Positions 1 through 48,561 of a DNA stretch of 48,561 nt are shown here, in pieces. The translations under genes were made by a program, and so were the position numbers. Each line of letters opens with the position of its first letter. Positions within the stretch are counted from its first letter, which is position 1. The stretch is from a virus, in the IMG/VR virus record IMGVR_UViG_3300038365_000082, positions 1 through 48,561 of that record. One strand, written 5' to 3'. The notes beneath the pieces are model-generated. The model was not told where the DNA came from. It saw nothing but the letters and a program-made list of their open reading frames with translations, and ran no database searches.

Positions 1-53
1 TGCCGCGGAAATACTCCGGCAAGCGGGTCAAGATCGTGGTGCTGGAACCCTGA
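1..53 (+). CDS. 3' end of a DUF2080-like domain gene (partial, ...PRKYSGKRVKIVVLEP*)
   Basis: Identical to the last 53 nt of ORF 33656..34378. Confidence 0.8.
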   Translation, partial: PRKYSGKRVKIVVLEP

Positions 54-57
54 GACT

Positions 58-77
58 TCCCGGCAAATTTGCCGGGA
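58..77. terminator. Perfect 20-bp palindrome TCCCGGCAAATTTGCCGGGA (terminator or recombination boundary)
   Basis: Self-complementary, 4 nt after the stop of the early operon; second copy at 34383-34402. Function is inferred. Confidence 0.5.
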
Positions 78-120
78 TGTCTCCGTAAAAACTATATCCT
101 TTTTCGACGACCCCTCACGC

Positions 121-504
121 ATGGCTGAATGCAAATACATCTCCGACCGCGAAGCTAAATTCCTCGCGGCTGTCCTGGCGGCGCTGATCATCATCCCGGC
201 GCTCTGGATGGCTCGCGAGGTCCTGACCGCGCCGCAGACCATGATCCCCATCCTCATCGGCGTCCCGCTGATCGCCGCGATCATCTGGTACGAGTGGGGG
301 CGCACATCGCAGAACTGGGGGGCCTACGCACTGTTCCTCGCCGCAGCTGGAGCACTTCCGCTCGGGGCACTGATGTACGTCTTCGTCGGATGGATCCCCG
401 TCGCGCTCGGGATAAAGCCGATCATCGTCGGGGCGGCGTTCTGGACCTCCGCTGCACTCGCAATCCTCCGGCAGATTGTGATCCAGCGGCAGAAAAAGAG
501 TTAG
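121..504 (+). CDS. Membrane protein with about 4 TM segments (moron / superinfection-exclusion candidate)
   Basis: 127 aa with hydrophobic helices; AT-rich TATA-like stretch at about 85-103 upstream; oriented opposite to the structural genes. Confidence 0.75.
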   Translation: MAECKYISDREAKFLAAVLAALIIIPALWMAREVLTAPQTMIPILIGVPLIAAIIWYEWGRTSQNWGAYALFLAAAGALPLGALMYVFVGWIPVALGIKPIIVGAAFWTSAALAILRQIVIQRQKKS

Positions 505-1259
505 GGGAGTTTCATGATGTACGCCAAGGCGTAATACGGCGGCCGGTTCTCGTGCGCCTGCCCGCCGCCGGCGCTGCCGGTTGTCGCTGGATATGATCCG
601 TAGATGGCGCCGCCAGACATCGCAACCGTTCCTCCCTGTCCAGAAATTACGGTATAGGAGTGTGCATGCGTTGGCATCTCGTCAGTGGTCAGGGTATGGG
701 TGGCCTCGCCACCAGTTGCGCCGACCGCATACGAGGAGCCAGCGCCGACGACGAACCGGTCCCGGAGATCCGGAGTGCCATTTGCCCCGTCGCAGAGGGC
801 CCACCCCCAAGGTATGTTGGCGATCGCCCCCGACCACATGATGATCCCCCCGACGGGCGTACAGGATGCGATAGGCACGGTCGCGTCGATCACGTCGCCG
901 GTCGCGATCACCGACGCCCCGGCAGGCACCCGCACGATCGCGATCAGACAGGTATTCGCGGGCTGCGGCGGGCATTTCTGTTTCTCGGTCCCTTTCGTCG
1001 CCGCGAGCACCCCTGCGGCCGATATCGTGATCAGATCGTAGCGGTCGAACGCGCTGCCGGCGTCTAGCGTCACGGAGCCACCCCCATACCCTCGCCCCAC
1101 CTGTGCAATTTGGACCGCGCCGCTCGTCACTGAGACCACCCGGTTCGATCCGGTCGCGCTCGCGGTGCAGCCGGAGAGCACCCCCGTCCCCCGGAACGCT
1201 GCGACCATTGCGTTCCACTGCGGGGCGAACAGCCCCATCCCGTCCTCTATGGAAATCAT
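501..1259 (-). CDS. Tail fibre / baseplate protein with phage tail-collar domain
   Basis: Motif PVGGIIMWSG..IPWGWALCDGANGTPDLRDRFVVGAG...HENRPPYYALAYIMK. Confidence 0.85.
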   Translation of the reverse strand: MISIEDGMGLFAPQWNAMVAAFRGTGVLSGCTASATGSNRVVSVTSGAVQIAQVGRGYGGGSVTLDAGSAFDRYDLITISAAGVLAATKGTEKQKCPPQPANTCLIAIVRVPAGASVIATGDVIDATVPIASCTPVGGIIMWSGAIANIPWGWALCDGANGTPDLRDRFVVGAGSSYAVGATGGEATHTLTTDEMPTHAHSYTVISGQGGTVAMSGGAIYGSYPATTGSAGGGQAHENRPPYYALAYIMKLP

Positions 1260-1594
1260 GGATTTCTCACCCTGTACAGTACCTCGAATTCAACCTCGAT
1301 CGTCTCGTTTTTCTCCAGCTGGAGAAACGTTTTCCGGGAGAGAAGACGGTTATCGGCCGTTTTCACCCCGACCTCCGCGAGCAGGAGCCCGTTTGCGTCC
1401 CCTGCCGTGAGCCGGCCGCTCGCGACCACCTCCCCGGTGCTCCGAGTCGCCAGGCTGGCGGGTTTCGTGATCACCTGTGCCTGCAGCGCCGTGTCTCCTT
1501 CGTTCTCCGGTCGGGTGCCGGTCCCGATCACCACCGTTGACAGGAGCCCCTGCCAGAGGTCGCGCTGCGCGTTTCTGCCGATTGTTGTTATCAT
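1256..1594 (-). CDS. Tail / baseplate structural protein
   Basis: GTG..AL...E.G..T...LLSRK.F motif typical of tail-fibre-attachment proteins; ATGA coupling to the next gene. Confidence 0.65.
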   Translation of the reverse strand: MITTIGRNAQRDLWQGLLSTVVIGTGTRPENEGDTALQAQVITKPASLATRSTGEVVASGRLTAGDANGLLLAEVGVKTADNRLLSRKTFLQLEKNETIEVEFEVLYRVRNP

Positions 1595-2956
1595 CTAGAT
1601 CACCTGCACTCTGTCGCCCCGGCGGTCCCCGAGCAGGCCGCCGCCGACGTCCGGATGCCCGACGCCCCCGCCAGCCCCCGTGTCTCCGAACACGAACATG
1701 TCGTCCGGGATCGCCCGGGTGTAGACCCGGAGTTCGACGTCAGTCACGATCTCCTCGGTCAGGTCGACGATCTCGAGCAGCGCAGCGTCGCCGTCTGCCG
1801 CCCGGGCATCGATCCGGCTTACCTCGTCCGAGAGCTCGACCAGGACGTCGACGACGCCTCCTGCGTTCTCGGCGAGCTTCACTGTCGTCTCCCCGCTAGC
1901 CCACGCATACTCGATCTGCGCCACCCGGTAGGTGCCGTTGACCTGCTGATCCGGCACGACCACGGTGCAGACGTCGCCCGGGCGGATCCTGGTGCCGCCC
2001 CACGTCCGGATCGTCCCGGTCCGGATCACCTGCCGGTCGGCGAGGATCGCGGTAGCCTTCTGCCGGGCCTCGGCTTCGCTCGGGATCTCCGGGTAGGTCT
2101 TCACCACCTCGATCACGACCGCTCGGGGCGCCCCGAATTTCTCCTTGAGCGCGAGCTGTGCCGCCCGGTTCTGCACCGAGACCGCGCCGGTGGTCGGGGA
2201 GGTGCCCCAGTACACCGTTGCTTTGTTGATCTCGACCTGTCCGTCTTCCGAAAACCGCGCGTCGTAGTATTCCCCTTCGACGAAATCTCGCGGGCTCCGG
2301 TTCACCGCCCGGGGACGGAAGAAGAACTGCATCGAGTCATCCGCACCCCACTCTTCCCCGTCGCTGCCGTTCGCGAGTTCGGCGATCACCACGTCGAGAT
2401 ATTCCCCTTTCCACGTCGCCGAGATCGTCCGGTCGTAGGTGACGGAGACGAGCGCGGGATTCCACTTTAGCGGCGTCAGCGTCGTGATCAGGTCCTCGAG
2501 GATCGCGGAGACCGTCTGTGAGGAGTAGGTTTTGAAGACCGCCCGCCGCCGGATCCAGAAGTCATGAGCGAGGAGCTTCAGCGTCGTGGTGCCGGCGTCG
2601 GTCGTAACCTTCGACACGAACCCGCCCATCCGGAGCGCGAGCGGCGATCCTCGTTCCGAGACCCACAACTCTAGCGGCGTATCGCGGGGGTAGATCTGCT
2701 CGATCGTCGAGTCCGGGTCGTAGATCTTGACTTCGGCGGTGCGGCCAAACCGCGAGAACGCATCCTGCACGTAACAGTCGAGGATGCCGGGCACCCATGT
2801 GGCCGTCGTCGGCGCGTAGAGTTTCCAGACCGTCGCCCGCTCTGTCCGGGCGGGGAAGAGGGGGCGGACCCCGAAGAACTCCGCGAGCGGGGAAGAGGGT
2901 TGGAGATCGACGGTGAGAGGAACCGTCTCATCGAACCGGAACAATACTGGGGTCAC
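1595..2956 (-). CDS. Baseplate hub / tail tip protein
   Basis: Long ORF after Dit-like gene; hub-like pattern (TVSAILEDLI...YRVAQIEY); start reassigned to GTG 2956 by GTGA overlap. Confidence 0.75.
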   Translation of the reverse strand: MTPVLFRFDETVPLTVDLQPSSPLAEFFGVRPLFPARTERATVWKLYAPTTATWVPGILDCYVQDAFSRFGRTAEVKIYDPDSTIEQIYPRDTPLELWVSERGSPLALRMGGFVSKVTTDAGTTTLKLLAHDFWIRRRAVFKTYSSQTVSAILEDLITTLTPLKWNPALVSVTYDRTISATWKGEYLDVVIAELANGSDGEEWGADDSMQFFFRPRAVNRSPRDFVEGEYYDARFSEDGQVEINKATVYWGTSPTTGAVSVQNRAAQLALKEKFGAPRAVVIEVVKTYPEIPSEAEARQKATAILADRQVIRTGTIRTWGGTRIRPGDVCTVVVPDQQVNGTYRVAQIEYAWASGETTVKLAENAGGVVDVLVELSDEVSRIDARAADGDAALLEIVDLTEEIVTDVELRVYTRAIPDDMFVFGDTGAGGGVGHPDVGGGLLGDRRGDRVQVI

Positions 2957-3456
2957 TCGCTCTCCCCCGCCGACGTCTCGAACCCTGCGATGAGCCGCAG
3001 CGTCCATCCGACCCGGTCCTTTTTCGTCGATTTATTCTTCCTCAACTCATCGATCGCGACTTTCGGGAACACACAGCCGTCGACGGAGTATGACAGTTCT
3101 GCAGGCGTCGCTGCCGTATACCGATCGTCGCCGAGGACCAGGTCGAAGTTCTGCTCCTCCTGGAGGTTGAGGATCTCCAGCACCCGGAACTGGTCGGCCG
3201 CCGAGACTGTCGGCCGGCCGAAGAGCGTCTGCACGGCGGCTTTGTGGTCCGCAGGCATCTCGCTCGTCGGCACGAACTCGCCTTGCAGGGTGATCTCGTG
3301 CCGGCAGATCAGTTTGTTCTTCACGATGGTGCCCCGGCCGCCGGACCGGTCGCCGGTGAACAGGCTGTTCTTGAGCACGACGTTCTCCTCTGCGAGAGGG
3401 GCGAGATAGAGGCGGACATATCCGTTCACCCCAAGCGTGCAATAGGTGTACGTCAC
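2953..3456 (-). CDS. Distal tail-like protein
   Basis: Position between tape measure and hub; GTGA overlap with the tape measure stop. Confidence 0.6.
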   Translation of the reverse strand: MTYTYCTLGVNGYVRLYLAPLAEENVVLKNSLFTGDRSGGRGTIVKNKLICRHEITLQGEFVPTSEMPADHKAAVQTLFGRPTVSAADQFRVLEILNLQEEQNFDLVLGDDRYTAATPAELSYSVDGCVFPKVAIDELRKNKSTKKDRVGWTLRLIAGFETSAGESE

Positions 3457-4673
3457 CGCCCCTGCCTCCTGAGTTCGTCCTGCCACATCTGCCCGAACAA
3501 CTCCGCGAGTTTTCGCTCATCGAACCCGGTCGCGTCCGCTCCCGAGACGGAGACCGCGCCGCGCTCGATCGTGAGGTAGACATCTCCCCCGCGATCCTGC
3601 GTCGGCATCGGGACCGGCTGCTGATAGGTCTGCCCGATCCACGCGGTCCCGCCCGGCGGTGTCGGCTGCTCCCCGGACCCGAATATCCATTTGTCCATCT
3701 CGCCGATCAGGTCGGAGACGGCGCGGTTCGGCGGCAGCCCTTTGATGATCACGCCCTCCCGGAGCCCCTCTGTGAGCCCCCACTTCTCCCACCGGCCGAG
3801 GAGTTCCGATCCAGCGGAGTCGAGTGTCGCCTGCAGGCGTTCGATCTGGGGCATGAGGAGCCCGCTCAAGACGGGGATTTTCGAGACGATGCCTTCCATC
3901 CAGTTGAGCGCGAGCTGTGCGCCCCACAGTCCCGCGCTCGCCGCGACGAGTGAGAACCACTCGACGATGTTGTCTTTCAGGTTCCCGAGGATCGTGATCG
4001 AGTTCTGTACGAAGAGCCCGAACTGCGCCCCGGCGTCCTCGATTGCCTGGATGACACCGAGTTTCCAGAGCCCCCAGACCACGATCCCCCCAAGGACAAG
4101 CCCTGATACTCCGGCGACCGCCGTCCCGAGCGTAGTGAGCCCCCCCGCTGCGGTCGTGAGCGGGAGTTTTGCCAGGACCCCGGCCAGCCCGGCACCGCCG
4201 AGGAGCCCGTTCAGCGGCCCGAGCAGGAACGAGAGCCCGGCAACCGCCCCGGAGATCGCGAGGAGGCCGAGAGTCACCAGGAGCCCGTAGGCGAACACAT
4301 CCTTCAGCGGCTCAGGTAGCCTCTCCCACACATCCGTGAGTCGTCCTGCTACGCCCTCCAGGCCCTCGAACGCCGGTACCCACCGCTCGCCGATATCCAT
4401 CGCGAGCATGGAGAACTCCAGATATACGCCGTTGAGTGCGGCCTGGAGGCTAGGAGATGCCGCGACCACGGCCGCCAGCGCACCGGCTGCCGCGAGGCCG
4501 ATCGTCGTCAGGGCGGTTTTGTGCCGCTCCATCCACCGCTTTGTTTTCTGCTCGTTCTTCTCGGCGTTCTTCGCGGTCTTCGAGATCGCCTTATCAACGC
4601 GATCCTCGTCCCGGATCAAGCGGTCCGCGCCGGATGAGGTGTATACGACCGCGACCTCGCTGACGACTACCAT
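3453..4673 (-). CDS. Tape measure protein (short, 406 aa)
   Basis: Ala/Gly/Leu-rich with central hydrophobic segments; follows the tail chaperone. Confidence 0.8.
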   Translation of the reverse strand: MVVVSEVAVVYTSSGADRLIRDEDRVDKAISKTAKNAEKNEQKTKRWMERHKTALTTIGLAAAGALAAVVAASPSLQAALNGVYLEFSMLAMDIGERWVPAFEGLEGVAGRLTDVWERLPEPLKDVFAYGLLVTLGLLAISGAVAGLSFLLGPLNGLLGGAGLAGVLAKLPLTTAAGGLTTLGTAVAGVSGLVLGGIVVWGLWKLGVIQAIEDAGAQFGLFVQNSITILGNLKDNIVEWFSLVAASAGLWGAQLALNWMEGIVSKIPVLSGLLMPQIERLQATLDSAGSELLGRWEKWGLTEGLREGVIIKGLPPNRAVSDLIGEMDKWIFGSGEQPTPPGGTAWIGQTYQQPVPMPTQDRGGDVYLTIERGAVSVSGADATGFDERKLAELFGQMWQDELRRQGR

Positions 4674-4889
4674 CGCCGCCTCCCTTTCTTTTTAGCCTTG
4701 TCCTGTTCTTCCCTCACTCGTCTCGCCTCCCCTTCCAGGATTGCCAGGTGCGCCCGATACTCGCGGGCAGGCAGTACAGCGCGGGCGTCGAACGGACACC
4801 CGTACTTCGCCCAGAACGCCGCATCCTGCAGCACCCGGGCCTCCCACTCCTCATCAGCGACGACCGTGTCGCCATGCCCGTAGTCAGCG
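4667..4889 (-). CDS. Tail assembly chaperone T-segment (not in ORF track; reached by frameshift or from GTG 4834)
   Basis: Open frame FADYGHGDTVVADEEWEARVLQDAAFWAKYGCPFDARAVLPAREYRAHLAILEGEARRVREEQDKAKKKGRRRW* fills the gap between chaperone and tape measure. Confidence 0.6.
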
Positions 4890-5258
4890 AAACCCGATCC
4901 GGGTTTCCTCGTCGAGTTCCACGAACTCCTGCACCGCGTCCGCGAGCGCGTCCCGGATGTGGGCCGGGAGCAGGGCGATGTTCTCCTCCGTCGGGGCGAA
5001 CCCTTCCGGCCCGGAGACGACGCCGACCCGGATGTATTCGGTCTTCAGCGCCCGGAGTTCGTCTGCGGTGACAGTGTCGCCCCGCCGGCGCTTCCGCATC
5101 CGAACCGCCTTCGCCTCGATCTGGTCCCGCTCCAGCTGGGAGATCGCCCGGACGCGGAACCGGATCTCTCCGTCGCCTGCCGGGAACACGAGGTCTTTCG
5201 TCTCGCTCTGCAGCCGCTCGAACGTCGCGACCGCATCCTGCCAGGACAGATCAGCCAT
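4884..5258 (-). CDS. Tail assembly chaperone (gpG-like)
   Basis: 124 aa, lies between tail tube and tape measure genes. Confidence 0.7.
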   Translation of the reverse strand: MADLSWQDAVATFERLQSETKDLVFPAGDGEIRFRVRAISQLERDQIEAKAVRMRKRRRGDTVTADELRALKTEYIRVGVVSGPEGFAPTEENIALLPAHIRDALADAVQEFVELDEETRIGFR

Positions 5259-5262
5259 GCGA

Positions 5263-6210
5263 TCACACCCCCGCCGGGACGCGGATCTCGATGCTCGAAT
5301 TCAGCGGACCGACCGAGAGCACGGACTCGAGCGACCCCTTCTCGCCGATCGGGATCGGGGCGTCGAGGATCGTACAGTCCTCGAACGTGACGATCACGGC
5401 ATCCGTTGCGGTCGCCACATCAGACCCCGCGCGGAGGAACGGGATCACGATATCGACAGGGTCACCGTCTGCCCACGCCGCCGCAAACAGCGAGTTGTCG
5501 GTCGGCAGGAACCCGATCTTGACATCGTACTTTCCTTCGGCCTCGCCCTCGGCGACATCGTAGGCCCCCCGGGCGCCGTCAGCACCGTAGGGCTCGAGCC
5601 CGTTGTTCCACGTTGCGTCGAGCGAGGTGATCGACGCGAGCGGGTCGCCGCCGACCGTCGCCCGCGCCCCGATCATCCAGAACCGGTACGGCTGGAGCGC
5701 GGGGACCGTCACCGCCGGGAACGACGACACGGATGTTTCGACCTCGCGGGATGCCGCCACAAAGTCCATCGTGGCCACCAGAGCCTCCCCCCTCTTCGCC
5801 GAGAGCGACAGGTCTGCTTTGCACCCGACGAAGTACTCGATAAACGCGGCGTCCTGCTGCGTGTGCTGCACCGTGATCGTCGGGAGCGTGTCGAGTTCGG
5901 TAAACTTCTTCCCGGTGTATCCGGTCCCAGTGACTGTCTCAGATTTTCCGAGCGCGCACTGGAACGGTGCGTTGTCATCGAGGACCTCGAACGGGATCGA
6001 GAACGAGAGATCGTACTCGTCCGCGCTGTAGAGGAACGGCCCCCGACGGTGCCCGACCGACCCCTTCGGCGTCTTCGGGTTCGCCGCCGGCCAGTCGATC
6101 GCGCTCGTGATGAGGCCGAACGGGGTATTCGCAGTCGCTGCTCGCGTGTAGGGCTCCGTTTCCGCGCCCCACGATACTGTGCCTTTGCTTGCCTGTAGTT
6201 TCCTGACCAT
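5263..6210 (-). CDS. Major tail (tube) protein
   Basis: About 315 aa beta-rich; syntenic; start reassigned to ATG 6210 (MVRKLQASKGTVSWG). Confidence 0.8.
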   Translation of the reverse strand: MVRKLQASKGTVSWGAETEPYTRAATANTPFGLITSAIDWPAANPKTPKGSVGHRRGPFLYSADEYDLSFSIPFEVLDDNAPFQCALGKSETVTGTGYTGKKFTELDTLPTITVQHTQQDAAFIEYFVGCKADLSLSAKRGEALVATMDFVAASREVETSVSSFPAVTVPALQPYRFWMIGARATVGGDPLASITSLDATWNNGLEPYGADGARGAYDVAEGEAEGKYDVKIGFLPTDNSLFAAAWADGDPVDIVIPFLRAGSDVATATDAVIVTFEDCTILDAPIPIGEKGSLESVLSVGPLNSSIEIRVPAGV

Positions 6211-6212
6211 TT

Positions 6213-6692
6213 TCACGCCCCTCCAGGGGCAGTATATACGGTTCCCTTGACAACGATTTTCCAGCGCCGGATCTGCTCGTTTGCATCCCAGGTCATCGGG
6301 ATGCCCGGGGAGATCTGCGGGTCGGTAAACCCGGCCGCGTTGAGTGCGTCGACATGTGCCTCGACCCATGCTCGGACCTCGTCGCGGATGCGGAACATCT
6401 GCGTTGACGATATGGCATGGATCTCGATGTCGACGGCATACGTATGCTGCCAGAGGTCGGCACGGCTGTCGGGTCGGTCGCCAACGTCGGACCCCTCACC
6501 TACAACGATATGTGGGTAGAGCAGTCCTCGATCAGGGAACTCCGTCAGCACCATCGGTGCTGCACCGTTTCGCCTGGCGGACGACGGATCGAAGATGTCG
6601 CCGGCAGCGACAGCAGCCCGCAGGCCGTCCCGGAACAAGTCCCGGATGATCGCGGTGCTCAGGCTACGAGAAGAGATTTCGGTCGTCGTCAT
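6213..6692 (-). CDS. Tail terminator / completion protein
   Basis: Synteny; YPHIVV...Y.VDIEIHA pattern. Confidence 0.65.
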   Translation of the reverse strand: MTTTEISSRSLSTAIIRDLFRDGLRAAVAAGDIFDPSSARRNGAAPMVLTEFPDRGLLYPHIVVGEGSDVGDRPDSRADLWQHTYAVDIEIHAISSTQMFRIRDEVRAWVEAHVDALNAAGFTDPQISPGIPMTWDANEQIRRWKIVVKGTVYTAPGGA

Positions 6693-6746
6693 GGGAACCC
6701 TCATTTGAGTTCATTTCAGTTCTCCCGCGCATTTGCGGCTGTGTTC

Positions 6747-7256
6747 TTATTGCGTTTCGAGTTCGCGGAACCGGGCCTGGACGTTGCGCTCCAGGGTCGG
6801 CGCGACTATGTCGGCAGCGAGTTGAGCCGGGGCAAACCCCTTGAGGCCATGCACGGCGATGTGCTGCCGGAGCGCGAAGATCATACTGTCCCAGGTCTCG
6901 CCCTCTCGCGGCACGAGCCCAGCCTCCCGCGCCCATCTCTCGATGGGTTCCGGCGGGGGCATCTTTGATCCTGGAGCCCGGCCATACTCGGCGATCACAT
7001 GCTGGATCGTCTCTCCCTTCACCACATACTCATCTGCTCCCGGGAGTTCCGGCCACACGGTGGTCCGGGCGATCGCTTCCCCGGTCCCGACATACGGCCG
7101 GCCATGCGCCCCGTCAGCACCGAGCCCCTTCTCCAGGTTCTCCTGATACTGCTGGCGGGTGCGCTCGGCGGCTTTCCAGAGTTCTTCCGAGACGATCTGG
7201 CGGTAGTCTGGGAGACCTTTGTACGAGACCTTGATCTCGTAGGACGTCCGGCTCAC
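6747..7256 (-). CDS. Neck protein, HK97 gp10-like
   Basis: EYGRAPG...PP.EPIERW...I...G.K.F motif. Confidence 0.65.
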   Translation of the reverse strand: MSRTSYEIKVSYKGLPDYRQIVSEELWKAAERTRQQYQENLEKGLGADGAHGRPYVGTGEAIARTTVWPELPGADEYVVKGETIQHVIAEYGRAPGSKMPPPEPIERWAREAGLVPREGETWDSMIFALRQHIAVHGLKGFAPAQLAADIVAPTLERNVQARFRELETQ

Positions 7257-7864
7257 CCGACGACCTCCTGCAGGTAAAGGGTATTTTTGGTCACGCCGGT
7301 GAACGGGTGCTTATCCCGCTTCGCGTCAGCGACACGATAAACCTGATACTCCTCCCGATCGAGGCCGTTGGGCGCGACGCTGCCTGCTCCGAATACGACC
7401 GTATACCCGACGCCGCCGGGGATCTCCGGGCGGGCGATCTGGATCGTCCATGTGGCCCCCGACCCTGAGACCCCGATCACCGCAGCGTCCGGCACCGTGA
7501 GTAGGAGATCCCCCATACCCTCGCGGTCCGGCTGCACCTTGATCCACTCGCTGAGCGTCGCCCGCCTCGTCGCAGTGATACCGCGCCCGGCGAGGTCGCG
7601 TGACTCCTTTTCCGACGGCGACGAGACGAGTGCTTTGACGAGCCGCAGGTCCCACGAGGACGCGGCAGGGTCGAATGAATCATAGTCATCGAACGCCGCC
7701 ACAAGGCACCGGATGAGCACGGCCGTCTCCCCGACCCCGGCGACGGCTTGCTCCACGGGGCCGGGAGTAACCGCCGGATCGGGCAGCACCGCCGAGCCAA
7801 CGTCGAAGTACTCCGCGAGCGGGAGGTTGGTGTCGAAATGGAGGGAGATGTCGGGGAGCGGCAT
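7253..7864 (-). CDS. Head closure-like structural protein
   Basis: Synteny between adaptor and neck genes; C-terminal YQVYRV pattern. Confidence 0.55.
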   Translation of the reverse strand: MPLPDISLHFDTNLPLAEYFDVGSAVLPDPAVTPGPVEQAVAGVGETAVLIRCLVAAFDDYDSFDPAASSWDLRLVKALVSSPSEKESRDLAGRGITATRRATLSEWIKVQPDREGMGDLLLTVPDAAVIGVSGSGATWTIQIARPEIPGGVGYTVVFGAGSVAPNGLDREEYQVYRVADAKRDKHPFTGVTKNTLYLQEVVG

Positions 7865-7865
7865 C

Positions 7866-8072
7866 TCACCGCACCCCCGCCAGCCAGAGGATCAGGGTGA
7901 TGATTGCCCCTCCGACCAGGCCGAGGCCCCCGGCAATCGCCCCATCTCTGCCGAGCCACTGGTGCCGTTGGGACTCGAGTGGCCGGAGCCGCGCCTCGTG
8001 GTCGTCGAGGCGAGAGATGATGTGGTCGACCTTCTCGTCGATCCTGACCAGGAGGTCGTGGTCGCTCACCAT
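7866..8072 (-). CDS. Small coiled-coil plus single-TM membrane protein (holin-like)
   Basis: 68 aa; GRDGAIA+TM segment resembles ORF 45900..46133. Confidence 0.7.
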   Translation of the reverse strand: MVSDHDLLVRIDEKVDHIISRLDDHEARLRPLESQRHQWLGRDGAIAGGLGLVGGAIITLILWLAGVR

Positions 8073-8665
8073 CAGGCCGCTCCTGCCGCACGATAGCGGT
8101 CGATGACCTGCATCTGCTCAGGCGCGAGCACCATGAGCCGAGAGAGCTCCGAGTATGCGACACTGTAACCATCCATACTCATCGAGGAGGCCCCTTTCGT
8201 CGCCCGGTTTCTCGCGGCGTGGGTGAGCGCCCCTGCGACGAGGTCCTCGACGATACCTGCGATCGCGCCCGGCGCTGCCGTGTAGCCGTATGAGTAGGTT
8301 ACGGAGACGTTGCGGAGTCCGATGGGCCACGTGGCGCCGTCGATGCGCTCCAGGATGCCCGATCCGACATCGACCTCATACTCGAGATCCTCGGTGAGCG
8401 AGACCCCGCCGACCGCGACGGAGGCCACGGCGACGATCGGGTGGCCGCGGAGCCGGAGCCGCCGCCGGCCTGAGCCATCGTAGCGCTCAGCCACGTCCTC
8501 GTGGAGGGCAAAATCCCGCCCGCAGTAGAGGTCGACGGTCTCGGATGCCTGCTCGATGAGATCGGCCGCCAGAGACGTGAGAGCGGCCTCGTCTGCGAGC
8601 CCTAAATCGGCGTACGTGATGCCGGACCGGGTAAGGGTCCGGGTCACATCTCCGTATGCCGACAT
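8072..8665 (-). CDS. Head-tail adaptor (gp6/gp15-like)
   Basis: A...VD.YCGRDF...NVSVTYSYGY...MDGYSVAY motifs. Confidence 0.8.
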   Translation of the reverse strand: MSAYGDVTRTLTRSGITYADLGLADEAALTSLAADLIEQASETVDLYCGRDFALHEDVAERYDGSGRRRLRLRGHPIVAVASVAVGGVSLTEDLEYEVDVGSGILERIDGATWPIGLRNVSVTYSYGYTAAPGAIAGIVEDLVAGALTHAARNRATKGASSMSMDGYSVAYSELSRLMVLAPEQMQVIDRYRAAGAA

Positions 8666-8668
8666 GGA

Positions 8669-9091
8669 TCAGTCACCCCTGTGCTTTGCCGACCACGCCA
8701 CGTCGAGCGTGCCGCCCTCGGCCGGAGTGCCGGCGGCGACAGCCTTGATGCGAGCATACGCCCATGCTCCGGAGACCCGGGCATAGGTGACGCCATCGGC
8801 GGCGAGCGTCACGGTCGAGGTCGCCGGACTGACGAACCCGGTGACGGAGATCCCCCCGATGTCGGTCGCACCGACGAACCCGTCTCCGGACTCGTTCGGG
8901 GCGTCGAAGTCGGGATCATCGCCGAGCGCGGTCTGCACGGTGATGGTGAGTGTTTGGTCGGTCGAGTTCGTGACCCGGCAGATCGCCTCACCCATCGTGC
9001 GGAGGTCGGCAGCGGTCGAGTAGACCGGATCAGTGTCCGGGACGGCGACGCTCTCCGGGGTCGGGAGTACGCCTCTTGTCATCCGTATCAC
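8669..9091 (-). CDS. Hypothetical virion protein
   Basis: Beta-rich 140 aa ORF in the head operon with overlap coupling. Confidence 0.6.
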   Translation of the reverse strand: MIRMTRGVLPTPESVAVPDTDPVYSTAADLRTMGEAICRVTNSTDQTLTITVQTALGDDPDFDAPNESGDGFVGATDIGGISVTGFVSPATSTVTLAADGVTYARVSGAWAYARIKAVAAGTPAEGGTLDVAWSAKHRGD

Positions 9092-9318
9092 CGTCCTTTC
9101 TTGGGCTTGACGGTCTCCCGTTCTGCATCGTCAGCCGGTGCGCCATCTGCCGCCTCCACTGTGGGCTGCTCCTCGACCGGGATGTGCCCCGCCCTCCGCA
9201 GGCGCCCTTCGAGACCGGGATCGTCGGGGGCCTCAAAGACCCCCTCGACGATCTCAGCACTCTGGCGCAGAGCGAACGAGATCCGCCCGTTCTGTGCGCT
9301 CTTGTGCTTCCACTTCAT
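9088..9318 (-). CDS. Small hypothetical protein
   Basis: 76 aa with SD-like GAGGTGA upstream; coupled to neighbours. Confidence 0.6.
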   Translation of the reverse strand: MKWKHKSAQNGRISFALRQSAEIVEGVFEAPDDPGLEGRLRRAGHIPVEEQPTVEAADGAPADDAERETVKPKKGR

Positions 9319-9329
9319 GAGGTATCACC

Positions 9330-9677
9330 TCACGCCTGCGGGCCGGCGATGTATGCACACATTGTGACGGCGTTGTCCTTACCGGCGCCGGCAACCTGGT
9401 CGATCTCGACGGTCACGACGATCTGCGTCTTGGTCTGCGTCTTGATGTACCACGCGGCGATCTTGGTGGTCGCGGACCCCTCGCCGGGAGTCAGGAGCGG
9501 CGTGCCCGCGATTGCCGGAATCTGGTCGTAGTTGTTGACCAGGTCGAACGTCAGGTCGACGGTGGTCGCGGCTGCGCCGGTCGTGTTGGAGACCTGCCAG
9601 TATTCTGCGGACAGTGCGGCCCCGGGAACGAGATTGCCGGGGAAAACGGAGAGTTTTTTGGTAGTAGTCTGAACCAT
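9330..9677 (-). CDS. Small structural (capsid decoration-like) protein
   Basis: 115 aa Thr/Ala-rich, directly after the MCP gene. Confidence 0.6.
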   Translation of the reverse strand: MVQTTTKKLSVFPGNLVPGAALSAEYWQVSNTTGAAATTVDLTFDLVNNYDQIPAIAGTPLLTPGEGSATTKIAAWYIKTQTKTQIVVTVEIDQVAGAGKDNAVTMCAYIAGPQA

Positions 9678-9688
9678 GTGCGATCACC

Positions 9689-10864
9689 TCAGATGTTGTA
9701 TGCTTTCAGGTACTTCCCCCACTTGCCGCCGGAGCGGTCGGCGCAGCAGTAGTAGTCGCCCATGACCCACTCGTCGGAGAGTCCGCGGCGGCCGAGCGGG
9801 AGGAGGAATGGCGGCGCGAGCGACGGGATGATGTGCGCCCGCTTGTTGAGGATGTGGACGTCCCCCTCGTCCCCCGGAGTGAACGAACCGCCCCAGTCTG
9901 CCTGGGTCTTGACGTTGTGGCTCGGGATGACCGGGACGCCCCAGATTGTGAGCCGCTCGGCACCGTAGTTGACCTCCCTCTGCCCGACCTCGGTCCGGCC
10001 GTGGACGTTGATCTCGTTGTCGAGCTCATCATGGATGTCGTAGGACGTGCCGATGATCAGATCCTTCGGGTTGACGTTGTAGGTCTTGCAGAGGTCTTTT
10101 ATCTCGGCCTTGATATCCTTCAGGAGCGCATCGGTGCCGGAAAGCGAGACGCTGGACTTGTCGACCACCATGCCGCCTGCAGTCAGGGCCGTCGAGAATC
10201 CCTTGGGGGCCTGAGCGTCGCCGAGACCGAAGTCCGTCTTTGCCTGCGAGGGGTCGCCGTAGAGCATCGCCTGCTCCTTGAGCTGCATGTTCTCGGCGAA
10301 CCGGATGCCGAGCGCGGTGTCCCGGAGGCTGAACTGGTGTTCGGCGGCACGCTGCCCAAAGTCCGTGACGGACACGACATCTGCCTGGATCGTCATCGCC
10401 TCCGATACCTCGCCGGCGGTGAACCCGGAGGGAGTCTTGGTGGTGACGTTCGCGCTCTCGGTCTCGCTCAGGAACCCGATCGGGTGGGCGCGGTTGGCAA
10501 TGTTCATCCCCTTGAAGTAGGGCCCCTGCCACCCGACGATTGCGATCTCGTAGAGGAGCGGGGTGTCGGTGCGGAGGATGTCGAGGATCTCGGGGTCGTA
10601 GACGAGCGGGATGCCGGCCGCGACGGTGGACGACGTGGCTGCCCCCTTGCTCCGCTCCGGGGTCTCGCTCTTCTCAAAGGCTTCTGTGATCCGCTTTACG
10701 ACGAATCCCTTTGCCGCCTCGCGGTTTTCTTTGCGGGCGAACTTGTTCTGCACGCTCTCGGTGACTCCGCCCTCGCCAGAGGGGGAGAAACCGTGGTTCT
10801 TCCAGAAATGCCGGTATACTTCTCCCGGGTCAGTGAACCCGAGGGTCTCTGCGATTGTTGCCAT
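9689..10864 (-). CDS. Major capsid protein (HK97 fold), virus A
   Basis: 391 aa after the prohead protease; archaeal-virus-type features (EQAMLYGD, L.IWGVPVIPS). Confidence 0.8.
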   Translation of the reverse strand: MATIAETLGFTDPGEVYRHFWKNHGFSPSGEGGVTESVQNKFARKENREAAKGFVVKRITEAFEKSETPERSKGAATSSTVAAGIPLVYDPEILDILRTDTPLLYEIAIVGWQGPYFKGMNIANRAHPIGFLSETESANVTTKTPSGFTAGEVSEAMTIQADVVSVTDFGQRAAEHQFSLRDTALGIRFAENMQLKEQAMLYGDPSQAKTDFGLGDAQAPKGFSTALTAGGMVVDKSSVSLSGTDALLKDIKAEIKDLCKTYNVNPKDLIIGTSYDIHDELDNEINVHGRTEVGQREVNYGAERLTIWGVPVIPSHNVKTQADWGGSFTPGDEGDVHILNKRAHIIPSLAPPFLLPLGRRGLSDEWVMGDYYCCADRSGGKWGKYLKAYNI

Positions 10865-10873
10865 TGCTGTACC

Positions 10874-11836
10874 TCACGGTATGATAAAGTCGGCCCTTGT
10901 GGTCGACTCGGCGTTCGTCTGCGATTCCTTGATCTCACGGGCGACGACGATCCCCCGCGGCCCCTTGCTCCGGGTCGCGACGGCCTTCGTCACGGCAGTC
11001 TTGATCTCGTCGAGAACGGCGAGCGACTTGAGTGCCTCGGTGATCGGCGCGAGTGCCTTGCCGATCTCGTCGGCGACGATCTGCCGGATCTGCGCCTCGT
11101 CGAGGACCTCATAGGACTTCTCTTCGTCCTCTTCCTCGTCTTCCTCAGGGGGCTCCTCCTCCGGCTGTTTTTCCTCTTCTTCCTCGGAGGTCTCAGGGGT
11201 CTGCTTCTGCTCCTCCTCTTCCTCTTCAGTCGGATCTTCGTCAGTCTCTTTGGTCTTGCGCTTCATGTTTTCAGGCTCCAGCCCCACTTTCACGCGCAGG
11301 GCTTTGACGACCGCCGCGAGGGCGACCGAGTTCACTGCGTCCGGGTTCGACGGGATGCCGACGGCGGAGACCTCCCAGAGAGAGACCTCGTCGAAGATGA
11401 GCCCCCCGTTGTCCTTGCTCCGGGACTTTGTGATCCCGAACCCGACGGAGAACCCCATCGGGAGCCCCGCCTCGATCTTGCGGGCGAGCTCCATCGCGGG
11501 CCAGTTGTCCGGCTCCAGGAACGCGGTGCCGTAGAGGGTGCTCCCCTCGATCTCGCCGTCGATCCACGCGCCGAGCATATCGAGCGCCCCGTACAGGCGA
11601 GCGCCGGACTCCCGGAATCCGTGGTCGAGGTAGAGCGGGACTTTGCCGCTCTTGAGCCCGGCGAGCATCGACTCGAGTCCGGCGGGCGAGAACTCGTCAC
11701 CGTCCCGGTCCTCAGTGGTGGAGGAGATCGGGACGCGGATAAGGGTCACCTCCGGGCCGCTCTCGACGAGCCGCGCCTTCCAGACCTTCGTCTGTCCGGG
11801 CGGGGCGGCGATCGATTTGGTTTTCAGTTCTGGCAT
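10874..11836 (-). CDS. HK97-family prohead protease with acidic linker / scaffold tail
   Basis: DRDGDEF, LYLDHG, GFSVGF, LWEVSAVGIPSNPDA motifs. Confidence 0.92.
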   Translation of the reverse strand: MPELKTKSIAAPPGQTKVWKARLVESGPEVTLIRVPISSTTEDRDGDEFSPAGLESMLAGLKSGKVPLYLDHGFRESGARLYGALDMLGAWIDGEIEGSTLYGTAFLEPDNWPAMELARKIEAGLPMGFSVGFGITKSRSKDNGGLIFDEVSLWEVSAVGIPSNPDAVNSVALAAVVKALRVKVGLEPENMKRKTKETDEDPTEEEEEEQKQTPETSEEEEEKQPEEEPPEEDEEEDEEKSYEVLDEAQIRQIVADEIGKALAPITEALKSLAVLDEIKTAVTKAVATRSKGPRGIVVAREIKESQTNAESTTRADFIIP

Positions 11837-11937
11837 CTCTGATCACCTATTTGCTCTCTGAGGGGATGGGTTCAGTCCGGTCGGAGGCCATCGGGCCGGA
11901 CTAGACACCATCAGACGCCTCCGGCCCGGCCGCCATC

Positions 11938-12339
11938 TTACACTCCAGCTGCCATCGCCCATCCGAGGATCTCGCTCTCTGCCGACGCCAGGTACACTCT
12001 CCCGGCGTCCGTGAGGACCTGTCGGCTTCCCCGCCGTTCCAGGTACTCGGGCGACGGCAGCGCCCACCAGACCACTTTCTCCCGGTATTCATACTCGGGG
12101 CGCGTGCCCATCTCGTCCTCGATCTCAACCTGCCGGATATCCCAGCGGCAAAGGATCCTGACGGATCCGTTCTTGACTACGTCGATACCGATCGCCGTCG
12201 GCTCGACGGTGCTTCTAACCAGTTTGGACATTTGATACCCTTCATTTTCAAATTGGATGGTGGTGTACAGCCCGTCTTCCTTGAACTGGCTTTTCTGGCC
12301 GGCTCTGAATGCAGTGATCAGGATCTCCTTGTTGAGCAC
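11938..12339 (-). CDS. Hypothetical protein, probably a fusion of a truncated small protein and a 97-aa gene starting at ATG 12231
   Basis: The 5' part is AT-richer and stays open upstream to about 12420 without a good start; the 3' part starts MSKLVRSTVEP. Confidence 0.55.
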   Translation of the reverse strand: MLNKEILITAFRAGQKSQFKEDGLYTTIQFENEGYQMSKLVRSTVEPTAIGIDVVKNGSVRILCRWDIRQVEIEDEMGTRPEYEYREKVVWWALPSPEYLERRGSRQVLTDAGRVYLASAESEILGWAMAAGV

Positions 12340-12400
12340 ATCCTCAACTCCCCACTTTTTACCGTCAAGAGCAGGTTTCTCATTTGAGAACTCTGAAAAT

Positions 12401-14146
12401 TTAGGATGCGTGGGGCAATCCCTCCTCTAATTGGCGGAGCTCGACGCGGGCGCAAGCGCTCCGAGCGGAATTCGCCGGACCGTTATCCGCCGCCCGGCAG
12501 CCGGGCCCCGCACTCAGCGCATTGCCCCAACCGCCCCCCGCACGCAGGATATTCCCGTTCGCCGTAACGGCGTACAACTGATCTGTGAGATACGTGTCCG
12601 AACTTCCGCTTGTCGCGGACGGTATGAACGCAAGCCCCGCAAGATCGTCGTGGAGCAATCCTGAGATATACCCGGTTGTCGTCGCCATCCCAGTGCCTGC
12701 CTCGTAGGACCCATCGGCCAGCGTGCCTGCCAGAGTGCCGAGACCGTCCCGCCGGATCAGGCGGAAAGCCCCATCAAGGTCGACGTTTGCCCCGATGATG
12801 AATTTCCAGGTGTTCCCGTAAGGGTTTTCGATCCCTCGCCAGCAGACCGGGGTCTGCCCGTTGACTCCATCCCCAGTGCCGGTGCCGTTCTCGGCGAGCC
12901 TGGAGTCGATGTTGTCTGCTCCGGTCAGTTTCCCGGCAAACCCTTCACCGCTTGGCAGATCGACGATCCCCTTGCCGAGTGCGGTCTGAATGTCGAACGT
13001 ACCGTACTCAATATACATCAGGAGTTGGTCCGCACAGTAGCCCCAGAACGATTCGCAGCCGGCGTTGCCGGGCGAGATTCTCGATGCATAGAGTTCGGCA
13101 TCGTCGATGTGGAATCTGCCACTGTTAGGCAGATCCGAATAGGCTACCCCCCCGGTGATAGGGATTTTTCCGGAGGCGGAACCGAGCCGGAACTCCCCGT
13201 TGTAGATGAGCCCGTACGACTCGTAGGCGCCGCCGTACATGTATGGGGCAGGCACTCCTCCGCCGCGCATGTAGAAGTACGGGTGGAGGGAGAACCCCTC
13301 GCGATAAGCGGGGGAGATCCACCACCGGGCGATCCCATCGTCGGCGTCATACTCTCTCTTGACCCAAAATGCGGGCTTCCGGACGAGCACGTCGCCCGCA
13401 GATCCGTCGAGGATCAGGCCGTCTCCCCGGGCATTCGATCCATATGTGATCGTGCCCGTCGCCCGGTCCCGGACGCAGCGCCGCCGTCCTCCGAACGTCG
13501 GGTGGCTGTCGAAGAATCCGAGAGCAATATCTGTGATCTCTTTTCCTGCCGCGTCGATCCGGGCGAGGGTCGGCGAGGTGGAGAGCGTATCCCACTCGAT
13601 CCCGATCACCTCGGCGGGGCACGAGTGCGGGTGCCGCCATGCCGGGGCAGCACCGGGGCCGTTGGTCGTGAGCACCTGCCCAAACTGCCCGGGGGAGAGT
13701 TTCGTCCACGCGGACGCAGTGCCATAGATCACTGCCCCGTGCTCGACTTCGAGCCCTTCTACAGTCGCGACGGGCGCGGACGCCGGGGTCGGATCGATGT
13801 GGATCGCGGTCGCAGAGGTCGCGTATCCGATAGATCGGACCACGTTGCCCGTGCTCGGTTTGGTCTGTGTCAGTGCGCCCGCGGTCGCCGGGGAGATGTA
13901 GACCGCTCCGCCGGGGGTTAGTGCCCATGCGCTGTTCGCTACGTAGCCGAGTTGCAGCACGCGCCCGGTGCCGTTGGCTGCCGCAGTGTCGAGGGCGATT
14001 GCAATGTCGCCAGCGCTCGTCGCCTCCGCGTTTGCCCGCGCGGGATACCACTTGCCGTCGGTGTGCAGGTACACGACCTGCATCGGAGTGACGGCCACTC
14101 CGAACGTCTGCCCGTTGATTGTTACTCCTGACCAGTTTGTAGTCAT
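12401..14146 (-). CDS. Head/tail fibre adhesin with C-terminal C-type-lectin (Mtd/FGE-like) domain
   Basis: WRGIENPYGNTWKF and terminal RAGGGWGNA...AGPGCR...CARVE motifs; ATGA overlap at 14143-14146. Confidence 0.8.
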   Translation of the reverse strand: MTTNWSGVTINGQTFGVAVTPMQVVYLHTDGKWYPARANAEATSAGDIAIALDTAAANGTGRVLQLGYVANSAWALTPGGAVYISPATAGALTQTKPSTGNVVRSIGYATSATAIHIDPTPASAPVATVEGLEVEHGAVIYGTASAWTKLSPGQFGQVLTTNGPGAAPAWRHPHSCPAEVIGIEWDTLSTSPTLARIDAAGKEITDIALGFFDSHPTFGGRRRCVRDRATGTITYGSNARGDGLILDGSAGDVLVRKPAFWVKREYDADDGIARWWISPAYREGFSLHPYFYMRGGGVPAPYMYGGAYESYGLIYNGEFRLGSASGKIPITGGVAYSDLPNSGRFHIDDAELYASRISPGNAGCESFWGYCADQLLMYIEYGTFDIQTALGKGIVDLPSGEGFAGKLTGADNIDSRLAENGTGTGDGVNGQTPVCWRGIENPYGNTWKFIIGANVDLDGAFRLIRRDGLGTLAGTLADGSYEAGTGMATTTGYISGLLHDDLAGLAFIPSATSGSSDTYLTDQLYAVTANGNILRAGGGWGNALSAGPGCRAADNGPANSARSACARVELRQLEEGLPHAS

Positions 14147-14164
14147 TCGATCTGCTCCTGCTTG

Positions 14165-14271
14165 CGCCACTCGTAGAGAGTGGCTTTTGATATGCCGAGA
14201 TGTTCTGCGGTCTGGTTCTTGCTCATGGTCTGCTCCATGCGGAGGAGGAGGTCTTTTAGCGATTCATGCGG
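14165..14271. repeat. 107-bp direct repeat, extra copy of the portal 3' end
   Basis: Exact match to 16195-16301. Confidence 0.97.
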
Positions 14272-14851
14272 CCGCCCGCATAGGTGAATCAGGCCAGACC
14301 ACATCTTCCGGCGTTGCAAACGCCTGTGGGATATCCCGGAGTGCCTGCCGGTAGTTTCGCCATGCTGTCTTCTGCTCTTCGGTCAACGGAGCGTCAGCGA
14401 CCTGCGTCCAGTCGCACGCAGTCAGGAGAACGTTCCGGCGGGACCGGATGTCAGCCCACTTCTCCTCTTCAGTCGGATGATACTCGCGGGGACAGTATTC
14501 GAGTTCTGTGTCAACGACCAGGAACTCCTGATAATCGCGGTTGCCGGGAGCAACCGGGATACTCGCCCCATCAGACCGCCGGATGGATGACCCGTATCGT
14601 TCGTCAACCACGACGAGGTAATCTGACGGCGTATACGGCGTGATGTCGGCAAGCGCAACCAGGCCGACTTCTTCCGTGATGATCGGCTGCGTTTCTCCTG
14701 CCTCGTCTGGTTCAGAGGGTTCTGTGAACGTCTCTACGAGTACCCGATAGAGTTCAGGTGCGAAGTCAGCAGGGAGTTCGTCTACTTCCAGCGTGCCACC
14801 GGGATACGTCAGAACGTTCCCCGATATCGAAATGATGTGATAGTAAGGCAT
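14264..14851 (-). CDS. Tail fibre assembly chaperone
   Basis: C-terminal W..IR..RN.LL...DWTQ..DAPL......W..YRQALRDIP motif. Confidence 0.88.
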   Translation of the reverse strand: MPYYHIISISGNVLTYPGGTLEVDELPADFAPELYRVLVETFTEPSEPDEAGETQPIITEEVGLVALADITPYTPSDYLVVVDERYGSSIRRSDGASIPVAPGNRDYQEFLVVDTELEYCPREYHPTEEEKWADIRSRRNVLLTACDWTQVADAPLTEEQKTAWRNYRQALRDIPQAFATPEDVVWPDSPMRAAA

Positions 14852-14853
14852 GG

Positions 14854-16176
14854 TTACAACTCCGAACTAGCGGTGATCGTCGTCGTCGCCTGCGCGTTGT
14901 GGGTCAGATTAAACCCGGTCGCCGTGATGTTTGAGGTCGTACCGGCGCTCGCGGTCATTGTCGGAGCGACCCGCATCGGCGGCCACAACGGCACGTAGAT
15001 CCGGCCATTCTCGGTCTGCTGAGTCCACGTGCGGTAGTATCGCTGGCACAGCGCCAGTTCCTCCGCAATCGGGCGCGGGGCGAACGGGAGCGGCTTGTCT
15101 CCGATGTTCGGTTGAACCTGGGCAAAGGATATATTGGAGACTGCGCCACCATGAAAAATACGTAATCCGAGATATGAACCTACTCCAACTGTTTTCCCTG
15201 AAATTGACGGGACAGCAAATGTAACGACATGTCGCTGCCAGGTTTCACTAAACGTTTGTCCTCCTATCGGAGTAGTAACTTGACTGCTGCCACCCGTTCC
15301 AAAATTTTGGAATATATATATGCTCCCGCTTTGCGGGACTGACGATTTGGCATAGAATGATAGGGTGACGACTTGTCCCGCAAATGTTCTTACATCCTCA
15401 ACGCGAGTCTCCAGAGTCACCAGCGTCCCCGCAGCAGTAATATTCATGTTCAAATAATATCCCGGATTATGTGGGACTTCAGTTTGACCGGGAGTAAACG
15501 GTTCACGAGTGATTGTAACCGAACTACCTACACTGGAATAAGATAACCACCTATCAGCATGATACGCAGTAATTGCTTCAAGTGTAAAACTCGTCCCCCT
15601 CTGCCAGATATCGAAATTCCCGTTGATGATGGCGTTCCGATATAGGCCATCCGGCAGATCTGCCCACGCCGGGTCGGCGTCCGGGCCGCCGGTCTGAAGC
15701 ACCTGCCCCTCGGTGCCGGGGGCGAGAGGCGCCCACGCGACCCCGTTGTGCGCGAGGAGATCGCCCCGGGTGCCCGTCGGGAGGTCCAGGGAGAGGTATT
15801 CCGCGAGGACCGGGTCCGTCGGCGAGAACCAGAGGGCGTCGGCCGCTGTCGGATATCCGGCATACCGGATCGTGTTCCCGACCGGCTTCGTCTGCGTAAG
15901 GGTGCCTGGGGTCGCGCCGAAATAGACCGGCTGCCCGAGGGTCCAGGTCCACCCGGTGCGCCGGATCCATCCGTATTTCAGGAGCCGCCCCTCTCCGTCG
16001 GCGACGACGCTCGTCTCGACACAGAGCGCCATGCCCCCCCGGGAGAGCAGCGGATCGCTCGCGTCCGCTCGATACCATTTTCCGTCCGCCGCGAGGCAGA
16101 ACGGAACGCCGTATGCGTCCGCAACTGTCTCGCCGAACGTCTGTTCGCCGATGACTGCTCCGGTGCGCTCACTCAT
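14854..16176 (-). CDS. Head/tail fibre protein with carbohydrate-binding (jelly-roll) C-terminal domain
   Basis: NAIINGNFDIWQRG...ADRW...RPIAEELALCQRYY motifs; N-terminus homologous to 12401..14146. Confidence 0.8.
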   Translation of the reverse strand: MSERTGAVIGEQTFGETVADAYGVPFCLAADGKWYRADASDPLLSRGGMALCVETSVVADGEGRLLKYGWIRRTGWTWTLGQPVYFGATPGTLTQTKPVGNTIRYAGYPTAADALWFSPTDPVLAEYLSLDLPTGTRGDLLAHNGVAWAPLAPGTEGQVLQTGGPDADPAWADLPDGLYRNAIINGNFDIWQRGTSFTLEAITAYHADRWLSYSSVGSSVTITREPFTPGQTEVPHNPGYYLNMNITAAGTLVTLETRVEDVRTFAGQVVTLSFYAKSSVPQSGSIYIFQNFGTGGSSQVTTPIGGQTFSETWQRHVVTFAVPSISGKTVGVGSYLGLRIFHGGAVSNISFAQVQPNIGDKPLPFAPRPIAEELALCQRYYRTWTQQTENGRIYVPLWPPMRVAPTMTASAGTTSNITATGFNLTHNAQATTTITASSEL

Positions 16177-19100
16177 TCGATCCCCTCCGATTTCCGCCAC
16201 TCGTAGAGAGTGGCTTTTGATATGCCGAGATGTTCTGCGGTCTGGTTCTTGCTCATGGTCTGCTCCATGCGGAGGAGGAGGTCTTTTAGCGATTCATGCG
16301 GTCGGCCGTGCTCCAGCAGGACAGCGGCCTGTTTGGTCAGCGGTTCGAGGGTCAACCCCTTGACGCCGCGGAGCTCCTGCGCCGTGTCGGGGAGGTCGTC
16401 CTTCAAACTCAAGCGCTGATCGCACATGCAGTTAAACGGCTGGTCCTCGCCGACGACGTAGCACTGTTTCGGGTAGTCCTTCGGCTGCCCCTTCGCCCCG
16501 GTTGCCGGGACGACGAACGACTCGCGGACCGGGACCGTGACCCCGTCCATGACGCTGTGCCACTGGCGAGACCGGCCGGGGATCTTGCGTGCTCGCCAGG
16601 TCTTGCCCTTGAGCAGGTGCTCCGTCTCCTCTGCAAGCGCCTGCTTGCCGTAGCGCTGCGCCCCCATGATCTCCGTCCGGGCAACGAGCCAGGCGTGGTC
16701 GCTCGTCATGCCGGAGACGTCGCGCTGCAGGGCGAGCCAGGCGTCGCTGACATTGCCGCCCCGCTCGACCACTCCGGTGAGCGAGGTGCGGACGAGATCC
16801 CGGATCGAGTCCTCGACGCCGCGCATGTTCCGCGCCGCCCTCTGCTGGAGGAGGCGGAACGCGAAGGTCTGCGTGACATCGAAGTCTTTGACGATCGTGA
16901 CCCGGTAGAGCCCCTTACCGACCCTGGACTCGAGTTCCTCCTCCAGCCGGCGGGATTCGAGATCAATCCCGTGCCGGAGGGCATCGGCGCGAGGTTCGGC
17001 GGTGGCGGCGAGGAGGTCCTCGGCGATCGTGATCTGGTCGAGGACCGCGTCGAGGTCTACGAGCGGTTTCGCGCCGTCCTCGCTCCGCTCCGCCGGGAAC
17101 GCCGCCTCGATTGCCGGCCGGAGGCCCTGGAGCGCGTCGTCGAACACCCCAGCCACCCGGCGGTGCAGCGCCTCAATCCGGCTCCGCCACTCCTCCGGCT
17201 CGTCGTCCGGCGCGGCTTTGAGGTCCACAAGCGCCTTCGTCACGGGGCTCTGTGCAGCGAGCAGGAGCCCGCCGCCGTAGAGCGGCTCGGGGGCGTTCTC
17301 GATGCCGACGAGTTCGCGGGCGAACCACTCCGGATGCATCCGGACGAGGGAGTCGACGAGCGCGAGCGGCATGTCGCCCCACGGCACCGGCTCCTCGCCA
17401 CGCTCGACGAGGATGCGGTTCGGGGTGCTGAGGCCGAGCCGGAGGTCGCTCTCCTGCTCCGCCCGCTTCTGCCGCTCGATGATCGGGTTGTGCGGGTCCC
17501 ACCGGAACTCAATCTCGCCGTCGACATCCCAGTACGCCTCCAAAAATGGGAGAATTGAACGGTTGATCGCCCCGGCGAGGAGTTCGAGGAGCGGGACCGT
17601 GGTGCGCCGCCAGACCGCTTCTGCCTGCTCCTGGGCAGTGTTCCCCTGAACGGCGACACACCCGTTCCTTCGCGTGACGTAGAATCCGGTGCTGGTGGAG
17701 AAACAGTAGACAAATCCTGTATAGGGCTCCAACCGCGGGCGGTAGACCGTCCTCTCGTGGTCTTCCCGGATGAGAATGCGGTAGCATGTCTGCCGCCGCT
17801 CGTCGCCATCATAGTGGACCGTCCGTTTCGTCCCATATCCCAGTTTGAACGCGAGCTCCTGGATGTCATCGGCGAGCCCCGGACTGGTGGTGGAGTAGTA
17901 ACCGCAGGCGCGGTTCTCCCGGGCGTCCCAGCTGCCGTCGCCAGCCATGAGGGCCTCGAACAAGGGGCGTAGCCTGTCGGGCGGCAGGTTCAGGCACGGG
18001 CGCGGGATCCGCTTCTCGCCGCAGTAGGCCCCGATGCTATCGAACAGGGGTTCTATCAGATGGTCGCCGTAAACATTCCAGCGCGTGGTGTTGTCACGGA
18101 CGTCCTGATACTCCCGATACTCCGCCCCGACTGCTTTCAGTACCCGGCGGATCTCTGCCACATTCTCCGAGTTCTTGTTGCTCTGGGTCAGGGTCATCAC
18201 AGAGTAGCCTAGGAGACGGTCAGACCGCACCTTCCGCTTCTTCCCCATGGCACGGTGAACGCTGCTCAGCCCGCCTTCGCTGATCGCCCATCCTAGGAAC
18301 CGCAGGTAGTCATCGGAGATCTCCATGTCTTCCCCGACCCACGCATCCGCCCCACTCTTGACGTTCACGCGGGATGCGCCAACCAGATCCTTTGCTGGCG
18401 CGACTTTCCAGGCGCGGGGGACGATCTTGGGGCGAGGCCCTCTCGGCGTGTTGTTTTGCGTTTTCCCGCCGCGATAGAGGATCTTGTGCTCCTGTGTGAT
18501 CAGGATGTCTTGGCCGTTGCTCGCGAACCTCACCAGAGCCTCATCGGCATAATACACGTGCAGGGGGCCGGGCACCTCCAGGCGGCACTCGCCTGTCTCC
18601 GGGTCGTGGACCACGATCCGCTCTCCTGGCACCACGTCCGGGTGCAGCTTCCAGCCGTTTTCGGTGAGGACCTCGGTATCCTCGCTGTAGCAGCTGCGGT
18701 TGACATCCTGGACGTAGCCGACCTCGTTTGCTGAGACACCGAAGCACATCCAGACGAGATTATTATACCACTCCTGCGAGGCGAGAAACTCCAGTTCTTT
18801 CGGTGATGCCCGGAATGGAATCCAGGTGGCGTCGGTGGAGTTCATCAGGGCGAGTTTGTGCGGCCTGCCGACGATCTCCTCTTTCCAGTACTCCCGAAAC
18901 CGGGTCAGGTTGTCATTTGACAAACCGGGGAGGTTCAGGATGCCCTCCGGCACTTCGTTCTGCGGGAAATATTTGAGGTTGCTGATGTCTTGGTTGAGCA
19001 GGATCTCGATGAGCCGGTGCGCCATCTGCACCCGGCTCCACCCGTACTGCCGGTCCGTCGAGGGGTTCTCTTCAATCCACACGATCTGGTCGCGGGAGAA

Positions 19101-19721
19101 TGGGATCGGCGTGATCGCCCGGTAGAGTGGGGCGTCGAGGAGCGAGGCCGACGACATGCGCGGGAGCCCGGCGGCGAACGCGTCCTGTGCGATCGATGCC
19201 TGCGCCCCAACCTGGTAGTATGCCGGGGTGTCGCTGCCCGGGTCCGGGAGGATACCGTGTTCGTCGGGGTTTTTCGTGAAGGTAGCCGCGTCGCGGGCGT
19301 AGATTTCGCGGAGGAACCCGGATGAGTCCGGCACGAGCTCCAGCACCCCTGCGTCGATGGTGAGGATATCAGCGAGGACCTCTTTGCAGAGCGTGTCAAA
19401 TGTCGCCGGGTTCCGCGAGAAACCTCCATCGAGGAAGTCGATCACGGCGTCGCAGGCGGCGAAATGCTTGCTCGTCGGGGCGTCGATAGTCGGGACCACG
19501 CCCCACTCAGTCGTCGTCACCTGCCCCTTGATCGCGAGCATGGGGATAGAGACGGTGTGCGAGCGGGAGAACCGTCGGATCGTCTGCAGGTCCTCGTAGC
19601 GCGGGACGCCTCTCCCTGGAGTATACCAGATCGACTGCGAGAGGTCGAGCGCCCGCGGGGTGCCGGCGCCGTTGAGCGCCCGGGCGCCAGTGCCCTTGAT
19701 GCCTGGCGCGACTACTGCCAT
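16173..19721 (-). CDS. Portal protein fused to MuF/gp7-like head morphogenesis domain and C-terminal HTH; contains an intein
   Basis: Portal motifs (YGWSRV, VPEGILNL, VWMCFGVSANEVG, STPNRI); MuF motif ARTEIMGA...KTW...FNCMC; HTH KNQTAEHLGISKATLYEWRK. Confidence 0.88.
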   Translation of the reverse strand: MAVVAPGIKGTGARALNGAGTPRALDLSQSIWYTPGRGVPRYEDLQTIRRFSRSHTVSIPMLAIKGQVTTTEWGVVPTIDAPTSKHFAACDAVIDFLDGGFSRNPATFDTLCKEVLADILTIDAGVLELVPDSSGFLREIYARDAATFTKNPDEHGILPDPGSDTPAYYQVGAQASIAQDAFAAGLPRMSSASLLDAPLYRAITPIPFSRDQIVWIEENPSTDRQYGWSRVQMAHRLIEILLNQDISNLKYFPQNEVPEGILNLPGLSNDNLTRFREYWKEEIVGRPHKLALMNSTDATWIPFRASPKELEFLASQEWYNNLVWMCFGVSANEVGYVQDVNRSCYSEDTEVLTENGWKLHPDVVPGERIVVHDPETGECRLEVPGPLHVYYADEALVRFASNGQDILITQEHKILYRGGKTQNNTPRGPRPKIVPRAWKVAPAKDLVGASRVNVKSGADAWVGEDMEISDDYLRFLGWAISEGGLSSVHRAMGKKRKVRSDRLLGYSVMTLTQSNKNSENVAEIRRVLKAVGAEYREYQDVRDNTTRWNVYGDHLIEPLFDSIGAYCGEKRIPRPCLNLPPDRLRPLFEALMAGDGSWDARENRACGYYSTTSPGLADDIQELAFKLGYGTKRTVHYDGDERRQTCYRILIREDHERTVYRPRLEPYTGFVYCFSTSTGFYVTRRNGCVAVQGNTAQEQAEAVWRRTTVPLLELLAGAINRSILPFLEAYWDVDGEIEFRWDPHNPIIERQKRAEQESDLRLGLSTPNRILVERGEEPVPWGDMPLALVDSLVRMHPEWFARELVGIENAPEPLYGGGLLLAAQSPVTKALVDLKAAPDDEPEEWRSRIEALHRRVAGVFDDALQGLRPAIEAAFPAERSEDGAKPLVDLDAVLDQITIAEDLLAATAEPRADALRHGIDLESRRLEEELESRVGKGLYRVTIVKDFDVTQTFAFRLLQQRAARNMRGVEDSIRDLVRTSLTGVVERGGNVSDAWLALQRDVSGMTSDHAWLVARTEIMGAQRYGKQALAEETEHLLKGKTWRARKIPGRSRQWHSVMDGVTVPVRESFVVPATGAKGQPKDYPKQCYVVGEDQPFNCMCDQRLSLKDDLPDTAQELRGVKGLTLEPLTKQAAVLLEHGRPHESLKDLLLRMEQTMSKNQTAEHLGISKATLYEWRKSEGIE
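16195..16301. repeat. 107-bp direct repeat, copy inside the portal gene
   Basis: Exact match to 14165-14271. Confidence 0.97.
17640..18692 (-). mobile_element. Intein (351 aa) with LAGLIDADG-like homing endonuclease
   Basis: Block A CYSEDTEVLTENGWK, block C FLGWAISEG, block E LMAGDGS, terminal FYVTRRNG..VQGN followed by Thr; exteins rejoin as VNRS|TAQEQ. Confidence 0.92.
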
Positions 19722-20062
19722 CCGCCCTCCTCTGCCCGCTTGACGATCGGGGCGAGATGCCTGCGGATATCCTCCGGGGAGAGCTTGCGGATCTCGGCGA
19801 TGTCCCGACAGACCACGTGGAGCGCCTTGGGCCCCCTCTGCCCGATGCTCTCGGCGATGCTTGCGATCTGGTCGTCGGTCGTGCTCTCTCTGCAGATCCA
19901 GACGTAAACCCGATCGGGGGCGTCGTGGAGCGTCTCCAGCATCTCGACGGGGTCTGCCGGCCGCGGCACCCGGACCTCGTGGATCTCCGGCACGAGCCGG
20001 ACCGGGGGCTCGACGCGGAGGAGCCGGGCGAGCGTTGTGATGAATTGCTGTCTGATTGTCAC
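19712..20062 (-). CDS. Hypothetical protein between terminase and portal
   Basis: GTG 20062 with GGAGG SD; overlaps the portal start. Confidence 0.65.
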   Translation of the reverse strand: MTIRQQFITTLARLLRVEPPVRLVPEIHEVRVPRPADPVEMLETLHDAPDRVYVWICRESTTDDQIASIAESIGQRGPKALHVVCRDIAEIRKLSPEDIRRHLAPIVKRAEEGGWQ

Positions 20063-20072
20063 AGTGTGCCTC

Positions 20073-21320
20073 CTACAATGCGAAAAAGGCGAACTCCTCG
20101 ACGGGTTCGGCGAGTTCGGTGATCGCCCATACGAGCGCGTCCATGCGGTCCGGGGACTCGTCGCCGGGGAGCCACTCACACATTTGATCTTCGAGTTCGG
20201 GGAACGCGCCGACGTGGTGGACCTCCCCCTTCTCGTAGAGGGCAGCGATCGGCTCGGCCCGGATGTATTTCCCCCGGCTCGCGGAGACCTTTTTGAACGG
20301 GAGGTTCTTGCTGACCGTGCGGAGGTTCACCTCGACGAGGTCGCCGCCGTTGTTCACCTCGCCGACGACCCTGTCCGCGCCGTGCTTGTCGACGGCCCAT
20401 GCGACCTGCCGCGCCCAGTCGAGCGGGGTGCCCCGGACGGAGTAGTCCCCGAGCACGTAGAGGTGGCCGGCGGCGTCCTTGCCGACGACGACGATCCCGG
20501 TCTCGTCGCTCGTCTCGCTCCCGGTGACGGCGGGGTCCACGCCGACGACGATCCGGGCGAGGGGTGGTGGAGCGCCGACGTGCCGGTGCTCGTCGATCAT
20601 GCTCCGCTTCCAGAGCGCGCCCTCCGGGTCGTCGAGCCACTCGCCTTTGAGGAACCGGCGCCGCTTGCGTTCCGGTAGAGCGGCGAGGGTGTCCTCGATG
20701 TAGCCGTCCGGCAGGTTCTCCCGGTTGTCGATCGGGTTCATGTTGAGGACAGCATAGCGGTCCGGGTTCGGGACGGGGACGCGGGTCTCCGGGTCGAGGT
20801 GCTCCAGAAAGAGTTTGTAGAGCCAATGGGATTTGGTTGGCGGGTTGCAGTCCACGTACGCCCTGTTCACGAGATCCGTCTTCTGCGCGAGACGGGTCTG
20901 CGCCGTGGTGTAAGCGTGGTAAGAGATTTGGGACGACTCGTTGTAGTAGATCGTCGCATACTCCATGCCGAGGATCTTCTCGACCCGCTCGTCGTCGTCG
21001 AGCCCACCGAGCCAGATCTCGCTGCCGTTGGGGAGGGTGAAAAACCAGTCCGTCCGGTCGAGGGTGTACGGGGTGCCGATGAGTTTGAGTACCTTCGGCA
21101 TCGTGTCTCGTCCGACCGCGTTCTTGACGTCGCGGAAGTGGAATCGGGTTATCAGGTGCCGGGAGCCTGCGGCCTTGAGTGCCCGGACCGCGATGGCATA
21201 GCAGGCGATGAACGTCTTGCCGCTCCGGGAGCCGCCGGAGAGCAGAATGGTGCGGATCTCCGGGTCGCTCATGAGGGCGATCGCCTGTCGCTGCTTGGGG
21301 GTCTTCTTGATACCACTCAC
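20073..21320 (-). CDS. terL: Terminase large subunit
   Basis: Walker A GGSRSGKT, YYNE Walker B, VGVDPA...DETGIVVVG nuclease motif, PDRMDALVWA. Confidence 0.95.
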   Translation of the reverse strand: MSGIKKTPKQRQAIALMSDPEIRTILLSGGSRSGKTFIACYAIAVRALKAAGSRHLITRFHFRDVKNAVGRDTMPKVLKLIGTPYTLDRTDWFFTLPNGSEIWLGGLDDDERVEKILGMEYATIYYNESSQISYHAYTTAQTRLAQKTDLVNRAYVDCNPPTKSHWLYKLFLEHLDPETRVPVPNPDRYAVLNMNPIDNRENLPDGYIEDTLAALPERKRRRFLKGEWLDDPEGALWKRSMIDEHRHVGAPPPLARIVVGVDPAVTGSETSDETGIVVVGKDAAGHLYVLGDYSVRGTPLDWARQVAWAVDKHGADRVVGEVNNGGDLVEVNLRTVSKNLPFKKVSASRGKYIRAEPIAALYEKGEVHHVGAFPELEDQMCEWLPGDESPDRMDALVWAITELAEPVEEFAFFAL

Positions 21321-21733
21321 AGCCCCTCGTCCTCCTTGTCGAAGTGGAGCGTGGCGATGCCGTTCACATCGACCTTCTCCGCCGCATCCAGTCCGAGCAG
21401 TTTCGCCCGGCGTTCCATGATGCGGAGGCATCGGTCGATCGCCGGGACGTTGCCCCCCTCGACCTCTGCGTAAGCGACGAGGTAGAGTGCGTCGAGCCGC
21501 TGGAGTTCGAGGTCGCGGACCTGTGCCGCCTCCTCCCGGCATTTGTCGGCGAGGTTTTCCAATTCTGATAAGACATAGCGGCAGGCGGTGCTCCGGGCGC
21601 ACCCTAACTTCTCGCCGATCTGGGTGTAGTTCATCCCCCGCTTCCTGAGTTCAAGCGCCTTGAGTGTCTTCTCGGTGGTGCGGATGCGGCGGACGGAGCT
21701 CTTCGCGGCCGCACCGACGTTCGTCCGAGGCAC
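21317..21733 (-). CDS. terS: Terminase small subunit (HTH)
   Basis: ALELRKRG.NY.QIG..LG HTH; IMERRAKLLGLDA; directly upstream of terL. Confidence 0.85.
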   Translation of the reverse strand: MPRTNVGAAAKSSVRRIRTTEKTLKALELRKRGMNYTQIGEKLGCARSTACRYVLSELENLADKCREEAAQVRDLELQRLDALYLVAYAEVEGGNVPAIDRCLRIMERRAKLLGLDAAEKVDVNGIATLHFDKEDEGL

Positions 21734-21739
21734 CGACTA

Positions 21740-22168
21740 TCACCACCCGAGCAGATGCCCACCCGTCTCCAGGCTGCCGGTGGCCCCGAGGATCGCCAGG
21801 GCGACGACAATTCGAGGCACCCAGAACGCCGCCTTGTAGTAATGGTATTCGGTTTCCAGGTCCCGCTTGAGCTCCGGCGAGAGGTCCTCCTTCGCGATCT
21901 CACTGTACCCGAGCGGCCGCAGCCGGATGCAGGAATGGATGAGCCCGAACCCGAGCGCGTGGATCTCCTCGTAGACGTTGCAGAACTCAGCGAGAAGAGA
22001 TGGGGGAGCATCGCGGATATTGATCCACATCGAGTCATCTTCGCCGACGAGAGTGATCCGACACTCGCCGGTCTCGCGGTTGATCTCGCCCCGGGTCCGG
22101 ACATAACCATCCTCCCGGAGCAGGGCGATGATCCGTTCGGCGACCTGGCGCCGCTTGTCAAGGGCCAT
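21740..22168 (-). CDS. Hypothetical protein with C-terminal hydrophobic segment
   Basis: 142 aa ORF after an AT-rich intergenic stretch. Confidence 0.6.
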   Translation of the reverse strand: MALDKRRQVAERIIALLREDGYVRTRGEINRETGECRITLVGEDDSMWINIRDAPPSLLAEFCNVYEEIHALGFGLIHSCIRLRPLGYSEIAKEDLSPELKRDLETEYHYYKAAFWVPRIVVALAILGATGSLETGGHLLGW

Positions 22169-22213
22169 ACAATCAGGAGAGTATAGGCTCCCCGAATAGA
22201 AAAATAGAGTAGA

Positions 22214-22390
22214 TTATGGCGTTTTCGCCACTTTCGCCGGTTTAACCAGTTTCGCCAGTTTCGCCTGCCGCCACTCGGCGAGGACTTGTCCGACGACCTC
22301 GGCCCTGGTGAGGACCTCGCCGGGCTTGAGGAGATAACAGAGCCGGGCGATATCGGCGGCGTCCTCGTGAGATATCTCAATCCGCGGCAT
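22214..22390 (-). CDS. Small (58 aa) possible RHH-type protein, not in ORF track
   Basis: MPRIEISHEDAADIARLCYLLKPGEVLTRAEVVGQVLAEWRQAKL...; GAGGAGG upstream. Confidence 0.55.
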   Translation of the reverse strand: MPRIEISHEDAADIARLCYLLKPGEVLTRAEVVGQVLAEWRQAKLAKLVKPAKVAKTP

Positions 22391-22799
22391 GGGGGCTCGC
22401 CTCCTCGGTCAGCATATCGTAGATGGGGAGCATGTCCGCCGGCATCGGCCGGATCTCCTCGGCGATGTAGCGGTAGACTGGGAGCCCGAGAGCCCGGGCG
22501 AGCCGGTATTCTTGGAGGGCGCCCGGGGACTTGGTCCACGACCCGACCATGCAGATCGCGTCGGCCCGGCGGAGGAGTTCGAGGTCCCCCCGGATCCACG
22601 TCTCGTAGGGGATGCCGGCGGCGTGCTCGAACCCGGCGCAGTTTTTATGCGGGCACAGGGTCGCCCACCCGTCCCGCCAGGCGATGAGGGCCGCCTCGGA
22701 TGCAAGCAGGATGTTTTTCGGGATGCCGTGCACCGGGTCCGGGTGCGAGAAGGGGCCGCTGATGTAGAGGACGCGGGGGCCGGAGGCGGTCGGGGTCAG
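22377..22799 (-). CDS. DUF4406/DUF1937-like protein (nucleoside deoxyribosyltransferase-like fold)
   Basis: LYISGP...CPH...W...DLELLRRADAI.M...W..S.GA..E motif; start uncertain. Confidence 0.78.
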   Translation of the reverse strand: MTPTASGPRVLYISGPFSHPDPVHGIPKNILLASEAALIAWRDGWATLCPHKNCAGFEHAAGIPYETWIRGDLELLRRADAICMVGSWTKSPGALQEYRLARALGLPVYRYIAEEIRPMPADMLPIYDMLTEEASPHAAD

Positions 22800-22933
22800 A
22801 GCACCACCTCCGAACCGCACTCGTTGCACCGATAGATCGCCTGCCACCCCTCCGGGCAGTCCAGTGGCACGTCCACCTCGCGCACGTTTTCCACCCATGT
22901 GAGCGACTCCGATCCGCAGTAGGGGCACCTCAT
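22796..22933 (-). CDS. Small zinc-ribbon protein
   Basis: MRCPYCGS...YRCNECG. Confidence 0.7.
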   Translation of the reverse strand: MRCPYCGSESLTWVENVREVDVPLDCPEGWQAIYRCNECGSEVVL

Positions 22934-23181
22934 ATCCGCCTCCCGTCGGTCGTGCTCCGTGCATAGCGTGGTGGACCGTGCAGGTCGATGGTCGCGGGGG
23001 GTCGCCAGTCGGGACCCTCCTGCTCCAGCGGGCACCAGGCTGGGATCACGAAGAAGTCCTCAAACAGGCGGAGTGTCTGCACCCCATCGATGTCCACGAG
23101 GGCCTCAGGGTGTCGACACCCTCGGGAGCCGTAGGCGTGGGGGCAGCGGTCGCATGTCTCGACGCGAATGATCCGGGTCAT
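22930..23181 (-). CDS. Small Cys-rich hypothetical protein
   Basis: MTRIIRVETCDRCPH...C...WCPL; ATGA overlaps at both ends. Confidence 0.65.
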   Translation of the reverse strand: MTRIIRVETCDRCPHAYGSRGCRHPEALVDIDGVQTLRLFEDFFVIPAWCPLEQEGPDWRPPATIDLHGPPRYARSTTDGRRI

Positions 23182-23603
23182 GACCGCTCGCCTCCTGTCA
23201 GCCCCTCGGCGAGGTTCTCCCATCGGTGATCGTCGTTGAAACCATACCGTTCCCGGATCTCCCGTATCAACCGGATCAGGTCCGACCACCGGAGCACCGC
23301 GAGAGGCTCTTTGCGAGACTGCTTCACCAGGAGGAGTGGGGTCAACCCTTCCTTCTCGGCGTTCGTGCTGCATTGTTCCCACCACGCCGGGAGGGCGAGC
23401 CGCTCCTGGTGCTTGCACTCGACTCCGAATGGGAACCGCCCCCGTGCCGCCGGTGAGAGGTAGAGGTCGCAGCCCGCCTGTCCCATCGCCGTCGAGAGGA
23501 CGTCGCCTTCCGGGACCCCGAGATGATCGATCAGGTCCTGCCGGACCGCCTGCTGGAACCGCCTGCCCTTGGCCTTGCGGGAGGCAGGGGTAGTAGCGAC
23601 CAC
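23178..23603 (-). CDS. Holliday-junction-resolvase-like PD-(D/E)XK endonuclease
   Basis: KAKG..FQ...G.D...VECK motif. Confidence 0.8.
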   Translation of the reverse strand: MVATTPASRKAKGRRFQQAVRQDLIDHLGVPEGDVLSTAMGQAGCDLYLSPAARGRFPFGVECKHQERLALPAWWEQCSTNAEKEGLTPLLLVKQSRKEPLAVLRWSDLIRLIREIRERYGFNDDHRWENLAEGLTGGERS

Positions 23604-23869
23604 TCAGACCCCCCCTGTGGGGACATTGTCCCGCATGCATTGTCTCAGATTCGACGAGGGGCACGAGGGGCGGGGATGCTCTACCGGGATCGGGGATCTC
23701 CGGGAGAGGTCGGGGCGGGGTGACATGGCGCCCGATGTAGAGCAGTCCCGGTGGCGCGATATGGCGCGGGCCGAGGTGCTCGTGAGCGACCCGCCGCCCC
23801 GAGTAACACTTTCTCGATTTGTGATGGTGTCGAAGTGCCGGTCGACAGTGCAGAGGATATGCACTCAGA

Positions 23870-24180
23870 TCGCCCCCGGTACGAGTGGGGTATTTAGGGC
23901 ACATAGTTTCGTAACTTTTACTATACCCCCCCCACATGGGAAAATTACGATCCTATATGCCCTATATGCCCAAAACCCTCTCACGGGCACGAAGGGCACA
24001 AAATTCTGAAAACTTTTCCGAAACACGGAGTTTAGAAACTCCTGAAACCTCATACCCTTCGTGCCTTTTGGGGTATTTGGGGCACCAAATTTCAGAAAGT
24101 TTCTCAGACCTCTAACATCTGAAACACTTTCTGTTTTTTCATGCCCTTCCTGCCCTGCCGAAAACCCCCGCCCAGGCTGG
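23870..24180. promoter_or_regulatory. Putative replication origin (AT-rich, GGCAC/GTGCC iterons)
   Basis: Non-coding AT-rich tract just downstream of the helicase; inverted repeat GGCACGAAGGG 23986-23996 / 24055-24065; tandem CCTATATGC. Confidence 0.55.
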
Positions 24181-24192
24181 TGATAATCCATC

Positions 24193-26844
24193 TCAAAGAC
24201 CTGCCTGTAATGTCCCTTCCGTAGCATCTTCTTCTGCCTCCGTAGCACTCTTTATGCGTATGCCTGTCCAGCACATGGCCCCGCCGAGCTTCCTCTCACC
24301 GAACCCTCGCTCCCGGAGATACTTGATCACCGCCCGGTTGCTGACCGGTTTTTCGCCCTCGTCCTCGCACCATTTCAGGTAGATCTTGTAGAGCGCAGAC
24401 CGCTCGATCGTTCCCATCGGGTCCGTCTTCATCTCCTGCGCCAGGAACCGCCCGACCATATCACTCTCCGACCGGAACCGGGCCGTTGCCGCGACGACCT
24501 TTGCCGGGGGCGCGAGCCGACGGCCGTTCTCCAGGTAGCGCCGGAGCCCCTCGATACACCAGTTCAGGATACCTGATCCTTCCGCCTCCAGCTTATCGAG
24601 GATGCCCGGGTCGCGCAGGTCCTCCGGGATCGTGACGACGAACGGCAACAGCCACAACCGCCGCCAGATCCCCTCATCAGTCCCCCTGATCCGGGGCTCG
24701 TGGTTCGTCGCCAGGAAGACCTTCGCGCCCGGCCGGAACTGGAACTCGTTTTCATAGAGCCGCCGGACGGTGATCGCGTCGTCGCCGGTCAACTGCTTGA
24801 CCACGCTCTCCGCGAGATACGCGCCACTCTCGCCTTCCGACGCCGTGACGAGCCGCGCCCCGCACAGCCGGGCAAGGTCAGACCGCGGCCCCTCGCTCCG
24901 CTTCACCATCAGCGACTCAGCGGCGATATTGACGGCATAATCACCCCATACTCGCGCCAGCGCCCCGATCGTCACGCTTTTCCCATTCTTCCCCATGCCG
25001 TAGAGGATCGCCATGATCTGCTCCGGGTTGTCCTGCAGGAGCGAATACCCACAGAGCTCCTGAAAACCGCGAATATACGCCGCGTCCCCGCCGAACACCA
25101 GATCCAGGTGCGCGAGCCAGGTCGGGCACGTCGCCGCCGGGTCGTAATCCACCCCGCAGCACTTCGTCAGTAGGTCCTCCCGCCGCGCCTCCCGGAACGT
25201 CAGCGTATCGAGTTCGAGCGTCCCGTTCCGGCAGTTGAGTAACTCCGGCCGGGCGTCGAACTCATCAGGTGTCACTGCGACGGCCGGGGCAGCGCAGGCG
25301 ATCATGGCCTTGAGTCGCGAGAGCATCCCTGACGTGAGGGCCCATTTCCCGACTTTCTCGCGCCGGTCGTCTGTGGTCGCCGAAGCCTCGATATGGATCG
25401 TCCGGGCGACCCGCTTGGCTAATGCGAGCATCCGGCAGGTCTCGTCGCGCTCCCACCGCGAGCCGGACCAGATAAACCAGGCGTCGAACGTCTTGCAATA
25501 CCGGATCGAGTCCCGGTACTGCGCGACGAGCCGATCCCCGTTGCCGTCGTCGGTGCAGGGGAATTCCAGCCCGATCGCTGGTTCAGGGTCCGGGAGAGGC
25601 ACGCCGACATCGATTGCCCACTGTGCGACCAGAGCGTCCCGCTGCCTCCAGACCCCATCCTGTTCGGCGGCATACGCCCGGAGAACCCTCTCGGACCGGG
25701 CCGCGTCCTTGAGCCCTGCCCGGACCGCCTCGATCGGCTGATCGCAGAACCACGGCGGGAACTTAGCGCCGTAGTGCTCCAGAGTCTTGATGGTCCGCGT
25801 GAGGTCGTCGAGTCCTCCTGCGTCGAGGGTCAGCCGGTCGATCACCTCGTCGGGGAAGATCGGCTCGATCGCCTCGATCGCCTCGGCCGGGATGCTTAGA
25901 ATCCGTGCTGCCGGAACATCCTGATCCATCTCCCCCTCGGGGTAGATCTCCTCAACTGCGCTATCCGGGGTTTTATGGTCCGCCACTGGATTCTGGGGGA
26001 GAACATGGGCGTCCGCCACACATTCCGGCGCCACTGCGGGCGCTTCGCTCTGTTCACCATTTAGATCACACCGGGCCACTTTACACGGATCACGACCCAC
26101 TGAGAGAGCGCTTGCTGCCGCGGCCCCCGTGACCTTCTCCCCCGCATTGACGGGGCTAATCTCCGAAACCTCATTATACTCCCTCGATAATCTCCTTAAC
26201 TCTGCGTGCAACCTGATGTGCTCGCTCGGAGTTATCATCCTCAGATTCTCAATCCGGTTGTCATTCTTGATCCCGTTGATATGATGGATGACATATCCGG
26301 AGGGGATCGCCCCGTGGTGTTTCTCGTAGATATAGCGGTGCTCGAAAACGATCTTCTGCGCCTCGGCGTCCCACATCATCCGATACCCCTGAGGGGTCTC
26401 CCACGGACCTGGTTCGTGCGGCTGCGGGTAGTTGGAGACTCGCTGAATCCAATCCTCCGGAAGCACCTCAGTCATCGCCACTTCGAGCGACTCTTTGAGA
26501 TACTCTCGGAACTCCTGCACGCGATCCTTTTCCGCAGGAGCAGATGCTTGAATCGCCTTCCAGAACTCACCAACCACGCGCCCGGAAACCCGCGCGAACT
26601 GCCCGGCCGCGATCGCCGCCTGCACCTGCTCCGGCCACTTGCCCGCGAGGAGCAGCTCCACCCCGTCCGCAGTCCGGCGATCCCTCGGCGGCATCCAGTC
26701 CGTCCGGAGCGGGATGTAGATCGCGTCGTCGAGCTCGACAGCGGCGGCCATCCACTCTTGGACACGATCCCGGAGTGTCGCGTCGGTCAGCGCGGCGCGG
26801 AATGATTGGGATTCGGTTGGTATTTTCAGAACGATAGAACTCAC
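24193..26844 (-). CDS. D5/P4-family SF3 helicase with embedded HNH domain and no recognisable primase domain
   Basis: TDDGNGDRL (D5_N), G.GKNGKS Walker A, LATNHEP, GIWRRL; HNH motif EHRYIYE..HG.IP.GYVIHHING.KNDNRIENL; start GTG 26844 with AGGAGG. Confidence 0.88.
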   Translation of the reverse strand: MSSIVLKIPTESQSFRAALTDATLRDRVQEWMAAAVELDDAIYIPLRTDWMPPRDRRTADGVELLLAGKWPEQVQAAIAAGQFARVSGRVVGEFWKAIQASAPAEKDRVQEFREYLKESLEVAMTEVLPEDWIQRVSNYPQPHEPGPWETPQGYRMMWDAEAQKIVFEHRYIYEKHHGAIPSGYVIHHINGIKNDNRIENLRMITPSEHIRLHAELRRLSREYNEVSEISPVNAGEKVTGAAAASALSVGRDPCKVARCDLNGEQSEAPAVAPECVADAHVLPQNPVADHKTPDSAVEEIYPEGEMDQDVPAARILSIPAEAIEAIEPIFPDEVIDRLTLDAGGLDDLTRTIKTLEHYGAKFPPWFCDQPIEAVRAGLKDAARSERVLRAYAAEQDGVWRQRDALVAQWAIDVGVPLPDPEPAIGLEFPCTDDGNGDRLVAQYRDSIRYCKTFDAWFIWSGSRWERDETCRMLALAKRVARTIHIEASATTDDRREKVGKWALTSGMLSRLKAMIACAAPAVAVTPDEFDARPELLNCRNGTLELDTLTFREARREDLLTKCCGVDYDPAATCPTWLAHLDLVFGGDAAYIRGFQELCGYSLLQDNPEQIMAILYGMGKNGKSVTIGALARVWGDYAVNIAAESLMVKRSEGPRSDLARLCGARLVTASEGESGAYLAESVVKQLTGDDAITVRRLYENEFQFRPGAKVFLATNHEPRIRGTDEGIWRRLWLLPFVVTIPEDLRDPGILDKLEAEGSGILNWCIEGLRRYLENGRRLAPPAKVVAATARFRSESDMVGRFLAQEMKTDPMGTIERSALYKIYLKWCEDEGEKPVSNRAVIKYLRERGFGERKLGGAMCWTGIRIKSATEAEEDATEGTLQAGL

Positions 26845-27035
26845 TGTGTCGCCTCCTTTCGGGCGAAATAATCCCGCACGCGGTAGCACCGCTCCCGGAG
26901 CACCGCGACGTTGTTGCACCTGATGCCGGTCGGCGAATGCTGCCGACAGTACCAATCCCATTCCCCGCGCCGGTCGTCGTAGATCGGCGAGGGGCATCCG
27001 AGGCACCACTCCGGGGCGGCGAGGTTGTCGGTCAC
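26841..27035 (-). CDS. Small Cys-rich protein
   Basis: VTDNLAAPEWCLGCPS...; GTGA overlaps at both ends. Confidence 0.6.
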   Translation of the reverse strand: MTDNLAAPEWCLGCPSPIYDDRRGEWDWYCRQHSPTGIRCNNVAVLRERCYRVRDYFARKEATQ

Positions 27036-27442
27036 CACCTCACCACCTGCGCCTCGACGCCGTCCGCCGGGACCGTGTGCATCCCCAGGAGCACGTCGCG
27101 CAGCGCCTCGCCGGTCGGCGGCTCGATACCGTCGCGCCGTGCCAGGTCGTCGAGCGCTCGCCACGCATAGTACTCCTCATGCAGCGGCCCCGGGAACACG
27201 ATCCCGCCCGGCACGATCCGGATATTCCGCGCCGTCGTCAGCGGATAATACTCCGTCCGGAACGACCACGGCGATCGATATGGGCGCCCGCTCCAGCCGT
27301 GGAACGATACCAAATCCCCGATGCGGTACTTCGCCCCGGCCCGGATCGTCTGTCGGATCGTGCCGTCCCGGACGCCCGCGATCTTCGGCTCGTAGGTCAG
27401 CGGGATATTCCACTTCCGAGGCTTGCGCCAGGGGTCAGTCAC
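27032..27442 (-). CDS. ASCH/PUA-like domain protein
   Basis: I..G...QTIR......GD...F..W.G.P...A..DG motif. Confidence 0.7.
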   Translation of the reverse strand: MTDPWRKPRKWNIPLTYEPKIAGVRDGTIRQTIRAGAKYRIGDLVSFHGWSGRPYRSPWSFRTEYYPLTTARNIRIVPGGIVFPGPLHEEYYAWRALDDLARRDGIEPPTGEALRDVLLGMHTVPADGVEAQVVRW

Positions 27443-27484
27443 GCGACCACCGCCCGCGCCGTGCCTCGCCTACAGAGATGAATG

Positions 27485-27871
27485 TCACCGGTACCGCCTC
27501 CTGAACGCCGCGGCGGGCGGGATATCCCGCGGTGTCGCGGGCGGGTCGAAGACCTCTAGATTGAGGTGGATCGCCCAATCGCGCTCAAGCCGCGCGCCCT
27601 TGCTCTGCTCCCATCCAGGTAGCAGCAGCACCGCTGCGCGCGCCCGTGGCAGGAGCCGGAGGATCGCGAGGTCGCCGTCGATCCAGTCCTCGTTCGGGAC
27701 CTCCGGGCAGTCGTTCTCAAAGTGCGCCGTGTTGAGGTGCGGCGTGAACGGGAACCACCCCGCCTTGACCGCCGCCACCGCATACTTCCGGGCGACCGCG
27801 ATGTTCTCCGCGACCGTCCGACCATTCCCGGCCGAGTAGGGGCCGCTGATGTAGAGGATCGGGCGGGTCAC
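27485..27871 (-). CDS. Second DUF4406/DUF1937-like protein
   Basis: LYISGPY...PHLN...W..GDL...LPGWEQSKGARLE. Confidence 0.8.
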   Translation of the reverse strand: MTRPILYISGPYSAGNGRTVAENIAVARKYAVAAVKAGWFPFTPHLNTAHFENDCPEVPNEDWIDGDLAILRLLPRARAAVLLLPGWEQSKGARLERDWAIHLNLEVFDPPATPRDIPPAAAFRRRYR

Positions 27872-28068
27872 GCGACCGCCTCCAGGACTTCATCGGGCGG
27901 CCACCAGATCGCCATGACTTGGAGCGAGAGACGGACCCCTCTCGCTCGCAGGAGATCCCCTCGCTGCAGCGCCGCACTGAGCTCCTGCTGCAGCGTCCGG
28001 AACCGGGCTCGAGCTTCCGGCGGGCAGATCCCCAGGCCCTTGGGGGCGGCGATGTCCCCGGGCATCAT
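27868..28068 (-). CDS. Hypothetical protein
   Basis: 66 aa, overlap-coupled in the operon. Confidence 0.55.
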   Translation of the reverse strand: MMPGDIAAPKGLGICPPEARARFRTLQQELSAALQRGDLLRARGVRLSLQVMAIWWPPDEVLEAVA

Positions 28069-28463
28069 ACCCCCTCCAGTGCAGTCTGTCGCGAGGTTGC
28101 GTCGCTCAACTGTTCCGCGTCGGTGACGATCTCGTATATCCCGACGGTAGAGTGCCGCTCCTGGCTGTTGATGACGTCGACGACATCCTCAGTAGGCATC
28201 ACGTGGATCCGGCCCCCCTCGCGGAACGTCAGCCCGCGACCTCTCCGGGTCCGCTGGATCTCGCTCGAGATCTGAACATCCAGAAACCTCCCGGCCGTCC
28301 CGGGATATCTGCGGCAGATGGGGGCGCTGCTGCGCTTGCGGTAGACGAACCGCCGCAAGAGGTCGAGTCGCACCGACAGCAGATCGTCGCCGATGCGCAT
28401 CAGGAGCACGTCGTCCGGGTCTCGTCCCGTGAGCCGGGCCTCGCCGGCGTGACGCAGCGTCAT
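28065..28463 (-). CDS. Hypothetical protein
   Basis: 132 aa, overlap-coupled. Confidence 0.65.
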   Translation of the reverse strand: MTLRHAGEARLTGRDPDDVLLMRIGDDLLSVRLDLLRRFVYRKRSSAPICRRYPGTAGRFLDVQISSEIQRTRRGRGLTFREGGRIHVMPTEDVVDVINSQERHSTVGIYEIVTDAEQLSDATSRQTALEGV

Positions 28464-28630
28464 CCGAGCACCTCCACATCAGAGGTCGACATCCAGACCA
28501 TGCTCCTCGTCCCGGTAATGTGGACGAGGTACTGCTCTGTCGCAGGGTAGTATCGGAGCACCTCTCCGATCTCTCCCGGCGCACCCGGCACCGAGACCCG
28601 CACCCGGGCCCCCTCCATGTTGTAGGTCAT
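28460..28630 (-). CDS. 56-aa SH3/KOW-like protein, not in ORF track
   Basis: MTYNMEGARVRVSVPGAPGEIGEVLRYYPATEQYLVHITGTRSMVWMSTSDVEVLG; ATGA overlaps at both ends. Confidence 0.7.
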   Translation of the reverse strand: MTYNMEGARVRVSVPGAPGEIGEVLRYYPATEQYLVHITGTRSMVWMSTSDVEVLG

Positions 28631-29538
28631 GGCGATCCCCTCCCGGCGCCGACCAGCACCAGCGACTCCGGCGGGAGCCAGATCCGATCGAGGGAGTTGT
28701 CCAGGGCGACGAGCATCTCCGGCGAGTCGGGGTCGTACTGCACCACCGTCCCTATCTGGCCTGCAAACTCCGGCAGGGATCTGATCTGGACTCGCGCCCC
28801 CGTCCAGGGGTAGGGGGGGGCGCCTGTGCTCCGGGGCTCGTCGTACTGGGTGACCGGGACGGTGTCGCCGGCGAAATCCGGGGCGGGAGTGGCCCCCCGC
28901 TGGGGCCTGATCTTTTGGTAGTATCGGCTCTTGATCGCTGCATCAGTGCGGACGGAGCCAGGGTACGCGGCCCGGTAGAGTGCGACAGCCTCCGTCGGAG
29001 TGGTGGCCCCGCACATAGCCCTCTCCTGCTCCGGGGTCCACCCCCGAGCATCCAGACGCATCTCACCCCCCCGGGGTGATGCCTCGTAGACTGGCTCCTC
29101 CTCCGGGACCGGTTCCGGGAACTCGGGTTCCGGCTCTACTACGTAGGTGTGGAGCCGCCCCGGGTCGGCGATCGCTGGCGTCTCCGTCTCGTAGACCGTA
29201 TCTTGGGCGGCCATATCTGCGTCCTGCTCCTCCTGCTCGGCCTCGCAGGCGTCCCGCATTCGGGCGACCTCGTGCATCGCGGAGCAGGCATCCTTGACCG
29301 GGCAGAGGATCGCAGGGTCGTCGAGGTGCGGGCACCCGTCCTTGCAGGGATAAGGGTAGGCGCAGAGCGGTGGATCCTCGCGATAGTCCGGCCCGTCGCC
29401 GTCCTCGGGGGCAGACCCATCCGGGTCGTAATGCACACACAGGCCGCTCGTCTGCGGCCGGATGATGGTCGGGTGCCGCTCGGTCGAGAGCCTGAACAGA
29501 GCCGCGACCTCGTCGACATCAGTGATGACGATGATCAT
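28627..29538 (-). CDS. Multidomain hypothetical protein (Cys cluster, acidic linker, C-terminal SH3/KOW-like domain)
   Basis: Long ORF; start ATG 29538 overlaps the upstream stop. Confidence 0.65.
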   Translation of the reverse strand: MIIVITDVDEVAALFRLSTERHPTIIRPQTSGLCVHYDPDGSAPEDGDGPDYREDPPLCAYPYPCKDGCPHLDDPAILCPVKDACSAMHEVARMRDACEAEQEEQDADMAAQDTVYETETPAIADPGRLHTYVVEPEPEFPEPVPEEEPVYEASPRGGEMRLDARGWTPEQERAMCGATTPTEAVALYRAAYPGSVRTDAAIKSRYYQKIRPQRGATPAPDFAGDTVPVTQYDEPRSTGAPPYPWTGARVQIRSLPEFAGQIGTVVQYDPDSPEMLVALDNSLDRIWLPPESLVLVGAGRGSP

Positions 29539-30004
29539 GCAGATCCCCCCGGAGAATCCATGCACTTTTTACAGAGCGTCTTGCTCATAAACAACTGCGA
29601 GAGTTTCGCCTGTGCCTTGGTCGTTTCCGCACCGCACCGCTCGCAGATCACGATATCGTACGGGTCAGAGGCCTCCGATTTGGGCGGTGCGGCGGGCGGC
29701 TTGATACACGTCCTGACCGCTGCCGCCGCCTGCTCTGCAGGAGTGGGCGCGGGCATCCGCTCGGGGAGCGGGGAGACCCGATCGAGGGTCACGGACGGAG
29801 AGGTCTTCGCGGGCTCCACGGGCGACGGGATCGAGGTCGGGGTCCCGACGTCCGGTATTTGAGGAGTTTGCGGCCGAATATCACGACCGCATCGTCGATA
29901 TCCCGCTCGGCCTCGACGTGCCCGGCAATGGAAAACGTGACGGTGCTCCCGTTTTCCAACGGAAGCGTCGCTCCGATGATGACCTCTTTCGGGGCGAAGG
30001 TCAT
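29535..30004 (-). pseudogene. Apparently frameshifted gene (N-terminus MTFAPKEV..., C-terminal Zn finger CERC...CKKC)
   Basis: The coupled start at 30004 and the coupled stop at 29535 are in different frames; the switch is near 29860-29885. Confidence 0.5.
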
Positions 30005-30672
30005 GCCTGCACCTCCTTTTGGGCGTTCCACCACTCGCCAAAGTGCTCGACGCACAGCACCCGGTCGGTGTGCGGCTTGGTCTTCTCGCGGATCTCCTCC
30101 GGCACCGGGACCCCGCAGACCTCGCAGCATATCGGGGTCGCCTGGGGCACCTCGCCGACGTAGCGCGGGGCGCGGTCGCCAGTGTCGATCTCTTCGGGAG
30201 AGTAGAGCCCGGAGATCGAGAACGCCCTACGGAGCGCGTGCGCCTCGGCGACCTTCTGAATCATCGTCCGGGGCTTGTCCCGCCAGAGGTTCTTGCCGGT
30301 GGAGTACTCGGAGGCATAGACTTCGACCTCGAACGGGTGGCTCATGTCCTTGCGGTGGACTCTGCACCATCCGATGAGTTCGTTATCCTCGATGCGCGAT
30401 CCCGACTGGATGCCGTCGAACTGCCCCGAGCGGTGCGCGATCGCGAGATATCCGTCGCGGCCGCAGAAGATTTGCGCGGGACTGTCGCCATACTTGACGA
30501 GCCATATCTGCCGCGCGAACGGGTCGAGCTGGTACTTCCGGGCGAGTTCGATCATCACGCCGAACTCGTTGTCATTCGCCCCTTTCGCGAACATGTCGCG
30601 GATGAGCCGGAGTTTCTCGCGGTCGTAGGTTGCCGGGGTCGCGGGAGCGGTGGTCGCAGGTAGGTCTGACAT
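30001..30672 (-). CDS. bet: Phage single-strand annealing recombinase, Bet/RecT family
   Basis: LDPFARQIW, GRDGY..IA.RSGQFDG, W...P.TMI.KVAE..ALRRAF..SGLY..EE. Confidence 0.92.
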   Translation of the reverse strand: MSDLPATTAPATPATYDREKLRLIRDMFAKGANDNEFGVMIELARKYQLDPFARQIWLVKYGDSPAQIFCGRDGYLAIAHRSGQFDGIQSGSRIEDNELIGWCRVHRKDMSHPFEVEVYASEYSTGKNLWRDKPRTMIQKVAEAHALRRAFSISGLYSPEEIDTGDRAPRYVGEVPQATPICCEVCGVPVPEEIREKTKPHTDRVLCVEHFGEWWNAQKEVQA

Positions 30673-31046
30673 CAGTCCACCTCCGGCGCATACGCGCTTG
30701 ATAGGTCGATCGGCGCAACGGATGTGAACCGGTCGCCAAGTGCATCCATCAGGATCAGGAGCGTCTTCCCGGGCTGCTCATCGCCGAAACGGACGAGCAC
30801 CACTTTCTCGGTGCCGATCCGCTCCGCGAGGGCACATGCCTCCTTGAGGCGGTCGAGTGAGTATCCCCCGATGATCTCTGGGGCGTCTGGCGAGAGCGTC
30901 CCGACTACGTGCCCGGCGCCGACGGTGTTGCCGGCATTGGTGACCACTGACACAAATTTGGCGTCGTCGATAACCCACGGCGCCCCACCACACCCGTGCA
31001 GATCGGCGGGGAGCAGGGCGTCGAGGTAACTAAAATCCTGCCGCAT
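30672..31046 (-). CDS. Hypothetical protein (weak sliding-clamp-like C-terminus)
   Basis: YSLDRLKEA...SVAPI pattern. Confidence 0.6.
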   Translation of the reverse strand: MRQDFSYLDALLPADLHGCGGAPWVIDDAKFVSVVTNAGNTVGAGHVVGTLSPDAPEIIGGYSLDRLKEACALAERIGTEKVVLVRFGDEQPGKTLLILMDALGDRFTSVAPIDLSSAYAPEVD

Positions 31047-31340
31047 CTACTCCACCTCCACAGGGAGTACCGCGATGCATCCCATCTGCCGGTCGCCGAA
31101 CCGTGTCTCTCTGTCAAGACCGATCAGGAGCAGGTGCGTTTTCCCGTCGCGCTCGATGCTGCCGATCTCCACATCATCGTAGCCGCATGTCCGGAGCGCC
31201 TCGGCCGCCCGGATGACAGTCTCGATCCGATACTCGCCGACGTGGTGCGTCTGGTCGCCGTCCTCGAACACGGCGACGTAGAACGCGCCTGCGGGAGTCT
31301 CGGAGTCTGCGAAGGTGCCGCAGGGGAGTGCGGGGATCAT
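31047..31340 (-). CDS. Hypothetical protein, probable paralogue of 30672..31046
   Basis: GEYRIETVIRAAE...LLLIG...IAVLPV pattern. Confidence 0.6.
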   Translation of the reverse strand: MIPALPCGTFADSETPAGAFYVAVFEDGDQTHHVGEYRIETVIRAAEALRTCGYDDVEIGSIERDGKTHLLLIGLDRETRFGDRQMGCIAVLPVEVE

Positions 31341-31525
31341 GGAGATTCCTCCATCTTCCGCTGCGCGAACGACCGCACCATGAACGCATTGTCGATCCGG
31401 CGCATGAAGTCCTCCGGGTTGGCAAAATCCCCGTAGACCTTCACCGCGCCACCCTTGCCGGGAGTGCCGATCTCGACGCTGTCCTTCTGCGCGTCGATGT
31501 GGCGGTGGATGATCTCCTCGGTCAT
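31337..31525 (-). CDS. Small hypothetical protein (62 aa)
   Basis: MTEEIIHRHIDAQKDSVEIGTPGKGGAVKVYGDF...; coupled start. Confidence 0.7.
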   Translation of the reverse strand: MTEEIIHRHIDAQKDSVEIGTPGKGGAVKVYGDFANPEDFMRRIDNAFMVRSFAQRKMEESP

Positions 31526-31860
31526 CAGCACCGCCCCCGATCGGCCTGCATCTCCTCGAGCACGCTCACCGGGAGGTCCTCGACGTGTCGGACCCGGTGG
31601 ACCCGGCACCGCTCGCTCAGGGCCGCGGCTCGCTCCTCGCGCAGGGCTTCGGCGCAGGCGGGGCAAACATCAATGCTCTGTGTCTCGGCGCCGCAGGAGC
31701 GGCAGAGCCGCACCCGCCCGTGCAGGAGATCGTCGTTCGCCGGCGCGTTTTCGAGCGTGCGAACAAATATATTCTCAGAGGACGATACTCTTCTGTCGCC
31801 CGCGCCCTCTTGGGGGTTAGCGCGTCCGGATTGCGGGGCGGCACTCAAAATCTCACTCAT
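31525..31860 (-). CDS. Zn-finger hypothetical protein
   Basis: CRSC...CPAC; AAGGAG upstream. Confidence 0.6.
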   Translation of the reverse strand: MSEILSAAPQSGRANPQEGAGDRRVSSSENIFVRTLENAPANDDLLHGRVRLCRSCGAETQSIDVCPACAEALREERAAALSERCRVHRVRHVEDLPVSVLEEMQADRGRC

Positions 31861-32005
31861 TTTCTCTCTCCTTGATTCTGATCAGACCCTCGGATTTCAG
31901 GTAATCGCCGATTTTCAGCGGGAATCCGAGGGTGCGTTCGTATTCCGATTCAACAGCCCTGATAGCCTCCGGGCTGACTTCAAGCGGTTCTGGCTGGCAA
32001 CTCAT
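31853..32005 (-). CDS. 50-aa hypothetical protein, not in ORF track
   Basis: MSCQPEPLEVSPEAIRAVESEYERTLGFPLKIGDYLKSEGLIRIKERENE fills the gap and overlaps both neighbours. Confidence 0.5.
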   Translation of the reverse strand: MSCQPEPLEVSPEAIRAVESEYERTLGFPLKIGDYLKSEGLIRIKERENE

Positions 32006-32156
32006 AGCCAATCTCCTTCGCGAGTACTCTCCGGACCATGTCCGTGCGGCTCTCGTAGTCCCGCAATTTCCATGCTCTGTCGAGCACCTTTACCATATCA
32101 GGAGGCAGATAGACGTTCACCATCTTGAGCCCTCCCGACTGATTTTCCTTGTTCAC
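31980..32156 (-). CDS. Ribbon-helix-helix (CopG/Arc-like) transcriptional regulator
   Basis: MVNVYLPPDMVKVLDRAWKLRDYESRTDMVRRVL; first gene of the leftward operon; start GTG 32156 or ATG 32123. Confidence 0.75.
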   Translation of the reverse strand: MNKENQSGGLKMVNVYLPPDMVKVLDRAWKLRDYESRTDMVRRVLAKEIGYELPARTA

Positions 32157-32256
32157 GTATTCACCATAATACAATATGACAGTAGCATATATAAGCATTG
32201 CTATTCTTAGTATTACGTGCATTATAGATATTAGTAATATTACGGTGTTTTATGGG

Positions 32257-32287
32257 GCCGCACCCCCGCGGGTGCGTGGATTGAAAT
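32257..32287 (+). CRISPR. Solitary CRISPR repeat unit, type I-C-like
   Basis: GCCGCACCCCCGCGGGTGCGTGGATTGAAAT: GCACCC/GGGTGC stem plus GTGGATTGAAA(T/C) tail as in I-C repeats; single copy in the window. Confidence 0.85.
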
Positions 32288-32307
32288 CATACTCTATTGA
32301 CTCAGGA

Positions 32308-32335
32308 CAATTCCCCGGCCTCCGGGGATGAACCG
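32308..32335 (+). CRISPR. Solitary CRISPR repeat unit, type I-E-like
   Basis: CAATTCCCCGGCCTCCGGGGATGAACCG: TTCCCC...GGGGATGAACCG as in I-E repeats; 7-bp stem TCCCCGG/CCGGGGA. Confidence 0.78.
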
Positions 32336-32353
32336 ACACCTATATATAGGTGT
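32336..32353. promoter_or_regulatory. Perfect 18-bp palindrome ACACCTATATATAGGTGT around a TATA tract (operator candidate)
   Basis: Self-complementary, directly after the I-E-like repeat and about 30 nt upstream of ORF 32383. Confidence 0.6.
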
Positions 32354-32382
32354 ATATCTAATAGATATATTGTAGGATGTGA

Positions 32383-32862
32383 ATGAGAATGGAGAGAAAC
32401 GAGAAGGGAGCGTATCTTCTGAACCCGGCCGAGGTCGCCGGGGAGCACGTCGCAATATACACTCGGTACAACGGCGGGTGGATCAAGTCTGTTGAGAGCC
32501 TCGACAAGAGCCAGACGAGCGGCTACTCCCTGGTCGGGAAGTTCCTAAAATCCGGCCTGCAGTGGATGGGGCCGGGCGTCTACCTGGACTGCAGCAAAGG
32601 GGGCAGCCGGAAAAATCAGAGGAATGTCTATACAGTATTCGCCCTCCGCGAGGACGGGACGGTGATCGCCCTCAACGACGACACGATCGTCGAGGAGGGG
32701 CGCGGCGGGGATTGGGCGGTCCGGCTCTGGCCGGTCGTCGAGCGCGCGTTCGCAGCGGTCGGGGGGAGCGACGAGCGTGCCGCCCTCCTGGCCAGGAAAG
32801 CAGAGATTGAGAACGAACTCGCGGAGATCGAGGAGAAACTCCGCGCGTTGGAGAGGTCATAG
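32383..32862 (+). CDS. Early hypothetical protein with C-terminal coiled coil
   Basis: 159 aa, first gene of the rightward operon. Confidence 0.75.
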   Translation: MRMERNEKGAYLLNPAEVAGEHVAIYTRYNGGWIKSVESLDKSQTSGYSLVGKFLKSGLQWMGPGVYLDCSKGGSRKNQRNVYTVFALREDGTVIALNDDTIVEEGRGGDWAVRLWPVVERAFAAVGGSDERAALLARKAEIENELAEIEEKLRALERS

Positions 32863-32876
32863 GAGAGGAACGAAAC

Positions 32877-33374
32877 ATGGCTCGATACGATGGAGATGAG
32901 CTCACCCCGCAGGTGAGAACTATAGACGGCGAAGTGTACAGGCAATTTCATCTGACCCTGCTGGCGCTTGACGTCGTGATGCCCCCCAAGAAAACCGAAA
33001 CAGCGTTTAAAAACGCAGGGATTAGATTCCGTGGGCAGAATGGCGCGTACTGGGTGCACATCCAGGATTGGTCGGCGGCCTTCGAGGCCATCGACCAGGC
33101 CATCGACCAAGCCCGTCGGGTAGTTCGGGAGCCAACCCCAGGGGAGAGCGATCTCGCCGAGTCTCTCCTCCGCTCAGGGGTATCCCCCCGGCAGATCGCC
33201 GACCTCCGACAGGCTGACGATCTCCGGTGCGCCCTCTGCGGTCGCGTCCTCGAGATCGTCGACGAGGACGAGGAAACGACCTGGATCGCCTGCCCCATCT
33301 GCAGCACCAGCTCGCCGGACGCGGAGGCGCACTCCTCCGCGCGGCTGGACCACCCGATAGACGCGGCGCTATAG
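32877..33374 (+). CDS. Early hypothetical protein with Zn ribbon
   Basis: CALCG...CPIC; AGGAGAGG upstream. Confidence 0.7.
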   Translation: MARYDGDELTPQVRTIDGEVYRQFHLTLLALDVVMPPKKTETAFKNAGIRFRGQNGAYWVHIQDWSAAFEAIDQAIDQARRVVREPTPGESDLAESLLRSGVSPRQIADLRQADDLRCALCGRVLEIVDEDEETTWIACPICSTSSPDAEAHSSARLDHPIDAAL

Positions 33375-33404
33375 GAGATGGTGGGACTGAGGGAGGGAAC
33401 TGAG

Positions 33405-33659
33405 ATGGCCACATCCACCGACAGCCCGGCCAAGGGCCAGGACATCTACGGGGGCGGGGATTGGTTCGTTGTCGGCCCGGAGTATCTCTGGTACATCCAA
33501 AACAACGGCATGGATGGAGATAACTGGGGCTACAACAATGTCCGGACCGGAGGGGCAGGAGCGATCGGCTACCGGGTCCCCGCATCATCCCCGATGACGG
33601 CGGAACTGCGCAGCCTGGTGAGCGAGATCGCCGCACTAATCGGAGGCGAGGGAGAATGA
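33405..33659 (+). CDS. Early small hypothetical protein
   Basis: DWFVVGPEYLWYIQNNGMDGDNW...RTGGAGAIGYRVP; GGGAGG upstream. Confidence 0.7.
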   Translation: MATSTDSPAKGQDIYGGGDWFVVGPEYLWYIQNNGMDGDNWGYNNVRTGGAGAIGYRVPASSPMTAELRSLVSEIAALIGGEGE

Positions 33660-34378
33660 CTACCTTCGCCCTCTCCCTCGACTACGACTGCCCCGTGGCG
33701 CTCTTGGAGCCCGACGGCGATGGACAGCCCCGCCGAATCTGCCTCGTCATCGACTGGGCGAGCGAGACCATCAGCGCCGAGACCCGGGCGCACGACGACA
33801 ACACCCGATCTGAATACCGTTGGCGCGGTATGGAGGATGCCTACCAACTCCCGCCGCTCGTGGACGCGACGCAGCTCCGCGAGTGGGTCAATGAGGAGGT
33901 GCTCCCGCGCGCCGCACCGCTCGCCGAGACGTATGAGACGGTCTGGGAGGACGTCGAGCAGTACGGCCGGTTCCCCGGCCACGAGCGGGAGAAGGAGGAT
34001 TTCGACGCCTGGATGGGGTCACACGAGCCGCCGCTCCACGACGGGGGCCTGTGGCGGGTCGAGGATTGGCTCTCTGGGGGAGTCAAGGAGATCGGCCCCG
34101 AGACCACGGATGCCGCGATCGAGTCGCTCGCCGACATGATCGTCGACGAGGCTGCGGCTGAAAACGTGGTGGTTGTCGCGGGGCGCGAGGCCGTCCGGGC
34201 CTACCTCCTCGACTATCGACAGGAGCTCCGCGACGCGATCCCGGAGCCGGACTGCTACCAGATCAGAGGATACGCTGTGCTGGAGGGCACCTCTAAAAAT
34301 TTCGGGGGCACGGCGCACGTCACAGTGCCGCGGAAATACTCCGGCAAGCGGGTCAAGATCGTGGTGCTGGAACCCTGA
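33656..34378 (+). CDS. Acidic hypothetical protein fused to a C-terminal DUF2080-like domain
   Basis: C-terminus FGGTAHVTVPRKYSGKRVKIVVLE matches the archaeal DUF2080 pattern. Confidence 0.75.
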   Translation: MTTFALSLDYDCPVALLEPDGDGQPRRICLVIDWASETISAETRAHDDNTRSEYRWRGMEDAYQLPPLVDATQLREWVNEEVLPRAAPLAETYETVWEDVEQYGRFPGHEREKEDFDAWMGSHEPPLHDGGLWRVEDWLSGGVKEIGPETTDAAIESLADMIVDEAAAENVVVVAGREAVRAYLLDYRQELRDAIPEPDCYQIRGYAVLEGTSKNFGGTAHVTVPRKYSGKRVKIVVLEP

Positions 34379-34402
34379 GACTTCCCGGCAAATTTGCCGG
34401 GA
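34326..34402. repeat. Direct repeat copy 2 (junction between virus A and virus B)
   Basis: Exact match to 1-77. Confidence 0.97.
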
Positions 34403-34405
34403 CGT

Positions 34406-34750
34406 TCAGAGGTTCGCCTTCCGGGCGTCGAACGTCCCGATCACGGTAAACGTCCCCTCGACGGCCCGCCGGGGCAACCATATCCCGTCGCCGTCCAGCC
34501 ACTCGAACGTGCCGTTCGGGTGCTCCATCACCACGAGGAGGTGATAGACGTCGACCTCCTGGTCGTATTTGTCGACCATCCAGTAGCCGAGATCCGCGTC
34601 GGCGGCGTAGGTCGGCTCCAGTAGGTCGCAGGGGTGATATTTGTTCTGCGGCAGGCTCACCAGGTAGGCGAGCGCCACAACGAGCAGCACGGCCCCGATC
34701 ACGGCGGCGATGCGCGCCGGGGTCCAGAAAGATGATTGAGCATCAGTCAT
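34406..34750 (-). CDS. Single-TM membrane-anchored protein (moron candidate)
   Basis: N-terminal hydrophobic helix; TATA-like tataaata on the minus strand at about 34772-34780. Confidence 0.7.
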   Translation of the reverse strand: MTDAQSSFWTPARIAAVIGAVLLVVALAYLVSLPQNKYHPCDLLEPTYAADADLGYWMVDKYDQEVDVYHLLVVMEHPNGTFEWLDGDGIWLPRRAVEGTFTVIGTFDARKANL

Positions 34751-34783
34751 GTGAGAGAATAGGGGGAGGGGGTATTTATAGGA

Positions 34784-36031
34784 TTACCACGCGCCCGCCT
34801 CCACAAACACTTTCTTCGCCGTGGTTACTGTCGACCGGGTTGATTTAACCTGTACCTTAACAGCCGTTATACTGGCGGGATTCAAATCGCTTCCCCTGGA
34901 ATACGTCCCACGGATAGTCAGCACATCTCCTGCCACAAATCCCCCTGTCGTATCTATGACGCACTGTCCCCTATTGGCATAGTTCATACTCCCCGACCCA
35001 ATCACGCTCCCCTCCTGGAGTACCTCAAACGAAGCAGACCAATTCGTCATTTCGGACTGCCCGCCGATAGTGATAACTATTCGGGCGTTCGAGTCAACCT
35101 CAGAACTGTATGACGGTGGGACGGTGATTGTTGTAATCTCGGCTGCCGCGGCCTCTGATGCGAGGACAACACTGGTAGTGACGGTTTTCCGGGTCACGGT
35201 GTCTCCCGGCACATCCACGAACTGCGACCGGGCGCCGATGTTCCCGGTGAGGACATCGATTGCCCCAACGTTCGTGAAACTCTTCCCCCCACAATTCTTG
35301 TCCGCGTCCATCACCAGCTGCGACAGTTTCGGCACCGTCGCCGAATCCACATACGCCTTCGTCGCCGCGTCCGTGGTCGCCGACGGCGTCCCGAGTCCCT
35401 GCAGCGTCGCCCCGCCCATGTTCCGGCGGGCGGCATCCGTCGCCGCACTCGGCACCGGCAGCCCCGTTAGCGTCGAGCCCTGCATATCCACCGCGCCGAC
35501 CACCTCCACCTGCGAGGACGGCACATAGACCGGCGCAGCTACCCCGCAGAGCGAGGAATTCCCGCGCTCGTCGGTGATCTTCGCGGACAGGATCGACGTC
35601 GCCCCCGCCTCCACCCGGACCTGCGCGAGCGAGAGTTCCCAGGTCTCCGCGGTCCGGGTCAGGGCCGGTGCAGCGGGGGTCGGGGCAGCGGTCCCGGGCT
35701 TAACAACGATGTCGATCGTCCGTCCGGGAGAGGCGTTCAGCCGCACCACCACCCGATCGATCCGGGGGTAGGTCGCGTGGGCCGCCGGCACCGCCAGCGT
35801 CAGCGCCGCATCGTTCTCGCAGAACCGGCCCTGCACCATCGCGGTCCCGGTCCCGACCAGGACGGTCATCGCCGGCGGGTCCGTCACCGTGACGGCCATC
35901 TCGTCCCCGTCCCCGTGGACGATCCCGTCCCGGATCTGCTTAGCCATCATCCTGCACAGGAGCGCCGCGGAATACACCCGGTCGGGGTTCTGCGGATCGC
36001 TCACGTCGAAAATGCCAGTGTTCAGTGTCAT
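34784..36031 (-). CDS. Tail fibre / baseplate receptor-binding protein, virus B
   Basis: PRIDRVVVRL...WELSLAQVRV N-terminus, DAATKAYVD fibre motif, AT-richer C-terminal domain. Confidence 0.8.
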   Translation of the reverse strand: MTLNTGIFDVSDPQNPDRVYSAALLCRMMAKQIRDGIVHGDGDEMAVTVTDPPAMTVLVGTGTAMVQGRFCENDAALTLAVPAAHATYPRIDRVVVRLNASPGRTIDIVVKPGTAAPTPAAPALTRTAETWELSLAQVRVEAGATSILSAKITDERGNSSLCGVAAPVYVPSSQVEVVGAVDMQGSTLTGLPVPSAATDAARRNMGGATLQGLGTPSATTDAATKAYVDSATVPKLSQLVMDADKNCGGKSFTNVGAIDVLTGNIGARSQFVDVPGDTVTRKTVTTSVVLASEAAAAEITTITVPPSYSSEVDSNARIVITIGGQSEMTNWSASFEVLQEGSVIGSGSMNYANRGQCVIDTTGGFVAGDVLTIRGTYSRGSDLNPASITAVKVQVKSTRSTVTTAKKVFVEAGAW

Positions 36032-37467
36032 CGTCTTGTCTCCGCGTTATCTTGCTTCACGGTCCGGAGCAGGCTGATTAAGTCCGGCCACTCCTTCCCG
36101 AGCCCGAGCACGATCCGCCCGGATGGATACTGTTCGGTCACGGCGACGATCCGGGCCTGCATCGTAGCAACGCCCGGATACTCGGCGCTCACGATATCAC
36201 CCAAATCAAAATCAGTCATATAGCGATACGTCGGGGTCGGGAGATACTCGACCTCCAGGGTCGTCGTCTCCCCGACTTCCGCGAGTTTCTCTTCCCCGCG
36301 GGCGATCAGGGCGTCGGTCGCGTCCAGGTCCCGGGCGTCGATGTAGACCTCGCGCCGACTCCACCCGGTCGCCGCCCCGACCTCGACGATCTCCCGATCC
36401 TGCGCCTCGCCCTGCCCGGCGACGATCGCAAGGGTCGGGGCGTCCGAGAGGCAGGCCCGGTAGCCGGCGATCAGGCAGTTGCCGAGCCGTGGAGAGAGCA
36501 GGATCTCGGCGGACCGGTCTGTCCCCTCGAGCACGTCGAAGAGGATCTCGTCCGTGTCGAACGAGTAGATCACGTCCCACCCGAGACCTGACTGGAGGGC
36601 GATGGATTCCAGGATCTCCGGCAGCGATTGGAACCTGGCCCGGACCTGCACCGTCGCCCCCCTGCCCTGGTCGACGAGCATCAGGTCGAGGCCCGGGATT
36701 GCCCGGTCGGGGTCGGTCGGGGAAACTGCGTTTACCTCGACATAGTGGCGCATGGCCGTCTCCCCGACGACGTCGATCTGCTCGTCGTAGCCGGTGCCGG
36801 CGGAGACCCCGTGCAGGCAGATCCGGTCTTGCAGGATCGCGCCGAGGTCCCGGCCCGCGACCGTCCACGACTCTGATATCTCTCCCTCGTCGGTGAGTTG
36901 CCCCTCGATACTCTCGATGATGCCGACCAGGTGCCGGCCCCGGCGCGGCAGGGAGATGAACCGCCCCTCCCGAAGTTCGTCTGCCCCCGTCGCATACCGA
37001 GAGATCACGGCCTGCCAGGACCCCGGGGAGCGCCACCGGCGCGTCCACTCGATCGCCTCGTAGGCGTCGATCATCGCCCGGAGCACCAGGGTGCCCCCGG
37101 ACCGCTCGTAGACCCGCAACGGCTCCGGCGGGGTGTCCTCAGGTTCGAGCGCCGGCCCGATCCCCATCTGGAAGTATCCAGCCGCCGGGAGTGTGGTGCT
37201 GGTCCCATCCCCCCAGAGCAGCCGGACCTGCACATTGTAGGTGCCCGGGTGCACAGTATCCTCCGGGCCGAACGCACAGAGGAGTTGTCCCGCTGCGGCG
37301 TCCTCGACGGTCATCGGCTGCCGAATTTGCCAGCCGGAGTACCGGGTGTGCGTGGCGTGCAGGGTCGCCGTCACGCCGGCGAGGGGGAGAGGGTCTACCC
37401 CTCGTGTCAGGGTCAGCCGGTAGAGCGGCCACGTCCCGGCCTGCTGGATGCTAATGTCAGTCGGCAT
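36028..37467 (-). CDS. Siphovirus Gp37-like tail protein with N-terminal BppU-like domain
   Basis: W.RRW..PG.W, AGQGE..DR, RREVYIDARD, Y..DFDLGDIV motifs. Confidence 0.85.
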   Translation of the reverse strand: MPTDISIQQAGTWPLYRLTLTRGVDPLPLAGVTATLHATHTRYSGWQIRQPMTVEDAAAGQLLCAFGPEDTVHPGTYNVQVRLLWGDGTSTTLPAAGYFQMGIGPALEPEDTPPEPLRVYERSGGTLVLRAMIDAYEAIEWTRRWRSPGSWQAVISRYATGADELREGRFISLPRRGRHLVGIIESIEGQLTDEGEISESWTVAGRDLGAILQDRICLHGVSAGTGYDEQIDVVGETAMRHYVEVNAVSPTDPDRAIPGLDLMLVDQGRGATVQVRARFQSLPEILESIALQSGLGWDVIYSFDTDEILFDVLEGTDRSAEILLSPRLGNCLIAGYRACLSDAPTLAIVAGQGEAQDREIVEVGAATGWSRREVYIDARDLDATDALIARGEEKLAEVGETTTLEVEYLPTPTYRYMTDFDLGDIVSAEYPGVATMQARIVAVTEQYPSGRIVLGLGKEWPDLISLLRTVKQDNAETRR

Positions 37468-37468
37468 G

Positions 37469-37801
37469 TCAGATCAGCGAGTCCTCGATCGTCAGCGAGT
37501 AGTAGCCGGTCGTCGGTAGGACCAGGACGTCCCCGTTGCCGAACGTCACAATGATCTCGGCCTTGCACCGGTCGCCCTGCAGGTAGTCTCCGACCTCCCG
37601 GCGAAACTGGCAGAGGCCGGCGGTCGCGTCGAGGATCTCCAGAGCCTCGTCGATCACGGTTGCCCGGGTGAGTTTGGACTGGGCAACCAACCGGACCTCG
37701 GCCCCTGTCAGCACGAGTGGTGTTGTGGGGCTGCCCGGGCGGTAGAGGGTGACTCGATAGATAGGCAGGGTCGAGCCCCGTTTGAATCTGATCTCATTCA
37801 T
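37469..37801 (-). CDS. BppU-like baseplate protein
   Basis: Similar to the N-terminal 100 aa of 36028..37467 (P.YR.TL...LP..GY). Confidence 0.7.
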   Translation of the reverse strand: MNEIRFKRGSTLPIYRVTLYRPGSPTTPLVLTGAEVRLVAQSKLTRATVIDEALEILDATAGLCQFRREVGDYLQGDRCKAEIIVTFGNGDVLVLPTTGYYSLTIEDSLI

Positions 37802-38025
37802 ATCGGGTATACCTCCTCAAACTCCACCGCGACGCCCCCCGAAACGTCCGGATAGGCCTCCGCGTAGAGTTGCGCGAACGCAGCCGTCGCGCGGAACGCA
37901 ATCTCCCGCGTCACATCATACTCTGCCCGGTCGAACGCTGCCGACACCCGGGAGGTCCGGAACGCCAACCCCCGCCCCTGTGTCGCCCCCATGCGGCCGA
38001 ACCGGATCGGGAACCGGGAGATCAT
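37798..38025 (-). CDS. Small hypothetical tail protein
   Basis: 75 aa, overlap-coupled. Confidence 0.55.
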   Translation of the reverse strand: MISRFPIRFGRMGATQGRGLAFRTSRVSAAFDRAEYDVTREIAFRATAAFAQLYAEAYPDVSGGVAVEFEEVYPI

Positions 38026-38027
38026 TG

Positions 38028-38237
38028 TTAGCTCCTGCTATAGATCGTCTCGATGCCTCCGCGCTCTTCCCCGGTCTCGGGGTCGGTCTCCGTCAGGATA
38101 TCGGCGATCTTCACCCGCCTAACCTCTTCATCGCCCTGGAGCAGGACGTATTCATCTCCCTGTACGATCAGCCGGTCCGCGTCGACGCCCTCGACGCCCG
38201 CGGCCGTGTGGACCCTCATAATCTGTTTTGCTGTCAT
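38028..38237 (-). CDS. Small hypothetical protein
   Basis: MTAKQIMRVHTAAGVEGVDADRL...; likely start ATG 38237. Confidence 0.55.
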   Translation of the reverse strand: MTAKQIMRVHTAAGVEGVDADRLIVQGDEYVLLQGDEEVRRVKIADILTETDPETGEERGGIETIYSRS

Positions 38238-38294
38238 GATTTCTGCCAGATTCAGACGTTCATGCTGTCCTACCACGCAGACCAGACCTCCGGA

Positions 38295-39785
38295 TCAACA
38301 GACTCCGCGGAAGCCGATGTCGCGGCCCACGCTGGACGGGGCGTTGCTCCCGAGCAGAGAGAACAACCCCGCATTCGCGGCGTTGCCCAACGCCCCGCCC
38401 CGAACCGCGGCACGCTGGCCGGTGTTCTGGTAGTAGTAATTCGAGTCGAACTCCGCCCGTGCACTCCCGATCGTTTTCGGGGCGAATATCTCAGCCCCGA
38501 GCGACCGAGCCCCGTCAGGAGCCGGGTCGTAGAGCGCCTGGACGTTCCCGTTCGTCGTGGGCAGGAGGTGTCCTGCTCCGGGATACTCCGCGTCGATCGT
38601 ATGGTCCGCTGCGGTCCCGATCCGGAGATCGGTCCATTCCCACACGTTACCCTTCAGATCCCAGATCCCTGACTCCTTGCCGTTGAGCGACCAGGAGAGT
38701 GGGCCGGATCCCGTGAGGGTGCGGGAAACCGCGTTGCCATTATACCCGGGGCACACCGGGTCCGGGATCCCCTCGTAGACCCTCTCGCGGGGGTCCCCGT
38801 GGAATTTGCCCCAGTTGGTGTTCCCCTTGCAGTACGGCAGTCCGCACTCAACCTCAAGGATCCGCGCGAGAGCCGCGAGGGAGAACCACTCGTATCCCCC
38901 CGGTAGGAACCGACGCACGATTGTATACGTGTCGCCGGACGTGACCGGCGCCGGGAGCGCCGGATAGAATTCGACCAGTTTTGCAGCGTTCGGGTCGGCG
39001 GTGGTGTCCCCTCCAGTCCGGACGACCCGCCGAACGTAGGTCACGCCGCCCTGAGTGATGTAGACCCTGCGGCCGATCAGGTGGCTAGCATGCTCAACAT
39101 AGAACTGTGTAGTGATGCCGCCGCTGTAGGGAGCGCATGTCCCTGTAGCCTTGTTTGCAGCTCCGCCCCGGTTCTCGACCGCGGTCCGGGCGTTCGACCA
39201 GTTGATGTCGGTCCATGGCACCACGTGCGGCTTGCAGGCGGCCCCGTTTAGCCCGGGGTTGTTCGCACTGACTGATCCGCGCGATGACCCGGTGGCGTCG
39301 AACATGCATGCCTGATACTTGTCAATCCAAAACCCGCCGCAATCCAGGTTGTTCAGGTTCTCCTGCGACCAGTATTTCGACCGGAACAGAGGGATCCAGA
39401 CCTCATGGATCTCTAAGGTATTCCCCGCGCCGTCCGTCTCGAAGACAACGCGATTGCGAAGTTCGGGAATTGACCCCCGGGTTGCATACGTCTTGAGGGT
39501 GTTATGGTCGTATGCCGAAAAGCCCCGGAACGCATACGTTCCGGCGGGCCAGGTTGCGGTCGGCCCTTCGACCTGCGTGATGCCGGTCAGGGTGTTCCCG
39601 GATTTCCCCGTGTAGAGGAACACTCCGGACCCCGGCGTCCCCTCAAGACAGATGAGGTTTGGGGCGGCGGGGAGTTGCGATGCGAGCGTCAGGACAATTG
39701 TCGCCCCTCCGCTAGTGTAGTCAGCCGCGAGAGTCGTATACGGGCTCCCGGGCTGCGCTGGATACAGTCTCGGTAATTCATCCAT
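38295..39785 (-). CDS. Tail adhesin with C-type-lectin (FGE-sulfatase-like) domain, DGR-target type
   Basis: GFWIDKYQA, GIWDLKGNVWEW and terminal RGG.LGNAANAGLF.L...APS.V..DIGFR motifs. Confidence 0.85.
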   Translation of the reverse strand: MDELPRLYPAQPGSPYTTLAADYTSGGATIVLTLASQLPAAPNLICLEGTPGSGVFLYTGKSGNTLTGITQVEGPTATWPAGTYAFRGFSAYDHNTLKTYATRGSIPELRNRVVFETDGAGNTLEIHEVWIPLFRSKYWSQENLNNLDCGGFWIDKYQACMFDATGSSRGSVSANNPGLNGAACKPHVVPWTDINWSNARTAVENRGGAANKATGTCAPYSGGITTQFYVEHASHLIGRRVYITQGGVTYVRRVVRTGGDTTADPNAAKLVEFYPALPAPVTSGDTYTIVRRFLPGGYEWFSLAALARILEVECGLPYCKGNTNWGKFHGDPRERVYEGIPDPVCPGYNGNAVSRTLTGSGPLSWSLNGKESGIWDLKGNVWEWTDLRIGTAADHTIDAEYPGAGHLLPTTNGNVQALYDPAPDGARSLGAEIFAPKTIGSARAEFDSNYYYQNTGQRAAVRGGALGNAANAGLFSLLGSNAPSSVGRDIGFRGVC

Positions 39786-39791
39786 AGTACA

Positions 39792-40148
39792 TCACTCCGG
39801 GACGTAGATCGGTGTGATCACGGCCACCCGATCAGTGGGGAGGTAGAGCAGTGCCCCGGCGATCGGTCCCTCTGCGATCGGAGTGCTGTCCGTCGCGTTG
39901 CAGAAAATCGCCGCCCGTTCTACCGATACCGGGAGCGAGGGCACGTCCGACCCGGTCACCGTGACCTTGAACCGCACCGGGCTCGTCCCCGCGGTCCCGA
40001 TGCGCTCGCACCGAGGATCCGATGTGTCGAGCCGGAGTAGATTGGACCCCGCTCCATCCTGGAGCTCGACATACCAGTGTTCAACCGCCTTTTCGATCAT
40101 GTCCCTATACCCGATCTCCCCGATCGGGACTGATATCGGATCTGCCAT
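39792..40148 (-). CDS. Hypothetical tail protein
   Basis: 118 aa, in the tail operon. Confidence 0.6.
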   Translation of the reverse strand: MADPISVPIGEIGYRDMIEKAVEHWYVELQDGAGSNLLRLDTSDPRCERIGTAGTSPVRFKVTVTGSDVPSLPVSVERAAIFCNATDSTPIAEGPIAGALLYLPTDRVAVITPIYVPE

Positions 40149-40151
40149 TTT

Positions 40152-41030
40152 TCATACTCCTGTGTAGCGGGATGCATACTCGATCGAGACCACGACGCTC
40201 CCGCTCGGCGTCGAAAAGGTCACGATGTTCTCACCAGGCTGCAACTGCCAGAACGTCGAGTCTGGCGACAGGTACTGCATGGCGTTGGTCTGAGTGCCGT
40301 TCGCGGCCTGCAGCCGGCAGAGCAGGTTGCCGTAGGCGGTGTCGATGAGGATCGTCTGTCCCTCCAGGACATCCAGCGTCAGGGCGATCTGCTCCCCCGT
40401 CGAGAGGTTCTCGACCACCGGATTGAGGACAGGCCCGGGGATCTCGATCCGGATCGGGGCGGCGATATCGCCCTCGTTCGTGATGATCATCGTCGATCCC
40501 ATCGCCGCGAACGAGGCCGGGAATGAGGCCGGGAACGCGAGCCCGCCCGTCAGCCCGGCGAGCGGCAGCGTGGTCGCGGCAGCGTCGAACCAGCACGGGT
40601 CCGGCGCCTGCAGGTCCACGACCACCTCCTGCCAGACCCGGCCCTGTGCCTGCCGGCCAGGAATGAACGAGGGCGAGCCGGAGAGGGCCACGCACCGGAG
40701 CGCATACTGCGACCCATCCTCCTGCGTCCAGACTAGGGTGCCGAGCCCGTTTCGCGGGTTGAACGCGGCCGCGATCCGCCGGCGTTTCTGCTCGACCCCT
40801 GCCCGGTCGGGTGCGAGGAGGAGGAACCGGACCATCAGCGTGCGGGGCGAGAGCCGGACGGTCTGCAGAGTCGTGCCGTCCTGGTAGGCTCCCCGCCGGG
40901 TCTGGATCTCGATGTCGGTGCCGCCGAACCCGTCGCTAGAGAGGTAGTGGAACATCGGCTCGGGGGCGGCCTGTGACGGGTCTGCGATCACCAGCGTGTC
41001 GCCGTTCGCGGCGAACCAGGTCAGGTGCAT
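40152..41030 (-). CDS. Distal tail protein (Dit, siphovirus tail family)
   Basis: Follows the tape measure; FNPRNGLGTL, APDP.W, N.GD..AP, F.QL.PG.N motifs. Confidence 0.88.
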   Translation of the reverse strand: MHLTWFAANGDTLVIADPSQAAPEPMFHYLSSDGFGGTDIEIQTRRGAYQDGTTLQTVRLSPRTLMVRFLLLAPDRAGVEQKRRRIAAAFNPRNGLGTLVWTQEDGSQYALRCVALSGSPSFIPGRQAQGRVWQEVVVDLQAPDPCWFDAAATTLPLAGLTGGLAFPASFPASFAAMGSTMIITNEGDIAAPIRIEIPGPVLNPVVENLSTGEQIALTLDVLEGQTILIDTAYGNLLCRLQAANGTQTNAMQYLSPDSTFWQLQPGENIVTFSTPSGSVVVSIEYASRYTGV

Positions 41031-43927
41031 CAGAGCACCACCTGCGTCCCGATGTTCCGGAGGGTGCGTTTCGTCGTGTTCATCATCGTCTCGGCGTCGG
41101 CCTTTGGGGAGTTGACGACCAGGTTCTGGATAGTCACGCCCGGCGCGTACCGGTTCAACCACGCCTGCGCGGATGCGGCGTTTGCGGACTCGACCGTCTT
41201 GTCCCCGACTTTTACCGTCTTCTGCGCGAGTTCGGCGTATTTCAGGATCGCTTCATCCGACCAGATAGTGTCGTTCCCGCGCACCACTGGTCGCCGTTCG
41301 CCGGTCGTCTGCGTGCCGGTGGCGGCGGTCTGATCGGCGCCCTGCTCGCCGGCGGCTGCTCCCCCGGACGCACCGGCAACCGCTGCACCCGACGACGACG
41401 CGACACTAAACGGTGATGTCGAGTAAGTCGGAACCTGGATGTCGCGGACAGGGGGTTTTGGCTCCCCGCCGATCGGGTTGCCATCCTTGTCATACTCAAC
41501 ATGGTAGGTGCGGGCATATGCCGGGTTAGCATCCATGAATTGGACGTACTCGGCGTGCTTCTGCGACTTGTCCGTCAGCGATTCGTTGTTGAGCTGACTC
41601 ATGAAGTTCTCGTGCGCGACCTGTGCGTCCTCCCGCGCCTTGAGCGCGTTCTGAAGTTTTCCGGTTTCGTCGTCGAGCTGCTTCTTGATCTCATCAAGCC
41701 GTGCCTGTGCGCTGGAGACGCTCTCCCCGTTTAGGGCCTTCTCAACCTCGACCTTCTCCGTCTGCTTCGCCGAGGACTCGTCGAGCGCGTCCTGATACCG
41801 ATCCTGTGCGTCGGCAACGTCGAGCACCGCCTCCCGCTCCCGGAGGAGGAGGTTTTCGAGTTCCCGCTTCGCATCGGCGTCGCCGCCCGCCGCCTCTGCC
41901 TGCTTCTGCTTGATCTCTTCCCGGAGGTCGACAAGGTCGCGTTCTGCCCGGATACGCCGGATATCGGCCCGTTCGACGTCGCGATCGGCGTCCTTGATCT
42001 TGTCTTCGATCCCAAGCGCCTTGTCGATCGTCTCCTTGAGTGCGTCGTACTCTTTCTGCAGGTTCGTGACCGTCCGCTGATGACCTGCGACGGCCTTGCT
42101 GGCCTGTTCGTAGGCAGTCTTCGCCCCATCCGCGAGCCGGCGGGTCTGGAGTTCGGTATCCCGGATTGCCTGCGCCGCCCGGTTCTCGGCGAGTTTCAGG
42201 TCGAGCGCGGAGAGCGCCGCGTCCTTCTCCGCCTGCGTCAGGTTGCCGATCGCAACGGTGCCGTCCTCAATCGCTTCGGTCGTGTCTTCAAACTCGCGGG
42301 TGAGGTCGCCGGTCGCGAGTTTGTGCCAGCCAGTCGCTTCGGTTGCCCGCCGGGTCGCGAGCGTACCCCGGTCGGTAACGACCGTCTGCGCCTTGATCCG
42401 ATCGATGTCGGCGAGGATCTGCTGCTCTTTCTTCTTGAGCACGTCGATCTCGTCCTCGATCGTCTCGGTGCTCTTCTTGGTGAGGTCGGCGGTTTCCCGG
42501 AGTGCTTCGTTGTACTCGTTCTGTGCCGTCGTCGCGTCGTTCGTGGACGCGATCAGCGGCAGGAGCACGGCGCCGAGGGTCGTCACCCCGATGATCGCCA
42601 GCCCGAGCGGGTTCGCCATGATCGCGGCGGTGAATCCCTTCGTAGCGACCGTAGCAGCGAAGGCGCTCGCCTGGTAAGTGCGGTAGAGGGAGATCGTCGA
42701 TCCTAAGGAGCCGGCGAGGGTGCCGACCGCCCAGATCGCCGGCCCGGTCGCGGCGGCGAAAAGTCCAGTGGTGACGATCACTCGCTGCGTCCCCTCGTCG
42801 AGGTTCGAGAGCCAGTTGGCAAGGCTTGTCGCGCCCTCGATCGCGGGCATCAGCGCGTCGGCGATCAGGTCGCCGAACGTGATGTTGAGGGTCTCAACGG
42901 CGCCCTCCAGTTCACGGAGCGAGCCGCCGACACCGCCCTCCATCGTCTCGGCCATCTGCTGCGCCGCCCCATCACAGTCTTCGAGGGTGGCGGCGTAGTC
43001 GTCGAGAGCTCCAGAGCCGGCGGAGAGGAGGGCGATCATTCCCGGGCCGGCCCGGTCGCCGAAGATCGTCATGGTGTCGGCGGTGGAGAGGTTCGCGGCG
43101 CCGAGGGTATCGATGATCTCAGCGAGGCTGTGTACCTGCGGGTCGACGTCGGCGGCAGTCAGGCCATACTGTGCCAGAGTCGCCGTGACCTGGGCGGTGG
43201 GGCTCATCAGGGAGGTCAGGGCACCACGGAGTGCCGTGCCTGCCATCGAGCCCTCGATGCCCGCGTTCGACATCAGCCCGATCGCGGCGGAGGTTTCCTC
43301 GATGCTGAGACCTGCAGCGCTCGCAACCGGGCCGACATACGACATGGCAGTCCCGAGTCCCTCGACCGAGGTGTTCGACGAGGACGCTGCCTGTGCGAGG
43401 ACGTCGGAGACGTGGGCGAGGTCCGATATCTCCAGGTTGAAACCGGCGAGAACGTTTGTGCTGATGTTCGCCGCGGTCCCGAGATCCAGTGCACCGGCAG
43501 ATGCAAGAGAGAGCATCTGCGGGGTTGCCGCAAGGATCTCGTTCGTATCGAGGCCAGCCTGCCCGAGATACTGCATTGCGGTGGCGACCTCAGACGCAGA
43601 CCATGCGGTGCTCGCGCCGAGGTCGATCGCCTGCTGCCGGAGCCGGTCAAACTGATCCCCGGTCGCCCCGGTGACTGCCGCGACCTGCCGCATCGAGTCG
43701 TCGAAGTCCGTCGCGGTCTTGAGCATCAGCCCCCCCGCGAGCACGAGCGGAGCGGTCACCTTCAGCGAGAGGTCGGAGCCGACGCTCGTCAGGGATTTGC
43801 CGATGCTCTTGAGGTCACCCTCAAACCCTTCGGTCTGCTTCTTCGCTTCCTCGTAGGCCCGCGTCAACCCGGCGATATCACCTACGATCTCGACGACGAG
43901 TTTTCCCGCGACGATCTCACCGGCCAT
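41030..43927 (-). CDS. Tape measure protein, TP901 family
   Basis: FDDSMRQV.AV, A.DLG.ST..SA.EVA.AM.YL..AG, GI.GS.AGTALR, MEGG.GGS motifs. Confidence 0.95.
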   Translation of the reverse strand: MAGEIVAGKLVVEIVGDIAGLTRAYEEAKKQTEGFEGDLKSIGKSLTSVGSDLSLKVTAPLVLAGGLMLKTATDFDDSMRQVAAVTGATGDQFDRLRQQAIDLGASTAWSASEVATAMQYLGQAGLDTNEILAATPQMLSLASAGALDLGTAANISTNVLAGFNLEISDLAHVSDVLAQAASSSNTSVEGLGTAMSYVGPVASAAGLSIEETSAAIGLMSNAGIEGSMAGTALRGALTSLMSPTAQVTATLAQYGLTAADVDPQVHSLAEIIDTLGAANLSTADTMTIFGDRAGPGMIALLSAGSGALDDYAATLEDCDGAAQQMAETMEGGVGGSLRELEGAVETLNITFGDLIADALMPAIEGATSLANWLSNLDEGTQRVIVTTGLFAAATGPAIWAVGTLAGSLGSTISLYRTYQASAFAATVATKGFTAAIMANPLGLAIIGVTTLGAVLLPLIASTNDATTAQNEYNEALRETADLTKKSTETIEDEIDVLKKKEQQILADIDRIKAQTVVTDRGTLATRRATEATGWHKLATGDLTREFEDTTEAIEDGTVAIGNLTQAEKDAALSALDLKLAENRAAQAIRDTELQTRRLADGAKTAYEQASKAVAGHQRTVTNLQKEYDALKETIDKALGIEDKIKDADRDVERADIRRIRAERDLVDLREEIKQKQAEAAGGDADAKRELENLLLREREAVLDVADAQDRYQDALDESSAKQTEKVEVEKALNGESVSSAQARLDEIKKQLDDETGKLQNALKAREDAQVAHENFMSQLNNESLTDKSQKHAEYVQFMDANPAYARTYHVEYDKDGNPIGGEPKPPVRDIQVPTYSTSPFSVASSSGAAVAGASGGAAAGEQGADQTAATGTQTTGERRPVVRGNDTIWSDEAILKYAELAQKTVKVGDKTVESANAASAQAWLNRYAPGVTIQNLVVNSPKADAETMMNTTKRTLRNIGTQVVL

Positions 43928-44165
43928 CTATCTCCCTCCTGATCCTGGACCCATACCGCTGCTCGATCCGCTCGACATCCGGGCCGTCCTCCCCCTCTTC
44001 CAGAGGCGGGCTCGTATGAGTCTCGGGCACCACAGCCCCTGTCAACTCCCTCGCGTATGCATCGAACATGATCACCTGCGCCCACGATAGGCGATCGAGG
44101 CAGTATTCCGGAGTCCACCCATACGTCCGGCACAGGTGGGCGACGATCCGACCTGCCTCGATCAC
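43917..44165 (-). CDS. Tail assembly chaperone T-segment
   Basis: VIEAGRIVAHLCRTYGWTPEYCLDRLSWAQ...; in the -1 frame of the upstream chaperone. Confidence 0.75.
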   Translation of the reverse strand: MIEAGRIVAHLCRTYGWTPEYCLDRLSWAQVIMFDAYARELTGAVVPETHTSPPLEEGEDGPDVERIEQRYGSRIRREIDGR

Positions 44166-44533
44166 CGGTTTTTTCCGTCTCCCTCCGTGCCGTCGCCCTT
44201 GTCCCCGCCGCCCCATCGCCGGAACGCCTGCGCGATAACGACCTGTGTCAGCCCTGCGAGCTGCGGCCGGGTGAGGTTGGCCATCAGCCACTCGTAGGTA
44301 ATCTTGGGGTTGGATATGTGGCAGATATCTGCGATCGCCATGACCATCTCGCCGTCAGGGATTTTGTCAAACCCGCCGTGTTCCTGCGTCGCCTGTGTCA
44401 GGGTCAGCGTCGCCCGGGCTGGCACGACGGTGAGATCGATCTCCTCGATCTCGTCGCCGTTCCCGATCCTGACGATCACCGGCTTTGGCGAGAGGGTGGA
44501 GAGGTCGATGATCTCAACCATGTCACACCTCAC
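44162..44533 (-). CDS. Tail assembly chaperone (gpG-like)
   Basis: Synteny; slippery A AAA AAC just before the stop. Confidence 0.78.
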   Translation of the reverse strand: MRCDMVEIIDLSTLSPKPVIVRIGNGDEIEEIDLTVVPARATLTLTQATQEHGGFDKIPDGEMVMAIADICHISNPKITYEWLMANLTRPQLAGLTQVVIAQAFRRWGGGDKGDGTEGDGKNR

Positions 44534-45093
44534 GCCGCCGGGGTCTTCGGGGCCTGCATATCGACGATCTCAAAGAGCTGTTCGCCCTCAGTCTTCGTGA
44601 GGTCCTGCACGCCGGTGAACTCAAGGGGGATCGCGGCGGCGGCGAGATCGGTGTCCGCGCTGAACGCCTGTTCGAGCCCCTTCGTCACCTGCGCCTTATA
44701 GACCGTCACCTGATAGGTCTTCCCGGCGGCGTTGGTATTCGTCAGCCGCACGGAGACGTACCCGATATCCGTTTTTCCGCCGGTTTTGAACGTATCCGAT
44801 CCAGCAGCGCTCGTAACCGTGTCGAGTGCCCCCCGGAGCGCTGCGAGCCCTGCTAGCGTCGGTTCTATCCACTCGCAGGTGACGACGACGGTTTGGTCCT
44901 TGACCTTGCGGATCGGCGGGGTGTTGTCGGGCGCGATGGTCGCGATCTCGATCTGTTCCGCGAGTTTCACGTTCCGCGCCGCCCCGATCTCCGTGTAGAC
45001 CGGCGTGGTCTCGTCGTACGGCGCTACCTCTATCTTGCACGATCCGAGCCGGATCGCGTCCTCGTTTATGATTTCCGTCTGGAATTTTGCCAT
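44530..45093 (-). CDS. Major tail protein, virus B
   Basis: 187 aa; LGSCKIEVA...IG...Y.A...G...F...PLEF.G pattern; synteny. Confidence 0.8.
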   Translation of the reverse strand: MAKFQTEIINEDAIRLGSCKIEVAPYDETTPVYTEIGAARNVKLAEQIEIATIAPDNTPPIRKVKDQTVVVTCEWIEPTLAGLAALRGALDTVTSAAGSDTFKTGGKTDIGYVSVRLTNTNAAGKTYQVTVYKAQVTKGLEQAFSADTDLAAAAIPLEFTGVQDLTKTEGEQLFEIVDMQAPKTPAA

Positions 45094-45095
45094 GT

Positions 45096-45476
45096 TTATA
45101 CCTCTAGATACGTAACGAGCATATCAACCGGAATCCAGTAGATCCCGATCTGCTCGTCGTGGTCGTCATGCTGTCCGAGATAGCGGACCTGTTCGATTCG
45201 TGCACCGTCCCGGACGCCTCGGTAGCCGTGCAGAGCGCACCGCACCGCGTCAGCGAGGTCGGCGACGGCGCGCCAGGAACCCGCCATGCAGGTATACTGC
45301 ATCCGGGCCTGGACGATCCCTGTTTTGGCGTCCTGCACCCGGCTCACCATCTGGTAGGTGATCGCCGGGAACGTCGGTTCCCGGGGAAGGTGCATCTGAT
45401 AGGCGCGGGCGCCGATGATCTCGGCGACACCAGGGTCGGTGACGAGGATAGATCGGAGGACAGACTCAATCTGCAC
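45096..45476 (-). CDS. Tail terminator (DUF3168/gp17-like)
   Basis: R.YQ..LP....PAITY...Q..C.A......LA..VR.AL motif. Confidence 0.85.
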   Translation of the reverse strand: MQIESVLRSILVTDPGVAEIIGARAYQMHLPREPTFPAITYQMVSRVQDAKTGIVQARMQYTCMAGSWRAVADLADAVRCALHGYRGVRDGARIEQVRYLGQHDDHDEQIGIYWIPVDMLVTYLEV

Positions 45477-45903
45477 GAGCCACCCTCCGTGCTATGATGT
45501 CCGCGACCGCGCCCCGGAACTCCTGGAGCGCGGGTTTTTTGTTCTCATCAAGCGCCGGTCGGAGGTGCGGCCGGGGCGCCTGGTTGTAGATGCGGCCGAG
45601 TTTGTCCGCGCCGACGAACCCGAACTCCAGCCGATGGCCCTGTGGCTGATCGTTCCCGACGATGACAGTGCACCGCTCAGGGGTTTTCTCGACGGTTTCC
45701 ATGTGGAATCCCCGGCGGTAGGTGCCGGTCTTGTAAGGGGTGCGGCCGCCCTCCGGGATAGTGATCCGCACCTGGTTGAGTACCGGCAGCGCCGCTGCCC
45801 GGGTCGCGGCCTCCAGAGCAGGGCCTTTGATGTCCTCGGCGAGCGCGACGAAGGCCTTCGCAAGATCCTCGCCGCCTTTGACGACGATCGCCGGGTCAGT
45901 CAC
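45466..45903 (-). CDS. HK97 gp10-family neck protein
   Basis: P.KTG.YRR...LEFG...PRP.LRPALDE motif. Confidence 0.88.
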   Translation of the reverse strand: MTDPAIVVKGGEDLAKAFVALAEDIKGPALEAATRAAALPVLNQVRITIPEGGRTPYKTGTYRRGFHMETVEKTPERCTVIVGNDQPQGHRLEFGFVGADKLGRIYNQAPRPHLRPALDENKKPALQEFRGAVADIIARRVARAD

Positions 45904-46133
45904 CGCAACCATCCCCCGGATACAAGCGCGGTGAAGAACGCGACGACCGCGGAGATGGCCACGGCGATCACGCCGTCCCGCCCGGTCTGCTTATCCTGCC
46001 GCGCCTTGATCTCGGCGATGCGTTCATCCTGCGCCTGGTTAGCTTCCTTGATCTCCTTGAGCGTGTCCTTGATCCACCGGACGTCCTGCCGGGTCTCGTA
46101 GATCATCGCCTGGAGAGTGGTATCGTCGGTCAC
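45900..46133 (-). CDS. Small coiled-coil plus single-TM protein (holin-like)
   Basis: GRDGVIA+TM segment, similar to 7866..8072. Confidence 0.7.
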   Translation of the reverse strand: MTDDTTLQAMIYETRQDVRWIKDTLKEIKEANQAQDERIAEIKARQDKQTGRDGVIAVAISAVVAFFTALVSGGWLR

Positions 46134-46483
46134 CGCACCACCTCGCAGGAGAGCACGGTCATCGTGTCAAGCGTGTGCTCGGCGAGCAGGATGTTGTAGG
46201 TTGTGCCGCCGACGATCGCCTGGTCGGACTCGACGATATCGGGGTAGTGCCCCTGCAGGGCGATCGCTGTGGTCGCGACGACGTAGGTCTGGTTCGGCCC
46301 CCGGATCTCCTTGCCCTTAAGCGACGTGACGTTACACGGCACAGCCGCGTGCCGGTCTTTCCAGGTGGTTACAACCTGCCCGTCGGCATCGACAGTCTCC
46401 GTCAGGTATTGCACCTGGCAGAGGCTCGGGAAATGGCTCTGTAATGCCCCCATGAGCCGGGGGTCGACGAAGGCGGGTCTCAT
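46130..46483 (-). CDS. Head closure protein
   Basis: ETVDADGQVVTTW...YNIL pattern; synteny. Confidence 0.75.
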   Translation of the reverse strand: MRPAFVDPRLMGALQSHFPSLCQVQYLTETVDADGQVVTTWKDRHAAVPCNVTSLKGKEIRGPNQTYVVATTAIALQGHYPDIVESDQAIVGGTTYNILLAEHTLDTMTVLSCEVVR

Positions 46484-46839
46484 AGACCCCTCCGGAGGTC
46501 GGCCGAGAACGGCGTCCACGGTCCCGGGATGATCTCGATGAGATCCTCGTCGTCAGTCGCTGCCTGAGCACGGAGGCTCTCCGCCTGTTGATGTAATGCG
46601 TTGGCTACCGCTTGCCCGTTCGTCTTGAGGCCGTTGACCTCGATGTACTTGAGGATCAGGACCTGCGAGGCGGCGATCTGGTCGAGCGCCATCGCGGCTG
46701 CGAGCCGGACATCCTGCTCGTTGAGCGAGAGGAAAACGCCGATCTCTTCGTCGGTGAAGATCTCGTAGTCAGGATCGCGGTCGGTGCAGAGCAGCCGCAC
46801 GGTACCGGTCGGGGTGCCGGGATCGTACGTGAATGTCAT
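46480..46839 (-). CDS. Head-tail adaptor
   Basis: MTFTYDP...VRLL..D......FTDEEI..FL motif. Confidence 0.8.
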   Translation of the reverse strand: MTFTYDPGTPTGTVRLLCTDRDPDYEIFTDEEIGVFLSLNEQDVRLAAAMALDQIAASQVLILKYIEVNGLKTNGQAVANALHQQAESLRAQAATDDEDLIEIIPGPWTPFSADLRRGL

Positions 46840-46997
46840 TCCTTCGGCTCCTTCAGGCGGCGGGGCCGGGGCTTGCCCTCGCCCCGGATCTCAGTGCGGA
46901 TTGCTCGCAGTTCGTTGATGATCTCCTTCTGTCCGTCGATGGCGTCACAGAGGAGTTTATCTGTTACAGTGACCGGAGTCGGCGGGATTTTACCCAT
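46836..46997 (-). CDS. 53-aa hypothetical protein, not in ORF track
   Basis: MGKIPPTPVTVTDKLLCDAIDGQKEIINELRAIRTEIRGEG...; GAGGTGA upstream; ATGA overlap at its stop. Confidence 0.6.
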   Translation of the reverse strand: MGKIPPTPVTVTDKLLCDAIDGQKEIINELRAIRTEIRGEGKPRPRRLKEPKE

Positions 46998-47023
46998 ATC
47001 ACCTCACCTCCGGGAGGGGGGGA

Positions 47024-48208
47024 TTACGTCCCCGAGCCTGCACCGGTGCTGCCGACCGTGAACCGATAGTCCCCCTGCCGACCGCCGAACACCGCCCTGA
47101 CCTTGAACTGGATCGAGTCCGTGTCGAAATCACCATCGTAGGCAGTCGCAGCGGTCCCGGAGAGACCGATCGCGTTCGGGCTCTTCATGAAGATCGCCGG
47201 GGCCTCGTGCCCGCGAAGGTGCGCCACCTCGACCGCCCCGCGACCCTCGGCCGGATCGGCGAACAGATACCACTGTGTGTGGGCGTTTGCAGTCTTGGCG
47301 AGGATCGGCGCATAGGGAAGGACGGCCTTCTTGAGCCCGCCAGCCTTGATCCAGTTTGTCGTCTCGATCTCCTGCTCACTGGTCCCGCCGCCACTTGTCC
47401 GGGCCTTGATGATGAGCGCGTTGATGATGTTGTCAGCGGTCACCTCCAGCGCCGGCGGCACGGCGAGGACTGTGGGGCGATTGAGGATCGGTTCTCCGCC
47501 GGCATCGGTCATCTCGCTCATCGCCTGGAAACCCTCCTGCACGGCCACCACGGAGAGCGGGGAGGTGAGCAGGTTGCCCTGTGCCTCTGAGTAGAGTGTC
47601 GAGTCGGGGCCGCTCGCGCCTACGATCAAGCTGGTGGCGAACTTCTCCTCAGTCCGCGCGGCAGCCAGGCCGAACCGCTTCGGGATGTCGGCAAACGCGC
47701 CCATTGCGTCGTTCCGGATCATCTCCCAGGTGAGCGGGATGCGGGTTCCGTACTTCTTGACCCGGAAGGACTTCTTCGCCTCTGCGAGCGTGGTCGCGGG
47801 ATACTCGTTCTGTACCCCGACCTCAGGGAGTGTGCCGTCCCCGCCGGTGACCTCGTAGCGCTCGGCGTCGCGGAAGTCGTTAACCTGCCCGACCATCGCC
47901 CATGCTGGGTATGAGACCGGCCACGCCTTGTAGGAGCCGACCATCGTCTGGTTGAGCGCGACGCCCATCAGGAGCGGGAAGTCGCTTGCGCCCATCGCCT
48001 CACGGAGACGGTTCGCGCCGACATCTCCGATCTGGACGGCCTCGATTAGGTCAAGGGTTCGGATCACGCGCTGGTTGAACGCGACCCGATCGGCCTCACT
48101 CATTCGGCTGTAGATCTGCGAGACGGAGACGCCCGCTTCGCCGAAGAAGTTCTTGATCGATGCGTTTTCCTTGGTGATGTCCCCCATCACGTCGTCAACT
48201 GTTGCCAT
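47024..48208 (-). CDS. Major capsid protein, Mu gpT-like family, virus B
   Basis: SDFPLL...V.DFR...LPEV....EY...KYG..I.LT.EMI.NDA.GAF...G.AAARTE motif. Confidence 0.88.
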   Translation of the reverse strand: MATVDDVMGDITKENASIKNFFGEAGVSVSQIYSRMSEADRVAFNQRVIRTLDLIEAVQIGDVGANRLREAMGASDFPLLMGVALNQTMVGSYKAWPVSYPAWAMVGQVNDFRDAERYEVTGGDGTLPEVGVQNEYPATTLAEAKKSFRVKKYGTRIPLTWEMIRNDAMGAFADIPKRFGLAAARTEEKFATSLIVGASGPDSTLYSEAQGNLLTSPLSVVAVQEGFQAMSEMTDAGGEPILNRPTVLAVPPALEVTADNIINALIIKARTSGGGTSEQEIETTNWIKAGGLKKAVLPYAPILAKTANAHTQWYLFADPAEGRGAVEVAHLRGHEAPAIFMKSPNAIGLSGTAATAYDGDFDTDSIQFKVRAVFGGRQGDYRFTVGSTGAGSGT

Positions 48209-48210
48209 GT

Positions 48211-48561
48211 TCAGATGCCTCCCTTGAGGGCGACCGGAATCTCTGCGACGACCGCATCGGTCGCGCCACTGGCGATTGCTCCGAGGGCAACCCCATACTC
48301 CGCGCCCGCGGTTGCGTTGGCGTCGATGATCGCCGGGGCGGTGTAATACACCTTGTCACCGATCCCGATCGCCTTATTACTCGTCCCGTCGTGCCCGGTG
48401 ACGGAGAGCTTATAGACCCCCTTCACCCGGACAGGGGCGTTGCCTGCCGCGTCGCGATTCTCCAGTGCCACGCCAGCGATGGTACCGACGACAACCGGAT
48501 CCCCGCTCTTGGTCCCTGCCGGGACGGGGAGCGGGAGCGTGTCACCGGGGTAATAGACTTC
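48211..48561 (-). CDS. DUF2190-like capsid cement / decoration protein (5'-partial)
   Basis: Frame is open to the window end: ...PAGTKSGDPVVVGTIAGVA...GVYKL...IGIGDKVYY. Confidence 0.85.
   Translation of the reverse strand, partial: EVYYPGDTLPLPVPAGTKSGDPVVVGTIAGVALENRDAAGNAPVRVKGVYKLSVTGHDGTSNKAIGIGDKVYYTAPAIIDANATAGAEYGVALGAIASGATDAVVAEIPVALKGGI

Follow-up and report, generated by a model that had tools for sequence, protein, structure and literature searches.

The window analysed here (48,561 bp) is an entire IMG/VR record classed as 'linear', so that its base 1 is a contig end, and it is recorded as a single virus with a CheckV completeness of 100%. Its first 77 bases recur far inside it, and the genes beyond the second copy encode a second kind of virion. 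We asked whether this double genome, which should not be accepted as it stands, is one molecule or a join made during assembly. A sequence-only reading had left the choice between a true cointegrate or tandem of two viruses and an assembly chimera. The placement of the repeat at base 1 and the separate existence of relatives of each part favour the chimera and disfavour the cointegrate.

The repeat and the three modules of the window

Repeat comparison bore out the exact recurrence that had been noticed: bases 1–77 and 34,326–34,402 (repeat V) are identical over 77 nt, and the match stretches to 80 nt with a single mismatch at position 78 (T vs C). V and a 136-nt portal-end repeat are the only long direct repeats in the window. 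Copy 1 (1..77, plus strand), which starts at contig base 1, comprises the last 50 nt and stop codon of a gene ending in DUF2080, then a palindromic hairpin (–24.3 kcal/mol, z –6.3). Copy 2 (34,326..34,402, plus strand) holds the 3′ end of g47 and the hairpin (–30.2 kcal/mol), and lies between the convergent genes g47 and g48. Chance was ruled out as the origin of V, being impossible for an exact repeat of 77 nt, and so was a true long terminal repeat, because copy 2 is internal. The copy of bases 1–77 is found at 34,326 and not at the contig end (48,485–48,561), where a direct terminal repeat or a circular genome would have it. An exact 52-mer of V occurs in just one other contig across IMG/VR, and a 34-mer was found in one metagenome contig.

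The first virion module (A-type; 78..22,395, minus strand), annotated with Pfam and PHROGs, consists of g01, fibre, tail, tube, connectors, capsid protein, protease, an adhesin slot, a portal with an intein, TerL and two small genes. The first gene beyond V in this arrangement is g01 (121..504, plus strand). Other landmarks are the tail fibre (501–1,259), the tail tube (5,263–6,369), the head–tail adaptor (8,072–8,665), the major capsid protein (9,689–10,864), the S78 protease (10,874–11,836), the portal with its LAGLIDADG insert (16,173–19,721) and TerL (20,073..21,602, minus strand; Terminase_6N plus Terminase_6C). When the module was compared with 50,697 phage records, no meaningful match was obtained, the sole match being 58 nt of a Burkholderia phage fibre gene. 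A Methanoculleus sp. MAG contig carries a gene with 89% identity to the TerL of the module. Several further TerL matches lie in non-methanogen MAGs (Bacteroidales, Patescibacteria and others) and are short viral contigs; as host evidence these were rejected and taken as binning noise.

Between joint U (~22,395; boundary aligned), where g28, the last early gene, has its 3′ end, and the second copy of V lies an early/replication module resembling that of Methanoculleus virus Blf4 (22,396..34,325, minus strand). It encodes a DUF4406 protein, a PDDEXK nuclease (23,178–23,603), a D5-type helicase with HNH (24,193–27,009), RecT (30,001–30,672) and small genes, and carries a plus-strand block, g44–g47. 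The last 31 of the 240 residues of g47 (33,656..34,378, plus strand) match DUF2080 (PF09853, E = 2.7e-5), and its 3′ end lies inside V. Pfam and PHROGs searches returned nothing for g44–g46, g01, g48, g06 and most small early genes. The full set of virion and replication genes that had been claimed between the V copies was thus recovered as TerL, portal, capsid, protease, tail, helicase and RecT.

Beyond the second copy, the matches to Sipho_Gp37-like, Dit, PhageMin_Tail and Phage_capsid_4 confirmed that a different virion module begins. This module (B-type, Blf4-like; 34,403..48,561, minus strand) is truncated and runs from g48 through tail tip, Dit, tape measure and connectors to the capsid protein, with a Sipho_Gp37-like protein in the module. 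The first gene beyond V in this arrangement, g48 (34,406..34,750, minus strand), shares 86% identity with the Blf4 protein encoded at 23,678–24,022. The tape measure (41,030..43,927, minus strand) matches PhageMin_Tail (E = 3.9e-47), its Blf4 homologue being annotated as a TP901-family tape measure. The major capsid protein (47,024..48,208, minus strand) matches Phage_capsid_4 (E = 3e-40) and, weakly, Mu gpT. The B part has no protease or scaffold-side genes, portal, TerL or methylase of its own. Outside V, no DNA or protein similarity was detected between the two parts of the window.

Blf4 and relatives carrying each arrangement

Blf4 (MZ171369; Pungoviridae, Flagovirus) came from a biogas plant and is a siphovirus that infects M. 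bourgensis lytically (PMC8540584). Its genome is circular and 37,078 bp long. Window 22,377–48,471 matches Blf4 and closed Blf4-like genomes (33–42 kb) gene for gene in the same order; 28 window genes in this interval match Blf4 in colinear order, in agreement with Pungoviridae gene order and hallmarks, and the early module is colinear with Blf4 from 37,078 down to 24,230. Protein identities to Blf4 range from 32 to 92% (C-terminal half of the helicase 92%, g48 86%, capsid protein 77%, tape measure 54%), and GC content, genome size class and the lack of an integrase are alike. In contrast, Blf4 has no homologue of the first 22.4 kb virion module of the window, three Blf4-type genes (TerL, the portal-like gene and the methylase) are missing from the window, and the window block g44–g47 is inverted relative to Blf4, whose genes all run in one direction. 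Genus practice in the ICTV is set at ~70% whole-genome nucleotide identity. Genus-level identity to Blf4 was not reached, since megablast gave 77% over just 36% of the B part and the A-type module was unmatched.

The second virus had been called unrelated; on the contrary, the early module is usually paired with the B module, both in Blf4 and in the closed genomes. The proposal of a shared early module was right and reaches further than had been thought, in that 22,377–48,471 follows the canonical Blf4 order and the odd part is the A module at 78–22,395.

Three closed IMG/VR genomes carry the early module with a B-type module: G001 (UViG_3300038321_000136, 36,681 bp, with terminal repeats), G004 (3300038318_000271, 42.4 kb) and G005 (3300029825_000030, 33.5 kb). 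Unlike the window, each forms a single circle that carries only one virion module, and none holds A-type DNA except for an adhesin cassette in G004. The B part is colinear with G001 (14,591–28,854) and 86–96% identical over all 14.2 kb, the capsid proteins being 97% identical, and the early module is likewise colinear with G001, in which the helicase region differs and g47 is kept only as a 34-codon stand-alone version. G001 also has what the window lacks, namely a Blf4-type TerL, a portal-like gene, two head genes and a methylase. By tblastn, neither Blf4 nor G001 gave a match for the window genes at 121–22,390.

Relatives of the A-type module are G002, G003 and contigs L105–L116, one of which (L105) crosses U. 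Among these independent contigs the module is again bounded by U and V and adjoins an early module of Blf4 type. G002, a 34,056-bp provirus that matches a Methanoculleus MAG contig at 99.98% identity, is colinear with the window from 29,749 down to 121. In G003 the order is TerL, then g01, V and g47; a g01 homologue also ends G002. A-type relatives carry closely similar early genes beside an A-type TerL, with 82–93% identity over 23,255–29,749 in L117.

The two sides of the join thus exist separately, as B-type G001, G004 and G005 and as A-type G002 and G003, and each junction occurs alone elsewhere: V is followed by g01 in G003, and by g48 in G001, G004 and the ENA contig L014 (97% identity over 33,673–34,787). 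In metagenome 3300029825, A-type and B-type viruses are separate contigs, and the A-type contig ends inside V.

Origin of the head-to-tail join

These comparisons point, very probably, to an assembler path that went round the genome of a 34-kb methanogen virus and then entered part of another virus in the same sample. The sample would hold at least two Methanoculleus head–tail viruses, which we infer to be separate molecules, with Blf4-type early modules and non-homologous virion modules, both virion modules being placed between U and V. V would then be a de Bruijn graph node from which two exits lead, one to g01 (A-type) and one to g48 (B-type). The path would start at V, circle the 34,325-bp A-type genome, return to V, leave through the g48 exit into the B module and stop after 14.2 kb. 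A path through such a node predicts a repeat of exactly k nucleotides, with k presumably 77, starting at contig base 1, and the repeat found is exact, 77 nt long and starts at base 1 of the whole contig. The standard k values of SPAdes include 77. A closed related contig, G001, has an end overlap of the same kind (99 nt). Such k-length exact repeats at a contig end are familiar from contigs called circular or 'DTR'; the window differs in that copy 2 is internal, as if the path had closed the circle and then gone along another branch. On these sequence features, together with Blf4 colinearity, separate A and B genomes, the missing B packaging genes and the lack of a recombinase or host DNA, an assembly join is the most likely explanation, and the IMG/VR record most likely consists of one virus and 40% of a second. 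The early-module copy in the contig may be that of the A-type virus, that of the B-type virus or near-identical in both.

A 77-nt repeat is usually resolved by paired-end assemblers, which speaks against a simple passage through V; either the two viruses share more than one insert length upstream of V or the join is a plain mis-join.

A tandem integrated provirus, with two proviruses side by side in the host chromosome, was also considered. Six-frame HMM searches detected no Phage_integrase (PF00589) or Resolvase (PF00239) anywhere in the window, so the earlier statement that it lacks an integrase holds. No host genes or att-like flanks were found at either contig end, the contig starting in V and ending in B-type head genes. 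Blf4 is lytic, and its paper mentions no integrase (PMC8540584). The A-type relative G002, classed as a provirus, begins with a 407-aa tyrosine integrase adjoining the V/g01 position, in the slot held in the window by the genes at 32,383–34,378, which is the point in favour of the tandem. With neither a recombinase nor host flanks in the window, this reading is largely refuted and its probability is close to nil.

Alternatively, two co-infecting viruses could have recombined at the early module or V, for example via RecT, or been joined in replication concatemers, so that some real molecules would carry A module, early module and B module in the order seen here. A common host is probable from the same adhesin cassettes and the same type of early module, RecT and the PDDEXK nuclease are encoded, and on evolutionary time scales V and U have clearly served as recombination joints. 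However, the repeat is as long as a standard k and its first copy opens the contig at base 1, the B module ends without its packaging genes, no closed relative has two virion modules, and a molecule of at least 48.6 kb would be larger than every relative (33–42 kb). We consider such a cointegrate very unlikely. More doubtful still is the idea that hetero-concatemers really form in co-infected Methanoculleus, through RecT-driven joining at the early module or V, as an intermediate that swaps 22-kb virion modules and adhesin cassettes between architectures.

In Logan contigs of the best-matching run, X1, which may not be the source sample, word depths were 27.6–27.9 for the A module, 19.1–21.8 for the helicase region, 31.1 for g45–g47 and 31.6–32.6 for the B module. 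These unequal values, from a run that is possibly not the source, fit neither a model of two circles with an identical early module nor one of a short shared stretch only. Among the X1 contig pieces listed, which are contigs and not reads and possibly come from another sample, none bridges V.

The true genome could instead be Blf4-like (early plus B module), the A module coming from another virus with a diverged early module and the 34,325-bp circle being chimeric at U and V. This would agree with the canonical Blf4 arrangement of 22.4–48.6 kb, with the X1 depth of g45–g47, which is near that of the B module (~32) and not that of the A module (27.7), with the sole X1 contigs over 22,479–22,521, which differ from the window, and with L014 and G004, in which an A-like g47 adjoins g48. 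Against it, contig depths are weak evidence, the more so as X1 is perhaps not the source sample, and A-type relatives carry similar early genes beside TerL (L117). Because these relatives pair similar early genes with an A-type TerL, the A circle is taken as a natural arrangement, and a chimeric circle appears unlikely.

Exchange of virion modules

Under the preferred assembly join, the size of the record is inflated, and gene-sharing networks or inferences of host range that used it would be distorted. The part that looks real is mosaicism of the kind ordinary among phages: entire virion modules, and adhesin cassettes too, are exchanged at fixed joints. Few methanogen viruses are available, and here a Blf4-type replication module appears to be paired naturally with two non-homologous virion modules at two sharp joints. 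These well-defined recombination joints could be tested in the Blf4/M. bourgensis system; virion-module swapping is not described in the Blf4 paper (PMC8540584). Mosaic tailed archaeal viruses are the subject of a review (Krupovic et al., 2010) that is cited in PMC9796341.

The pattern resembles tailed-phage mosaicism in general, in which the replication module is conserved and the morphogenesis modules joined to it are alternative, non-homologous ones, swapped at gene boundaries. In lambdoid phages, for example lambda and P22, early regions are shared and virion modules differ. The present case differs from these in its methanogen host and in the precision, to within a few bases, with which the joints can be located: one is the g28 3′ end, the other the DUF2080 3′ end together with the hairpin. 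The g01 homologue of G003 adjoins V and g47, as g48 adjoins V in G001, G004 and L014, and the same adhesin cassettes occur in both virion types.

Gene content of the contig and its internal repeat

Three parts make up the window (48,561 bp, the complete record, IMG/VR class linear). Part A (78 to ~22,395) is a full virion module that encodes TerL, a portal with a LAGLIDADG insert, an S78 protease, a capsid protein, a head-tail adaptor, a tail tube and a collar-type fibre. It is followed by the early module (~22,396 to 34,325), which comprises DUF4406 proteins, a PDDEXK nuclease, a D5-type helicase with an HNH domain, RecT and small genes, including a plus-strand block of four genes that ends with g47. 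Part B (34,403-48,561), a siphovirus tail and head module, carries g48, a Sipho_Gp37-like protein, Dit, a PhageMin_Tail tape measure and a Phage_capsid_4 capsid protein. Six-frame HMM searches detected neither a tyrosine integrase nor a serine recombinase anywhere in the window; together with the module annotation, they bore out the gene content listed in the sequence-only reading, including its lack of an integrase. The D5-type helicase (24193-27009, 938 aa) matches the primase/helicase of Methanoculleus virus Blf4 (92%) over its C-terminal 483 aa only; its N-terminal half holds an HNH_3 domain, and a related genome, G001, has a different gene at that place.

Self-comparison of the window confirmed the claimed exact recurrence of bases 1-77 at 34326-34402; with one mismatch allowed, this repeat (V) reaches 80 nt. 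Outside V, no DNA or protein similarity was found between the stretches before and after 34402. V contains the 3' end (final 50 nt plus stop codon) of g47 (33656-34378, plus strand), which has a DUF2080 match at its C-terminus, and a palindromic hairpin, for which the folding energy is -24 kcal/mol in one of its two contexts and -30 kcal/mol in the other. In several contigs with a B-type (Blf4-like) virion module, V is replaced beside g48 by an 84-nt element ~74% identical to window 23888-23971; this element lies just after the g48 homologue in L199, L202, L204 and L205.

Two virion modules at one position

Blf4, a lytic siphovirus that infects M. bourgensis, has a circular assembly of 37 kb; its paper (PMC8540584) mentions no integrase. 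Part B is 77% identical to Blf4 at the DNA level. All Blf4 protein matches fell within 22377-48471, colinear with Blf4, and protein-level comparison gave none for the genes between 121 and 22390. Similarly, in G001 (IMG/VR UViG_3300038321_000136; 36,681 bp, 99-nt end overlap) positions 8-14,670 show patchy homology to window 22,438-34,402, and all of window 34,326-48,561 is 86-96% identical to G001 14,591-28,854. G001 then continues (28,872-35,780) with Blf4-type head genes, a portal-like gene, TerL and a methylase, which the window lacks. Judged by this colinearity with Blf4 and G001, window 22.4-48.6 kb appears to be a normal but truncated Blf4-like genome, and the unusual part is the first virion module. 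The second module had been described as unrelated, a view that does not hold: part B is the early module's usual partner in these genomes.

The A-type arrangement (part A next to the early module) was found separately. Provirus-class G002 (UViG_3300029775_000395; 34,056 bp) is colinear with the window from 29,749 down to 121 and matches, at 99.98% identity, a contig from the bin of a Methanoculleus sp. MAG. In G003 (UViG_3300006482_000006) the order is TerL, the tail genes, g01, V and g47, at 85-90% identity, and U, the second joint, is spanned by an A-type contig (L105). The gene after V is g48 in G001, G004 (42,384 bp, terminal repeats) and L014, an ENA fermentation-metagenome contig 97% identical over window 33,673-34,787. 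Each of the closed genomes (G001, G004 and G005, 33-42 kb) has a single virion module and, except for the adhesin cassette of G004, no A-type DNA. In metagenome 3300029825, A-type and B-type sequences lie on separate contigs, and the end of the A-type contig falls inside V. Alignment placed U at ~22,395, at the end of the last early gene and the start of the first A-type gene. With U there and V at the other side, the two non-homologous 22-kb virion modules share one slot. The part A module had no match in the phage collection and occurs commonly in metagenomes from digesters and landfills.

Origin of the contig

The contig is very probably a de Bruijn assembly path joining the A-type circle to the B-type module; its copy of the early module may come from the A-type virus, the B-type virus or both. 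A path that starts at node V, circles a loop and exits V by another edge would leave an exact repeat, k long, from the first contig base; 77 is a standard k among SPAdes defaults. Of the alternatives offered by the sequence-only reading, the assembly chimera is favoured over the true cointegrate or tandem, on the exact k-length repeat at base 1 and on part B, which breaks off without its packaging genes. No relative matches a molecule of at least 48.6 kb that has two tails and a pair of capsid genes. As RecT is encoded and the joints are shared, the join could in principle be a real recombination intermediate or hetero-concatemer, but this is very unlikely because the k-length repeat sits at base 1. 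A tandem provirus can to all intents be dismissed, since neither a recombinase nor host DNA is present. It is also unlikely, though less so than the intermediate, that the 34,325-bp circle is a chimera in its own right, the early module here being that of the B-type virus.

Logan contigs served as read-level data, the best-matching run being X1, which may not be the source sample. Word depths of exact X1 contigs were 27.6-27.9 in the A module, 19.1-21.8 in the helicase region, 31.1 in g45-g47 and 31.6-32.6 in the B module. Nearly half of the aligned X1 pieces (53/113) were <99% identical, a sign that this sample contains several mosaic variants. The head-to-tail join itself is very probably not biological; the pattern beneath it is modular mosaicism of tailed viruses, of a known kind, here in Methanoculleus viruses and with unusually sharp joints.

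Mobile cassettes, the g44-g47 slot and candidate spacers

The portal gene (16173-19721) contains a LAGLIDADG-bearing, intein-like insert of ~1,058 nt, shared with related contigs L117 and L109 and absent from L107, L108, L111 and L116; the alignments of these four leave out precisely window 17641-18698. The portal 3' end is duplicated as 136-nt direct repeats of 94% identity (14143-14278 and 16173-16308), between which lies a 2-kb lower-GC cassette with a Phage_tail_APC domain gene (14264-14851) and a fibre-like gene (14854-16200, phrog_4492); L117 has one repeat copy and no cassette. Adhesin-like cassettes (window 11937-14170 and 38028-39785) move between A-type and B-type virions, as compared among L097-L100, L108, L109, G004 and L014. 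In A-type relatives, the position between portal and protease, filled by g19/g18 in the window, holds g54/g53 homologues; g54/g53 of the window lie in its B-type tail module, and B-type G004 and L014 carry g18/g19-like genes in theirs (90-96% identical in G004).

The plus-strand block g44-g47 (32358-34264) is a variable slot. It is wholly or partly inverted in L199, L202, L205, G001 and one contig of X13 (a run of 2.8 Mb from a single named organism), and missing from L201, L203 and L210; provirus G002 has a 407-aa tyrosine integrase and an Arc-like gene there. The AT-rich promoter region ahead of g44 contains CRISPR-repeat-like units at 32257-32335, a stretch conserved in G003 and G004, and the X13 match breaks inside it, at 32266, just upstream of the inverted block.

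X1 contigs matching window 22541-22577, ~34544 and ~39901 run on into CRISPR-repeat-like sequence ending ...GGATTGAA(AC). These matches look like host spacers, which would target the early module as well as the B module.

Follow-up and report, generated by a model that had tools for sequence, protein, structure and literature searches.

A cassette in a tailed methanogen virus, composed of a type I-C-like CRISPR repeat, a 20-nt guide and a type I-E-like CRISPR repeat, is in our estimate (about 70% probable) the remaining left half of a mixed-subtype array of Cracr-like guides carried by the virus, and it would silence the host type I-C system through the start of cas5d. The cassette appears to derive from the host's own CRISPR self-regulating guides and would probably make the host I-C machinery block its own genes. 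If this is true, guide-based anti-CRISPR RNAs extend from bacterial phages to the viruses of methanogens, and the reported rule of one CRISPR type per viral array is broken. Both host targets can be named to the base, which makes the claim testable. The whole stretch of DNA analysed, 48,561 nt in length, is referred to here as the window; L-numbers denote contigs and G-numbers genomes, as labelled in the analysis.

The cassette and its viral surroundings

The earlier note described two CRISPR-repeat-like units in one orientation and with intact stems, and both were indeed found at that place on the + strand, each with a 7-bp stem. The type I-C repeat mimic (32256-32287, + strand), recognised by its fold and by comparison with host repeats, has its stem at 32259-32265/32270-32276 followed by an 11-nt 3' tail, and this handle (32277-32287) is identical to the tail of the I-C array repeat in Methanoculleus. 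Even divergent viral variants keep the base of this stem; in L002 and L016 one A-U pair has become C-G. Next comes guide 1 (32288-32307, + strand, 20 nt), with the seed CATACTCTATT, which is recognised by its conservation, a host counterpart and a PAM-flanked target. The 28-nt type I-E repeat mimic (32308-32335, + strand), identified by its fold and by comparison with host CreRs, pairs 32312-32318 with 32322-32328 around a 3-nt loop; it has the 28-nt, 3-nt-loop form of most host CreR first repeats and not that of the 29-nt array repeat. This unit would bound guide 1 on the 3' side, and the predicted Cas6e cut after 32327 would leave an 8-nt handle leading no functional guide in the window copy. 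At its end lies a deletion junction with a single copy of the 8-nt microhomology AACCGACA (32331-32338, + strand), detected by comparison with L021, L033 and L165. The paired-repeat pattern occurs once in the window and in 0/100 dinucleotide shuffles. Also in agreement with the earlier note, a repeat search found no CRISPR array in the window, and there was no cas gene among the 30 ORFs, a subset of those present, which were scanned against Pfam or PHROGs; no relevant Rfam family was found.

The putative archaeal promoter of the cassette is located at 32220-32249 (+ strand), where the TATA-like TTATAG (32222-32227), 34 nt 5' of the first repeat, would serve as the promoter element; the TATA boxes of host CreRs stand about 30 nt 5' of their repeat. 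A scan for sigma-70 promoters and terminators, a method ill-suited to archaea, gave no match. The stretch 32235-32249 closely resembles the bases just 5' of the host I-E CreR repeat of G026, which suggests that the promoter and repeat of an I-E CreR were captured and that the I-C unit was placed between them.

Terminase, portal, capsid, tail, primase and RecT genes (Pfam/PHROGs, 30 ORFs) identify the window as a tailed virus, and the cassette sits at its one divergent promoter region. The closest annotated relative is Methanoculleus virus Blf4, a cultured virus from which the cassette is absent. Upstream is a small divergent ORF (31980-32123, - strand) with a weak match to a transcriptional repressor (PHROG 4738, E 7.7e-4), which on comparison of the copies is a neighbour outside the cassette, since other cassette copies have different upstream DNA. 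Downstream, 32336-32382 (+ strand) is the promoter region of the early operon and not a guide; it opens with an 18-nt palindrome (32336-32353). The same promoter is found 3' of the 88-nt insert in L021, L033 and L165, and a related one precedes the homologous gene in Blf4 without any cassette. No PAM-flanked target was found for 32336-32382, and the bases 3' of the I-E repeat were rejected as a new guide, with 3-4/10 at cas8e promoters and at most 7/10 in I-E loci. The palindrome is likewise unsupported as a part of the cassette or as a conserved operator: it is present in L021, L033 and L165, but imperfect in L001, which has the same upstream repressor-like gene as the window. The first early ORF (32383-32862, + strand, 159 aa) has homologous DNA in Blf4 and gave no Pfam or PHROG match and no usable atlas match; the ORFs 3' of the cassette gave no informative match in Pfam, PHROGs and the atlas. 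Elsewhere, an unrelated virus with a homologue of ORF 32383 (L003-L005:3500-4010) has three short hairpin-like repeats before successive small early genes, and within the window a 136-nt direct repeat (14143-14278 and 16173-16308, 94% identical) flanks a fibre-like gene.

Guide 1 and the start of cas5d in Methanoculleus

The host set comprises 48 genomes of one genus, reached via a host contig, and the Cas5d of one of these genomes is that of Methanoculleus sp. at NCBI; Methanoculleus is an abundant methanogen of biogas plants (PMC8540584). Of the 37 spacers which match the window with at most 4 mismatches, 34 are from Methanoculleus genomes and three from a metagenome array with the same repeat. 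cas5d scored above the cut-off in 14/48 genomes and cas6e in 10/48, and G004, G019 and G031 carry both; with the identical I-C tail, this makes Methanoculleus a genus with the two matching systems that the earlier note had envisaged. The flanks over all viral sequences tested gave empirical PAMs of TTC (53), CTC (7) and TTT (5) for I-C, and of AAG (8) and ATG (3) for I-E.

The first 11 nt of the insert, i.e., the seed, are conserved in 8 relatives while the remainder diverges, and in L016 the seed is kept even though the I-C stem and the remaining insert bases are different. The seed recurs in the host, behind a degenerate I-C repeat at the array trailer ends of G002, G017 and G043: the match is 11/11 to the trailer units of G002 and G043, which would be CreRs, and G017 has a T/C change at position 6 only. 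Several degenerate repeats and conserved spacers were seen in the I-C array trailers of these genomes (L056:1330-1640, L084 and L093:9660-9990). Conservation extends to the spacer that precedes guide 1 and has the core TTCAAGCAGCA; no target was found for it, and the host I-C trailer may be a regulatory trailer with multiple guides.

A search of the insert against the host with PAM, as the earlier note had proposed, led to the antisense strand over the start of host cas5d, at a site flanked by TTC or CTC and with the full seed in some hosts; in 6/10 homologous I-C loci it is the best PAM-flanked site. The site agrees at 10/10 informative seed positions in G043, L231 and L232 (all CTC) and in L233 and L243 (both TTC), at 9/10 in G004 (TTC), G015 and G039, and at 7/10 in G011, G017, G019 and G042; the four L-numbered contigs at 10/10 belong to 13 further cas5d contigs, of which the other nine score 7-8/10. 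No cas5d-start site was found in the I-C locus clade of G014, G031, G033, G042:C53 and G046. The fit of guide 1 is very good in some hosts and poor in others, which is what escape by the host or its range of hosts would lead one to expect. The poor matches, the clade that lacks the site and G017, whose site is one of those at 7/10 even though this genome carries the host guide, nevertheless count against the silencing model. Null tests against shuffled guides or random 11-mers gave p values of 0.0006-0.0016, which are rough as the loci are homologous. It should be noted that TTC-CAT corresponds to a frequent codon pair read in reverse; with CAT, the first three bases, held fixed the null still gave p 0.003. 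The target overlaps the start of cas5d inside the operon, and in several genomes a TATA-like tract, recognised from sequence only, lies about 65-70 nt upstream.

The pairing pattern at this site has a bearing on how guide 1 would work. The trailer guide of G043 pairs with its own site over 15 positions and the viral guide of L012 pairs there over 16, in both cases with mismatches at 6 and 12 only, and guide 1 of the window pairs with the G043 site at 1-5, 7-11 and 14-16. Type I Cascade does not read guide positions 6 and 12. Guide 1 could instead be an antisense RNA on the start region of the cas5d mRNA, blocking translation rather than transcription, as the target spans the probable cas5d start codon and the L012 guide also pairs with the ribosome-binding GAGG in G043; mismatches at just the two positions that Cascade leaves unread, together with a valid PAM flanking the site, speak against this and make it a very remote prospect.

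The same observations bear on the earlier note's reading of the two units as solitary Racr decoys. In its pure form this would mean that the repeats do no more than titrate Cas5d/Cas7 and Cas6e/Cas7e and that the sequence of the insert is irrelevant filler. A decoy pair would agree with the intact hairpins and handles on both units, with an I-E unit that after the deletion is a repeat without a guide, and with the variant cassettes of L002 (1517-1529) and L030 (282-294), which have a shorter I-C stem and a different insert of 10-13 nt for which neither a target nor a host counterpart was found; Cracrs, moreover, compete for Cas proteins too (bioRxiv 10.1101/2024.10.29.618823). It does not account for an insert seed that is conserved while the rest diverges and that recurs in host trailers, nor for a target over cas5d that is flanked by a PAM and shows the mismatches at positions 6 and 12, and we consider it quite unlikely. 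The insert is better understood as a conserved guide, and the I-E unit as the leading repeat of a second guide unit that the window has lost.

Other TTC-flanked matches to the seed in host genomes (G040:C82, G020:C16 and G002:C38) were set aside as chance, genome-wide counts being no higher than in the reversed control, and no cas or toxin context was seen at them. In the viruses no self-target was found, and the best PAM-flanked viral match of guide 1 was 8/10 (six viral sequences). In L136-L145 and L231-L243 the position at which cas5d homologues start, some 5 nt downstream of a ribosome site of the GGAGG type, has a conserved ATA or ATT instead of ATG; cas5d may use a non-standard start codon in these contigs, and in-frame GTG or ATG alternatives occur in some contigs.

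A second guide in related viruses and its apparent loss from the window

The pair was also searched for in related viruses and was found, with both hairpins conserved, on 10 contigs (L001, L002, L012, L016, L021, L029, L030, L033, L047 and L165) which fall into at least three upstream contexts. The full layout in these relatives is I-C repeat, guide 1, I-E repeat, guide 2 and a degenerate I-E repeat: the spacer after the I-E repeat opens with the same 11 nt, ACATTGTACAA, in 10/10, and a degenerate second I-E hairpin follows guide 2 in 7/10. The description of the units as solitary is thus right for the window copy and wrong for the family.

Guide 2 has its own counterpart in the host. In host I-E loci a degenerate mini-array is located some 240-290 nt 5' of cas3, and its spacer matches a site directly after TATAAG in the cas8e promoter, with AAG as the PAM. 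This guide and the cas8e site covary in 6 genomes, own pairs agreeing at 8-10/10 informative seed positions and the most distant cross pairs at 6-7/10. In the viral relatives, guide 2 matches this same AAG-flanked site, at the TATA box of host cas8e; it has the G026/G045 seed and scores 9/10 on the G026 cas8e promoter. This seed, together with the 28-nt, 3-nt-loop form of the repeat, clearly indicates that the viral I-E unit derives from a host I-E CreR element. Two candidate Methanoculleus circuits emerge, i.e., the covarying I-E guide at the cas8e TATA box and the I-C trailer guide aimed at cas5d. Guide 2 also resembles ORFs of L102, L116 and L130 that are transposase-like and possibly TnpB, a likeness that was rejected for want of an AAG or ATG PAM.

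The window copy looks like the product of a microhomology deletion which removed 88 nt containing guide 2, because L021, L033 and L165 share the window's flanks and keep 88 extra nt between two copies of the 8-mer; L165, which encodes an identical downstream protein, retains guide 2. In these three contigs the second I-E repeat has already been replaced by an IS-end-like hairpin, similar to one 5' of a transposase-like ORF in L001, so the I-E arm was decaying in this lineage. The series from intact cassette to replaced second repeat to deleted guide illustrates how a "solitary repeat" can arise from a guide array, and bears on how Racr candidates are called.

An alternative is that the 88-nt deletion arose as an artefact of amplification or assembly and that the virus has an intact two-guide cassette silencing both I-C and I-E, which would leave the mechanism of guide 1 unchanged. 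Guide 2 is kept in all 10 other contigs, including L165, and the contig itself appears composite: bases 1-80 of the window recur at 34326-34405, and there are two major capsid genes, with capsid-type matches in both parts (9689-10864 and 10874-11836; 41030-48208). The contig resembles a circular virus of 34.3 kb to which a portion of another virus has been attached at the 80-nt repeat, the join being either an assembly chimera or an exchange of modules; beyond the repeat, L029 runs into window 1-8644, and L012 and L033 run into the module from 34406 onwards. An 8-nt repeat, however, is too short to collapse in k-mer assembly, the junction is that of a clean microhomology deletion, and the second I-E repeat of the closest relatives had already been replaced, so that an artefact seems unlikely and we prefer a genuine deletion. 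A short palindromic element at the repeated junction (window 52-83 and 34377-34405) was also noted at L073:1600-1625, Methanoculleus contig G040:C82.

The progressive loss of the I-E arm could also be taken to mean that the whole cassette is a neutral relic of host CRISPR DNA, acquired by recombination and now decaying. Against this, divergent viruses, with the cassette in three genomic contexts, have retained the handles, the stems and both seeds, whereas their loops, distal spacer and flanks differ, and a relic therefore seems highly improbable.

Several related arrangements were observed in other contigs. Host I-C array spacers in L014, L025, L038 and L227 resemble the degenerate second I-E repeat of the L002/L016-type cassette, and hosts may through them target the anti-CRISPR cassette itself. 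The window's layout recurs in an unrelated context in L018:12955, L035 and L037, where an I-C repeat, an insert of 18-20 nt and a single I-E repeat stand directly before a ribosome site and ORF. In the metagenome contigs L015, L020, L023, L026, L028, L032, L034 and L049 an I-C array is followed immediately by an I-E repeat or array, so that mixed I-C/I-E junctions are found in ordinary arrays as well. Isolated I-C repeats, with no array visible in 600 bases, are present at L008:4992, L010:6352 and L011:1376, in MAGs of Pelotomaculum, Dehalococcoidia and Syntrophomonas, with L010 and L011 having the same surrounding DNA despite their different labels.

Predicted action and comparison with known systems

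From this layout we infer transcription, both cuts, Cascade loading and repression as follows. An early transcript would start near 32247-32250. Cleavage by Cas5d falls at the foot of the I-C stem and produces a 5' tag of 11 nt, that by Cas6e a tag of 8 nt (PMC5965381); the host Cas5d would cut the first repeat after 32276 to give the 11-nt handle, and the host Cas6e, where present, would cut the second repeat after 32327. The predicted product is a 51-nt RNA (32277-32327) made up of the I-C handle, the 20-nt guide and the I-E hairpin, and the chimeric RNA put forward in the earlier note thus agrees with the fold and the known cut sites. This RNA would load into I-C Cascade, where the foreign I-E 3' hairpin is perhaps tolerated because what Cas5d recognises is the base of the stem and the 3' overhang from which the handle is formed (PMC5965381). 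The loaded Cascade would bind the cas3-cas5d junction through a partial match of 12-16 nt and, since such a match is too short to recruit Cas3, would not lead to cleavage but would block transcription into cas5d-cas8c-cas7, either as a roadblock or at an internal promoter. Partial-match guides too short for cleavage are known from CreR (bioRxiv 10.1101/2023.03.10.532045) and Cracr (bioRxiv 10.1101/2024.10.29.618823). The chimeric RNA would in addition compete with immune crRNAs. In the relatives the second cut would also free the I-E guide against the cas8e TATA box, and the earlier proposal that two systems are disabled at once would hold for them in the form of guided silencing of both; the window copy has lost guide 2, and its I-E repeat would serve as a 3' boundary only, perhaps also as a Cas6e decoy. 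We would give somewhat less than even odds to the reading in its full extent, namely that Cas5d and Cas6e together process a single transcript of an archaeal virus into a chimeric I-C guide, with an I-E hairpin at its 3' end, which parks I-C Cascade on the cas5d start within the operon that encodes it, that the intact cassette silences two subtypes from one RNA, and that this represents both the first Cracr array of mixed subtype and the first Cracr from a virus of archaea, as well as evidence for a new I-C autoregulatory guide in the trailers of host arrays.

Among known systems, the mini-CRISPR arrays of archaeal viruses involved in inter-viral conflict (Medvedeva et al. 2019, PMC6858448) are similar in being Cas-less mini-arrays that use host Cas proteins. 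They differ in having full-length spacers that match another virus, whereas here the spacers are short and match host cas loci, guide 1 having 20 nt and a PAM-flanked match of at most 8/10 in six viral sequences. The Racrs (Camara-Wilpert et al. 2023, PMC10651486; RacrIC1, RacrIE1/2) share with the cassette the repeat mimics behind a viral promoter, the lack of cas genes and a subtype that matches the host. A Racr is a single repeat without a partner repeat or host-matching guide; the cassette is not solitary in origin and has a conserved guide with a host target, and only the orphaned I-E repeat of the window is Racr-like.

The host CreR/CreA mini-arrays (bioRxiv 10.1101/2023.03.10.532045; Shmakov et al., PMC10120712) also match cas regulatory DNA partially, and the element 5' of cas3 in Methanoculleus I-E loci, with its target at the cas8e promoter, can be assigned to them. 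The viral units appear to be copies of such host elements, with the differences that they are virus-encoded and that the host I-C counterpart is found among degenerate units at the array trailer and not in a cas intergenic region.

The closest likeness is to Cracrs (Liu et al., bioRxiv 10.1101/2024.10.29.618823), which are virus-encoded degenerate repeats with a short guide that shares the host CreR seed and matches a PAM-flanked site at host cas genes; the units can be stacked, and I-C and I-E Cracrs are both listed. Like them, the cassette lies on a virus and outside a CRISPR-cas locus (it is surrounded by viral genes, with no cas among the 30 ORFs) and has a cognate handle and hairpin (11-nt I-C handle identical to the host's, 7-bp stem). 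At least nine PAM-proximal bases are shared by a Cracr with a host CreR/CreA spacer, and here the agreement is 11/11 with the putative host CreRs; the partial match to a PAM-flanked site in cas/creT regulatory DNA is found at the cas5d start (G043, L231-L233 and L243) and is poor in other hosts. With these sequence features the cassette would be expected to act as a Cracr. In the main text of the Cracr preprint, co-encoded Cracrs always target variants of the same type, the hosts listed are bacteria and the word "archaea" is absent; no mixed-subtype or archaeal Cracr was found in the further papers searched. Here, in contrast, the host belongs to the archaea, the I-C guide has its target within the operon, at the start of cas5d, and I-C and I-E units are fused in one cassette in which the I-E repeat closes the I-C guide. 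The two or more different guides of a Cracr array are present in the 10 relatives, while the window keeps guide 1 only. Because it combines I-C and I-E units, the cassette is a variant of the Cracr array and not a plain member, to which the window adds a deletion series and further hosts with a canonical PAM and the full seed.
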